Source: Auanema rhodensis (lineage: Eukaryota; Animalia; Nematoda). From it: a stretch of 64,000 nucleotides of DNA. Position 1 is the stretch's first letter. Each line of letters opens with the position of its first letter. Positions 1 through 64,000 of the stretch are shown here, one piece after another. Under the pieces are notes generated by a model. The model made no database searches, was not told where the DNA came from, and saw only the letters and a list, made by a program, of their open reading frames with translations. The stretch is from positions 6,262,001 through 6,326,000 of the forward strand of contig OZ059898.1 of NCBI GenBank assembly GCA_964057225.1, read 5' to 3'. The position numbers were made by a program, and so were the translations under genes.

Positions 1-513
1 TTCCGTTCATGGATAGCATATTTCCATTTTCATTTTCATTGTCAACTAACTCAACGAAAGCAAAATTAGCTCCAAACATGCTGTAGCTATCACGTTGAGG
101 ATCATGTGGAGGAAATGTTTTTAACAACTAGAAAATAGTTATAAAAATTTTAAAACTTTGTGATGTAAAAGTAAATTAACATCTTTAAGATCGGTTAAGC
201 TTTCCATTTGATCCGGTAGAAAAACTTGTAATGTTTCATTTGTTGTAACTATATGAAAATCTAAGGCTGTTATTGTAACTAAAAATAAAAAAAAAGATTA
301 TAAAGAATGTTTTAATAAACTCTAATTACCAAAAGAAATTGTAATTAAAGGTGGAATAATCAGAAAAGGAAGCGGCCATCGTACAACTATTGATGTTTGC
401 CACTAAAATACCAATCAAAATAATAATAGTTCGAAGTTCATTAACTTATTGATAATGATGATTAAATAAAAACTTACTTGGAAAAATTGAGAAACAATAG
501 ATTGAAAACTCAT
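1..513 (-). CDS. Patched-related (PTR) sterol-sensing-domain membrane protein, 5' part (4 exons in window; continues off the left edge)
   Basis: Spliced exons ~513-478, 403-330, 278-181 and 128-1 give MSFQSIVSQFFQ-WQTSIVVRWPLPFLIIPPLITISF-VTITALDFHIVTTNETLQVFLPDQMESLTDLKD-LLKTFPPHDPQRDSYSMFG... The 'VVRWPLPFLIIPPLIT' TM1 followed by 'FLP..S' is the usual nematode PTR N-terminal pattern. Introns are canonical GT-AG. Confidence 0.7.
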
Positions 514-876
514 GGTATACAGAAGTCTGAGAGAAGGCTACTAGATGAAAACCTGAGTATAAGATGAGGTCGATCCAATTATATCTCGAGGTCGAGATGC
601 ATTTCATTCATTTTAGTTCATGATTCTAAAGAACAATAAGTAAAAGTAGGACATATTCTGCAGGATATTCTTTTTAGAAAAAGATCTCAAGGAAAGTACT
701 TATGGAAAAAGGAAAGGAGAAGCACAAACGAATAAATGAGAATATATATAGAGTTAAAGTAAAATTCTTAAAATATTTATTTTTCAAAATAGAAATAAAT
801 AAAAAACAATAGTTTCCTTTTTTTAACCATATATACAACAATATTCTAACAGTATTAAGAATAATAAATATTCCTG

Positions 877-2405
877 TTAGATTGATTCATCTTTAGGAAT
901 ACGACGACGTTCAAATCGATGCGTATCATTTAACTAGAAATATAATTATTAAATCAAATAGTTTAAATAATTCAAATCTTACATGGACAACAAATTCAGT
1001 TAGTAACTGATTTGATAAACCTGTATGAAAAACTTTAACATGAGTTTCTCCTTCCGGTAATGCAATGAATGTAGTTGTATCAGCTGAAACTCTCATAGCT
1101 GGATATCCACCGTCATTTAATACAAGTGTCTTATCACCAGATTCAAAATGTAATCCTGTTGATCTGGTTTGGGGAAAACAAAGACTTTATGTAAATTATT
1201 TTAAAAACCGTTACCTCAACTTTAATGTTTCTATAATACTTCGACGATTCTCAGCATAAGCTAATTCAACATTAATATCTTCATAACAACAAGCCATTAA
1301 AACTAATAATCCATTTAGTTGACGAACAAAAACATCTTTACTGTTTTGAATGAATGAACTCCATTGAAGTTGTTTAACTAATAAACCATTTGTGCCTATT
1401 AATATGATTGAATATGTATATATAATCTTATTATATTTTAGTTAATTACCTCTTCGTGATAATAGATTGTATCCCGCACAAACATCAGTACTGTGTAATC
1501 CCATAGATGGGTGAACCATTTGGTATCGACGCATCAACGTCTCTGCCATTCCATTATTTTGTTGTAAATATCGAAGCTAATATAAAGATAAGTTGCAAAA
1601 GAATAAAGAAAAAACGATAAATTAATACTTTAACTCCACCTGTTCCAAACATCATCACAAAATCAAAACGAAATAGCTTATGTAATTGATATATATTAGC
1701 TTCTTCTGTAGATACATTGAGATATTCATCACAATTATGTTTCTATAAAATCCAAAAAATAATTAATATAAAGTATAATTTAATAAATAAAATGATATAT
1801 ATTATTAGTATTATTATACCTCTAGCTGTTTGGTAGGCATCATAAATAATATTGTTGAATGTGATAGCAATTCTTTAATTTCATTATCAGATTCATTACA
1901 AATATCCTCCATTAGTGTATAAAAAAATTCATCAACACGCTGAAATTCTTTAGTTAAAGTCTATTTTTTTATAATTTTTCTATGAATATGAAGTTGGTAA
2001 ATTCTTTAAAATAGAATAAAAAGTAAAGAAAATTACCCTTTCCATGGAAACCATTAATGTTGTCGGATGTTCCATATTTCCTACAACTAATACTGATAAA
2101 TCATCAAGTTGTGATATGATTGATGCATTCAGCAGAGTTCCACACTTGCTTTGTAGAATACGAGATCTAATGGATTCACTCTGCTTGTCAAACTTCTCAA
2201 GTTCGACGGCTTCATCCTCATATTCTCTGAAAATTTGAACAAAAATTACATTTATTGTGTTAGAATATTTTTCATTTTTTCAACAAAAAAAAAATTAGAT
2301 TAGAAACATTAGAAGCTTTACTCACGATATTTCATCCGATGATTGAGATAAACAGTGAATATGCGTGAATATAAGAAGAAACGAATATAGCAGCTTTGAA
2401 AACAT
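877..2405 (-). CDS. Secreted M14 (N/E subfamily, carboxypeptidase D-like) domain protein, predicted catalytically inactive
   Basis: About 9 exons: signal peptide MFSKLLYSFLLIFTHIHC; LMEDICNESDNEIKELLSHSTILFMMP; FDFVMMFGTGGVKLRY; LMRRYQMVHPSMG; VLMACCYE..ENRRSII; ends ..RRRIPKDESI*. These segments resemble, in order, the M14 N/E motifs (TRIHIMP, SANLHGG, YAxxHPxM, ELSCCKY..NRESL), with Zn/catalytic residues replaced. Confidence 0.65.
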
Positions 2406-4434
2406 TCAGAAGCCAACGAGCTTGCGACGACAAGTTGAACTACGTTGGTGGCAGGGACGGCGTTGATGAAGACTCGATGTCGACAAGTAGCGACATCGTT
2501 CTCGGTTACACACCATGCGGTCACAGTACAAATGTCTTTGTCAGTTAGCCATTCATAAGGCTTTACAATTATGAAAATCATGTAAAAACAGTCATACAAA
2601 ACAATAGAAATTGACTTTTTATTTATGAAAGTATGTCAATTCTTTTATTTTAAATTTATTTATAATATAGGAAATATTAAAAATTATTAATTTATATGAA
2701 AATAAATTATAATACAAATAATATTATAATATAATATTATATTCTTTATATGTTTCGTATATATGTATGTACATGTATGAATATCAGTATGTTTGTATGT
2801 GTATGTATTACATCATCATCATCATCAAAACATAAACAATTTTGTTAATGTTTATTAAACATTTCACACATAACACATAAATACATATGTTAAAACAAAA
2901 ACATATACATATATGTATGTAAATGATGATAAAGTTATAACAAGACAATTGATATTATATATTATTCTTGATATTCTATTACGTAATTTTCAACCTTGTT
3001 TAGTCTACTCATTTCAAAGTTCATAGCTGGTTTTGTCAAATTAGTTGAAATGATTAGAACAAACTAGTTACTAAAGTAATTAATCATAGTAAATAGTAAA
3101 TGTATGAAATAAATCTACAAAATTATCTTCACAAAAATCTTGTAGTAATATTCGATTTACGATAAATACTTGATGATCGATCATATAATTGAAAATACAC
3201 AGACAGCTCTTTCAGATGTTAACAAACAATAGTTCTATACTTTTTAAAATAGTTTCAATAAGATAAATTAATAATAAAGGTTAAGAATACATAAAATCAT
3301 ATTTTTAGTTTATATTTCCTTGTACAATGTACTTTAATAATATTTGTTTTACAATTCTTCTTTATTTAATTTTCATGATGTACGTTGACCTTGGCTTATA
3401 ACTTGAGCTTTTATTTATTTGAAATTTTGCTTCTTTTGAATTTCATAGCTTTTGAATTTTTGAACAAATCTAGATCCCACTTGTAACATTTTTCAGAAAA
3501 ACAAATGTTGTTCAACTAGCAATTGGCCAGTTAGGGAATTGCCGACCGGCTATTCCTGTTCCGGAAAAAGAACGTCATTAAACACTATTAACTATGGTCT
3601 TGTTAAGAGACTGAGAGAGAGAAACAGTTGAAAAAAGTTTTTTTTTTTGCTTACAAACAATTAAAAGAATTTTGAGTATGACTGCTATCTGATGATTTTG
3701 AGATGAGAACGACAATCACAACGAAAAGCTAGAAAAAGATCGTATGGCGTCATTTCAAGAGGTTGAGTGTCAACGAGTATGAGAGTTGCGTTAATAAGAG
3801 ATATGAAAATTAGAAAAGTGAAGTAAATTATTATGAATACAAATATATTTGTGACAATTCTTATAATTTTTCTAAACTATTTATTCACTTACTGTAAAGA
3901 ATATTGAAAAATCATTTTTCTTTTCATATTTCAGTGAATTTCTCGTAAAAGTTGAAAAAAATTATTATCACTTATTAGTAAAATAAAACTTTAATTAATA
4001 TATAAAAAGTTTTAAATAAAATGAATATTTTATATAAGTTTGATTTCAAATAATGTTTTTTCGTTCTCTGTAAACTTTCTTCAGGCTCAATCTTCATCGC
4101 ATTGACGGTTTTTCCACGAATTTTCATCTATTTGTTCTCCCACTCCGCAAGATGAGGAGATACATCTGAGCCGATAGACAGTCAGTTATTCCCCTATGTG
4201 ATTCAAGCTCAGCCCCAACTTATACGTACCTGCCCTTCGCCATTCTCTCAATAATCTTCTCTTTTACTCTGAAAATATCGTATTTCGTATTGATAGTTTT
4301 TAAAATAATAAATTAAAACTTTGCAATATGATTACTAAATATAGTAAATAATATATAATATTATATAATAAATATAATTATACGTTTTTAATTGTTATTT
4401 TATATTTTAAATTATCTGTTATTCAGATATCAAT

Positions 4435-6098
4435 ATGTACTCTTCGACTTATACGAGTTATCCATCTTATACTCCACGACGACCTAGACGAGTTATTCCT
4501 AATATGCCCGATGTTATTTTACGGAAGATTTTTGGTTACCTATCATATAAAGAAGTACATTTATAATTATTTTAATTTATTTTCAAAATTTATTTTAAGC
4601 TTGTTCCTTTGGAAGGGGTTTGTCGTCGATGGCAATCTATAATTCTAATAAAACTTCGAAGAGAAATTCATGAAATCAGTATGGAAAGAGTAATTAGTTC
4701 TATTTTCAAGTTTTCTTTTAACTTATTAATGTTTAAGTTGGGAGTTTGTGGTCCATCTGTTGTTCAAATGAAAGCTTTTCGGCGTTTAACTGTCCAATGC
4801 CCCTTGAGTTGCACAGAGTTTTTAGCTGGAGTTCTAAGACGAAGCCGATTATCTTTGGCCAAAATGACAACTGACATTGAATTTTTGGCTCTAATCGCAC
4901 AGGTAAAAACAATAATTAAATAATTTTATCTTTTCACATATTATTTACAGCTTCGGATAGCAAAAGAAGAATATCGTAAATACTTCAGTAACTGTGATGA
5001 TTTGTGGCTACTTATCGTATCATGCTCGGACGAAACTCTTCGAAAATTTTTAGACGTAGAAGAATCACTGTTTACGGTAATTATATATTTGAATTGCACA
5101 TTTTTTTTTCTTTTCTTTAGGAACTTCAAACTTTAACTTTGCAAGTTCATGTAAATTCTCGAGATAATCATAATGTTGGCCGTCTAATAGCGGCATTTTC
5201 TCATCGATATCCGACTGCAGAAATAAACTTGGAATTACATGCTTCTAAAAGCAAATTAGTTAGTAGAATTTTTATAAATCTTTTTGACATCAGTTAATCA
5301 AATCATATTTATATATATTCTTAAGGTTTTTGATCAAATCAGAGAGATACCATCAGTTCCTATGAACAAAGTTAAAATAATTTGTACGGAATATGATTTA
5401 CCACAACTACGTTTAGATGAGCTATATAATGTAATGAAAGAAAAATGTATAATGGCTAAAAACGTATCAATGAGGTAATATTATATTCTTTATTTATATA
5501 ATTTATAAATAAATTATATTTTCAGAGATTGGTCCTTATACTCAGATGGAACATCACCAGTTTCTCATTTACCATTAGATACATATCGTATTAGTTGCTG
5601 TACTATTGAAACAGTTGATAATCTTGTTAAAAGTTTACATATGACATCAGAACAAGTAATATTTAAAATTTATTATTAAATAATAAGATCATAGTAATAG
5701 TACTTAAAATGATATTTCTAGGAACGACCAAAAGTCAAAAAGAAGATTGTTAAACGTAAAAAGCCAGAACTAGAAACACCGTCAGAAGAGGAAGAAAAGC
5801 CGAAAAAGAAAGTGGTAACTTGTACTTATAACATCAATTCAATAGAAAACGTATTGTTTAGGTTAAGAAGATGGTTAAAAAGAAAAAACCATCACCATAT
5901 ATCAAGAAATTAGAAATAGCAGGACAGTGCACACTTGCTGGTCTTCAATTTCTAGAAGTAATAACTAAGTTAATGAGGTGAAAACAATTCCATTTCTTTA
6001 ATTTTCAGAAGAAAGCACATACTGAATTAGAGAAACGCTTAGTGCTCTCAGTCCCAGAAATGGTGGTGGACTGTTCAGAAATCTATTACTGTTTTTAA
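4435..6098 (+). CDS. F-box protein with a Lys-rich C-terminal insert
   Basis: About 10 exons. N-terminal F-box IPNMPDVILRKIFGYLSYKE-LVPLEGVCRRWQSII, then LRR-like segments and KKKIVKRKK..KPKKKVVKKMVKKKK; ends EIYYCF*. A TTCAG acceptor lies just upstream of the ATG. Confidence 0.85.
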
Positions 6099-7345
6099 AG
6101 CTAGATGTTGGATGTGAAGAAGCCATCTTTTAGAAATCTTAAAATTTTATTTTTCAATAATCATTTTTTTTTTCGTTCACTTAGTCATTTTTCTATGATA
6201 TATACTAATCTATGTATATATATATATTTCTATTTTTATAATTATGAAGTGCAAAACTTGCTTAGAAATACGGGAAAATTATATTTGGATTTTTGATACA
6301 TAAACATATCTATTTTGCTAAGACACCTTTTACCCTATTCAGCAAATCAAGCATTTCAAGCATTTTTTCATTCCAAAAATAATAATTTTTTCAATTTAAC
6401 CATGATTTTTCGTTTTTTTTTTAATTTTGAGGTGTTTTTCCTCCTGAGAGTCTAGGACACACTTCACTCAAAATAGGGTGATTTTCATTTTTCATCAATT
6501 TATGTTGTTTTTTTATGTGTTTTCATTAAATAATTTGTGCTGATTTGCAAAAAAGCTCAAAATACTAATTTAAAGATTTGAAGTGGGTGTTATCACTGAA
6601 GTCATTCTAGAATCAATAAAAACAATCTTAATAAATGAAATTTGATAAAAACTTACCAAGTCTCACAAATCTAGATCTCCAAGAGCTTGTGAAAATTTAG
6701 AAAATAAAACATTTCCTAGGCATATTCAGGCTAGATGTTTTGTCAGAAATGATAAAAGATGAAAAAATTGAATCTAATCCGTTAGGAATAATTGAGTATT
6801 AGTAAAAAATATTTATTAAACAGGGAAATGAATCTTGAAAAGAAAGAATCTAAGGCTTTTCTTCCTCTTCTTCTAGTTCTGGTTTTTTACGTTTAACAAT
6901 ATTCTTAACCTTTATTTTTTTTAATAATTTTTGTGTGAAATATAGATTTTAGGCAATAAAGAATTAAAGAATAAGACCTTTTAATACTTTACTAGAAAAT
7001 ATAAAGTACTAGTTCATCATTACTAAATGAACTTATAACAGATGGTTATTAACTTTTAAAGTTGTAAAGTGCTATTTAAATAAAGAAATTAACATATTTT
7101 AGAGTAAGAGATACTATTTTTATGCTGGAAAAGACAAAGGACAGATGAAATAGTATGGATGTGAGAGAGAGGTGAGAACAAGGAAAATGAATTGCAGTGC
7201 TTGAAATAGCTTGAGGAGCAGAAGAGAATGGAATGAGATACAGCAAAGAGAGAGGGATACTGGTCTGCTAACTGGTATGACTAAGGTTTATGTAGTAGCA
7301 GTGCCTGAAATTGGGAAAAGAGTTGACAAATTGGCAATCAGCCAG

Positions 7346-10300
7346 ATGAGACCCTCAATAGTTGAAGACCAAATCCGGAAACGGACATTTGAGTCTACTT
7401 CTTCTTACAGAGTAGATCCACTTTCACATTTTTGTCCGCTTCCTTTTATTACTAAAGGTAAGAGATGCTCAGTTTATATTTCACATTATATATTATATTC
7501 AAAAAACTTTTAAAATAGAAGAAAAATACAAAAATATCCAAAAATTTAGAAAATTTACATATTTCTATTCTGAATAAAATTATTTTTATTTTTAACTTTT
7601 AGAAAATATGCTAGTTGATCGAATATCAGCTGAGTATACTCAGCTACCGGAACCAAATCCATGGGATTTGGATCAGTTATTAGAAGGAGAACAGGTAAAA
7701 TTCTAAATTATCATACAGTATCATAGTATAAAATTTAAAAAAATATATACCATAAGTATATGTATTATAAATGATTAAAAAATATAAATAAAAAAATATA
7801 TATAGTTCTAAGGTGTTAAATCTTAAATCTTATTCATCAATTAACTCTCTGAGATTTTATGTGGAAAGTTATTAAGAGCTATTGTACATTTGTAAAATAT
7901 TTTTGTGGATCATGTTTTCTTATCATGGCTGATTAACTTTTGTATATAATTATCTTATTTCTGATTTTATTCTCTTATTCACTCTACTTTAGAGTAGTCT
8001 ATCGATGACTTTATCTTTTTTCTTTCTATCTTTTCTCCTCTTTCCTTCTTTCAATCCTTTTCATTACCTCTCCTTCTCAATTTCACTCTATTTTCTTAAA
8101 GTATTTCTCGTATTTAATGAAGTTTTCTTTACGTCAGTCACTTCAAACCATGTTCTTCTTCTTTCTCCTATCTCATCGTCTTCGTATTCATTTTCTCGTG
8201 GGACCTGGTCCAATACTCATTAACACTTCTCAAAGTACTAGTTTATTCTCTAACTCATCGATTCTTTCATTTTTTCGGAATATTATATCATAAAAGGTAT
8301 GTATTTATTGTTATTTTTGGGATTATTTATAAACTAACACTTGTATTAAACACATATATCTATATTGAAAATTAGTAAAATTTAATGAATTGTTGATTGT
8401 ATTATTCAGGTTTAAAGAAAATACTTGATATCTATCTATTCTTTTAGTTTACTACATATATACAAATATATATTATTTCTAATGAGTATAATCAATTCTA
8501 ACATCTAAATCTAATATCATCTATTAATAGTTTTTTTCTTTTAAAAATAAATAATTCATTTCAAGTAGTTATATACAATTTAATTTATAATTTTTATAAT
8601 TTAAACTTAATTATTTCTCATCTTTATCTACTAAATGCTGTAAAAGTCTATTGGGAAAGAACATGCGTATCAATATCCTTTGAGTACTGAAATGTCTGAG
8701 ATTTAAAACTTTGTACTTGAAAATGAAAATATGTATATAAAACTTCTTTTCTCTTAATTATATCAAAAGATTTTACTGAATCTTTTTGTTTTGAAAGTAA
8801 ACTAACATCTAACCACTAAATGACCTTATTTTACAATTTATTTATATGTAAAGAACGTTCATTTTCATTTTGTCAGACGTTTTTCTTTAATTTCTTTTTA
8901 TAGTCAACATATACATACATATATCTTTCTTATAAATTTCCTCTCTTATTGTCCTATTTCTTGTTTCCCTCTGTAGTGTCCTTCGGTTTCCCTCTTTGTC
9001 GTTCATTTTGGCTCGTGGTGCGAATAGATTGGCAGACACATAGATGAGTCCAATAATCTTTCCCTCGGGATGAATCCGCCAAAAACCGCAAGCCCTGCCT
9101 AACAGATAGTTCGTCTTCAATTCGAATTGCTCTTGCATACTTTCTGGCATCTTCATAGAAAAAAAATCAAATCTACTATTCGAATTTGAGAGATGTGGCG
9201 TCTAATCCACAATCACATTGAAGATTTTCTCTTCAGCTTTTCGTATTCAATTTAATTAATTTAACAGTTCAAACATTTTTTTAATATTCATTACAGTTCT
9301 GTGTAAAAACATTTACTTTTTCTTTCCCTCTTAGTTGAGTTTCCAATGAAATATGTTATTTCTTATTCGCCATTGAATCTTATCTTCAAAAGCCTAGTCC
9401 AGCCCACACTGATTGTTTCTCCGACCCGAGGAAGTACATGAAGATCTTACTTCCAAACTCCAAACAAGCTTTCTTATTAGTTTCAAAAGGAAGAGATTGA
9501 AGTTATTGGAAGTTTAATGATGATAATCAAAGAAAAGAAGTGCTTTTTGAACAAATTGATGTCTAACCGTTTTTTTCTTGAGTACAGCAGTCAATATATC
9601 ATATAATGGATTTCTTTTAATAAGCTATTAATCATATTTTTCCATAATGTATGAGAAGCAGTTGCTCTTTTTTAAACTCGATAGATATAGTATGTCCTTA
9701 GGCTATATATCTTTTTCGTGTTTCCGTTTAAACTCGTCCACAAATTTGGTCATAAATTGGCAGCACCAAGCTCTCACAATCCAAATTTAGGACAAATTCT
9801 CCGTAAATTGCACATAGCATATCATGTATAAATGTTAGAAAGAATACAAGATAATGTGACGAAAATGAGTAAGTTGAAAATTGAAAAGTGAATAAGAGAG
9901 AGAAAGAGAAAAAGATGGAGGGAGGGCAATAGCCAGCAAGCAATAAAGAGAACAAAGAAGAGAGTGAAAGAGTTCGATGAAATCGGTGCATTAAGAGAAT
10001 AAAAGAGCAATCACATAGGCATGATATACGTCTTTTTGAGTTGGAGAATTTCGAATTCCCATTCTCTTTTAAGCATACTCATAGAAAGTTTTTTGAAATA
10101 TGCAGCAAAGTTTTAACAAATGCGCTCCACTTACCCTCTCTTCTTTCTTGTCCAAAAACTGATTTAAGCTTTTGCTGACAAGATCATCTCTATAGGGATT
10201 CCAAAAAAACAGCAATTGAATCGGAACAAACTGGGTGTTTTGATAAATTGAGTAAAAATTTGTTCGACTCTTATTAAACTTATAGTTTTGGCGGGCAATA

Positions 10301-12974
10301 GTTTTCAAATGAATATGTTCTATCTCTTTCTTGGATTATTTATTCATTCTTAACTCATATACAACAAGCAGATTATTTGTTTTTTATAATTTTTTTTGAA
10401 GGAATGTAGCAAGGTGGCTTTAGAATGCCATTTATCAGACATCATTTGCCGTACACTCGTACACGTCCAAGCATCTTCAATACATCCATTGGATACGGAA
10501 GAAGTGTAACGAGAATTGGACTTGATTATACAAATCCAAAATATGCTATAAGAAAACATAAAAAAGATCATCGTAATAATAATAATAATAATAACTATTA
10601 TTATCTAAAAGATAAAAATGGAAATGATGAACATGATGAGAATGACGACGAAGAAGATGAGGTAAATTAGTTAGAAAAAAAAAGTTTCATTCACATATTA
10701 AGTTTAAACAACTTGTATAGGTATAAGATAATTTGAACTTTGTTCTATTAATGATCAAAAAGCTTCATCTATTCTATTTATTTTCATGATGTTTGATGAA
10801 GTCTACTTACTTACTTAGTTACTTTTCCATATAAAATACACATTGTTTGATTATATTTTTTTTGGGGCCAGGCATTGTTTGTCACAAATTTGAAGAAAGA
10901 GATGATGATGCTCCTCCTTCTTTTCTGCCTTGTGAATCTCATTCCCTTTCAGACGTTAGCAATTTTTTTTTAAAAACAGAATAAACTATTCTTTTATATT
11001 ATTACTAAAAAACCGTCAGTTATATTTAAATTTCTACATATAATACAAGATGAAAGTTGCATTTAATACTGGATTTCCATCAGCTCGAGAAATAGTAACA
11101 TCATTTTTTTTATTAAAAATTATTTTTTAAAAAAAGTTATAATATCAGCATAAGAGCAAAACTTTAAACGATAAAGCCATTTATTTTTCAATATTTTAAT
11201 TCTTTTCTAGCTCGAGGTTCCGGATATGTCAGTCTGGAAGAAATATGCGAGGATTATTCTTCCACACGTTGGTCTGATTCTACTTTCGTTATTCTATGTG
11301 ATTGGTGGAGCTGTAGCTTTCTACAACTTAGAAAGTCCTCATGAAGTTAGTTTAACTATTGAATTAAGAATTTAAATAAGTTTTGTAATAGATGGCAGTA
11401 CGAGAATTATCAATACGTAAATTTCATTTACAAAAAGAAAAAATGTTAGATGATATTTGGGATATGATTGAATCAGGGCATAGTTCAGGTTATAAATTTT
11501 TTTTTTCTATTTAATAACTATTTTTCTAATTATTTTTTAGAATTCATTGAAGAAGTTGCATCAGAATATGTAGATAATGTTACAAGAATTCTTTTTGAAG
11601 CATTTGATACTCATTATATAAGCGCAAAACATCTGAAACCAGGAGGAGATAAAGAGGCTGTATGTGATATTCATTGAAGCAGCCTAATCTCAGAAATTTG
11701 ATTTTTTCCTTTTTCAGTATAGTTGGACATTCATAACAGCACTATTCTTTACAGCTACTCTTCTTACTACAATTGGTTTATATATCTTATACATTCAATT
11801 TTAAGAAAAATCTATATTGAAGGTTATGGAAATTTGGTTCCTATGACATGGCAAGGAAGAATGTTCTGTATAGCATATGCTTTACTTGGTGTTCCTCTTA
11901 TACTTATAACTGTTGCTGATATTGGTAAATTTTTATCAGAAAATATCATATGGCTATATACAAGGTAGAATTAATAAACGTGTTTTTTAAATAGTAAAAA
12001 AAAGAATATTTCAGATATACAAAAGCTAGAAGTCATTGTAGAAATCAGTATACTGCTGTACCTACATCTGAAGAAACAACACGAGAAGGTGAACATCTAA
12101 TGCAGGTCAATATATTTTATTTTTCATATAATATATAAATCAAAAACTATATATAAATATACATAAATTTATATTTTTTAGGGTCTTGAACATTATATTT
12201 CAATTCCAATGAGTTTAATTGTGGTTATTCTACTGGGTTACATTGCACTTGGTGCTGTCCTATTAGGCTCTTGGGAAAACTGGGAATTTTTCTCGGGATT
12301 CTATTTTACTTTCATCACTATGACCACTGTAAGTCAATATCATGTTTATATTAATAATTTGAATATAAAAAAAAATTTATAGGTAGGATTTGGTGATATC
12401 GTTCCAATGAATCGAGAATTCTATTTATTAGATTTATGCTATATTATAGTTGGATTGGCTATAACGTTTGTTTAAAAAACAAATTATATAATAATCTATC
12501 TATTATAGTACAATGTGTATTGATCTTGTTGGAATACAATATATTCGAAAGATTCATTACTTTGGAAGAGCTATTAAGGTTAATATAGATTTAGATAAAA
12601 TATTTAAATTAAATAATTTAGGATGCACGATTTGCTTTGGTTAATGTTGGAGGAAAAATGGTACATGTACCTGATTTGATGAGATATGCGAGTGTACTTC
12701 AACAGGTATGTAACTTGAAATAAATAAAATATTTCATATTATTTATAGAAATATGGACATAAAAAACCTCAGGAAACTATTGTTGTTAAAGGAGCTTATG
12801 CACCTAAAGATCTTGCTAGAATACGGTAAGAAGATTAGAGAACATCTGAAAAGAAATATCAACTTGTAATTCTTTTGCAGGTTTATTGATTATAGTGCTC
12901 TGGCATCTGTGGAAAGTTTTCAAACAATGTTTTCAAATATTCTGAGTACAAAGTCAAAAGAGCAAGCTGTGTAA
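7346..12974 (+). CDS. Two-pore-domain (K2P/TWK) potassium channel, long-promoter isoform
   Basis: Exons 7346(or 7277)-7457 and 7603-7694 splice in phase 0 to common exon 11211. The core has IILPHVGLILL TM1, pore loops TTIGYG and TTVGFG, and C-terminal IHYFGRAIKDARFALVNVGGK..RFID, typical of nematode TWK-7-like channels. The exact paralog cannot be assigned. Confidence 0.9.
10425..10661 (+). CDS. Probable alternative first coding exon of the TWK channel
   Basis: ATG-initiated 79 codons (MPFIRHHLP...DEEDE) ending at a GAG|GTAAAT donor in phase 0, matching the acceptor at 11211. It cannot be joined in frame to exon 7603-7694 using the nearby AG sites. Confidence 0.6.
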
Positions 12975-13725
12975 TTAGAAAATTTAGAAAATTGAAAGAA
13001 CTTTAAATTCCATCTCCATCCCCGTTGTGTGTCACAATTAATACACGAGCTACATACATATAATATGATATGATACATGGTTATGTATTTATTTTATTTA
13101 AAAAAAAAGATCTATAGTTTTATAAATAGAAATAATTTATTTTTATGAATAAATAAAGAAATTAAAAAAACAAACTAGCCGTAATCTTAAGTTCGTAATG
13201 AAATACATGTAATTATTGATATATAGTATACTCTAACTAGACCCATATAGTTAATTAATTATATAATAATTATAGAATTATATGATAAAATTAAAAAAAA
13301 AACATACAAATAGATAACTCTTCGTTAAACTTCTCTTCAAAGTCAAAATAAAATAAATTTTGACTTGGAAGGTCAGGAAAATGCTATTGAGTTTGGATGG
13401 TGAGAGAAGATTTAGGAGATCAAATGGATTAAACGAAAATGTTTTTGAGAGCTCAGAATCACTAGGCTATGACGGAGAAGAAGAGTTGCAAGAAAAAAAA
13501 AAGAATTACACACAATAGTACGGAGAAAAAAGAAAAAAGTTGAAATTAAGTTATAGTTGATATAAAGTTAATGGATTTTATACCTAGGAATAATTAACAC
13601 CAGATATTAAAGATTTTGAACGGATTGAGAAGGCAAATTATATGTATATATGACGCTATTTTAAGTTTTTTCTTTAAATGAAATGTGAAAATTAAACCGT
13701 AACAAAGATTTTTTGGTCATTATCA

Positions 13726-16700
13726 TTATTTAAGGAAACTTGTGTAGATGTTACGCTGAGAATCTCCTTCTTTACATCACGAATAGGCTGAAAATTAAAG
13801 TTTTATAATAGTTTCAAGTTGTTGTATTAATTACCGAAACTGATGGTAGGAGATCGGCTGAAGGAGTTGGGAAGGGAATCTGCATTTGCTGAACTTGGAG
13901 ATGTTGAGCAAGTAGTTGCAAATTTTCCTTTTGTTGCAACAAGTTTTGTTGAGCAATTAAAACATTCAATAACTGAAAAACAAATATTAAATATAAATAT
14001 ATTTTTCATATGATCTCACCTGTTGTTGGTACATAACTGTTGTAGCATTTGATAATGCTCCCGGAAGTGATAAAGCTGGAGATGGGATCATTAAAGGAAT
14101 TGGACGAGGTAAGTCAGGTAATGCTGGACTGCTTTGGGCAGTAGAGATTACTGATGATGGTGTTGATGAAGATAGAATGTCCTGTTCAGATGAAGTAGGA
14201 GATTCAATGTGACGATGAACATGATGCGTTTGATGTTGAGGAATGGGATAATGATGAGGATGAGATGTAATCAAAGGATGATTAAGCTGTGCCGTTTGTT
14301 GGGATGTGGTAGTACGACGCTTAGCTTTAAGAGGAGTTGGACGAACTGCTGAAAATGAACAAAAATTAGTAAGTTATTAAGAAAAAAAGAATTAAATTAT
14401 AAATAGAATAATAATTTAATACGAACCTTTAGTTGCTTTCTTCGATTTATTGTAATATTCTTCATTTTGTGGATGATTATGTTCTGTGATGAGTGTGGTG
14501 ATCCGGAGAGTTCTTTCAGAAAATTTGTAATTTAACCGAAGCATAGCATTGCATCCACAAGGAAGATACGTTTGATTTGGTCTTTTGCCATTTCCTAAAG
14601 AAAAAAGTGAAATAATATGATTTTTTGTATTATAAAACTGGTTTTAATATTCTTTTTCTGATATATTTGTTGGAAAAAAATTAAAGAACACCTGGAGTCT
14701 ACTAAACTAAAAGTTGGCTTAAAACCATTTCAGATTATGGTATATCTTGAAGGTCATAAAGCTATGAAGGACATTAAATGTGAATAAATATAAAAAAACA
14801 TAAATTAATATTCAGAATTTTATAAATAAAAAAAATATTTTTATAAATATATATTTAAGTTATAATACTAAGTTATAATAATAAGATTCATTAGAGCACA
14901 ACTTAATGATGATGGAACTCAAAGATGTGAGAAAATTGCTGGGAACCAGAACTTGACAGCTGGTAATAGCATCTGGCTACGGTAATTACTTATCATTTAA
15001 AGCCAATATATAACCTACTCATATAATTTACTTTCTTTTTTTTACTTCAAATTCTTTCTGAGGTTATTTAACTTGGTGAATTTCTAGTGAACGGTTGGTT
15101 TTTCTATTGCTTGAACATCATGCCGTAATTTTTCTTGTGAAAATCTGGCAGCTGGCTTTTCATCGAAACACATGAGAAATAGCACAAATCGTTTATACAT
15201 GTATGACTAGAAATGGGTAAATGAGACTTTTCAAGCCTGAAGCAATCATTTCATGTCACATACATACATATCGATGAGCTTGATGATGATCAATTAACAA
15301 ATGACCAACACATTTAGTTCTTATTTAACCTCAAATTTCATGAAAGATTTATAATAAATCATTTTTGTTTAAGGAGGGTGAAGACAGAATTGAACTAAGC
15401 TGTGTCTATTTAGATGACAGCTACCAGCTGACTTTAATTTTCAATTAATTAACCTCGAAGGCTATGAATAATAGAAACCAGGTAATGATATCAATTAGAA
15501 TTTGTGATGGGTCAATTAGTAAAATTTGTATGTTTAAGCAATTTTTTTAATTTTTGACGTAACAGAAGGTCTAACCTACGTTATTGAATTGAGTCTACAA
15601 GTGGTAAGATTTAAGTGCATAACATAAGGTTCAAGAGAGAATGAAAGAGAGAGAGTAGTAAGAAATGCTAGAACACATGGTGTTTTGGAATGATGGTCGT
15701 GGTCAGTAATTAGAAAAGCGACAACCCGATGACCAAACGATGATGACCAATAACAACCATCTTGATGATGTTGGTGACGTAGACAAGATACTTTTGCACA
15801 AGCGACAGATGCATGACAAATCAATTGCTTTTCTATTACAGTATTTCAATACCGTTACAAGTCTCATGTAAATGAATTTGAGTAATTATTTTGATTTTGT
15901 TTTAGTTGAGATAATGATGAATATCATAGATACTATATGTATATAGTTTATTATTTATATTTAATTAAAGTATGAACATACCTCTCATACGTGGATTTCC
16001 ATAATGAGCACAATGATAGACAACATAACGGTATTTATGTGTTGTGTTAACTGATCCGTCTGGGTTTTTAAGAGTCTCAGATGAAGCCACACGGAATGGA
16101 TGAAACTCCTCATCTTTCCATTTATTGAAAACTTCTTCAAACTCGGCAAAGCTAAAACAGATTGAATGTCTAATCTTTGATGGAAAACGAATAGCTTACC
16201 TATTGAATTTGCCATCATACTCAATCAATGGTCGGCCCGGCATCTGGGAATTATCAGAAGAATTCTTTTGGTCTCGTAATGCCGATGTATTCAATGAACT
16301 ATTAGAGACAGTTCCGCTCCAGTTTGAAAACATTTTGCTGTTGTCAGATGACAATCCTTCATCACTCGATTCTACTATTTCACGTTCAGATGACGTACGT
16401 GGAGTGCTGGATGATGAAGCTGATGCCGATGATGATGTCATGGTGTTCTTGATATCTCGTGTGGATGGTGGTAAGAGCGGAAGATTGGTTTGATTAGAGA
16501 TAATCATTTGTGGTGGAAATGGCATAACGGATGTCGCTTCATCATCGCAAATAGCAGGCTTCTGTTCATCTCTCATTATCTGATGCTCATTCAAGTGATG
16601 ATCAGGCGAATGATGATGATTTTCGTCGTTTTCCTATAAATTAAAACTGATAATTCATATTGTTCATTCTTTAAACTATTAGAGAGCATGTCTACATTGG

Positions 16701-17337
16701 TTATTAGAAAATAAATGTCACATTGTATGCCAAATACTGAGATAATTGTTGCTCAAGCTATTGCCGTCCCTGTGTAAACACGTAAGAAAAAACCGTTTAA
16801 TCTCAGTGCAAGCAGTAGAATAAGCCATCACGCGCCTGTTATGGTCAAGAGTCAGCTAGTGACTGTAGATTTAATGTGACCGTCGGCATGATCTAAGGAT
16901 CAGCACAGGATTGGGTAACATAGGCCGTTTCTCTCTATCTCTCAGTCTCTGTCGTCGAGTTTGATCTCTCATGAGGATCACTGAGATTGAAACAGAAAGA
17001 CAATTCCAAATATGGCAATTGGCATGTTGTTTATATTACAGGAGACCGACAGTTCATACGATTATTATTAATCGATTTAGTAAAATATATGGTATTTTTG
17101 ATAAAAATTAATGAAAGAAATTACCTTATTTTCGGAATACACAATAGTTGAGTTGCTTAGACTTTCGATATCATACCGAATCTTTTTTGCTACTGGTTCG
17201 ACAACCTATAAATGAAATATAATTAGAAATTATTAAATGTTTTAGATAGATCTTTTGAAATTCAAATTACTTACGTCAATATTCTTTTTTTCCATCAATG
17301 ATAATTCATAGGATAATGGACCGAATGAGCTAGTCAT
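13726..17337 (-). CDS. ZSWIM3-N/FAR1-like (WRKY-GCM1 fold, Mutator-transposase-related) Zn-finger protein, probable transcription factor
   Basis: About 8 exons: MTSSFGPLSY...; FNSFAEFEEVFNKWKDEEFHPFRVASSETL..YRYVVYHCAHYGNPRMRG-NGKRPNQTYLPCGCNAMLRLNY..LRITTLITEHNNH (C..C..H-x-x-H), followed by a Pro/Ser/Gln-rich tail; ends QSFLK*. The reading frame is still open upstream to the acceptor near 17348, so a further 5' exon is possible. Confidence 0.75.
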
Positions 17338-20300
17338 TCTGTTAGGTCCTGCAACATTTAAATTTCAAATTAAAGATTGGACAAACGCAAGAGCAGTTTT
17401 GAGTATATAACGACAATAACATGTTCATGTAACAAATATTTTAAATATGTTTAGCTGTTTCAGGGAGGAAAATAGCATATAAAAAGAAAAAGGATAGTCT
17501 GGGCATGGATTGGTTTGAGGACCAAATGGCCGCTTCGAGACTGTCAACCACATGTTGTACAGCCAGCTGCTGCCGTTAGCGACCTTGGTCCTTTTCGGAT
17601 CTGTAGCTAGAAGTAAAAAAATCTGAATATGTAGAAAAGTGGTAGGAAAGTTGATGAAGAAGAAAAAAAAGAAGATTTTTTTTGATAGTTCTTGACGAAG
17701 TTTTTAACAACAAAAAAAAGAAAAATGTTATTTGGCGTAGATTTGCGTTAGTAATGATGATCAGAATTAGATGAGAAAAAGTGAAGTGAGCAAGCAGAAA
17801 AGAGACGGATAATAGTAAAATAAAGAAAAAACCTAAATGTAGATGAAACATCAAAATAAGAAACGTTTAGTAAAAACTAGAAAAAAACATGAAAGATGTG
17901 TCATATACAACTTTTTTATTTTTAGTAAATATTATTAGATATAGTTAGTTATTGAATTATAATTATTAATTAGAAAATAATACATTTAAAATTTTGAATC
18001 CATTTCTTCTGATAGTGAACGAACTCTTTCAAAATAAGTAAGAAAGAGAGAGAGAATCAGAGAGAATCTTATTGAATAAATCAGATCAGATTAGATCAGA
18101 TAAAAGTATTTAAATTTAACTTCTTCTAAATCATGCTTTCACAGTTTTGTGTAAAAATAGCAAAAAAACAGCTATAAACCAAAAAATAAGAAATCACTCG
18201 GATCCGCACATTGGCTGGAGCTGACTGGGTTACGAGTGTGGTAGGTGACTAGGTTGCGCAAGTACTGGCAGAGGCTGACCCAGGAGGAGCGCGACCCACA
18301 GACACCCTCCCTTTCCTTAATCTCTCTCATTCCTTCACTCTATATCTCTTACTCTGTTTTTCTCTTATATCTCCAGCTCTTTGCACTATCTCATGTATAT
18401 TGTAGTATGTAGATATTGTTTTTTTGTGTTCTAGAGAGATTCTATATATGCCATCGCGACAGCTCTTGCCCCACCCCAATAACGCTCTCGCTTATCTAAC
18501 TGTCGACACTTGTATGAAACGAAATGGAAATATTTTTTTTTTCTGAAAACAAAATATATAAATATGAAGAAGATCGAAGTTGGTTGATGTTTTAAAAATG
18601 AATGGAATAACACATAGCACTGCTGATATGAAAATCTATAAACGTCTTCAGAAATCATGAATGGTTTTCTGGTAGGTTGCCATTCAAGGTTCATGTCTTG
18701 TTAAAAGAAAAAGTCTAATGTCGAGCTAAAGAAAAAAAAGTGAAGGAACTATAGAGAATATGGTAAAAGAATAAAATGAGCAAGCCGATTAAAGGACATT
18801 GCTATCTTGTCATCGTTGCTTCCATAGAAACTGTTTTGAATGTTTGAATCTTGAACAATAAATGATGATAAAGGTCTTCTAGGTAGAAAAAAAAAGTCCA
18901 AATAGTATATATAAAATAAAATGTTAAAAGAAAAGTTTATATATATATATATATATATAATATAAATAAATTCTTAAATTAACTAAAACAAAAAAGAATA
19001 AATCTAATTTTAAATAATTATAATATCTTTTTGCTTTTATATATTTATAAATAATAATATTGATTAAATAAAAGAATATATGAATAAAAATTAAAATGTA
19101 ACAACCGTTATATATTTTTTCTTTCAAATAAATGATTAAATCCCACGTTAAAAGCTTAACCATACGTGAGTTTTAATGCTATCAAGATTGAAAATCACAT
19201 AGCATTTATTAGAAAATATTATATGAAAGAGCATATGAAGCAAAATATATTATTTTCTAATAAAATATAAAGTTTAGATTAATGAATATGTTAATCATGT
19301 TCGTTGATACTGAAGTATCATAGAATAGGATATGAAAAAAACGATGTACAAGATAAAATAAGAAAAAAAAACAGCTGAGTTCCTTCTACTCGACTGCCCA
19401 CTTGATATCTCAAATAGTCCTTCGTTTTTTCTTTGGCGCTTTTTTCAAAAAGGAAAAGCCGGCAGTCTCGATAAAACGTGCATGCTGGTCAACAGGCTCT
19501 AGGATTCCGACAGGCGAAAAAGATGAAGAAAAACCTCAACGTGTTACACCCTGCTGCGGAATATACATTAGCTGTGAAGTTTCAACTGTTTTGTGAGCAA
19601 AGAAAAAAAAACTTGAAAAAAAAAAGTGTTTAATCGAAGTTGAATAAAAGAATACAAAAGGGTTTAGGAATAAATAAATAGGTAAAGATTGTAATATGTT
19701 TTGAATAAACTAGATACTTTGAATAATACAAAACAATATATTATATTCTGATTCGAATAAGCGTATTGTAAAATATATTTGAAAAAGAAAAAAAGTTTAT
19801 ATATTTGTTTTAAACAAAAAATATATTTATGCATATGACATCATACAATGATAGAATATTTAGCTATTTTTTGTGTTTAAAACAAAAGAAAAGTTTAAAA
19901 TGAATGAAATGGAAGCAAATGTATAGAACATCATGTTATCATTCATTTAACTATTAAGATTATTAGATTAATCATTATATTTTAATTATGCAAAGTACAT
20001 ATGACAATTAACTTGAAACAGAAATCCGAAGGCCGATATCTGTTTCAAGAATTGTGTGAAAGGCACCAGAACGACTATGACTACTATGAACGAAAGAAAG
20101 GCCTGACCGACGTGAGGTTACGACATACAGCTGGTGCATCTGTTACTGTTCATAGTCGACAGTTAGTTCGATACTTTTTGAAGATCGGGATAGAAATAAA
20201 ATGCTGATATTTATTAAATTTTGGAATTAAATTCTATTTTCAACTTGGACTTTTATTTGGTTGCTGATGTTATTTATGTTATAAAATCGAAAGGGGAATA

Positions 20301-23300
20301 GGATCAACTTCATAGAAAAACATGTAACCAAGCATACTAATCTCATACGTCTATACATCTATATGCATAATAAGGATTAAAGTCGGAATGTGACAAATCT
20401 TATAACTTATAATTAATATAAAGTTATAATTAATAATTAGTGATTTATTAACACATTATGAATAAGATGATGTTAATGTTTCACATGCTCAACAGCATTC
20501 AATTGATTCTAAAAAGTACAAATTGTTTGTACAATTTACTTTCATATAGATCATCTGGCATCAAACGATAGAAGATCAATTTTAAGGTAAAGTAACATAT
20601 AGTTAAACGGATGGCTGCATCAGGTCAATAATTTGAATCTTGATTCATCTTTAGAATATATATGGCTTGATGATTGATTATGAAGTGTGACATAGCCAGA
20701 AAATCTTTCTGATCGGTGGCATTCGAAATACAAAAGCAACAGAAAGAATAGAAAAGAATCAGCAGCCGTTTCTTTTCTTTCCTCTATACGGTAATCGAAT
20801 GACTGAAGGCACACAAAGACCATCTGCTCCAAAACGATATGCAAATTGCGCCAAGAAGCCGACGACGATGATGGCAGCGATTACGCTGATGTCTACGAAA
20901 ACGCTGTAGATGAGGCAGCTCGACTATAGTCATGAATGTTTCAGATAGATATATTACGTTGAACAGAGGTTTTCAAGTAAAGACAAATCGTTAAATACAG
21001 ACAACCAATGACGTCACATACATATACCAAATGGCAAAAAAAGGGTGAGAAAATGAAGAAGAAGAAGAAAGATGAGATGTCTGTAGGTGGCAAATGATGG
21101 ATTTTGGAAGTCAGACATGCATTCTGTACATGCATTAGGATGAATAGTATTGGTTAAAACAAGATAGGCAGCTAATTGTAAATTGTAAATTGAAAATGAA
21201 TAATTGAGTTCAACTGGAAATTATTCTATAAACCTTAGTTGTTATTTTGAAATTCCTTTAACTATAATAAAATTTTTTAAATGATTTTGTTTTCATAACG
21301 ATAATTTATTCGATAATTCAATCAATAACATGCTCCAAAATAACAGCGTTGTCACTAAAATCCGCCAAATGAGGAATTGCATTAGAATCTTTTTTATGGA
21401 AAATTGAAATGCCGTTGCTGATAAGCGTTAAAACGTCATGGTTTCCAAGTGATATGTATAATGCTCAATATTCATTAGCATATAGACATATGACGTCACA
21501 TAATGTGCACGTGAAATCTTGACTCAAATTATCATTTTTCTTGAGTTTTTGACGCGAAAACGGTTGTTTGTTGGTTTGTTCTATTTTTTCAATTAATGCT
21601 CTGATCTTTTGACTCAAAAGAGTCGAACTGGGAGCATAGAAGGAATAAAGTCTAGGTATCCAAAGTGATGGAAGATGATGACATTATGTGTGCCAGAGTT
21701 GTTTACGAGTTATGCCACGACGATGACCCAATCGATCTGTATGTCTATATCTATCTGTACCTATAAGAGTATGTGTGTCGGTCACTCATTCAGTGTGGTA
21801 GTATAGTCTCACAGGGCTAAACCATCAGTCTAAGGAAGACAATCTGCTTCTTCTATACTGTATTTTGGCATAATAACTTGGTCAATGAATTATAAGAGAA
21901 TAGTAAAGGATAAGAAAGAGAGAATATAGAAAAAAGGGAGGAAGGGGGGTGGGGGGTTGAGAAGGTTTACATATAACATAGGGCATGTGAAACTATGAAG
22001 AAAATATTATGTTGTTAAAGAAAAGGCTTGAAAGAAGCGAATATTTGTTTCCGAATTCTTCAAAGGATGAGCCAACTAAATGATTGAAATAACGTTCTGA
22101 AATATAGTTAACGGTAAAGAAAAGAGATGTATTTAACCTTTATTGAGTAAAAGGATGTTTTTCATCTTTCAATATCTAACATAACAATTTAATTTTCGAT
22201 TGATGATCGTCTGTTCAAAAAAGATACATCATATGATTTTATATAATTTTCGAAAGCTGATAAAAATTTCAAAGAAAGAAAATAAACAAAACATATTCAA
22301 GTTCAAAAATTCTGTTTGTAATATTATAGTTTGTGAAATAATTTATTATTATGTAACTGAATATAATATTTATAATATTAATTTTGGAAAAAAAGTAAAT
22401 AAATTCGTCTTATGACGGACCATTTCAATATGTTTTTCCGTTTCCGAAAATATAATTTCTGTACTAAACCAGCTGATGGTGGTTCTGATTGATTACGGTG
22501 TTTGCCTGCACAGTATATGGCACTCCAGAAAACGACAAAAGTACATCGTCAGATGGATTGCATAAGAGGTGTAGCTATCATGTTTCTTACTTGAAATCTC
22601 TCACATATTCGGTATCTCTAGCAAAATGTCTCTTTTGCTCACTTCACATGATCTACTCTTCTAAAGTCCTCAAGAGGTTCTAGATAGGTGGCAAGCATAT
22701 AAACATACTGACCAGATAGTTTTCATTCATGCAGTTATCATCATCATGCAACCAAAACTAAAATATGAGGTGTTTGTTACGCCATTCTCACCATTCATAT
22801 TCCGGGGTCATTTTTTCTATAGTTTGATCAAATAAAAATTTCTAAAAATAAATAATCAAAAAAAAATATAATCGCATAAGCTTTAAGGTCTTCTGCCGGA
22901 AATAACACAGCAGGCTTCCTGAGCTGAACATCATGACGAGCATCGTGATCATCATGTTTTTGATGTTATGAAGCAAAACTACTTGCATCTATTACTTTAA
23001 GCTTCAAACATGATGTTGATACATGTGCATAAGTAAACTAGATATTTAAAACAAAAAAAATCATATTTCTATAACTGTCATATATTTCTATTTAAGGTAT
23101 TTCGAGTGAAGATAGATCAAAGTTTTAAAAGAACAAAATCAAGACAGATATTTGAAAAATATGATTCATGTCTGATTTAGTCTAAACATCAGACGTCCAT
23201 CTAATTTATCTATATATTACGGTAATTATTGGCACGTATGCAGAGAAATGATTATGCTAGCATTCTATTTTAAATTTTTTTCATTGTAATAATATAAATT

Positions 23301-26300
23301 TATAATATTATAAATTGCTCGTTTTCCAAAAACAAGCCAATACAGACACACAACATCTGCAAGAATTCAGGTCAGCTTCTAATCTTATCTATTTGTATCG
23401 ATAGTGTGAAACTAAGTTAACTGTCAACAGATGGCCCAACATATTATATAATAACATTTAGTTTCATCATGACATTATCAAGAATCTAACTTACTTGATA
23501 CAATTACTAATAACTAAGTTAATAAACTAACAAAGGGATTTATATGGAAAAATAATAAGAGAATTGAATAGAAATAGAAGAAACTTCTATTCTTACATGC
23601 CATAGGGTAACATTGGTGTGAGATCAAAAGAAAAGAAAAGAAAGTAGCTGATGAGAGCATTGAGGATGTGTGAATGAATAAGAGAATGATGAGGTGTGAA
23701 GTCTTGTCATACTTATAGTTGGTTGTCCATAACAGCAAAATGCTAAGAGCATGAGCCAAATGAATTGAAGTTTGCCTTTTGGCTAATCGTATGTCATGAG
23801 AAATATATAAACGAATACTAATATAGGAAATAATAATAATTATAAAAGAATATATTGAATAAAAGGGAAATTTTTATAGTTTATATTCATACATACATAC
23901 ATACATACATGAATGCATAAGCTATACAAACGTAATGTTTTAAACTGAATTGAATGTGTCTGTTGTTGAATGTGCGGTAACGCTAACGATATCCGGATAA
24001 GATGCTAACCGGCTCTGTTTGAGAATCTGATGACATTTTCTCTGGCAAATTGTTGAATGTCCACCTGTCTGAGATTGACGTCAATGTCTAGGTATTGTCG
24101 ATTGAAACGAAGGATTTCCTTATTTTCTTTTTAAAAAGAAAAAAAAAAGAAAACGTAAATATTCATGAAATAGAAGTTATTACAAATTGTTTATTTACTT
24201 ATGGTTTCTGTTTAGAAAAAAATGTTTGTATCAATCAAAACATAATTATCTCAAATCGACAAGATAAAAGTCAAGTGAATATGATTATAATGATGATGAT
24301 GAGGTCCTTTCAAAGAGTGATATACATATACTATTATATAGTATACATACATATATCGGCATTCTTTTAAGTTGTCTTGTTCTTTTACTTTTCTTTTTTC
24401 TAGCCATTTTATATGGATTTTTGACCCTAAACTATGGATATCCCATGACCTATGACGACTGAGTATGCCTGTAAATATACCATGAAGATATTTCTATATG
24501 GCACTTACTCCATATATGTACGTTGTCAATGAAGATTTTGAAAAAAAATTAAAAAGGGAATTGTATTGTAAAGTAATAATCTAGAAATTCATATTTTCAT
24601 CAAAATTAATTATAAATTATTTTATTTTAATTGATAGAATAGAAAGAAACATGAGCTGTAATTATGTTTTAATAAAAATATTTTTGTAATTGTTTATGTA
24701 CAAAGATTTAAATATTTATAAAAATCTTAATCTGATAGTATTTTTTTAAATTTAATTATATTTATTATATGTTTTTTATACTTTTTCATATTTAGTTTAC
24801 TCACAAATCAAATTTTGAAATGGTGATTGGAATGCTGGTGAGAGTAAGGCATTCAGCTGTCTGACACAATCTGTTTCAGTTGTTATATCATTCAACAACT
24901 GAAAACCATAGAAAGGCATCATTTAGACAAAATTGGGAAACGATGAGAAAATATAAAACGTATAGAGAAAGAATGAGAGAGAAAGAAAGACAGAGTAGTA
25001 AGTTAGAAGAGAAAATGAAAGAGGCAGATGAAAAAAGAGAGAGAGGAAAAATAGAATGGGATATAGACATAGAATTAGAGAAAGAAAGACATGTACAGTA
25101 TATTGAAAAACGAGGTTCTGGGGTAGAGGTTGAAGTGAAGTGCAGATGTTCAGCTGTCTGTGAGGTAAAACGAACAATCATCTTCATCGCGGTCATTCAC
25201 TCTCCTCATTTTTCTTAAATTTTCAATTCAAATAGTCATCTATCTGTCTCTAGATCCAGGTGATACTGTGAATAATCCCACAGACAAGTATGTGATTTGT
25301 CGATTAATAGCCAATAATCATATTTAGTCAGTTAGACAGCTGAATTACTAACCAAAAAATGCTAATCAGTCACCCGCTGTTTAGATGACAACCGATTTTC
25401 AACATACCATTTAGGCTTTTAAACAACATAGTTAGAAATGTACTTAGATATTTCATGTATGAGATTTCTAAAATTTTAATTTTTCAAGGGAAAGATTAAC
25501 TATTCAAAAAACAAATTGTTTCTCTACTTTTCTTCGTTGTATTCTAAAGATTTTATAACATTTCGTTACTTTCTTTAAGATAATATCTAAAGAAAAAGTA
25601 AAAAGATCACATGTTTCTATTGAAATTCAGAAAAAGAAATATCAGTGCTATGTTAGTTGTTAGCAATGAAGAAACATTCGGATCCCTTTTCTCTTGAATA
25701 AAATTTATTATATGTATGTACTACATGAGTTGAAGACTCTTATTCTCTCTCTCCAAGTGGATATTCAATAGACAGAAGCTGTAACTAAAGGTGAAAAGAG
25801 CAATCAGATAAGACAAGGAAAAGCTTTCATTTATTCCAAATGATTCAGACTTCAAGCCATCTTTCACTTTAATCAAGAATTTTTGATCTCATATACATCC
25901 CCAACCACACATTTTCACTTTTTGAATAGTTCTATGGTTCAGTACCTACCAAAGTTCAAACTAGAGTATTAACCAATGATGTTCTAACAAACTATTGAAT
26001 GAACTTACAAGTATGAATTGAATTGAACTCTTCTCAAATCTTTATTCATATTTTATTTCTTTTCTCCTTGCTTTATTCGATTTCTTAAAACAGTTTTAAG
26101 GAATTGTTTACATTGATATTGATGAAGTTAAGTTTAGAAGCTGATAACGTTAGGTTGAGAGATTGAAAGGATTTTCAGTGAAGATTATTTAAGCTGAAGG
26201 AAGCATCAGCCATCAAAAGCGGAAAATTGTGTAAGACGTGAGAAGAGTTGGCCATTTATTATCAGTGTTCTGAGTCTGATGTCGTCAATTTATTTTAGAA

Positions 26301-26969
26301 ACTTTAAGTTGCGATTGTTTTATGTGATAACGTGATAAGATATGTGAATATCGTTTTTCAGTTGTTAATCCATCTAAAATATCTTCATTTCATGTATCTA
26401 TTCAGAATCTTTTGCTTATTTTGATCGAAAGATGTTAGTTTATATAATTCTTTAATATTATTTGTTGAAGAATTTAATTTTGAATTGTTATTTTGCTTTT
26501 CATGTTACTTTCAATGCACATACTTTCAGTTAGTCTTTAGGAATCTTTTTTGTATTTTTATGTTAAACCAGCTGCTTTCATGAAACTTCACTTTTCTTTT
26601 TTTCTTCATTTTCTTTCCAGCTTTACAGTAATTCGTTAATTTTAATGGGAAAATTACAAGATCTTTAAAGTACTGCTTCTCCGTCTGCTTCTCATTAGCA
26701 TTACTAAAAAATTCGTTATTTACAGTATTATACATTAGGAAACACATGCGTTTTTGAAAGACACATGGTTAAAATTGTATTCAATCAACTGACTTTATAT
26801 ATAACTTTGTTATATATTAAATATATATATATATATATATATATACTATATATATATATTATATTATATTTTAAAATATTTAATCATTCAATTTTGAAGC
26901 AGTAAAAAGTAATGAATAAACATTCATCTGTATATACTAAAATCATTTAAACACAAATTTGTCCAGCTG
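14957..26969. promoter_or_regulatory. Dispersed cluster of CAGCTG E-boxes in the introns and upstream non-coding DNA of the Zn-finger gene
   Basis: CAGCTG at 14957, 15149, 15425, 17564, 19372, 20128, 22470, 24854, 25151, 25337, 26569 and 26964, plus several CAGATG/CATCTG sites. Confidence 0.45.
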
Positions 26970-28314
26970 TTCACAAGAAGTTTCGAATTTTTCTGAAAAT
27001 CTTTTTTTTTCTTTTAACAATTCCTTTAAAAAATTCTTCAAAAAACATTAAAAAATCAAATCAATGAATTTTGCGCAGAGATCAGTTATCATCATTATCC
27101 TTCCCACGGGAATTTCGAGTTGAAAATTCTTCAAGATTTCATATTAAAAAGTTAAAGTGATTGCTCATTGTTCTCAAATATATATTTTTCTACATTAAAT
27201 TTTATATTTCTACATTGTTTTTTTCCGATTATTAGAAAGAATTGATACATATGATATTCATAACATTATTTATGAATCATATATTTTTAAATAAATGGAT
27301 TAATTGTGTCATCATCATATACATTTATTTTCAAATTTTTTTTTCCAACTTGTCTATAATAAGAAATTAATTTACTATTTTACACATGAATAAGTTTATT
27401 CTTATTGTTTCTTTCTATTCATATGACATATTGAACTTGCCCACATACAAAACTATGTTCATACATAAAACTCTTATGTTCATCTACTCTCTATACTTCA
27501 ATTTATTAATTTCCATTAGTTTGATGTTATTTTTAACTTTAAATCAATTTTTCTTTTTAGCTCTTTATTTGTACTTATTATATATACAAAACTATTTCTT
27601 CTTATTATATTCTCTAATACTAAAACAACCTTTCAAAAAAAAAAAACAATGTACCATATGTTCGATTGATCTTTGCCCAATACTGGAGAGATTTCTTGAT
27701 CGCAAAATTTAATTTCAACTCTCCGAACATTTTTTTTTAATGAAATGTTGAATCACTAATATAATATTTTTTAAATTTATATGGAATAATGCTCGATTAG
27801 TATTTTCATGCTCATTTACTGCTTCTAAGCTTCAGCGTTCATTGATTTTGCTACAATGATTTGATGCATTACAATTATATAATTTTATTTTATTTTTATT
27901 ATTTTAAACTATAAAATTGTAAAATAAAAATAAAAACAAAAATAATTTATATATATATATATATAATTAACAAATAAGAGATATAAGTGGTCAGCAAAAC
28001 TTTGGCTATTGTCCGACAGAAGATAGATCGCCCATCGTTACTTCGGCTCTCATTTCACCATTTATCTTTGTTTTTCAAGCTAGCTGAGCTTTTGTTTAGT
28101 TTTACTAGATAAATTTTATACAAAAAAAGAAGAAATCCATTAATTTAATCTTACAACGACTGATTCTTGAACAAATTCTCTTATTTTTTTTCTTTTCTTT
28201 ATCGTTTTTTTATAAAAATTTCAACAACTTACGCCGAAAAATGTTTCCAAATGTTTGAGATCTTGATGAACAAAAAAATGCTTTTTTCCATATATTCTAT
28301 ATTTTCAGATAAAT

Positions 28315-29802
28315 ATGTTCAAGATTTGTTTTGTTTTTTTACTTTTTGTACATTCAACTGTTTTGGAAACACCGTGTTCAACATATGGATTCAATTGGGC
28401 TGCCGAAATAAGATGTTTAAGATCTTTACTAAGCCAATGTACAGGACCTAGTCCTCATAGAGGTAAAATATATTTTTTTTTAATATTAAAAGATAAAACT
28501 TGAATTGAATATACATCCTTACATAGTAGATTTATTTGAAAAAAAAATACAAAATTTCAGATATTATTATATATTGTTTCAGTTTGATTCAGAAACTTGA
28601 TAACAAACAATAAAAATATCTTTTTTAATAGAAAATAAATAGAAAATAATAAAATTTATTTATTTTTCTTAAATATATATTATGAATATTAACAAAACAA
28701 ACATTTTAAATAAGTTTCTTACAAAATTAGGAATACTTTGCTACATTTTAGGAGCACGGACAACTGATAATCATCATTCCTCATCCCGTATTGCTGATGC
28801 TCGATATCGTTCTTTTCAGCAAGGATATGCTATGAATCAGGGACATTGTACGAATATTATTTAATATATTTATATTTAAAATGAAAATGTTTTATTCATA
28901 TATATGTTTATAGCATATATAGCTGCTACAACAACTACTAAAATGGAAGATCTTATACCAAATATCACTGAAATAGTAGATAAGAGAGTTGCACAACTTA
29001 GGCTGCAGATTGATGCTGAAGTTAACAGAAAATTGAATGAACTTACCGTTAGTCTGATATTATATTCATTTTATATCTAAATCTATAATTTAGTTAAGAT
29101 TAGAAGGTGATGTAAGAAATAAAATTGAAAAAGATAGCCAATATAATACTAGGCATATCGAACAAGAAATTAGGAAATTGAAGGTAAATTCAATTTACTT
29201 TCTATTTAGTGGATTTCAATTTTTTTAATTTTAAATTTTCAAAAACCCCTTTAATTATTAGTGGCAATTCCTGTTTGTAGAGGCGAGTTGATCTGTTATC
29301 AGCACGTGTCCATAAGTATGGAGAGAACGAATACATTTATGTTTCTGTGAGTTGAATATTATGATTTGACAAATAAATTAAAAATATTTCAGAACCGTGA
29401 ATCTTGGTATCATGCTCAAGATGTCTGTGTTCAATGGGGTGGTAACCTAGCTGCAGTTGAAACTGATGATGAGAATTCAATAATTTCAGGTTGAAGTTTA
29501 AACAAAATTATTTTTCTTTTACTAATATTATTGAAGAAATAATACAAGACGAAGGTGCTTGGATAGGATTGAACGATGTACAGCGGGAAAATATTTTCCT
29601 ATATCCAGGAAACTTCAATTACACCTATCGAAACTGGCAGCTAGGTTAAAGCGTCAACTAAGGATCATATTGCAAGTATTTATATGTTCTAGGCCAACCA
29701 GACAATGGAAATCATAACGAAAACTGTATAGAAATGGCTAGATCCGGACTATGGAGTGACGAACTTTGCCTGCTCCGACGACCATTTATATGCAAACGTT
29801 AA
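28315..29802 (+). CDS. Secreted C-type lectin with a coiled-coil neck and a QPD-type CTLD
   Basis: Signal peptide MFKICFVFLLFVHS; heptad-like region IVDKRVAQLRLQIDAEVNRKLNELTLRLE..IEQEIRKLK; CTLD SWYHAQDVCVQWGGNLA..AWIGLND..YRNWQLGQPDNGNHNENC..WSDELC..PFICKR*. Confidence 0.9.
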
Positions 29803-30222
29803 ATAATATTGAACTGATATAAATTTGTCACAACTACTTATAAGAACGAATCTTTGAATTCCTCATATACTATTCAATGTATTTTCTAAATTTCAAAAAT
29901 TTTCCTATATATATGAACTGAGCTTTGAACGATAATACATAACGATAAAGCTGTTCATAAACCCTTGACAAATATTAAAGGTCTAATCGTACTCGTTTCG
30001 GGACGCTATTTGTTGTACAACGTAAGTTGGACACAGAATAGACACGTAAACTACCATGAGGATACCATATTTTTTGTTTATTTTCTTTACATTTAAATGT
30101 AAATTATATTTTTTTTTTGAAATAAATTGCTTTTTGATCATGTTATTATTTGTGATTGGTTGTTACGCATGAAATTATATTATAATGTTGTAAAATAGCA
30201 TTTATAATTTTTCAGGGCCAAA

Positions 30223-31071
30223 ATGCTGAATTGGCTGGTTCTCTTAGCGTTGGTTAGCTCTTCCTCTGCCTATTTCATTCATATTGATGCTAACGAGGTT
30301 TAAATATATTCCCTAATTTTTTAAAAATGTTTTTATTTAGGAACAATGCTTTTTTGATAGAGTACTTACCGGAACCACAATGGGCTTGATGTTCGAAGTA
30401 GCCGAAGGAGGATTCCTCGATATTGACGTTAAGGTATGTAAAGAAATCTTTTTTTTTCTTATATATTTATTCTTTAAGATTGTTGGCCCAGATAATAAGG
30501 AAATCTATAAGGGTGAACGTGAAACTTCTGGAAAATACACATTCGCAGCTTATATGGATGGTCTCTACACTTACTGTTTCGGTAATAAGATGAGCACCAT
30601 GACTCCAAAGGTAGTGGGAATCATTCATTACTGAGATAAACTTCCTATTGTAGGCTGTAATGTTCACAGTTGATATTGTTGAACCACATGCTGCTGCAGT
30701 ACCTGGTGCTGCTCCAAACCAAGATGCTGGTAAATCTATAAACTGTTTTTGTGCATTGTAAAGCATATTGCATTTAGCTGATAGCCAAAAGCTAGAAGAA
30801 ATGGTACGTGAATTGTCAACAGCTCTCATGTCAGTAAAACATGAGCAAGAATACATGGAAGTCAGAGAGAGAGTTCACAGAACTAGTGAGTTACTTTCAA
30901 AATTTTTTTGCATGTTAGTACATTTAATTATGAATATTTTTTTCAGTCAACGAAAATACTAACAGTCGCGTTGTTTTATGGGCTATTTTCGAAGCTATTG
31001 TTTTGGTTTCGATGACATTGGGTCAAGTATGGTATTTGAAGCGCTTCTTCGAAGTTAGAACAGTAGTTTAA
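30223..31071 (+). CDS. sel-9: p24/TMED2 cargo receptor (emp24/gp25L family)
   Basis: 6 exons: [101 protein letters not shown]. These are diagnostic TMED2 motifs. TTTCAG lies 7 nt upstream of the ATG. Confidence 0.92.
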
Positions 31072-34000
31072 AAGACGGGCTCTAGGTAAAATTTAACATA
31101 TTGAAAACTTTTTTGTTGTCAATTAAGTATATCTATTTATCTATGCGCCTCTCTTTCTGTATTTCTGCTCCCCTTTATATTGTTCGAAACTTATCGAATT
31201 TAGTGTCTATGAATACCACAACTGCTTTCTACTTGATAGTCTCTATTTATAGATTTTGTTAAGTTATTTCCCGGGTTGGGGTTGCAAAGTTCTGTAGTAT
31301 ACATTTACCTTTTTGTCTCCTCATCGGCTTTGGATGAAGTTCGTAATTTATTTTTTTTGTTATGCGTGTTTCGTATTTAATGGAACATTGTCTGTGATGT
31401 CCGGTAATGGAATTAAATTTTTGTTTATAACATTTGAGTCCCTTTGGATTTAAAAAAATCGTAATTTCATGGAATATGTCTGGTAGAAGATATAATCGGA
31501 GGTTGCGTAAGGGAGAAGATTATTGTGGTGCATGGAAGAGCCAATGCTACAACTTGAGCTAGGTCAAGGTTTGGGTAAGTCGGCTCGAGTGAATTTTTGT
31601 TACGAGATGAAATAAAAGTTTAGATCAATATGTCATTTAGATTAATATATATTTCTTGATTGAAAATGATCTCATAATGTTCGACTCATTGGTCAGCAGG
31701 TCATAAGGAGATTGAAAAAGAAAAATATTTACAATCAAATGTTTTCTGAATTCTAGTATTTACAATTTGAAATATCTTCTGTTTAATGACGCTTGAACTT
31801 TTCCTTTTTGAGATTTTTGTATTTGTTTACCATTTCCTGTAGAATATGATGCGTTATGTGCTTATATTCTAACTAATTTTCTGAATACAAATATTTCTTA
31901 AAAATCTATGTTCATGGTCGTTTTAAGATACTACAATCTTTCCAACATGAGTTCAATTTCGCCAAATGTATTACCAAAATGGTGGAAAGGTTCGTTGCCC
32001 GTAACGATTCCATTAGTTCTTTTTTTAAAATAAAACATCTTAATGAAATGTAGTGTATTGATTTGAGGAGATATTTTAAATATCTTGAACTCTAAGAGAA
32101 AGCTGAATCATACATTCCTCTTATCTGGGAAGTAAGTTTTCTTTCTTAAACATTTAATATTTCCTTCTGAAGTATTATCTAATACCAGAATATGGAACGT
32201 CCCACATCAAGCATTATTTCGGAACTCGGCTGCGATCGTCTCACAATTTAGATTCTTGCTGGAAAAAAAAGCGGATGATGTTGTTTAGAGATCTTTTGAA
32301 GTTTTTTTTTCTAAACATGGAAATGAAATGATTCATGTCCTATGAAGCCTTTGTGAAGTCAATGTGACGATGTTCAAATGATCATAAATGGTGATATCGG
32401 ACTGTTGAGTTCGAGAAATAGCGAAAATGGGCTAAAAAGACCTTCACCTATAGGCATCGTCTATATTCATGATGATCGTTCCCTTCCACTTTTTTTCGCC
32501 GAAGCCGATTCATTAACTGTCGTGGCACGTTGTAGTACCTGGAAAACGTCGTCACTTTTTTCAGAATGTTATTCATTCAGTTATTCAGATTTACGACACG
32601 TTTTTTGAGGAGATCTTCTTGTACTTATTCATGTAATTGTGATATATCATATGATGTTTTAGTTATTCAACTTCAACTTCAATGAAATGAATGATTTTTA
32701 TTATATTCATTAAATGGTCAAAGTATTTTTTATTTATATAATCGTGGGATAAGTTATTGAAATCGTAGTTCATAGAAAGACATGATAGTAATACAATCTT
32801 CTTTAATACTATATTCATAGTTGATGAAATGGAAACAAAATACGTCAATGTTCTCAATTCTTTAGATTTATTTCATGTGAAACTGATTGTTAAAGACAAG
32901 ATTTAAGCATGTGCCAAACGATAACCGTCTGGATGGTTACATCTTATATGACAACGACAGCGATAGTAACAGCAGTACTGTCCGTCCTTGACATAGCTTC
33001 GTTTCGGTCATCGTCACAATGTTCGTGAGACTTTACCTACGAAAACAATTCAAACATTACATCAATTTGATGACCAATTCGTTTTATTATATGATATAGT
33101 AAAGCCAGCAAGAAAAATAATTAAAGTAATAGAAGATAGTAACTAATACAATCTTGATTGTTAAATTACAGTTGCATATCAAGTTATTTTTGAGTCATGC
33201 ACATAGTATAATATCACATTTGTTTTTTCAAAATTTTTGAAATAAAGTATTTGAAAACATGAAGTATAAGATTTTTGATTTAAATTTGTTTTATCTTCAG
33301 AAATAATAATATAATTCAAATATAATTATAAACACTTACATTGAACATTGACAGTGATTCATCTTAAAATCATAAAAAAAGGTATTTTCATGTTTAATTG
33401 TGACAGAAACACAAAAATAGATTTTTACTTACAAAAAATTTTGTTCCTTGAATCAAAAAAATCGTAAAAAACTAGTGATTTTGAATTACTTGAGTGTTAA
33501 CGAGGTGTGTACTATGTTTTACACTTGAATAGATATAGTAAGATTGTAATCAGAACATCAGATTTATTAATATTACTAATGTGATTTAAGGATATAATCA
33601 AATTATATATACATATATGGTATATGAGAAAGTTATTCTTAATAAATATAAAATTTATAATCAAGTTTTATATGATTTTATTGATTTTCATTTATGAATT
33701 TTGTTAATTATAATATTTAAAATATATTTGTTGATTAACATTTCCTAAAAAATAATTTTATTTGTAAATATAAACATAGTGTTTAGAATATTTTCTTATT
33801 GTAAAAAAAACCAATAAAAACATTTTTGAAGGTCGATGCTTCAGAAATATTTTTTCAAAATCGTTTTGTTGCTCTGTAATACATTTGTGGGCAAAATGAA
33901 GAGGAAAAAATTAGGATCTAGAAACAGAAATAAAACTTGATGTTGAATATATTTGTAAATGAAAACAAAATGTATTATTAAAGATTTTCTGAGGAAATTC

Positions 34001-34564
34001 AAATATTATTTAAGAAATATAAAAGCTTTTCAATCTAAAGGTAAAGAAGAGTACAGAAAATGTTCAAACTAATTATGTCATGTCTATTAGATTTCTAATC
34101 AAATAATATTTTTATGTGTCAGATAATCAGAATAGATTAAAATCTTCTTTTCTCACACTCATCTTACTGTCTTGTCTTGGAGCTATGATTTGATTGGTCA
34201 TGATGTCATGATGTCGGCTTGTCGCTTCTCACATACAGGTAGATCGTCATCCTCCTCTTAAAGATTGTAATCATAGATGGAGCGGAGTTGGATAAAGCAG
34301 AGCTATATGAGTTATATACGCTCAATGAGCTTATCGATCAATCAAAATCTAAAAGTAATTCGAATCTTGTTTGCCTTGACACGAACTGATTCAAACAGTA
34401 ATGTCGTTACATGCACACTTTCTTATTCATTAATGAGTTTTCTAGAGTTTTGGTACTAGATAGTTGAAGCCATTGCTCATTCCATAACAATCTTTATACT
34501 AATATTCTACTATTATTATTATTATTATAAACTATATTTATTATTATCTATCTAATAAATTATA

Positions 34565-34595
<31 letters not shown>

Positions 34596-36719
34596 ATTTA
34601 AGATTTTATTTATAATATTTTCTTAATTGAATCTTTCTTTTCTGCTATAAGCATGTATATCTCTTGATTGACGGTGCCAAAAGCAAGAACAGCTTAGAGC
34701 ATTATTACTCTGACAGTTGATTTAATTATTTATTTATATTACTATATTCAAATTAATTATATAAATAATATCTCTGATTATATCGTTTTTTTTAAATTTC
34801 TGTTGAATTTCACTAGTTGTCAATGAAATTGTCTCCAATTGTGTGTTTATAAGTCTTTAAAGGATTATCCATCTCACTGTTTGGCAGTATGATGGTTAAG
34901 AAGAAATTTTATAATTTTCTTTAAAAACCTTAAGTTCTATGCTATGTTTGTAAGATCAAAGGAGAACTTCTGTAATTCTTCTGATAAGTCATAATTGGTG
35001 AAGTAATGACGACAAAGTGAGAAAGTAGAGTTCATGAGAAAGTTTGAATGATGAGCATTAGTAGGCTGTATACAGATTTAAGCTGATTAAACGTATTTCT
35101 TGAAAGAGTCTTTTCTCCAATATGCTTTTTCTTGAACAAGGATCTGCACTTTCCTGCTGATTCAGTGGCAACTACTGGGTCACCTTGACCCTTAAACGAC
35201 TTTGTTTTGTGGCTTGTAATCAGCGCTCTAAAATTTTTTTTCACATACCAATTAGTTGAATCAACATATGGCATGTTTTTGAAAAAATTGAGTATTTTCA
35301 CAAGAAGTTAGAATTTTAATTATCAAACTTTGGCATTGAGTTGCGCAATTGAGCGTAAATCTGAATGTTTTGGATAAATTGAAATTCTTTGAAGAAAAGC
35401 GAAGGATGAAGAAATATTCAAAGATTAGAAACATTCAAAAAATTAGATTCACAGATGTTTTTTTCATTTCTTTTCGGAAATTTGTAATTCAAAGACTACA
35501 ACAAATTACTGTAATGATGTCATAGTGTAAAGTTCACACTGTAGCTAGTAGGATACGGTATTTTTTGAATTTTCATATATTTGTTCATTTTTAATTGTAA
35601 ATAAAATATTTTTTTTATAAAATATAGCTTTGTCTTTTTTATATAAAATTCATTTATGTTCATTCCATTGAACTTAGAAAAACGCAGATGCCCTTCTATT
35701 GACCGTGTTCATCAGGTCGTTCTACTCTCGATATCCAACGACATTAGAAAATGTGATAATGCCCATGATTAACACAAAAAGAGAGAAAGATAATAATAGA
35801 AAAAATAAGAGAACGAGGAGTAAAAAGAGAGAGAATAGCATGTAAGAAAGGAAGAAATGAAGCGAATTTCAAGAGAATTCTGTAGACGTCGGCAGGCCAT
35901 GATCATCGTCAATTCGTTAGAATCCTTAACGCGACTATTACAAAGTGGTACGCCATGGTGCAAAAAGGACAATAGCTCGTTTCCGATGGCATCTTATTCC
36001 AAGGTGATTTGAACCTATGTAGTCCGATCAGTACAGAGCTTTTGAAATTCTGATAGCACGAAGTCATCATCATCAGTTTGTTGTTGAGTCATTGCAAAAA
36101 CTTTTGTTCCGTCATTTTAACAACAAAAACAGATTCAGATGCAAACCGTATACTTCTCCATTATATTTTATATTTTATATGAATTTAATTATTTTTTTTT
36201 CAAAATAAAATAAAAAATTTTAAACTTTAGGAATCATTTTATTTATCTTTTTCTTAAATTTAAAATTAAATCTTTTACGTATATGCTATGTTTATTAAGA
36301 AAATAATATTATTTTAACTTTATTATACAAATATTTTTGATGGAATAATCAAGTTATCATAACATATAGTTAGTTTTACTATATAGTGAAAGGATATAAT
36401 TATTCTTTCTTTTATTACAATTTAAACTTATATGTTAGATAAGTATGACGCATATCATTTGATTTGAAAAAAATCTCAAAATTTTGAAAAAATATTTGAT
36501 TTCTCAGCAATTTTCTTAATTTTTTAATTTAATTATTTTCATTTTATACTTTAATTGTGAAAATATTCTGAAGTATTCTGTCATATTTGGTATATTTCAT
36601 CTCTCTGTTTTACTTTTTTCTATGAAGAGTTTCTAACTATTACAAGATAATTTGAAAAAATTCTTCTTATCTTTTTGAAATTTCATTATTTGCCATCAAG
36701 GAATCTCTGTAATGTTTTT

Positions 36720-39700
36720 TCCCTCCTCCTCCTTCAACGTTGACCTTGGGTACCAATTGGTCTGCCCAAATATGGGACGAAGGTAAGAAAGGGGTGGAGA
36801 CCCCCTATCCCCAAGTTCACCACTGGCTAGACGTCGGTCGAGAGAAAGGATGGAGCTGGACTAGACAGACAGAATGTGAATTCAGATTCAAGTTTTACTT
36901 TTACATGAAATTGATCTTCCTCTTAAAACATTAATTATGCTTTGTATGCTCTTTATTTTGATTATTTCCATTTTTGAAGTTAAACAAGGAGTAAAAACTC
37001 AGAAGATTTGAGCATAAAAAGACATTGCAGAAAGTTTTTATTAGATACATGAAGTATGAGAGATAAAATGAAAAGTGATTCTTGATATATTAACACTTAT
37101 ATATTATATATTTCATTGATGTTTTGATTTCGCTTTTCTTATCCTACTTTTATCCACACATTTTTCTTTCAATCGGTAATTGGGCCGATTTCATTTCCGA
37201 TTTGTTCTTAAATCCTCGCCTCTTTGTTTTTTGTTTTCCTCTATTGGCTTACCTTACTTTTTTTCTTTTTCTCTCTCTCATTTATCTCAGAATTACAGAA
37301 ATTACAGATTAATTATTTTATCATTTAGATAGAATATAATATATAAATGAATCAAATATCATTCTTGACCTTTTAACTGATTATTGTCCTTGATGTTCAA
37401 TGTTTCAAGTTCAAATCAGCTTTCGCGTTCTTCATATTTGGTCACTCCCATACCATGACTTTGCAACATCTTTTAGTATCTTTTATTTTTTTCAAAAACA
37501 AAAAACTTACATATGTATAACACATTGAATTCCATTTATGAACAATTCCACTTGTCCTTCCTTATGTTTTTTTTTCAAAAATTTCTTTAATATTACAAAC
37601 TTTTAAAATATAACGTTTATAAGTCTTTTTTTCCTACACTTCATATTACTTTCTCAATGTTGTTTCTTTTTTTGTTGAGGAAAATCATCTAAATAATGTC
37701 CTTCATCAATTTGTCGGACAGGCCAATTGACAGAGCTCATTGGAGATGATGATGGCTTCCTCAACACTGAACAGGCAGGCAGGCATGCCGTCAAGCCACT
37801 TGACTTCTGACACATATTGTGATTTTCAACAGATTCCAAATACAAGTTGAGAAAGTCAACGAGACGATGAAGGTTTTCCTTTTTTCGGATGGTTTGGTTA
37901 TTATTTATACATTAGAGAGTAGAAAAGTGAATAAAGCCATATAGTTAGGGTAGTATTGACATCAATTTTGAAGTCGGTAAGAAATGAAAGAAGACTGTGT
38001 TTTGAACCATATATGGCAACATTCTCTTTCTGTCTCTTTTCTCTTACTTCTCTTTTCGTCTTCTTCAACCTCAACATGTCACTCAGAAACATCTATATCT
38101 TATGAATCTCACTCTACTATTCCACATATTTTGTCGATTATTTTCACGAAATGATTTATATTTTTTCCAACGAAAATTTTAAACTTTCTCTTTGATTAGG
38201 ATAAGAAATCCACAGTTTTCATCTGAGTTATATCTGTATATGTTGTTATCCAGTTAAAAGTATGTACAGGCAACTTCAATTGGATTACCGTTGTCCTCAT
38301 TACCCAGCTGTTTTATAGAAAAATAAGTTCTTTACTTATTTGGAATAGTAATGACCTTCATATAAACTTCTTGAAAGTTGTATATCTTCATTCATGCTCT
38401 TTCTTTTGTATAATATTTCTTTATAATCTTTTATTTTTATTAATTTTATTCCATAAAATTATTTGTTATGCTTTCTTCTTTCCGAATCATCATGATCTTT
38501 ATCTATCTTTGATCATATTGATTATGGTACTGATGATGCAATCGTTTTTCTGGAGCATCAAACTCCTCCTTCACTACCTTAATCACATCAACATCTCTTT
38601 ATCTCGTTCTCAGACTATTTTGTGGATTAAGATTGTCTATTGCTCTGATTGTTAATGTGCTCTATATATTCAGCTCTGTATTCATTCAACTCTTACATAT
38701 ATATCTCAACTCTTATATATTTAATATATTTAATTTATTTTTTATTTTACAGTAGATTAATAATAATTATGGGTCGAGGGATGATGGGCTGGCTGGGCCC
38801 TATCACCCTCTGCCTCATCATGGCCGGATTAGCCGAAGGATTTTCCAAGAACTTTGTTAATAGCTCAATGCCAGAAATGAGACCAACTTTCGTAGTTAAT
38901 TTTGATATGTCAACTGTTATTTGTCAACATAGGTAAAATATAATTTTAATTATTCAATTTACATATTTTTTGTTTTAAAGTGCTGATCCAACTGATTTAC
39001 ATCTTCATGAAATGAGTATTTTATGTGATGGTAAATCAGATTGTTACCTTAATCCGGCTATGAATGATGAGAGTTTTCCATATTGCGGTAAGTAACAAAT
39101 TCTTTTTAATTTTATTTTTATTATCATTCTATTCATATTTATTGATTTAAAACTTTTTTTTTAACTTTTCTTCTTTAAGAAAAGTATTATTTCATTCATC
39201 TAATAATTCTTTATTCATCTTTTCGTCCCAGTTAGTTCATCTACACACCTTAGTATACAAGGTCATTAAATCCAAACGCAATTACCAATAATGTTGAGGA
39301 TGCGTTCGCACGGAAAAATGCTCCTGAATGTCAAAAACTTTTTTTTTTATTCCGAAGTATATTTCTTTAGAATATTTGAAAAGAAGAGAAAGGAATAAGT
39401 TTCTTTTGAAAAGATCTCGAATTAGCTGTTATATGCATCTTTGAGGCTAACGCTAATAACAATAATAATTCTGTTTTGTGCTAGTTTAAAGAAACACAGA
39501 TGAGATGAGAGACGACTTTGAATGAGTATAGTAGAGTATATTAGATCTAAATCTCAAATACTATGCCGATATTCTATAAATTATATTCTTAATACCATAT
39601 AAGTATGAATTTTGATTTAAAAAAAATGGAACTGTATCACATAATATCTTGATATATTACTGGGATATATTCTGTTTTATCTACAAAATCTTTTTACTCA

Positions 39701-41338
39701 AAAGATGTATAAAATATCTGCCGAAAATGATGAATATTTCAAATAGTATTCTTTATTTCTTTTTCTATCTTGTTATTTTCATAAGAAATGATGAAAACAT
39801 CATAAAAAAGGAAGTTATATCATGCAGTACCAGATAAAAGTTAAACAAAAAAATTGGTTAAGTTGACCAAGTTGGTGGGTATAAATGATTTGTTCCATTG
39901 ACCATAACCTAATTACTTTGATTTCCTATAAACAACTGAAGGTTTTTTTCTCACCTTCCATCTTTTACATCGATGGTACGAGCCCTACTTATTTTAAGTT
40001 TTACGAAATACAAAGTTATATCAGTTGTTTGTAATACAGCTAAAAGATATAATTTGTGGTTACGTCATTTCGTTTGAGCTGATTCAACTTATAGACGATT
40101 TTGGGATATGAAACGATCAGAAATCACATATCAATCTCATAAAAGATATATCTTTTCATTTGATTCGGGAAAAGAAAATTATTTTATGGATTTATCTTTT
40201 TACTTTTTTTTTCAGAGAGAAAATGTAATTCTACTTGTAATAACCGTGGAGCCTGTCTATACGATGGAGAAAAACCTCAATGTTACTGTAATTCCGGCTT
40301 TTTTGGTAAAACCTGTGAATTTGCCGGTAAGCCTTCAACAACAAATATATAATTTGAAAATATTTTCTAAATGTTTTATGAATTTAATCATTCAGATGCC
40401 AATGAATGTTTGGATAGACCTTGCCATTTGATGGCCCATTGTACAAACACTCCCGGAGCTTTTTCTTGCCAATGTTTCCCTGGATTTACCGGAGATGGAT
40501 ATCACTGTGCCGGTAAGTTTTTCCAAAATATAAATTCTTATAAATTTAAAATATATAAGAATAGTTAAATATTCAATCCTTTTTGTCATTTCTTCTCATC
40601 ATCACCATCTTCATCATCATTCAACACTTTTTTTTGCAACAAACCTATTAATTATAAGAAAATGTTTATAAGTTTCTTTAAGTTGTTTGCTATATAAGCC
40701 ATAAAACTTAAAAAAAAACATGACGGAAGTATAAAGATAGATTGGGTTTGTATGGACAAGTGGTCCCGAACCTTTAAAACCTTCTACTTTTTAGTCAAAA
40801 AAACATCTGTGAATGTCCTTGTTCTGAATTTGTCTTTGTAATACATACATCCAATTTTATATTTACGTAGTATAACATTAATTTATTCAAAAGAATTGAA
40901 AAGAATTACAGCACCACCCATATCGTCATTTCTCATTAATCTTCTTTCTTTGATTTTCATTTTTTTTGTTTTCATTTGAACATCTGTTGACATACGATTA
41001 CCTGAATATAACAAAAATGGCAGATTCTTTTAAATTATAATATATATTTATATGATTAAATATCCATTTAATTATATGACATTGACAAACTATTCAGTTA
41101 AAATAATTGGATAATGTTTCATAATTGTTTCAAAATAATTATTTGAAAAAACCTATTTAATATATAAACTATTATATATATATAGTATATATGATCTTAG
41201 ATATATTATAAGTATATTGTTACTTTCATATATATGTTTCAAGTTATTATAGTAGAAAAATATTATATAGTTTAAAATCATTCATATGATGATGATTCAA
41301 TAGGTACTTGTATTTACCTAGAAGACCACTGACCTTCT
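36720..41338. promoter_or_regulatory. Nuclear-receptor (NR5A/FTZ-F1-type) half-sites around the fbn-1 5' end
   Basis: TGACCTTG at 36741 inside a GC-rich patch, TGACCTTT at 37366, TGACCTTCA at 38352, CAAGGTCA at 39258 (intron 2) and TGACCTTC at 41330 (intron 4). Confidence 0.4.
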
Positions 41339-44300
41339 CTTAAATATTTAGTTAACTAGATAACATGAAGGCTAAAGTCTCATATACTATTTGCAAAATA
41401 ATTTTTTTTTCTCATTAAAATCTTTTTTTTCTTGTAACATTCAATTGAAATATAAGAGATCGGGAAAAAAAGACATAAAAGTGTCCAACCGTTCACATCA
41501 CAGCATGAAATCTAAATGAATATTCGTATATGGCATTTGACGTGTAAAATATTTATTATCACGTTAATTTATCTTTAATTTATTCTTTTATTATTTATGT
41601 AAATATATATATATTGTTAAGAACAATATATATATATAGCTATTTGTATCAAAATGTTTTTAAAAACATTGGAGATGACATGATGTCTTGGTGATTGAGT
41701 TGTTGCTAAAAGATTTATTTTTCAACATGACTACATGACCAATTTGCAGACATTATAAGAAATTTAACCTATAATTAGAATTTAGTTAAATGTCAGAAAA
41801 AACCTTGAATCTTTTGTAAAAAATGTTAATATATGTATGTATATACATATAAACTGAACGCAGTTTGCACTTATACAAGAAAATGAAGAAAAAAAATGAT
41901 TGACATGACCAGTTTTGATGTAATTTCTTTGAATGATTTTTGAACGAAAAACTTGATATTTTGTTTCAAAAAAAAATAATTTAACATATAATATATAAAT
42001 ACATTTCAGATATTGATGAATGTGCTTCAAACATGACCACATGTCCAGAAAATTCTATTTGTGTTAATCTTCCTGGAACTCATTACTGTAATTGTACAGA
42101 AGGATTTAGTCAAAAAGGAGAACACCCACATGCTAAATGTGTTGATATTGATGAATGTTCAAAGGGAATTCATAGCTGTAAATCAAATGAAATATGTGAA
42201 AATACTATTGGAAACTTCAATTGTGTTTCTAAATGTTCTGAGGGATATGAATACAAGAATGGAGAATGTGTTGATTTGAATGAATGCCGACGTGAGAACG
42301 TCTGTGATCCTCGAGCTGAATGTATAAATCTACCTGGAAGTTACAAATGTATCTGTGAAGATGGATTAGAAGGTGATGGAAAGACCTGTCAACGTATGTT
42401 ATCATCATGCATGTATATGGATAATATGATTTGATTTTCAGCAATCACTGATTGTACACAGCGAGACGATTTGTGTGATCGACATGCGCTCTGCATTCCA
42501 GCTCTTAAGATGTGCTATTGTCAAGCTGGATATGCTGGAGATGGAATTACTTGCAATGGTAACAAACATAATATTTTAATATTTTAATATTCTTATGTCA
42601 CAGATGTAAATGAATGTGAAGCATTGGAAAATCCCTGCCAAAATCAAAGAGGAGATCGATGTGTAAATATTGAAGGAGGATATATCTGTTGTGATGATGA
42701 CCAAGACGATGAACGCTGTATTCAAGACCAGGGAGCATTCTGCTCCGGCGGTTGTGGCTTGAATGCTTTCTGCGCTAATCAAACTTGTCAATGTCAACCT
42801 GGATTTATTGGTGACCCAAGCAAGAAATGTCTTGGTAAGTTGTGAATATGAAATACTTCAGTAAATCCATATATTACTTAGATGTTAATGAATGTGAGGT
42901 CGATAACATTTGTTCCGGAGTTGGACAATGGTGTATCAATGTTCTCGGCAGTTTCTTATGCTGTGGACCTGATAGCAAAGAAATTGAATGTCAAGGAGCT
43001 CATATCTTCAAAACTCTTGATGGACATCATCACATTTTAGAGCATAATAGCTCTGCAGCTGAAAGATGGATTGGTTCATCTGACAATGCTGTGGCTTCTG
43101 AAGCCGGAACAGTTCGTGTTGTAGGACAGTTACCTAGTGTTAGCGCAAGTTCAAGTAAGACTTTAATGAATTTGTTAAAAGCTCATGTTTTACATTCAGA
43201 ACGACCATGTACATCATATTGCCCACCAAATTCTGAATGCATTGACGGGTTCTGTATATGCTCCAAAGGTTATGGCGGTAATCCAAACTTTGGATGTGAA
43301 GGTATAAATTATAATAATAAATATAATTTACAAATAAAATATATAATTTAGATATTGATGAATGTAGAACAACTAAACCATGCTTAGAAGATAAAGATAA
43401 TTGGTGTGTCAATACTGATGGAGGATTTACTTGTTGTAATGTTAATAGTACTCAATCAGATTGTATAGGTATAACTATTAGATTTGTTTGAATTTCTAAT
43501 AATTCTACTATATAGGACTGGAAATTTCACCTGGAGGTCTCAGACTAACAGGCAGTTCCATTGAAAATGGTGAAACTGTTATATCGGCTTCTTTAAATGA
43601 ATCAATAGGATCAGAGATTATAAGTCATCATATTCAAGAAGTAATTTATTATTATTATAATATAATAATTAATTAATTAAAATTAATTTATAGAGCCGAA
43701 ACTTCTCAGAAGGTGGTCATATCATCTTAGTTAAGAGTAGAGTAAATAGTGGAGATAATATATTAAGTACAACAATTGGAGATAAAGGAATTGAAATTAT
43801 TCCAACTACCATAGGAACTGGAGAGATTGATAGTTTAGAAACAACTACACAGCTACCAGGAGTTGTTTCCACATTAGGCGGTACTAAAGCTACTGTTTCT
43901 ACGTCTATCCCAATCTCAGAGATTCCAGTTCATCCAACTGATATTCCAATTATTATTGAGGTTTATTATTAATTATTTTCTAATTTTTTATTTATAATAT
44001 TTAGGAATTGAAAAAAGGAATCAATCAACCTGATTTTATTCTTTCTGGTAAAGGAAAGATTGATATTGAAGGATCAGGAATTAAAGACGAACGTATTGTG
44101 GATGAACATGATCAAAGCGAAATCGAAGGTTCTGGTATTGATGGAGCTGAATCGAGCTCATTCACAAACTCATCTGGAGGAACATTTGTTGTTCAAACTG
44201 GCAAATTCGGAAGACCAATTCACATTCCAAATCTTCCTAATATTACCGAAATACTATCTAACGCACAGAAGCCAGAAGATACAAATAGCACTGCTACACA

Positions 44301-47300
44301 TGATATTCCTGAAGGAGCAATTGAAAACATCAAATCTGAAACTGGTGGAAAGATTATTATTCAAACTGGAGGAAAAGGACAATCTGGATCACAAATTATT
44401 TTGGGCAATGGATTACCTCAAGGAGTTCATCCAACAGGCTCAATTGTGCCCGATAACACCCATGTTCCTACTACATCTGATGGACATCTTCCTGATGGCT
44501 CTGAAGGCGCATCAAAGTTAAATTCTGAAGGTCGTGTCTTGATTTTCAGTGGAGGTAACGGAACAGTCCCAACTGAAAAACTCATCCATATACCTGATGG
44601 TGTTGTTTTATCAAATGAAACTAACAAAAGTATCATTTTACCTGATGGAAATGGATCATCAATCACCAATTCTGAAGGAAGACTAGTGATTGTGAAACCT
44701 GGAACAACAACTGAAGATGGAACATCGAACAAAAAAGGACCATCATCTGGAAACTTGAAAATTCACATCACAACCGCAGAAGAAACATCAACTCCTTCTG
44801 ATTTCACTGAACAAGTGGGATTAGAGATTGTGAATACTGGACCCACAAGTCCTCCTGATGTTGATATTACTGATAGCTTTGTTGGTGGTAAGGATACTAC
44901 TGATTTCCATACAACAACAAGCACTTTCACCACTGGAAGCCATGGATCAAGTGGACATGTTGAACAAGGTCAAGTTATCTTCTCGAAAACTCCCGAAGTT
45001 ACCTCAGAAGGTTCTGGCTTTGGAACCGAGCGGCCTAATGAGTTCACAAATCAACCTGAAGATCATATTCCAACCGATAAAGTTGAGCCAGGAGAACTTG
45101 GTTTGGAAATCATTGCAACTGGACCAACAGAACCCGCCTTGGAAACTACTACTTTCACAATCACAACACCTGAAACGCCAAGTACCAATGAACCAGATCT
45201 TGTTATTGTACCAGAGGATGGTTTTGAAACTCGGCCAAATGATAAGAATGCTAGTACAACAGGCCATGAACTTCCAGAAGGCAGTGGAGAACAACCAAAA
45301 ACAGATATTACTGATGGAACTGAAACAGAAAATATTTCTACAGGAGATCATCACCCAAAGCTGAATCGTACCATAATATCAAGTGGCGAAGTAGATCCAG
45401 TTGATGAAGATTTGATTGGTGGCCATGGAGAAAGTTCAGAATTTGCTTCTGGTGAACGAGGGCCTAACGAGTTGACTCCATCTACAACGGAAACACCATC
45501 ATCAACTGAAATGGGCTTAGAAATTGTCACTGATCAACTAACCACATCACAACCTGATATTTCTACAACCACTGAAGAATCATTAACTAAAATTACTGTC
45601 GGATCTGAAACAACTACTGTCGCTGTCCATTCTAGTACCAATGCTCCAGAACCCACATCAACCGAAGCAGAGTCTACCACTACTCTCGGATCTTCTAGCA
45701 CCAGTGCTCCAGAATCTACATCAACCGAAGCAGAGTCTACCACTACTTCCGGATCTTCTAGCACCAATGCTCCAGAATCCACATCAACCAAAGCAGAGTC
45801 TACCACTACTTCCGGATCTTCTAGCACCAGTGCTCCAGAATCCACATCAACCGAAGCAGAGTCTACCTCTACTTCCGGATCTTCCAGCACCAATGCTCCA
45901 GAACCCACATCAAGCGAAGCAGAGTCTACCACTACTCTCGGATCTTCTAGCACCAGTGCTCCAGAATCTACATCAACCGAAGCAGAGTCTACCACTACTT
46001 CCGGATCTTCTAGCACCAATGCTCCAGAATCCACATCAACCAAAGCAGAGTCTACCACTACTTCCGGATCTTCTAGCACCAGTGCTCCAGAATCCACATC
46101 AACCGAAGCAGAGTCTACCTCTACTTCCGGATCTTCCAGCACCAATGCTCCAGAACCCACATCAAGCGAAGCAGAGTCTACCACTGCTTCCGGATCTTCC
46201 AGCACCAGTGCTCCAGAATCCACATCAACCGAAGCAGAGTCTACCTCTACTTCCGTATCTTCCAGCACCAGTGCTCCAGAATCCACATCAACCGAAGCAG
46301 AGTCTACCTCTACTTCCGGATCTTCCAGCACCAGTGCTCCAGAATCCACATCAACCGAAGCAGAGTCTACCTCTACTTCCGGATCTTCTAGCACCAGTGC
46401 TCCAGAATCCACATCAACCGAAGCAGAGTCTACCTCTACTTCCGGATCTTCCAGCACCAGTGCTCCAGAATCCACATCAAACAAAGCAGAGTCTACCACT
46501 ACTTCCGGATCTTCTAGCACCAGTGCTCCAGAATCCACATCAACCGAAGCAGAGTCTACCTCTACTTCCGGATCTTCCAGCACCAGTGCTCCAGAATCCA
46601 CATCAACCAAAGCAGAGTCTACTACTACTTCCGGATCTTCTAGCACCAGTGCTCCAGAATCCACATCAACCGAAGCAGAGTCTACCTCTACTTCCGAATC
46701 TACCAGCACCAGTGCTCCAGAATCCACATCAACCGAAGCAGAGTCTACCACTGCTTCCGAATCTTCCAGCACCAGTGCTCCAGAATCCACATCAACCGAA
46801 GCAGAGTCTATCACTACTTCCGGATCTTCCAGCACCAGTGCTCCAGAATCCACATCAACTGAAGCTCAATCTACTGCTGCTTCCGGATCGTCTAGTACCA
46901 TCGCTCCAGAATCCACATCAACCGAAGCAGAGTCTATCACTACTTCCGGATCTTCCAGCACCAGTGCTCCAGAATCCACATCATCTGAAGCTCAATCTAC
47001 TGCTGCTTCCGGATCTTCTAGCACCAGTGCTCCAGAATCCACATCAACCGAAGCAGAGTCTACCACTACTTCCGGATCTTCCAGCACCAGTGCTCCAGAA
47101 TCCGCATCAACCGAAGCTCAATCTACTGCTGCTTCCGGATTGTCTAGTACCATCGCTCCTGAATCCACATCAACCGAAGCAGAGTCTACCACTACTCTTG
47201 GTGAAATTGCTAAGGGATCAATTGTTTCGTCCACATCCGCTTCTGTTACAACTGGAACTCCCGAAATTACCACTGAGTCAACTACAACCATAGAATCAAC

Positions 47301-50300
47301 AACAGCTGAAGTTATCTCATCTACAATCGCTAAACTTTCAATCCCACACAGCTCTACAACATCCCTGCCCGATGAAGATTTGACAGATGCCACAACCTTA
47401 CCAACGGATGAGACCACAGAAGGATCAGAATCTGCGATTACTGACGCCGCAACAGGAAAACAGAGTCGTCAACCAACAACGCTTGAACCTTTACTTGAAG
47501 TAACTACTCTACAAGAGACAACAACACCTTTAATTGCTACATTCACACCGGAAATTGATGAATCTGAGCCAACTGATGAAGAGAAAAAAGATGAATTTGC
47601 TTTGAGAACGACCACAATAAAGCCTGCAACCCTAGGACCAAATAATACAACCAAATGTATTAGTAGTGACGAGTGTGGAGATGATGCACAATGCGAACGA
47701 CGAACAGGTGCTTGTCGCTGTTATCCTGGATTTGAAGGATCCCCACCATCAATTCCATGTAAAGATGTTGATGAATGCGCAGAAGGCTTGCACAAATGTC
47801 ATCCATCAGCTCGTTGTCATAACTACAACGGTGGATATGCATGTTTCTGTCAAATGGGCTATCGCAAGAATAGCGATGGAGAATGTGTAGATATCAATGA
47901 ATGTGAAGAATCTCGAGGAACTTGCTGCAGTGTAAACGGTACATGTGTTAACAAACCTGGATCATATGGATGCGAATGCAAATCCGGATTTACTGGAGAT
48001 GGATATAACTGTATGCCAGTTGAGAAAAGAATCTGTCAAGACTTTGAATTTGATAAAGCTGGATGTGGTCATAATCATATGTGTATGATTGATGGTGAAG
48101 GAAATTTCGATTGTAACACATGCAAAATGGGATTCCAAATGATTAATGGATCATGTAGTGATATCAATGAATGTGCTACATCTGATTTACACATGTGTGA
48201 TGAGAATGCTAACTGTAACAACTTGCTTGGAACTTATGCTTGTCAATGTAAAGAAGGATACCGTGGAGATGGATTTATGTGCAAAGGTATCAACTATTAT
48301 TTCTTATAACTGTAATAATTTTTTAATTTAGATATTGATGAATGTGCTGAATCACATAGTCATTGTCATCCGCAAGCAATCTGCACCAACTTGCCAGGCT
48401 CATATAACTGTAGTTGCCCTGAAGGATTCACTGGGGAAGGACAAACAAGCTGTCAAAACCCAGTAGAAAAAAGCTGTGAAGATGTTGGAAAGTTCTGTGG
48501 ACGTGTTGAACATACTTCATGTTTATCCGTACGCATTTTCAACGGAAGCTTAGCTAGTGTATGCGAATGTGAACCCGGATACCGATACAATGCACATTCA
48601 AACAGCTGTGAAGGTATTTATCCATAGTTCAACTTATTTTTACATTTTTGATTTATAGATATCAATGAATGCATGGAAAACCGTCATAACTGTGATCCAG
48701 CTTCTGCTGTTTGTGTTAACACTGTAGGAGATTATACTTGTGAATGTGCCGAAGGATATGAAGGAGTTGGAGGAATCTGTGTTGATGTAAATGAATGTGA
48801 ACGTGGTCTTGCTGGTTGTCATTCTATGGCAATGTGCTTGAATCAACCTGGAAGCTGCGGATGTAAATGTATGGAAGGATTTACTGGAGATGGCATTCAA
48901 TGCACATGTATGTCAATTCGAATGACTAGCAATTTAATTTTTAAAAATATTTTAGCTACAACTCCTGATGATCTATGCACTGTTGAATGGCAAAGACTCT
49001 GTCGTTTGGAGAATAAAACTTGCCATATTGATGAAGAAGATGTTCCTCAATGTGGATCATGTATTGAAGGTCATCATCCAATCAATGGCTCTTGCCAACG
49101 TAAATTTCAAAAATATATAAGAAAATCATTAATTTCATTCATTTAAGCAGTTGAAGGTGCTGGAAATTGTGCTGATCGTACAATGAATAAATGTCATCCA
49201 AATGCTGAATGTATTGATGTACAACCTGGAAGACATTTCTGTACATGTAAAGTTGGATACATTGGAGATGGCATGAGATGTGACGGTGAGATATTTCATA
49301 AACAATATTTGAATGATATTCTTGCATGATTTATTTATTTTTTATACATATACATATAGTATATATGAATATGAAATATTTTCATATTCAGATATTGATG
49401 AATGTTCTGTGCCTGGTATATGTGATGAGCATGCTACTTGCACAAATCTTGAAGGATCTTTCACTTGCACATGTAAATCCGGATTTTTCGGAAATGGTTT
49501 TACTTGTAAAAATACTTCTACTAGCCTGTTGACCAATAGCACTCAGGGTAAGCTTGTTTACAAGCTTATTCATTTATATATTTTTATGTAACGCATGAGC
49601 TTCATTCAATACTTTAGGTCCAAATTGTCATTTGGATGCTGGATTATGTCACGAAAATGCTACATGTCATATGGACGGACATTGCAAATGCAATGATGGC
49701 TTTGAAGGAGATGGTATTATTATCTGTACTGGTATGTGATTTATCAGCTATATCGTTTTGAAACTTATCTGAATTTTCAGCAGAAAAGAACGGATCTTTA
49801 ACTGTCGGACCGGAACCACCTGTCCTTTTAAGACAAACAACAGCTCTTCCCAATGATCAAATTACTTCTCAAGGTACGTCGGAACATCCCATCACATCTG
49901 CACCGACAACAACAACTATCGTCAACGATACTAGCATGACTAAATCACCAACTGAAATCAATACGCCTGCTATGGAAAGAACGACGTTGCAGCCTGATGG
50001 CACGTCTACTTCTTTCGATTTCAAATCTGCACGAACCAACAACTTACCAGCAATAATGTCAACAACTCAATCAACCACACCAATAACAAAGCCAGAAATA
50101 CTGACGTTAACTTCAACTACATCTAATCCCAATAATTTAACGGCTTCTGAAACAGATAGCCATAATAATTCAAAGACAACGATTAAGCAAACGCTGTTAG
50201 CTTCAACAACATCGAAGACATTCGATACTATAACATCCACTACTCCACTAACTGAAGAGACATTCACTTTTTCCACAACAACACCAATCTCACAAAATAC

Positions 50301-53300
50301 ACACGAACCAACACTTACAGTTCGATTTAATACTCAAAATAACACCCTTCCCAATAATCCTCCTAACGCAACGGACTTCGAATCAAATCCTATGACCACA
50401 ATATTTACTGGAACTACACACTTATCTGAAACAGATAATTCTCCGAAGCCTTCTGATGGTAAAGTTACCACTACACCAACTAGTGGAACAGCCTCTTCTT
50501 CTGAAGCTTCTGAATCAACAAAAGGTTCTCATTTTGAAACAACTACCCCGGTCAGTGAATCAACCACTAAAATTGCGCCATCAACTTCAAACAGTCCCTC
50601 CACAAACTCACTTGGAGTTTCACAATCCACCAAACCTTCCGATGGTTCTCAATTGTCAACTCCAAGCAGTGTCACGACCAGTTCACCTGGAGCTTCAGAT
50701 TCCACAAAACCTTCTGATGGTTCCGAATTGTCCACTCCAAGCGTTGTCACAACCACTTCACCTGGAGCTTCAGATTCCACAAAACCTTCCGATGGTTCTG
50801 AATTGTCAACTCCAAGCAGTGTCACAACCAGTTCACCTGGAGCTTCAGATTCCACAAAACCTTCCGATGGTTCCGAATTGTCCAATCCAAGCAGTGTCAC
50901 GACCAGTTCACCTGGAGCTTCAGACTCCACAAAACCTTCCGAAGGTTTTGATGTTTCAACTCCAAGCAGTGTCACAACCAGTTCACCTGGAGCTTCAGAT
51001 TCCACAAAACCTTCCGATGCTTCTGAATTGTCAACTCCAAGCAGTGTCACAACCAGTTCACCTGGAGCTTCAGATTCCACAAAACCTTCCGATGGTTCCG
51101 AATTGTCCACTCCAAGCAGTGTCACGACCAGTTCACCTGGAGCTTCAGATTCCACAAAACCTTCCGATGGTTCCGAGTTGACCACTCCAAGCAGTGTCAC
51201 AACAAGTTCACCTGGAGCTTCAGATTCCACAAAACCTTCCGATGGTTCCGAATTGTCCACTCCAAGCAGTGTCACGACCAGTTCACCTGGAGCTTCAGAC
51301 TCCACAAAACCTTCCGATGGTTCCGAATTGTCCACTCCAAGCAGTGTCACGACCAGTTCACCTGGAGCTTCAGACTCCACAAAACCTTCCGATGGTTCCG
51401 AATTGTCCACTCCAAGCAGTGTCACGACCAGTTCACCTGGAGCTTCAGACTCCACAAAACCTTCCGATGGTTCTGAAGCCACAACTCCAGGTAGTGACAC
51501 AACAAGTTCACCTGGAGCTTCAGATTCCACAAAACCTTCCGATGGTTCCGAATTGACCACTCCAAGCAGTGTCACGACCAGTTCACCTGGAGCTTCAGAC
51601 TCCACAAAACCTTCCAATGGTTCTGAATTGTCAACTCCAAGCGGTGTCACAACCAGTTCACCTGGAGCTTCAGATTCGACCAAACCTTCCCATAGTTCCG
51701 AAGCTGTAACACCAGGTTCTGGCAAAACCAGTTCACCTGGAGCTTCAGACTCCACAAAACCTTCCGATGGTTCCGAATTGTCCACTCCAAGCAGTGTCAC
51801 AACCAGTTCACCTGGAGCTTCAGACTCCACAAAACCTTCCGATGGTTCCGAATTGACCACTCCAAGCAGTGTCACAACAAGTTCACCTGGAGCTTCAGAT
51901 TCCACAAAACCTTCCGATGGTTCTGAATTGTCAACTCGAAGCGGTGTCACAACAAGTTTACCTGGAGCTTCAGACTCCACAAAACCTTCCAATGGTTCTG
52001 AATTGTCAACTCCAAGCGGTGTCACAACCAGTTCACCTGGAGCTTCAGACTCCACAAAACCTTCCGATGGTTCCGAATTGACCACTCCAAGCAGTGTCAC
52101 AACAAATTCACCTGGAGCTTCAGATTCCACAAAACCTTCCGATGGTTCCGAATTGTCCACTCCAAGCAGTGTCACAACAAATTCACCTGGAGCTTCAGAT
52201 TCCACAAAACCTTCCGATGGTTCCGAATTGTCCACTCCAAGCAGTGTCACGACCAGTTCACCTGGAGCTTCAGACTCCACAAAACCTTCCAATGGTTCTG
52301 AATTGTCAACTCCAAGCGGTGTCACAACCAGTTCACCTGGAGCTTCAGACTCCACAAAACCTTCCGATGGTTCCGAATTGACCACTCCAAGCAGTGTCAC
52401 AACAAGTTCACCTGGAGCTTCAGATTCCACAAAACCGTCCGATGGTTCCGAATTGTCCACTCCAAGCAGTGTCACGACCAGTTCACCTGGAGCTTCAGAC
52501 TCCACAAAACCTTCCGATGGTTCCGAATTGACCACTCCAGGCAGTGTCACAACAAGTTCACCTGGAGCTTCAGACTCCACAAAACTTTCCGATGGTTCCG
52601 AATTGACCACTCCAAGCAGTGTCACAACAAGTTCACCTGGAGCTTCAGATTCCACAAAACCTTCCGATGGTTCTGAATTGTCAACTCCAAGCGGTGTCAC
52701 AACAAGTTCACCTGGAGCTTCAGATTCCACAAAACCTTCCCATGGTTCCGAATTGTCCACTCCAAGCAGTGTCACGACCAGTTCACCTGGAGCTTCAGAC
52801 TCCACAAAACCTTCCGATGGTTCCGAATTGACCACTCCAAGCGGTGTCACAACAAGTTTACCTGGAGCTTCAGATTCCACAAAACCTTCCGATGGTTCCG
52901 AATTGTCCACTCCAAGCAGTGTCACAACCAGTTCACCTGGAGCTTCAGACTCCACAAAACCTTCCGATGGTTCCGAATTGACCACTCCAAGCAGTGTCAC
53001 AACAAGTTTACCTGGAGCTTCAGATTCCACAAAACCTTCCGATGGTTCCGAATTGTCCACTCCAAGCAGTGTCACAACCAGTTCACCTGGAGCTTCAGAC
53101 TCCACAAAACCTTCCGATGGTTCCGAATTGACCACTCCAAGCAGTGTCACAACAAGTTCACCTGGAGCTTCAGATTCCACAAAACCTTCCGATGGTTCCG
53201 AATTGTCCACTCCAAGCGGTGTCACGACCAGTTCATCTGGAGCTTCAGACTCCACAAAACCTTCCGATGGTTCTGAATTGTCAACTCCAAGCGGTGTCAC

Positions 53301-56300
53301 AACAAGTTCACCTGGAGCTTCAGACTCCACAAAACCTTCCGATGGTTCTGAATTGTCAACTCCAAGCGGTGTCACAACAAGTTCACCTGGAGCTTCAGAC
53401 TCCACAAAACCTTCCGATGGTTCTGAATTGTCAACTCCAAGCGGTGTCACAACAAGTTCACCTGGAGCTTCAGATTCCACAAAACCTTCCGATGGTTCCG
53501 AATTGTCCACTCCAAGCAGTGTCACGACCAGTTCACCTGGAGCTTCAGATTCCACAAAACCTTCCGATGATTCCGAATTGTCCACTCCAAGCAGTGTTAC
53601 AACCAGTTCAACTGAATCTTCAGATCCCACCAAACCTTCCGATGATTCTGAATTGTCCACTCCAAGCAGAGGCAGCACTAGTTCACCTGGAGATTCAGAT
53701 TCCACCAAACCCTCTGATTTTTCTGATGTTTCAACTCCAAGCAGTGTTACAACCAGTTCACCTGGAGCTTCAGACTCCACAAAACCTTCCGAAGGTTTTG
53801 ATGTTTCAACTCCAAGCAGTGGTACAACCAGTTCAGCTCAAGCTTCAGAATCTGCAAAGCCTTCTGATGAAACTAAAACAACCTTTCATCCAAAACATCT
53901 GAGTTTTTCGAGAGTTCCTGATGAAAAATCAACCACACCAACTGAGAACATCGTAACAGCCATATCCCACATGATTTCGAACGTTTTCTCGACTACTCCA
54001 AGTGCTCCAACAACACGAATGGAGGATGTTATGGGATTGGAGATCATGAATCCCAATAAGTTTTCCCAAAATCCGAAATTCGTAGCGAAAACAACCACAG
54101 CTTCTGCCAAATCTGTCCTAGACTCTTCTACCCTTCCATCTTCTTCTGAAGTTTCAATTACTGAAGATTCTGGTGAAGAGCCGACTACTGTGATGGAGGA
54201 TAAGATGGGCTTGGAAATTATGATTCCACGAAGACCAAATGTAAAATCAACCTTAGGGCCACAGCTTACTTCCTCTTCAGCAAATCCGAGCGATACTGTT
54301 TCTGCTTCATCTACTTCTTCAGTAACTCCTGAAGGTGAAAGCACTGTCTCAGTTTCATCTGGCTCATCAACTACTCCAGGTTCTAAAGCTAATGTTGTAA
54401 CCTCTACCGGAGCTTCAGTCACTCCTGGAAGTGAAAGCACTGTCTCAGTGTCTTCCGAAACATCAACTACTCCAGGTTCTGAAGCTAATATTCCAACATC
54501 TACTGGAGCCTCAGTAACTCCTAGAGGTGAAAGCACTGTCTCAGATTCAACTGGAGCATCAACTACTCCAGGTTCTGAAGCTAATATTCCAACATCTACC
54601 GGAGCCTCAGTAACTCCTGGAAGTGAAAGCACTGTCTCAGCTCCATCTGGAACATTAACTACTCCAGGTTCTGAATCTAATATTCCAACATCTACTGGAG
54701 CCTCAGTAACTCCTAGAGGTGAAAGCACTGTCTCAGATTCAACTGGAGCATCAACTACTCCAGGTTCTGAAGCTAATATTCCAACATCTACCGGAGCCTC
54801 AGTAGCTCCTGGAAGTGAAAGCACTGTCTCAGCTCCATCTGGAACATCAACTACCCTTGGTTCTAAAGCTAATGTTGTAACCTCTACCGGAGCTTCAGTC
54901 ACTCCTGGAAGTGAAAGCACTGTCTCAGTGTCTTCTGAAACATCAACTACTCCAGGTTCTGAATCGAATATTCCAACCTCTACCGGAACTTCAGTAACTC
55001 CTGGAGGTGAAAGCACTGTCTCAGCTCCATCTGGAACATCAACAACTCCAGGTTCTAAAGCTAATGTTGTAACTTCTACCGGAGCTTCAGTAACTCCTGG
55101 AAGTGAAAGCACTGTCTCAGATTCAACTGGAGCTTCAACTACTCCAGGTTCTGAATCTAATATTCCAACCTCTACAGGAATTTCAGTAACTCCTGGAGAT
55201 GAAAGCACTGTCTCAGCTCTATCTGGAACATCAACAACTCTAGGTTCTAAAGCTAATGTTGTAACCTCTACCGGAGCTTCAGTAACTCCTGGAAGTGAAA
55301 GCACTGTCTCAACTGGAGCTTCAACTACTCCAGGTTCTGAATCTAATATTCCAACATCTACTGGAGCTTCAGTAACTCCTGGAGGTGAAAGCACTGTCTC
55401 AGCTCCATCTGGAACATCAACAACTCCAGGTTCTAAAGCTAATGTTGTAACCTCTACCGGAGCTTCAGTAACTCCTGGAGGAGAAAGCACTGTCTCAGCT
55501 TCATCTGGAACATCAAGTACTCCAGGTTCTGAATCGAATATTCCAACCTCTACCGGAACTTCAGTAACTCCTGGAGGTGAAAGCACTGTCTCAGCTCCAT
55601 CTGAAACATCAACAACTCCAGGCTCTGAATCGAATATTCCAACCTCTACCGGAACTTCAGTAACTCCTGGAAGTGAAAGCACTGTCTCAGATTCAACTGG
55701 AGCTTCAACTACTCCAGGTTCTGGTTCTAATATTCCAACCTCTACCGGAACTTCAGTAACTCCTGGAGGTGAAAGCACTGTCTCAGCTCCATCTGAAACA
55801 TCAACAACTCCAGGCTCTGAATCGAATATTCCAACCTCTACCGGAACTTCAGTAACTCCTGGAAGTGAAAGCACTGTCTCAGATTCAACTGAAACATCAA
55901 CAACTCCAGGCTCTGAATCGAATATTCCAACCTCTACTGGAGCTTCAGTAACTCCTGGAGGTGAAAGCACTGTCTCAGCTCCATCTGGAACATCAACAAC
56001 TCCAGGCTCTGAATCGAATATTCCAACCTCTACTGGAGCTTCAGTAACTCCTGGAGGTGAAAGCACTGTCTCAGCTCCATCTGGAACATCAACAACTCCA
56101 GGCTCTGAATCGAATATTCCAACCTCTACCGGAACTTCAGTAACTCCTGGAAGTGAAAGCACTGTCTCAGTGTCTTCCGAAACATCAACTACTCCAGGTT
56201 CTGAAGCTAATATTCCAACATCTACTGGAGCCTCAGTAACTCCTAGAGGTGAAAGCACTGTCTCAGATTCAACTGGAGCATCAACTACTCCAGGTTCTGA

Positions 56301-59300
56301 AGCTAATATTCCAACATCTACCGGAGCCTCAGTAACTCCTGGAAGTGAAAGCACTGTCTCAGCTCCATCTGGAACATTAACTACTCCAGGTTCTGAATCT
56401 AATATTCCAACATCTACTGGAGCCTCAGTAACTCCTAGAGGTGAAAGCACTGTCTCAGATTCAACTGGAGCTTCAACTACTCCAGGTTCTGGTTCTAATA
56501 TTCCAACCTCTACTGGAGCTTCAGTAACTCCTGGAGGTGAAAGCACTGTCTCAGCTCCATCTGGAACATCAACAACTCCAGGCTCTGAATCGAATATTCC
56601 AACCTCTACTGGAGCTTCAGTAACTCCTGGAGGTGAAAGCACTGTCTCAGCTCCATCTGGAACATCAACAACTCCAGGCTCTGAATCGAATATTCCAACC
56701 TCTACCGGAACTTCAGTAACTCCTGGAGATGAAAGCACTGTCTCAGCTTCATCTGGAACATCAACAACTCCAGGCTCTGAATCGAATATTCCAACCTCTA
56801 CCGGAACTTCAGTAACTCCTGGAGATGAAAGCACTGTCTCAGCTTCATCTGGACCATCAATCACGTCTACCACTTTTTCCTCCCAATTTACCAATGGCGT
56901 ATCTACAACATCTTTGAAACCTGCAAAGCTCGAGCGCTCTACATCCTCACCTTTGTTTGAAGGAACAACTTCGAAAGAGCGTACACGAGCGACATCAAGT
57001 GGAATAGCTATTGAAATAGATGAAAATGAAAATGTAAAAATTGTTAGCCGAATAACTGGGAAGCCATTGTCACTCGATATAGTATCTGCGACTCCAACAT
57101 TCACTACAGGACATAACACCAAAACAACTTCAAATTCCGATACCTTTACTAATATTCCTAACTTTATTGAATCATCAACACATTTACCAAAAGTATCTGT
57201 GAATGAAACAAATAAGAATTCACAAAATAACGCTACTACTCCATCAATCTCAACTAAAACAACATTAATATCATCTGAAGGACCGTTATCACCAACACAT
57301 TTCACAACGGCTTCACCTTCAAATAATATTGTTTCAACACTCGCTAATTCTCATAAAAAGCCAGGTATAATATTTAAATTTAATTGCTTAGAATATATGT
57401 TTTTGCTTAATAGTATATATAATTTCACTTTTTCATTTTTATTTCTATTTCAGTTTCAGATGATATATCTGTCACTACTGTTGCACCTGATAGCACCACT
57501 TCACCTTCTGTACTCACACCTGATACTCTATCATCACCTAAGATCACTAGTATCGATGGTGATACTTCACAACGTCTTAATGGCGTTAATAACGTTCATG
57601 TTAATCTTAATAACTCACTTTCTATTCACGTATCTGTTTCTGAATCATCAGAAACAGATTTCAAAGATGCACACAAGCCTTCTACTGCACTCACTCAACC
57701 ACCACCAAGATCACACGATGCTGAACATATCAAGTCTAAGTTAACTATCATCGACAACAGTTCTGAAAGAGATATTAATCGCAATCCAAATTTACAATTT
57801 GAGAATAGCACTAGTGTCAGACCTGATGTTGATGATTTGATTAGAGCGTCAAAACCAATAGATTCAATCACTACTAGCATGCCACCTGTATTTGTTCCTG
57901 ATGAAGAAGAAACTGAACATGTAGAGAATGTTGAAAAACATCCACAAACCTCTATTAGCACCAATCAATCATCAATTTCTTCAAATACAACCACTATGCC
58001 TGTAACATCATTCACTTCAAAGGCTCCTAACTCATTCTCTTCTGTCAAAACTACACTTGTTGTCCTTCACTTGTTTTCAACACAAGCACCAAGCAATCAG
58101 ACAATGATCACTGATGATCTCAGTCCTAATCAAAACAATTCAGAAACAACTCGTGGTCCACCTAGTATGACACCTCCTTCTTTGATTGATCCAACAACTG
58201 AATCATCTATTTCCACTGAGAATGCTTATACTGGAACTGCCGAAAGTACTGAGCAGCCAGCAACTACAACGCAGTCAACAACAACATCATCAGCAACAAC
58301 TCCATCAACAACCACGACAGCAGCAGTTACGGAAGGTGAGCCAGATATGCATCACGAATCTAAACACACGCCAAGCACTTTCACATCACTTAGCACAACA
58401 GGCTCAATGATGAACACAAATACATCAATTGACAAAAACAATATCACAAATGCACCAAACACTGTTGATCAAAATACTTTAAAACCTTTAAATACTTTAT
58501 CAACTGAAGTTTCTATGATTGAAACCACAACAAATCAATTAGTTTTTACAACAACTAATGATTTAACTAAAACTTCAACTTTTCGAGATCAATCTGATAT
58601 AAGCAATTCAATCAAAAACCCCAATACGTCTTCTGATATAAAAGAAAATCTTCAGAATACATTTTCAACACCAATGACTTCAAAAGAGTCAAAATTCACT
58701 ACTCAATCTACTGAGACCTCCTCTTTACCAGATGATTTTGATTCAAGATCATCAGTTTCTGAGAGTATTACAACCATAACTTCAATTGACACAACAAAAA
58801 GTTTTGAGAATTTTCAATCAACAACGCCTACTGCTGACCCTCAAACTCTTGAAGAGCTAAACAAATCAAAAACAAACAACCCAACTACCGTAACAGCTTC
58901 TCCAGCTGATCTGCCAGAATCTAAGATTAATTCGGATGTTCGAGTTCATGATCCAAGTAGTAGAACAACCCCATCACCTGAAAAAATTGAGTTTAATATT
59001 CCTTCTAATGGTTCCAACACCACAACTCCAAAGAGTGGTATAACCACGAAACCAAGAGCTTCGGATTCCACAAAACCTTCCGATGGTTCCGAATTGTCCA
59101 CTCCAAGCAGTGTCACGACCAGTTCATCTGGAGCTTCAGACTCCACAAAACCTTCCGATGATTCTGAATTGTCAATTCCAAGCGGTGTCACAACCAGTTC
59201 ACCTGGAGCTTCAGATTCCACCAAACCTTCCGATGGTTCCGAATTGTCCACTCCAAGCAGTGTCACAACCAGTTCACCTGGAGCTTCAGACTCCACAAAA

Positions 59301-62300
59301 TCTTCCGATAGTTCTGAAGTCACAACTCCAATGAGTTTCACAACCAGTTCACCTGGAGATTCAAAATCCACAAAACCTTCCGATGGTTCTGAATTGTCAA
59401 CTCCAAGCAGTGTCACAACCAGTTCACCTGGAGCTTCAGACTCCACAAAATCTTCCGATAGTTCTGAAGCCAAAACTCCAAGCAGTGGAACAACCATTCC
59501 TCTTGGAGTATCAGAATCCATAATATCTTCCGATAGTTCTGAAGCCACTACTCCAAGCGGTGTCACAACCAGTTCACCTGGAGCTTCAGACTTCACAAAG
59601 CCTTCCCATAGTTCCGAAGCTACAACACCAGGTACTGGCAAAACCAGTTCACCTGGAAGTTCCGATTCCACAAAACCTTCTGATGGTTCTGAAGTCTCAA
59701 CTTCAATGAGTAGCACAACCAGTTCACCTGGTGCTTCAGATTCGACCAAACATTCCGATGGTTCTGAAGTCTCAACTCCAATGAGTGGCACAACCAGTTC
59801 ACCTGGAGCTTCCGATTCCACAAAACCTTCTGATGGTTCTGAAGTCTCAACTCCAATGAGTGGCACAACCAGTTCACCTGGAGCTTCAGAATCCACAAAA
59901 CCTTCTGATGGTTCTGAAGTCTCAACTTCAATGAGTAGCACAACCAGTTCACCTGGAGCTTCAGATTCGACCGAACATTCCCATAGTTCCGAAGCTACAA
60001 CACCAGGTACTGGCAAAACCAGTTCACCTGGAAGTTCCGATTCCACAAAACCTTCTGATGGTTCTGAAGTCTCAACTTCAATGAGTAGCACAACCAGTTC
60101 ACCTGGAGCTTCAGATTCGACCAAACATTCCGATGGTTCTGAAGTCTCAACTCCAATGAGTGGCACAACCAGTTCACCTGGAGCTTCCGATTCCACAAAA
60201 CCTTCTGATGGTTTTGAAGTCTCAACTCCAATGAGTGGCACAACCAGTTCACCTGGAGCTTCAGATTCAACTAAACATTCCGATGGTTCTGAAGTCTCAA
60301 CTCCAATGAGTGGCACAACCAGTTCACCTGGAGCTTCCGATTCCACAAAACCTTCTGATGGTTCTGAAGTCTCAACTCCAATGAGTGGCTCAACCAGTTC
60401 ACCTGGAGCTTCCGATTCCACAAAACCTTCTGATGGTTCTGAAGTCTCAACTCCAATGAGTGGCACAACCAGTTCACCTGGAGCTTCAGATTCGACCAAA
60501 CATTCCGATGGTTCTGAAGCCACAACTCCAAGCAGTGGCAGAACCAGTTCACCTGGAGCTTCAGATTCCACAAAACCTTCTGATGGTTCTGAAGTCTCAA
60601 CTCCAATGAGTGGCACAACCAGTTCACCTGGAGCTTCAGATTCGACCAAACATTCCGATGGTTCTGAAGCCACAACTCCAATGAGTGGCTCAACCAGTTC
60701 ACCTGGAGCTTCCGATTCCACAAAACCTTCTGATGGTTCTGAAGTCTCAACTCCAATGAGTGGCTCAACCAGTTCACCTGGAGCTTCCGATTCCACAAAA
60801 CCTTCTGATGGTTCTGAAGTCTCAACTCCAATGAGTGGCACAACCAGTTCACCTGGAGCTTCCGATTCCACAAAACCTTCCGATGCTTCTGAAGTCTCAA
60901 CTCCAATGAGTGGCACAACCAGTTCACCTGAAGCTTCCGATTCCACAAAACCTTCTGATGGTTCTGAAGTCTCAACTCCAATGAGTGGCACAACCAGTTC
61001 ACCTGGAGCTTCAGATTCGACCAAACATTCCGATGGTTCTGAAGCCACAACTCCAATGAGTGGCTCAACCAGTTCACCTGGAGGTTCCGATTCCACAAAA
61101 CCTTCCGATGGTTCTGAAGCCACAACTCCAGGTAGTGACACAACCAGTTCACCTGGAGCTTCAGGTTCCACAAAACTTTCAGATGGTTCTAAAGCCAAAA
61201 CTCCAAGCAGTGGAACAACCATTCCATTTGGAGATTCAGAATCTAAGACAACTTCCAATGGTTCCGAAGTCACAACTTCAAACAGTGTCACAACCAGTTC
61301 ACCTGGAGCTTCCGATTCCACAAAACCTTCTGATGGTTCTGAAGTCTCAACTCCAAACAGTGTCACAACCAGTTCACCTGGAGCTTCCGATTCCACAAAA
61401 CCTTCTGATGGTTCTGAAGTCTCAACTCCAATGAGTGGCACAACCAGTTCACCTGGAGCTTCAGAATCCACAAAATCTTCCGATAGTTCTGAAGCCACAA
61501 CTCCAAGCAGTGGAACAACCATTCCATTTGGAGATTCAGAATCTAAGACAACTTCCAATGGTTCCGAAGTCACAACTTCAAACAGTGTCACAACCAGTTC
61601 ACCTGGAGCTTCCGATTCCACAAAACCTTCTGATGGTTCTGAAGTCTCAACTCCAATGAGTGGCACAACCAGTTCACCTAGAGCTTCAGACTTCACAAAG
61701 CCTTCCCATAGTTCCGAAGCTACAACATCAGGTACTGGCAAAACCAGTTCACCTGGAGGTTCCGAAGCTTCAACACCAGGTACTGGCAAAACCAGTTCAC
61801 CTGGAGCTTCAGATTTCACAAAACATTCCGATGGTTCTGGAGCCACAACTCCAAGCAGTGGCAGAACCAGTTTACCTGGAGCTTCAGATTCGACCAAACC
61901 TTCCGATGGTTCCGAATTGTCGACTCCAAGCAGTGTCACAACCAGTTTGCCTGGAGCTTCAGATTCCACAAAACCTTCTCATGTTTCTGAAGCCACAACT
62001 CCAGGTAGTGGAACAACCACTTCTCTTGGAGATTCAGAATCTACGACAACTTCCAATGCTTCTGAAGTCTCAAATTCAAGCAGTGTCACAACCACTTCCC
62101 CTAGAGCTTCAGAATCCACAAAATCTTCCGATGATTCCGAATTGTCGACTCCAAGCAGTGTCACAACCAGTTTGCCTGGAGCTTCAGAATCTGCAAAGCC
62201 TTCTGATGAAACTAAAACAACCTTTCATCCAAAACATCTGAGTTTTTCGAGAGTTCCTGATGAAAAATCAACCACACCAACTGAGAACATCGTAACAGCC

Positions 62301-64000
62301 ATATCCCACATGATTTCGAACGTTTTCTCGACTACTCCAAGTGCTCCAACAACACGAATGGAGGATGTTATGGGATTGGAGATCATGAATCCCAATAAGT
62401 TTTCCCAAAATCCGAAATTCGTAGCGAAAACAACCACAGCTTCTGCCAAATCTGTCCTAGACTCTTCTACCCTTCCATCTTCTTCTGAAGTTTCAATTAC
62501 TGAAGATTCTGGTGAAGAGCCGACTACTGTGATGGAGGATAAGATGGGCTTGGAAATTATGATTCCACGAAGACCAAATGTAAAATCAACCTTAGGGCCA
62601 CAGCTTACTTCCTCTTCAGCAAATCCGAGCGATACTGTTTCTGCTTCATCTACTTCAGTAACTCCTGAAGGTGAAAGCACTGTCTCAGTTTCATCCGGCT
62701 CATCAACTACTCCAGGTTCTGAATCTAATATTCCAACATCTACCGGAGCTTCAGTAACCCCTGGAGATGAAAGCCCTGTCTCAACTTCAACTGGAGCATC
62801 AACTACTCCAGGTTCTGAATCTAATATTCCAACATCTACTGGAGCTTCAGTAACTCCTGGAGATGAAAGTACTGTCTCAACTTCAACTGTAACTTCAACC
62901 AAGTCTGTTGTTGAAGCCTCGACTCCAACTTCTACTAGAGGTTCCGGAGAAGAGCTAACTACCGTAATGGAGGATAAGATGGGTTTGGAGATTATGAATC
63001 CACGAGGAACACAGGTGACATTCTCATCAAAACCGACATTCTCTGGTGATGTAGCATCCACTTCTTCTCCAACCGGAGTACAAACTACTGGAGATGCTGG
63101 AATCAGCTCATCATCACCACCTAGAGGTTCAACAGCTCCTGGTGATGTAGCATCTACTTCTTCTCCAACTGGAGTACAAACTACTGGAGATGCTGGAATC
63201 AGCTCATCATCACCACCTAGAGGTTCAACAGCTCCTGGTGATGTAGCATCCACTTCTTCTCCATCTGGAGTACAAACTACTGGAGATGCTGGAATCAGCT
63301 CATCATCACCACCTAGAGGTTCAACAGCTCCTGGTGATGTAGCATCCACTTCTTCTCCATCTGGAGTACAAACTACTGGAGATGCTGGAATCAGCTCATC
63401 ATCACCACCTAGAGGTTCAACAGCTCCTGGTGATGTAGCATCCACTTCTTCTCCAACCGGAGTACAAACTACTGGAGATGCTGGAATCAGCTCATCATCA
63501 CCACCTAGAGGTTCAACAGCTCCTGGTGATGTAGCATCCACTTCTTCTCCAACCGGAGTACAAACTACTGGAGATGCTGGAATCAGCTCATCATCACCAC
63601 CTAGAGGTTCAACAGCTCCTGGTGATGTAGCATCCACTTCTTCTCCAACCGGAGTACAAACTACTGGAGATGCTGGAATCAGCTCATCATTACCTAGAGG
63701 TTCAACAGCTCCTGGTGATGTAGCATCCACTTCTTCTCCATCTGGAGTACAAACTACTGGAGTTGCTGGAATCAGCTCATCATCATCACCTAGAGGTTCA
63801 ACAGCTCCTGGTGATGTAGCGTCCACTTCTTCTCCAACTGGAGTACAAACTACTGGAGATGCTGGAATCAGCTCATCATCACCACCTAGAGGTTCAACAG
63901 CTCCTGGTGATGTAGCATCCACTTCTTCTCCATCCGGAGTACAAACTACTGGAGATGCTGGAATCAGCTCATCATTACCTAGAGGTTCAACAGCTCCTGG
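38769..64000 (+). CDS. fbn-1: Fibrillin-like apical extracellular matrix protein (cbEGF arrays plus giant Ser/Thr mucin-like regions); 3' end (expected ZP/TM part) lies beyond the window
   Basis: Signal peptide [24 protein letters not shown]; N-terminal [52 protein letters not shown], recognised as the FBN-1 N-terminus; many D(I/V)(D/N)EC calcium-binding EGF repeats; RGD at 42648-42656. About 20 exons, including 44005-48286, 49781-57364 and 57454->64000. The last is open to the window edge and absent from the ORF track. Confidence 0.88.
45630..47200 (+). repeat. Coding tandem array R1: 63-bp (21-aa) unit, ~25 copies
   Basis: Unit [21 protein letters not shown]; ACCGAAGCAGAGTCTACC recurs at 45661, 45724 and onward. 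Confidence 0.95.
50625..53870 (+). repeat. Coding tandem array R2: 75-bp (25-aa) unit, ~43 copies
   Basis: Unit [25 protein letters not shown]; TCCACAAAACC recurs at 50701, 50776 and onward. Confidence 0.95.
54290..56855 (+). repeat. Coding tandem array R3: 96-bp (32-aa) unit made of two related 16-aa halves, ~26-27 copies
   Basis: Unit [32 protein letters not shown]; GAAAGCACTGTCTCAG recurs at 54337, 54433 and onward. Confidence 0.95.
59040..62200 (+). repeat. Coding tandem array R4: second, more diverged array of the 75-bp R2 family, ~41 copies
   Basis: Same CCTGGAGCTTC..TCCACAAAACC backbone as R2, with the variant [11 protein letters not shown] (ATGAGTGGC) not seen in R2. Confidence 0.93.
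62181..62720 (+). repeat. Near-identical direct duplicate of the non-repetitive spacer at 53842-54384
   Basis: Offset 8339 bp. By eye the copies are identical apart from one 3-bp indel (STSSV vs STSV) and one synonymous TCT/TCC change near the end. Confidence 0.92.
63042..64000 (+). repeat. Coding tandem array R5: 96-bp (32-aa) unit, ~10 copies, truncated by the window edge
   Basis: Unit [32 protein letters not shown]; GGTGATGTAGCATC recurs at 63045, 63141 and onward. Two units are 3 bp shorter. Confidence 0.95.

What the first reader, a model, noticed from the sequence alone, without database searches (positions are those of the whole stretch)
43516..62993. Recurrent GLEI short linear motif punctuating the disordered regions of FBN-1
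Seen: CIGLEISP (~43516), DKGIEIIP (43787), [13 protein letters not shown] (44818), [12 protein letters not shown] (45100), EMGLEIVTD (45514), [12 protein letters not shown] (54034, 62373), [12 protein letters not shown] (54208, 62547) and [12 protein letters not shown] (62982). That is 10 instances, 8 of them independent of the recent duplication. They use different codons and unrelated flanks, and all lie in unique spacers, never inside the arrays. Inference: this suggests protein-level selection for a repeated beta-strand docking, self-assembly or cleavage motif spaced by glycosylated linkers. I do not know of a described function.
Basis: partly seen in the sequence, partly recalled or inferred. 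Interest (0 to 1): 0.72.

Follow-up and report, generated by a model that had tools for sequence, protein, structure and literature searches.

The report
Conserved GLEI motif in nematode FBN-1
A four-residue Gly-Leu-Glu-Ile signature recurs, far more often than chance allows, in the unstructured sugar-bearing stretches of the giant skin-matrix protein FBN-1 in this worm and in 26 other nematode FBN-1 proteins, which marks an undescribed, testable functional site in a protein needed for embryo shape and moulting.

Summary
All ten G[LI]EI copies sit in frame at the stated coordinates. Transcript contigs confirm the first copy, whose Gly codon is split by a 47-nt intron. About 0.07 copies are expected by composition, and 10 are seen (8 without a 100%-identical recent duplicate).

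The gene is the single FBN-1 orthologue of a clade V nematode. Its layout is cbEGF blocks, two Ser/Thr-rich regions that are hugely expanded here, a ZP domain, a furin-like site and a TM segment.

The deciding evidence comes from other species:
- 27 nematode FBN-1 proteins from clades III-V carry 94 copies against 3.1 expected. All but one lie in Cys-free stretches.
- GLEI is the most widely shared 4-mer in those stretches (26 of 27 sequences, counting the window).
- 94 non-nematode fibrillin-like proteins carry none.
- The copy right after an EGF Cys (C-I-G-L-E-I) keeps its position across clades III-V.

The consensus is E-φ-G-L-E-I-[SVT]-[GKA]. Glu is replaced by Met, Val or Ile, not by Asp, and AlphaFold finds no autonomous fold. 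I read it as an amphipathic β-strand linear motif under purifying selection, most likely a docking or assembly strand. That function is inferred, not shown. A cleavage site is the main rival. I found no published description of the motif.

The parts
43516..43526 (+). GLEI copy 1 (C-I-G|L-E-I-S-P). The first base of the Gly codon is 43468, before the intron.
   Evidence: Splice joint seen in transcript contigs. Position conserved after the EGF Cys in Toxocara, Heterorhabditis, Haemonchus, Steinernema, Caenorhabditis and filariae.
43469..43515 (+). 47-nt GT..AG intron that splits the Gly codon of copy 1
   Evidence: sequence. (joint 43463->43511, cut +5, in 3 runs).
43787..43798 (+). GIEI copy 2 (DKGIEIIP), 73 residues after copy 1
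   Evidence: The same 71-74-residue spacing is seen in C. bovis, Steinernema, Heterorhabditis and Haemonchus.
43516..43960 (+). Conserved post-EGF module (two exons, 43516-43640 and 43694-43960), bounded by copies 1 and 2. It contains the block RNFS-GG-x-IIL-x-K-x-R-V-x-S.
   Evidence: Alignments A1 and A2 across clades III-V. No Pfam family. AlphaFold gives pLDDT <50 here but models both motifs as strands.
44818..44829 (+). GLEI copy 3 ([13 protein letters not shown])
45100..45111 (+). GLEI copy 4 ([12 protein letters not shown])
45514..45525 (+). GLEI copy 5 (EMGLEIVTD)
54034..54045 (+). GLEI copy 6 ([12 protein letters not shown]), in the spacer between the 75-nt and 96-nt arrays
54208..54219 (+). 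GLEI copy 7 ([12 protein letters not shown]), same spacer
62373..62384 (+). GLEI copy 8, a recent duplicate of copy 6
   Evidence: 100% DNA identity of the spacer
62547..62558 (+). GLEI copy 9, a recent duplicate of copy 7
62982..62993 (+). GLEI copy 10 ([12 protein letters not shown]), just before the last 96-nt array. An older paralogue of copy 7 with different codons.
44068..45288 (+). Four E-G-S-G sites (44068, 44125, 45007, 45277) matching the nematode chondroitin attachment motif E/D-G/A-S-G
   Evidence: Motif from PMC8418075. In C. elegans P0182, EGSG at 1077 places Ser1079, the published site.
40164..43468 (+). First block of calcium-binding EGF exons of the gene (signal peptide near 38.8 kb)
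45630..47196 (+). 63-nt (21-aa) Ser/Thr array, 24.9 copies, with no GLEI
47640..49731 (+). Second block of EGF exons
49781..57364 (+). Giant Ser/Thr/Pro exon holding a 75-nt array (50608-53869) and a 96-nt array (54317-56860)
57460..64000 (+). Second giant Ser/Thr/Pro exon. It runs on to 67109 in extended coordinates and is followed by EGF exons, a ZP domain, a furin-like site and a TM segment.

Best explanation
SHOWN. The window holds most of the single FBN-1 (fibrillin-like, ZP-domain, chondroitin-proteoglycan) gene of a clade V nematode. Its two Ser/Thr-rich regions carry a short linear motif with the consensus E-phi-G-L-E-I-[S/V/T]-[G/K/A]. FBN-1 proteins of nematode clades III, IV and V keep this motif in several copies each, while the surrounding linkers change freely in sequence and length. 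That is purifying selection on the peptide.

INFERRED. The motif is a 6-8-residue amphipathic beta-strand. The residues phi(-1), Leu and Ile lie on one face; Glu(-2), Gly, Glu and Ser/Val lie on the other. It sits in otherwise disordered, glycosylated chain. I propose it works by strand docking (beta-augmentation) onto a folded partner, or onto other copies, in the apical matrix. Several copies per molecule would make FBN-1 a multivalent, non-covalent cross-linker of the embryonic sheath and pre-cuticle. Candidate partners are ZP or EGF modules of FBN-1 itself or of other pre-cuticle proteins.
For: The motif is real and expressed.

Enrichment in this gene: 10 copies against 0.07 expected, and 0 of 3,000 shuffles exceeded 2.

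Conservation across species:
- 94 copies against 3.1 expected in 27 FBN-1 proteins, and none in 94 non-nematode fibrillin-like proteins (263k residues).
- GLEI ranks first among all 4-mers by number of sequences holding it (26 of 27, counting the window) in Cys-free stretches.
- 88 copies remain after removing those 60% or more identical over 24 residues. Information is confined to positions -2 to +5.
- The copy after the EGF Cys keeps its position in clades III-V, and a second copy follows 71-74 residues later.
- Between two Bursaphelenchus species the ETPQPxEQGL[MV]I[NS]GxD block is nearly invariant while the linkers diverge.

Beta-strand reading:
- Glu is replaced by Met (15), Val (11) or Ile (4), but Asp occurs at most once. 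Leu gives way to Ile or Val, and Ile to Leu. This is the pattern of strand packing, not of a charge or metal site.
- AlphaFold models both module copies as strands.
- AlphaFold finds no autonomous fold for a motif array, mean pLDDT 39.7. So the motif is linear and needs a partner.

Independence from chondroitin sites: five species keep GLEI and have no E/D-G/A-S-G motif, and there is no consistent proximity.
Against: The beta-strand assignments come from low-confidence models (pLDDT <50). Individual sites turn over between genera, so copy number rather than position is conserved outside the first two copies. Some copy number arises simply from unit duplication. The Met and Val variants are concentrated in a few lineages (Bursaphelenchus, Mesorhabditis), so the substitution argument rests on few independent events. 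A protease could recognise the same extended strand.
Confidence: 0.45

Rival explanations
1. The motif is a proteolytic processing site. A secreted matrix protease (astacin/NAS, ADAMTS or MMP type) would cut at or next to G-L-E-I, so that the transient sheath or pre-cuticle can be trimmed or removed at each moult. By analogy, aggrecanases cut chondroitin-sulfate proteoglycans after Glu inside their glycosaminoglycan-bearing regions (own knowledge, not tested here).
For: FBN-1 is a transient matrix component needed for moulting, and it is a chondroitin proteoglycan. The motifs sit in exposed disordered linkers between glycosylated arrays and at array boundaries. The core is short and sharply defined, with a preferred Glu at -2, as in many protease sites.
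Against: Glu is replaced by Met, Val or Ile and almost never by Asp. That does not fit acid-specific astacin or aggrecanase-type recognition. There is no Pro at P3 as in MMP sites. I found no published evidence of FBN-1 cleavage other than the furin site.
Confidence: 0.2
2. The copies are strands of a fold that forms only on assembly. The conserved hydrophobic islands (GLEI plus the GG-x-III-x-x-G type) would come together into a beta-rich structure within or between FBN-1 molecules when the ZP domain polymerises, rather than docking onto a separate partner.
For: The first ~75-110 residues after the EGF form a conserved module bounded by two copies at fixed spacing. A second family of hydrophobic islands recurs nearby. 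AlphaFold draws six strands in the module.
Against: pLDDT is <50 throughout the module with a 24-sequence alignment. The motif array is predicted fully disordered. Spacing between later copies varies from 11 to several thousand residues.
Confidence: 0.17
3. The motif is a determinant for glycosylation. For example, it might prime or position chondroitin (xylosyltransferase) or O-glycan addition on nearby Ser/Thr.
For: About a quarter of copies are followed by S-G (GLEISG...). In Caenorhabditis the copies lie 20-40 residues from E-G-S-G sites, including the mapped Ser1079.
Against: No copy in this window is followed by S-G. Five species keep GLEI without any E/D-G/A-S-G motif, and distances to such motifs are inconsistent. 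The core does not match the published E/D-G/A-S-G rule.
Confidence: 0.06
4. The motif has no function. It would be a passenger of old internal duplications of a spacer unit, and is frequent only because the units were copied.
For: The MEDxMGLEIMxP units and the GLEI[VI]xTGPT pair are clearly paralogous. Two copies are a very recent duplicate. Bursaphelenchus amplifies a motif-bearing unit in tandem.
Against: The core persists in 26 of 27 FBN-1 sequences across three nematode clades while flanks beyond +/-3 residues carry no information. Codons differ between copies. Motif columns are more conserved than other columns in four of five within-group alignments.
Confidence: 0.04

Closest known systems
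C. elegans FBN-1 / CPG-16 (fibrillin-related ZP protein of the embryonic sheath and pre-cuticle; PMC4395870, PMC11632948)
   Same: The domain order is the same: cbEGF block, Ser/Thr-rich region, EGF block, Ser/Thr/Pro-rich region, EGFs, ZP, furin-like site, TM. Both have chondroitin-type E-G-S-G sites. C. elegans FBN-1 (P0182) itself carries four GLEI copies, at 658, 1117, 1137 and 1158.
   Different: Here the two low-complexity regions are expanded to about 7,000 residues by five tandem arrays, against 834 + 179 residues in C. elegans. C. elegans has lost 'GL' from the first, post-EGF copy (C-IEI-T). The papers I could read describe these regions only as Ser/Thr-rich and do not mention the motif.
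Short linear motifs (SLiMs) in intrinsically disordered regions, such as beta-augmentation ligands
   Same: The core is 4-8 residues and lies in predicted disorder. It is conserved while the flanks are free. There are several copies per protein, and individual sites turn over in evolution.
   Different: This motif is extracellular and sits in a mucin/proteoglycan-like chain. I found no matching pattern in the searchable literature. No partner domain is known.
ZP-module hydrophobic patches (internal and external hydrophobic patch; strand exchange during ZP polymerisation). Own knowledge of uromodulin and ZP3 work.
   Same: These are short Gly-preceded hydrophobic beta-strands in a ZP protein, and they act by strand complementation. 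FBN-1 has a ZP module and a furin-like site.
   Different: The GLEI copies lie thousands of residues upstream of the ZP module and are multi-copy.
Aggrecan and versican type chondroitin-sulfate proteoglycans, with aggrecanase sites in the GAG-bearing region (own knowledge)
   Same: Giant secreted proteoglycan core with tandem Ser/Thr/Gly arrays, acidic S-G attachment sites, and short conserved Glu-containing islands between them.
   Different: There is no sequence homology. Glu in GLEI is replaceable by Met or Val, unlike the P1 Glu of aggrecanase sites.
Ig-CAM integrin-binding loop G-[LI]-[ED]-[TS]-[PS] (ICAM, VCAM, MAdCAM; own knowledge)
   Same: The first three residues, G-[LI]-E, are the same.
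   Different: In Ig-CAMs the acidic residue is essential and Asp is accepted. Here Asp is virtually absent and Met, Val and Ile are accepted. Position 4 is Ile, not Ser/Thr. The context is a disordered chain, not an Ig loop.
Drosophila Dumpy (giant EGF + ZP apical matrix protein with a PIGSFEAST low-complexity region; own knowledge)
   Same: Overall logic: EGF modules, a giant low-complexity region, and a ZP-TM anchor in a tension-bearing apical matrix.
   Different: Dumpy itself was not examined. The two crustacean EGF-ZP relatives retrieved have no Cys-free region and no GLEI.

Membership tests
FBN-1 (nematode fibrillin-like ZP protein) | Multiple calcium-binding EGF modules | tested here: met
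   EGF_CA, EGF_3 and cEGF score above Pfam cut-offs on exons at 41985-42431, 47305-48306, 48319-48624 and 48652-49143, and on downstream exons.
FBN-1 (nematode fibrillin-like ZP protein) | C-terminal ZP (cuticlin-type) module, followed by a furin-type site and a TM segment | tested here: met
   CUT_N (PF25057) scores 34.1 bits, above its 27-bit cut-off, on L003:4362-4592. An RRR...RFRFRR cluster and a hydrophobic TM segment are read directly from the sequence. Only one such locus exists in the genome.
FBN-1 (nematode fibrillin-like ZP protein) | Orthology to named FBN-1 proteins | tested here: met
   The ZP exon gives 82% identity to Ancylostoma caninum and 80% to a Nippostrongylus protein named 'FBN-1A.1 (inferred by orthology)'. 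The orthologue set retrieved with the Steinernema FBN-1 query also holds the C. elegans protein and BMA-FBN-1.
FBN-1 (nematode fibrillin-like ZP protein) | Ser/Thr-rich regions between EGF blocks that carry chondroitin attachment motifs (E/D-G/A-S-G) | tested here: met
   The layout matches PMC4395870. There are four EGSG sites at 44068-45288. The motif rule comes from PMC8418075. Actual glycosylation cannot be tested here.
Short linear motif in a disordered region | Short conserved core with uninformative flanks | tested here: met
   Relative entropy is 3.3-4.2 bits at the four core positions (fixed by the search pattern), 0.9-1.2 bits at -2, -1, +4 and +5, and 0.6 or less elsewhere. This is based on 88 non-redundant copies.
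Short linear motif in a disordered region | Lies in intrinsically disordered sequence and is not part of an autonomous fold | tested here: met
   All but one of the 94 orthologue copies lie in Cys-free stretches of 100 or more residues. No Pfam family matches. AlphaFold gives mean pLDDT 39.7 on a motif array and <50 on the post-EGF module. The alignments were shallow, so a fold is not excluded.
Short linear motif in a disordered region | A defined partner domain or enzyme that recognises it | not testable with these tools
   No multimer modelling or binding data were available.
Chondroitin / GAG attachment site | Ser-Gly preceded by Gly/Ala and an acidic residue (E/D-G/A-S-G) | tested here: not met
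   The core has no Ser. Only about a quarter of copies are followed by S-G, and none in this window. Species without any such motif still keep GLEI.
SEA-type autoproteolytic site (G|SVVV) | A nucleophilic Ser/Thr/Cys right after Gly, inside a ~110-residue folded SEA domain | tested here: not met
   The residue after Gly is Leu or Ile in all copies. There is no SEA or other Pfam domain. Copies can lie as little as 11-13 residues apart.
Integrin-binding Ig-CAM acidic loop | Essential acidic residue (Asp or Glu) at position 3 | tested here: not met
   Counts are GLEI 89, GLMI 15, GLVI 11, GLII 4, and GLDI at most 1.

The most novel reading that the evidence does not exclude
The GLEI strands are donor strands for ZP-module polymerisation or capping. 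Each copy could insert into the groove vacated by the external hydrophobic patch of a ZP module, either FBN-1's own or that of NOAH-1/2, LET-653 or a cuticlin. One FBN-1 molecule would then tie several ZP filaments together across long glycosylated spacers. This would be a new way of building and tuning a transient apical matrix, with spacer length (hugely expanded in this species) setting the mesh size.
Probability: 0.12. Interest if true: 0.85.

Novelty: new member of a known kind. Interest (0 to 1): 0.62.

Why it matters
FBN-1 is essential for the embryonic epidermis to resist mechanical force, for moulting, and for vulva and alae shaping in C. elegans. Yet its large Ser/Thr-rich regions have been described only by composition.

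A sharply defined, multi-copy motif kept across clade III, IV and V nematodes gives the first specific, mutable handle on what those regions do. These clades include filarial, ascarid, strongylid, entomopathogenic and plant-parasitic species. C. elegans has only four copies (residues 658, 1117, 1137, 1158), so the hypothesis can be tested directly by genome editing and by peptide pull-downs.

More generally, it is an example of an extracellular linear motif embedded in a mucin/proteoglycan chain. This class is poorly catalogued compared with intracellular motifs.

Tried and rejected
1. Two word-index protein searches returned nothing. The queries were the motif-bearing regions (window 44005-48306, residues 1-540; window 49762-57741, residues 1365-1505). 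The blank is not informative, because the tool only sees proteins 0.55-1.75 times the query length and the real proteins are far longer. Orthologues were reached through the ZP exon instead, and then with a Steinernema orthologue as query.

2. AlphaFold on the post-EGF module gave a confident EGF but pLDDT <50 for the module (24-sequence alignment). AlphaFold on a Bursaphelenchus motif array gave mean pLDDT 39.7. Neither supports a folded domain. The alignments were shallow, so this is inconclusive for fold-on-assembly. I ran no structure search because the models were too poor.

3. Coupling to chondroitin sites was rejected. Distances to the nearest E/D-G/A-S-G motif are inconsistent, and five species have none.

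4. SEA-like autoproteolysis, an integrin-type acidic loop and an MMP-type P-x-x-phi site were considered from memory. The residue pattern rules them out.

5. Literature. The primary chondroitin glycoproteome paper (PMC5766738) is not held, so its site and motif were taken from a later review by the same group. A full-text search for 'GLEI' with 'nematode' returned only surname noise.

6. Column-wise conservation in MAFFT alignments of the disordered regions shows motif columns more conserved in four of five groups. The alignments are unreliable, so I give this little weight.

7. A joined (spliced) protein model of the gene was not searched or folded.

The reads tool was given 3,001 letters.

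Full report
WHAT IS IN THE WINDOW.

The + strand from about 38.8 kb to the end of the window, and on for another 5.7 kb of the contig, is one very large gene. The window is G000:C6:6262001-6326000.

In order, the gene has:
- a signal peptide;
- calcium-binding EGF exons at 40164-43468 (Pfam EGF_CA, EGF_3, cEGF);
- a first Ser/Thr-rich region, 43516-47640, which includes a 63-nt x 24.9 array;
- a second EGF block, 47640-49731;
- two giant Ser/Thr/Pro exons, 49781-57364 and 57460-67109 in extended coordinates. They hold 75-nt, 96-nt, 75-nt and 96-nt arrays;
- more EGF exons, then a cuticlin-type ZP module (CUT_N above cut-off);
- a basic furin-like cluster and a transmembrane segment.

This is the layout described for C. 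elegans FBN-1: Ser/Thr region at 560-1393, Ser/Thr/Pro region at 1920-2098, ZP, furin site, TM (PMC4395870).

The ZP exon finds Ancylostoma caninum (82%) and Nippostrongylus brasiliensis 'FBN-1A.1 (inferred by orthology)' (80%) as best hits. The source is therefore a clade V, strongylid-like nematode. The genome has only one such locus.

I did not search or fold a joined spliced model. Exons were handled one at a time by reference.

THE OBSERVATION.

All ten G[LI]EI copies are in frame at the stated places.

The first copy, C-I-G|L-E-I-S-P, needs a 47-nt GT..AG intron (43469-43515) that splits the Gly codon. Spliced transcript contigs from three runs of one study carry exactly this joint, and also the introns 43641-43693 and 43961-44004. 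So the peptide is real at the mRNA level.

By composition, 0.074 copies are expected in the 7,086 non-EGF residues and 0.075 in the 2,477 residues of non-array spacers. Ten are seen, and no shuffle in 3,000 exceeded two. With the recent duplicate removed, GLEI (7 copies) is still the commonest 4-mer of the spacers. No copy lies in an array.

Codons differ between copies.

Two copies (62373, 62547) belong to a roughly 520-nt spacer that is 100% identical to 53842-54360 apart from one 3-nt indel. The flanking arrays are only 83-90% identical.

The three distinct TT[RV]MED[VK]MGLEIM[NI]P units are paralogues, and this unit occurs nowhere else in the genome. The two GLEI[VI]xTGPT copies are also related.

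CONSERVATION IN ORTHOLOGUES, THE DECIDING TEST.

Full-length FBN-1 proteins were recovered through the ZP exon and through a second search seeded with a Steinernema orthologue. They come from:
- Caenorhabditis (four species, including C. elegans);
- Mesorhabditis (two species), Heterorhabditis, Haemonchus;
- Steinernema (two species), Panagrolaimus, Bursaphelenchus (two species), Aphelenchoides;
- Toxocara, Ascaris, Syphacia and eight filariae.

Together, 27 proteins hold 94 G[LI]EI against 3.1 expected. In contrast, 94 non-nematode fibrillin-like proteins from the same search (263k residues) hold none.

An unbiased count of all 4-mers in Cys-free stretches of 100 or more residues ranks GLEI first by number of sequences (26 of 27, counting the window; 91 copies). 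It ranks ahead of every Ser/Thr word. All but one of the copies lie in such stretches.

The copy that directly follows the last Cys of an EGF module (C-[IL]-G-L-E-I-[SVA]) keeps its position in Toxocara, the filariae, Steinernema, Heterorhabditis, Haemonchus, Caenorhabditis and this window. A second copy follows 71-74 residues later in several of them. Between the two lies a conserved block of the type RNFS-GG-x-III-x-RGK-I-x-S.

Between two Bursaphelenchus species a block ETPQPxEQGL[MV]I[NS]GxD is nearly invariant, while the linkers between blocks differ in both length and sequence.

Clade I orthologues (Trichinella, Trichuris) have no Ser/Thr-rich region and no GLEI. The same is true of two crustacean EGF-ZP proteins. 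The motif therefore seems to have arisen together with the low-complexity regions in the lineage leading to clades III-V.

SHAPE OF THE MOTIF.

From 88 copies that are less than 60% identical over 24 residues, the consensus is E(-2), hydrophobic(-1), G, L, E, I, [S/V/T/I](+4), [G/K/A](+5). Nothing informative lies further out.

One-substitution neighbours show what is tolerated:
- GLEI 89 (0.8 expected);
- GIEI 12, GVEI 6, GLEL 9;
- GLMI 15, GLVI 11, GLII 4;
- GLDI at most 1.

Glu is thus exchangeable with long beta-branched or aliphatic residues but not with Asp. The hydrophobic residues fall at -1, +1 and +3. This is the signature of an amphipathic beta-strand, not of a metal-binding or acid-specific site.

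AlphaFold models both copies of the post-EGF module as strands, but with pLDDT <50. It predicts a motif array to be fully disordered. Pfam has nothing for these regions, including C. elegans residues 560-1395. The element therefore behaves as a linear motif in a disordered, glycosylated chain.

RELATION TO KNOWN FEATURES.

FBN-1 is CPG-16, a chondroitin proteoglycan with a mapped site at Ser1079. The nematode attachment rule is E/D-G/A-S-G (PMC11632948, PMC8418075, PMC7544507). In the C. elegans protein retrieved here, EGSG at 1077 places Ser1079 exactly. Three GLEI copies follow 38-80 residues later.

The window has four EGSG sites between 44068 and 45288. GLEI is nevertheless independent of these sites. 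No copy here is followed by S-G, five species keep GLEI without any such motif, and distances are inconsistent.

I found no description of the motif in the FBN-1 papers and reviews I could read, nor by full-text search.

MECHANISM.

Shown: the motif exists, is expressed, and is under purifying selection across three nematode clades.

Inferred: it is an amphipathic beta-strand that works by docking onto a folded partner or onto other copies. This would give a multivalent, non-covalent cross-linker whose arm lengths are set by the glycosylated arrays. I put about 0.45 on this reading.

Rivals:
- a protease site used to trim or remove the transient matrix (0.2). The Glu-to-Met/Val tolerance and the lack of Asp speak against it;
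- strands of a fold that forms only on assembly (0.17);
- a glycosylation determinant (0.06);
- a functionless passenger of duplications (0.04), which the orthologue data contradict.

VERDICT.

The finding is a new, well-defined linear motif in a known and genetically tractable matrix protein. Its function is unknown, but it can be tested directly in C. elegans, which has only four copies.

Noticed in passing
window 44068-44079, 44125-44136, 45007-45018, 45277-45288: Four E-G-S-G sites match the nematode chondroitin attachment rule E/D-G/A-S-G. In C. elegans FBN-1 the same word at 1077 contains the published site Ser1079. EGSG is itself among the most widely shared 4-mers of FBN-1 disordered regions (20 of 27 sequences).
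   Followed up: partly
window 43712, 44176, 44344, 44530, 44677: A second family of hydrophobic islands recurs in the first Ser/Thr region: [ST]-x-G-G/R-x-phi-phi-phi-x-x-G ([45 protein letters not shown]). Orthologues have counterparts, such as RNFSGGxIIIxRGK and IRVRITTLGE in Caenorhabditis.
   Followed up: partly
window 43516-43960: A module of about 75-110 residues directly after an atypical EGF (with a CC pair) is conserved across clades III-V but matches no Pfam family. AlphaFold cannot fold it with 24 sequences.
   Followed up: partly
window 53842-54360 and 62181-62700: The roughly 520-nt spacer is 100% identical in the two copies apart from a 3-nt indel, while the adjoining arrays are 83-90% identical. 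This points to very recent gene conversion or duplication, or to an assembly artefact in a repeat-rich gene.
   Followed up: partly
window 45686 onward: Transcript contigs in all three runs leave the genome at 45686 and continue with sequence that matches about 47240. They skip the whole 63-nt array. This is most likely repeat collapse in short-read assembly, but an array-less isoform is not excluded.
   Followed up: no
P0169 and P0180 (Haemonchus contortus): Haemonchus has two FBN-1-like genes on one chromosome-scale contig. One has five GLEI copies and the conserved post-EGF copy. The other has only one GIEI. The present genome has a single ZP locus of this type.
   Followed up: partly
P0019 2489-3213; P0154 4941-5362 (Bursaphelenchus): In Bursaphelenchus the motif, as GL[MV]I, sits inside tandem units of about 50 residues (ETPQPxEQGLMINGxDIHPE). 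So 'never inside arrays' holds for this window but not for the family.
   Followed up: yes
P0285 residue 460 (Trichuris muris): The clade I orthologue lacks GLEI but has S-E-C-L-G-I-V-I-F directly after an EGF Cys. This may be a relative of the post-EGF copy.
   Followed up: no
window 11723-12379, + strand: Open frames carry a G-Y-G pore signature and hydrophobic helices that look like a two-pore-domain potassium channel gene. It is unrelated to the finding.
   Followed up: no

Follow-up and report, generated by a model that had tools for sequence, protein, structure and literature searches.

A predicted giant FBN-1 orthologue in Auanema rhodensis, with mucin-type spacers probably enlarged by in-frame tandem amplification

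Within the 64,000-nucleotide stretch of Auanema rhodensis DNA analysed here (the window), we find what is very likely a single-copy nematode fbn-1 orthologue that encodes a predicted protein of ~8,834 aa, keeps the standard FBN-1 layout and has had its spacers enlarged by in-frame minisatellite amplification together with intragenic duplication. The fbn-1 model comprises 25 exons on the + strand, from an ATG at 38769 to a stop codon 5.7 kb past the window edge, and its frame is uninterrupted over 26,505 nt, giving 8,834 aa. This spliced model was built in a script and served to count length, stops and Cys-free gaps, and similarity and Pfam searches were run per exon. The modules follow in the order signal peptide, N-terminal EGF/cbEGF block, spacer 1, central cbEGF cluster, spacer 2, C-terminal EGFs, ZP domain, furin-type site and transmembrane helix. 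A first-pass annotation had given the protein more than 7,000 aa ahead of its ZP region, and 7,140 codons, close to its figure of ~7,200, are indeed reached by base 64000. It had assigned this length to the interval 43350-64000; the long open reading frame of that interval stands, but it accounts for only 6,589 codons (6,883 at most), and the total is reached only with the upstream exons at 38769-43301.

The coding region begins with exon 1 (38769..38932, +), which holds the start codon and a hydrophobic N-terminus read by eye as a signal peptide; residues 28-95 of the Caenorhabditis bovis protein align to 38835-39086. Exons 2-9 (38981..43468, +) encode the N-terminal EGF/cbEGF block (model residues 55-589), recognised by Pfam as EGF_CA, EGF_3 and cEGF and aligning collinearly in tblastn, at 50-67% identity, with the FBN-1 orthologues of H. 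bacteriophora and C. bovis. The first part of the Cys-free spacer 1 follows in exon 10 (43710..43960, +), a stop-free stretch between in-phase GT..AG junctions in which the Pfam scan found no family. The bulk of this spacer lies in giant exon 11 (E1; 44005..48286, +), whose translation, from 4,282 nt, is 37% Ser+Thr and passes into the first cbEGFs of the central cluster, with EGF_CA at the 3' end. The central cluster itself occupies the end of exon 11 and exons 12-15 (47650..49731, +) and matches C. bovis residues 1643-2169 at 53% identity; EGF_CA, EGF_3 and cEGF are recognised by Pfam in all exons of 47200-49588, in agreement with the earlier placement of a cbEGF cluster between two mucin-like blocks. 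Spacer 2 opens with giant exon 16 (E2; 49781..57364, +), which at 7,584 nt is a multiple of three with phase 1 in and out, and is 45% Ser+Thr and 10% Pro with no Cys. An AT-rich intron of 95 nt (57365..57459, +; GT..TTTCAG, GC 17%), across which the frames join in phase 1, separates it from giant exon 17 (E3; 57460..64000 in the window, +). The latter has both a donor and an acceptor, measures 9,649 nt in total and ends at window-equivalent position 67108 (L004:4108). Because neither exon 11 nor exon 17 has a length divisible by three, any isoform with the ZP domain in frame must include both.

The array-bearing stop-free stretches span 1,434, 2,660 and 3,229 codons, the last of them in exon 17. 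Since the minus strand is also open there, these open reading frames alone are no proof of coding. The + strand frame is the coding frame: the non-repetitive linkers are likewise open in it, a GT..AG intron in the correct phase is present at each junction, the exon order is collinear with that of the orthologues, and codon differences in the 25-aa array 2 are more often synonymous than random change would give (below). A check of the giant exons for hidden introns returned just three short AT-rich in-frame regions with a maximal effect of a few tens of residues, and shortening of these exons by hidden introns was rejected on that count. Word searches with the unique head of exon 17, the ZP exon, and the head of exon 16 with the 25-aa array returned no transcripts from this species.

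Judged by database names and by the proteins of other nematodes, the gene appears to be an FBN-1 orthologue, as the first-pass annotation had proposed. The ZP exon finds its best matches among nematode proteins, two of which are named FBN-1A.1 by orthology (UniRef), and has 76-82% identity to those of strongylids and Heterorhabditis; within the species' own 181-Mb genome it has one match only and is thus single copy. The ZP domain, furin-type site and transmembrane helix are encoded 4.4-5.7 kb past the end of the window, consistent with the earlier expectation that the ZP region was yet to come. Pfam reports CUT_N at 34 bits (cutoff 27) on L004:5362-6055 and, on the same segment, CUT_C at E = 1e-4, under the curated cutoff, and an R-x-R-R motif and a 27-residue hydrophobic stretch were read by eye in the C-terminal translation. 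The N-terminal, central and C-terminal EGF blocks stand in FBN-1 order, Pfam and tblastn matches being collinear with the C. bovis and H. bacteriophora orthologues in all three blocks, and the domain order is that of the C. elegans protein (PMC4395870). No TB (8-Cys) domain occurred among the Pfam matches, exons 1-4 and 15 lying outside that scan, and C. elegans FBN-1 likewise has none (PMC4395870).

The most direct comparison can be made with C. elegans FBN-1 (ZK783.1), which has 2,781 aa (Kelley et al. 2015, PMC4395870). Module order is common to both proteins, including the ZP domain followed by a furin-type site and transmembrane helix, although the ~8,834 aa found here are three times the C. 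elegans length. The N-terminal block has 589 aa here against ~560 in C. elegans, the central EGF cluster ~540 against ~527, and the C-terminal EGF/ZP/TM part ~659 against ~683. Nearly all of the extra length resides in two Cys-free spacers, with spacer 2 contributing 92% of it. Both correspond in position to the Ser/Thr-rich, motif-free regions of C. elegans FBN-1 (560-1393 and 1920-2098; PMC4395870), but spacer 1 (model residues 589-1890) has 1,302 aa against 834, a 1.6-fold difference, and spacer 2 (model residues 2431-8176) has 5,746 aa against 179, a 32-fold difference. Spacer 1 is 41% Ser+Thr and 7% Pro and spacer 2 is 44% Ser+Thr and 10% Pro, whereas the C. elegans spacers are 26-39% Ser+Thr. 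In composition both therefore fit the mucin-type (PTS) class, defined as long, Cys-free regions of at least 40% Ser+Thr plus Pro that usually carry tandem repeats, and the mucin-like nature previously attributed to the added length is upheld by the composition of spacer 2. Unlike those of C. elegans FBN-1, the spacers here are largely homogeneous tandem arrays, and spacer 2 is encoded by two giant exons rather than by the small, alternatively spliced exons 14-19 that we infer to occupy this place in C. elegans.

Tandem Repeats Finder resolves six arrays with units of 63, 75 or 96 bp, all in one common + strand reading frame; together they amount to ~4,600 aa, and young arrays make up 52% of the protein. 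Their copy numbers come from a single assembly, and units were cut at an anchor peptide, some arrays carrying whole-codon indels. Array 1 (45630..47196, +) consists of 24.9 copies of a 63-bp (21-aa) unit with a mean identity to the unit consensus of 95% and a higher-order period of 42 aa. Array 2 (50608..53869, +) has 43.5 copies of a 75-bp (25-aa) unit that, within the species' own genome, is confined to this gene, and array 3 (54317..56860, +) has 26.6 copies of a 96-bp (32-aa) unit with a higher-order period of 64 aa. Array 4 (59023..62208, +), with ~42 copies of 75 bp (25 aa) and a higher-order period of 125 aa, is paralogous to array 2, its copies having been homogenised to a variant unit, while array 5 (62653..62944, +) is a three-unit, 96-bp remnant of the array-3 family with 84-85% identity to array 3 units. 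Array 6 (63043..64000 in the window, +, ending at window-equivalent 66015) is a separate 96-bp (32-aa) family of 31.1 copies, 10 within the window and 21 outside, whose units are 98.5% identical to their consensus. The first-pass annotation had counted five arrays, of 21, 25, 32, 25 and 32 aa, one fewer than are present, and its last 32-aa array belongs to a different family from array 3. Array 6 was considered as a derivative of array 3, and array 1 as a derivative of the remaining arrays, but both ideas were rejected, as DNA similarity is absent. Codon differences in array 2 are synonymous at 0.59, against 0.27 expected for random changes, and a milder synonymous excess is present in arrays 3 and 4. 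The same test gave no clear excess in arrays 1 and 6, so the exact sequence of these two is not visibly constrained.

Arrays 4 and 5 are part of an intragenic duplicate of arrays 2 and 3. A linker of 588 bp with two GLEI motifs (copy A, 53806..54393, +) matches a second linker (copy B, 62145..62729, +) at 97.6% identity, array 4 is 83% identical to array 2 and retains array-2-like units at its edges, and the flanks of the two duplicated blocks are mutually unrelated. The duplication took in part of the 25-aa array, the linker and the beginning of the 32-aa array, and the arrays were probably homogenised internally afterwards, each separately.

Arrays of near-identical units are error-prone, and array 6, with units 98.5% identical over 3 kb, and the internal duplicate, with its 97.6% identical linkers, are where assembly errors might have inflated copy numbers or set haplotypes in tandem, so that the true gene would be much shorter. 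We consider this very improbable. The duplicate sits between unrelated unique flanks, which is at odds with tandem haplotypes, the two 25-aa arrays are 17% apart with distinct consensus units, and the array units show ordered variants and higher-order periods; in addition the frame is unbroken over 26.5 kb, the 21.6-Mb contig points to long-read data, and the single-copy state of fbn-1 argues against inflation. The haplotype-in-tandem artefact in particular was rejected on the dissimilar block flanks and the single-copy gene. A shorter protein could also arise by splicing, if exon 16 (2,528 codons) were a cassette: a form of ~6,300 aa would then also exist, or even dominate, and splicing would regulate spacer length, which would add to the main explanation. 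Skipping of exon 16 keeps the frame, given phase 1 at both ends and a length that is a multiple of three, and downstream of the exon-8 Ser/Thr spacer in C. elegans, the MEC-8-dependent alternative exons 14-19 lie in a motif-free region (PMC4395870) that would correspond to spacer 2. However, such frame symmetry has one-in-three odds of occurring by accident and the mapping of exons 14-19 onto spacer 2 is itself an inference; a cassette exon 16 is in our view possible but doubtful.

Annotated orthologues reach 7,699-7,789 aa in Bursaphelenchus xylophilus, at least 5,933 aa in B. okinawaensis, 5,076 aa in Aphelenchoides besseyi, 4,643 aa in Toxocara canis, at least 4,089 aa in H. bacteriophora and 4,027 aa in C. 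bovis, and giant FBN-1 size is not peculiar to this lineage. The earlier idea of a lineage-specific extension thus survives for the repeat units, which had no match elsewhere in the searches run, but not for length, given annotated orthologues of up to 7,789 aa. Searches for homologues of the spacers and repeat units in other species found none with the low-complexity filter and, without it, compositional matches only, at 20-25% identity; homology to other species was rejected on these results. The B. xylophilus, B. okinawaensis, A. besseyi and T. canis proteins have the same EGF/spacer/EGF/ZP layout and thousands of extra Cys-free, Ser/Thr-rich residues, but it is spacer 1 that is giant in them, at up to 5,471 aa, and not, as here, spacer 2. 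Their giant spacer 1 is also less Ser/Thr-rich, at 28-34%, and a lag test on these four orthologues detected no high-identity tandem arrays. Both spacers are enlarged in H. bacteriophora and C. bovis, to ~1.1 kaa each, with spacer 2 of H. bacteriophora at 1.6 kaa, and each protein has one tandem-array region, for which the best lag is 78 aa in the former and 10 and 149 aa in the latter. These repeat units have no relation to the ones described here, and spacer 2 of the present protein exceeds theirs in length 3.5- to 5-fold. The distinctive features of the present locus are that spacer 2 is the enlarged spacer and that it has grown via young homogeneous arrays. Because the models of the closest relatives (Ancylostoma, Nippostrongylus, Cooperia, Angiostrongylus and Parelaphostrongylus) are C-terminal fragments, that of Parelaphostrongylus starting inside a Ser/Thr-rich spacer, published FBN-1 lengths are probably underestimates. 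Across ten orthologues and this locus, the folded modules are constant in size from nematode clades III to V, and the motif-free spacers range from fewer than 200 to more than 5,700 residues, the enlarged spacer varying by lineage and the sequences being unrelated. The locus is an extreme case of a visible trend and no new kind of system.

Among proteins outside the nematodes, Drosophila Dumpy, of ~23,000 aa, contains a large, concertedly evolving Ser/Thr-rich tandem array (PIGSFEAST). Its EGFs are interspersed with DPY modules and its size greatly exceeds that of the protein here, to which we liken it by description. Kelley et al. name Dumpy as the closest fly relative of fbn-1 (PMC4395870), and Wilkin et al. 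2000, as quoted there, describe it as a gigantic ZP apical-matrix protein with many EGF modules that keeps tension at epidermis-cuticle attachments. Vertebrate fibrillins and LTBPs share cbEGF runs and furin processing with the protein described here, but the TB domains that they intersperse with cbEGFs are absent among the exons scanned. Fibrillins are not known to have a ZP domain or mucin spacers.

Growth of the FBN-1 spacers probably proceeded by in-frame minisatellite amplification, from which the six arrays and their ~4,600 aa arose. Composition, taken together with work in C. elegans and Drosophila, suggests that the spacers would be extended, mucin-like segments with heavy O-glycosylation, set between stiff EGF rods, and that the ZP domain would polymerise these EGF-rod/spacer chains once furin releases them. 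Because the role of a spacer would depend on composition and not on exact sequence, it would be free to drift and to change length. By analogy, spacer length might instead be adaptive, in line with the first-pass annotation's suggestion of a tunable spacer or spring, and tuned by selection so that matrix thickness or elasticity would depend on it. C. elegans FBN-1 resists mechanical deformation of the epidermis (PMC4395870), its closest fly relative is, as portrayed in the same paper, a gigantic tension-bearing ZP protein, and several nematode lineages have independently added thousands of residues to their spacers. Yet these lineages differ in which spacer is enlarged, with unrelated sequence, and no sequence constraint is seen in the youngest arrays, a pattern that tuning explains no better than near-neutral minisatellite growth that is tolerated; we regard selection on spacer length as unlikely.

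A still more speculative extension, which we hold to be decidedly unlikely, is that spacer 2 could be a regulated length module, exon 16 being included by stage or tissue and copy number varying between individuals, which would alter how large or how compliant the embryonic sheath and precuticle are. It is just as hard to credit for now that inclusion or skipping of exon 16 would echo MEC-8-controlled splicing at what may be the same position in C. elegans. If spacer 2 were such a module, the locus would offer a natural length series relating spacer length to apical-matrix mechanics. FBN-1 is essential and load-bearing in the nematode embryonic sheath and precuticle, and few parts of this conserved matrix protein are as plastic in length as its spacers; the long-read assembly of this locus provides a clean template for spacer-length experiments.

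The predicted fbn-1 model of Auanema rhodensis lies on the + strand and comprises 25 exons. It starts with an ATG at 38769 and ends in a stop codon at 69703-69705 in window-equivalent numbering, i.e., the window's coordinates continued past its edge. Its uninterrupted coding sequence of 26,505 nt encodes 8,834 aa. The underlying assembly has 181 Mb in 112 contigs; the window (G000:C6:6262001-6326000) is part of contig C6, which is 21.6 Mb long, and DNA was examined to 29 kb past the window edge (downstream segments L004-L006; L004 coordinates are window-equivalent minus 63000). Junctions were GT..AG sites chosen to preserve frame and to agree with orthologue alignments; the joined model served for counting only, and database searches were done exon by exon. 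By base 64000 the model holds 7,140 codons, 6,589 of them within 43350-64000, in agreement with the “about 7,200” counted before the window edge in the first-pass annotation.

That annotation had named the gene FBN-1 and expected a ZP region further on, and both proved correct. Past exon 17, which ends at 67108, EGF exons are followed by two exons matching the halves of a cuticlin-type ZP domain, which starts ~4.4 kb past the window; the Pfam CUT_N half scores above its curated cutoff and the CUT_C half below. A putative R-x-R-R furin-type motif and a hydrophobic predicted transmembrane stretch come after it, both assigned by eye, as was the signal peptide. A full HMMER scan of the 142-aa ZP exon against 1.84 billion representative proteins gave 23 matches below 1e-30. 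The highest-ranking ones belong to Ancylostoma caninum (82%), Nippostrongylus brasiliensis (80%; its database name, FBN-1A.1, derives from orthology), Heterorhabditis bacteriophora (77%), Parelaphostrongylus tenuis (76%), Mesorhabditis belari (68%) and Caenorhabditis (about 60%). A. rhodensis is a rhabditine nematode whose nearer relatives are Strongylida and Heterorhabditis, Caenorhabditis being more distant, and the protein collections searched contain no entries from it. The ZP exon has one match in the A. rhodensis genome. In tblastn, the Caenorhabditis bovis and H. bacteriophora proteins align collinearly with all three structured regions (N-terminal block, central EGF cluster and C-terminal EGF/ZP part).

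C. elegans FBN-1a is a protein of 2,781 aa with Ser/Thr-rich regions at 560-1393 and 1920-2098, a ZP domain at 2438-2674, a furin site at 2676-2679 and a transmembrane segment at 2745-2767 (PMC4395870). With the C. elegans sizes taken from this published map, the structured parts are near-equal: the N-terminal block has 589 aa in A. rhodensis and about 560 aa in C. elegans, the central EGF cluster about 540 and about 527 aa, and the C-terminal part about 659 and about 683 aa. The excess in A. rhodensis sits instead in two Cys-free gaps, namely spacer 1, after the N-terminal block (1,302 aa, 41% Ser+Thr, against 834 aa), and spacer 2, after the central cluster (5,746 aa, 44% Ser+Thr and 10% Pro, against 179 aa). 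Spacer 2, to which we infer that C. elegans exons 14-19 correspond, makes up 92% of the 6,053 residues extra over C. elegans. Pfam matches to calcium-binding EGF families, present in each exon from 47200 to 49588, bear out the cbEGF cluster proposed earlier; such families also occur in exons spanning 41985-43348.

The tandem arrays fall within three giant stretches free of stops (1,434, 2,660 and 3,229 codons), and the giant exons are 11 (44005-48286, 4,282 nt), 16 (49781-57364, 7,584 nt or exactly 2,528 codons, phase 1 at both ends) and 17 (57460-67108, end window-equivalent, 9,649 nt), all on the + strand. Exons 16 and 17 are separated by a 95-nt AT-rich intron and joined in phase 1. Neither exon 11 nor exon 17 has a length divisible by 3, and both are therefore required in any isoform with an in-frame ZP domain, while skipping of exon 16 preserves the frame, so that it could be a cassette exon. 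Two short stretches of GC <=20% inside exon 17 (58461-58583 and L004:3776-3859) are in frame and stop-free; they could be tiny unrecognised introns, affecting the length by at most a few tens of residues.

Tandem Repeats Finder called six arrays, all in-frame on the + strand and together ~13.8 kb or ~4,600 aa: array 1 (45630-47196, 63 bp or 21 aa, x 24.9), array 2 (50608-53869, 75 bp or 25 aa, x 43.5), array 3 (54317-56860, 96 bp or 32 aa, x 26.6), array 4 (59023-62208, 75 bp or 25 aa, x about 42), array 5 (62653-62944, 96 bp or 32 aa, a remnant of 3 units) and array 6 (63043-66015, end window-equivalent, a second 96-bp or 32-aa family, x 31.1). The five arrays first described are thus real and a sixth, short one had been missed; the last 32-aa array belongs to a different family from the first and lies mostly beyond the window.

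Within the arrays the minus strand is likewise open, and open frames there are therefore little proof of coding. Coding is supported by other features: the unique linkers (non-repetitive stretches) and exon ends are open in one frame across 26.5 kb, splice phases agree at every junction and the exons are arranged as in the orthologues. The synonymous share of codon differences is 0.59 in array 2 (0.27 expected), 0.39 in array 4 (0.27 expected) and 0.38 in array 3 (0.30 expected), and is close to neutral expectation in arrays 1 and 6.

Arrays 2 and 4 share 83% identity. Each is followed by a 588-bp linker (53806-54393 and 62145-62729), and the two linkers are 97.6% identical. Array 5 resembles array 3, to which its three units match at 84-85%. 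The left flanks of arrays 2 and 4, and the right flanks of arrays 3 and 5, bear no relationship to one another. Similar arrays and linkers within unrelated outer flanks identify an intragenic duplication with breakpoints inside the arrays; arrays 4 and 5 belong to the duplicate, and each array was later homogenised within itself. In array 4, the middle units follow a consensus of their own, and array-2-like units persist at the edges. Higher-order periods of two units in arrays 1 (42 aa) and 3 (64 aa) and of five in array 4 (125 aa) are a sign of amplification by multi-unit blocks. Array 6, whose units are 98.5% identical to their consensus, is very young, and the 75-bp unit is confined to fbn-1 within the A. 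rhodensis genome.

The giant size had been considered lineage-specific, which is overstated, as annotated orthologues reach 7,789 aa and giant FBN-1 was thus already known. Totals, with spacers 1 and 2, are 3,057-3,086 aa in S. hermaphroditum (1,269 and under 150), 3,195-3,410 in A. viteae (1,402 and 187), 4,027 in C. bovis (1,106 and 1,153), at least 4,089 in H. bacteriophora (about 1,056 and 1,638), 4,643 in Toxocara canis (2,287 and 531) and 5,076 in Aphelenchoides besseyi (3,518 and 150). Bursaphelenchus okinawaensis has at least 5,933 aa (spacer 1 at least 4,133) and B. xylophilus 7,699-7,789 aa (spacer 1 5,471); in both, a further stretch of 260-325 aa lacking Cys, directly after spacer 1, could belong to either spacer. 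What stands is that A. rhodensis FBN-1 is the longest among the orthologues compared, by about 13%, and that its spacer 2 is the largest in the sample, at 3.5x the next. A lag-identity test found no high-identity arrays in the long spacers of the aphelenchids and the ascarid; C. bovis and H. bacteriophora have one tandem-array region each, with units unrelated to those of A. rhodensis. No spacer similarity to other species was left under low-complexity filtering, and the exon 16 head and 25-aa array had no match among proteins of 1,390-4,422 aa in a 5.8-billion collection, in a search limited to 8,000 candidates. The FBN-1 models of the closest relatives are C-terminal fragments, that of Parelaphostrongylus beginning within a Ser/Thr-rich spacer.

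Eight copies of a short G-L-E-I motif are spread over the unique linkers of the two spacers (44818, 45100, 45514, 54034, 54208, 62373, 62547 and 62982), with a G-I-A-I-E-I variant at 57001. G-[LI]-E-I is present in 3-7 copies in the otherwise unalignable spacers of 9 of the 11 orthologue models checked, and in five orthologues a copy immediately follows the final Cys of the N-terminal EGF block. It has the appearance of a conserved short linear motif. In the flanking DNA, the region downstream of fbn-1 (L005 and L006, window-equivalent ~77,700-91,700) is intergenic and rich in (TC)n-type microsatellites that translate as S-L-S-L runs. Upstream, + strand open stretches at 30341-30962 and 11723-11965 resemble, by eye only, exons of p24/GOLD-type cargo receptor and two-pore potassium channel genes, respectively.

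The architecture, mucin-like composition and expansion mode of A. rhodensis FBN-1 are shown by the present data; the following mechanism draws on FBN-1 and Dumpy work (PMC4395870) and on general mucin knowledge. Furin release would allow the ZP domain to polymerise, the runs of cbEGF domains would act as stiff rods, and the spacers, predicted to be O-glycosylated, would form extended, hydrated segments, spacer 2 having a contour length of ~1.4 micrometres if about 0.25 nm is taken per residue. Since different spacers are enlarged in different lineages, with unrelated sequences, near-neutral minisatellite growth that is simply tolerated is no less likely than adaptive tuning of the spacers.
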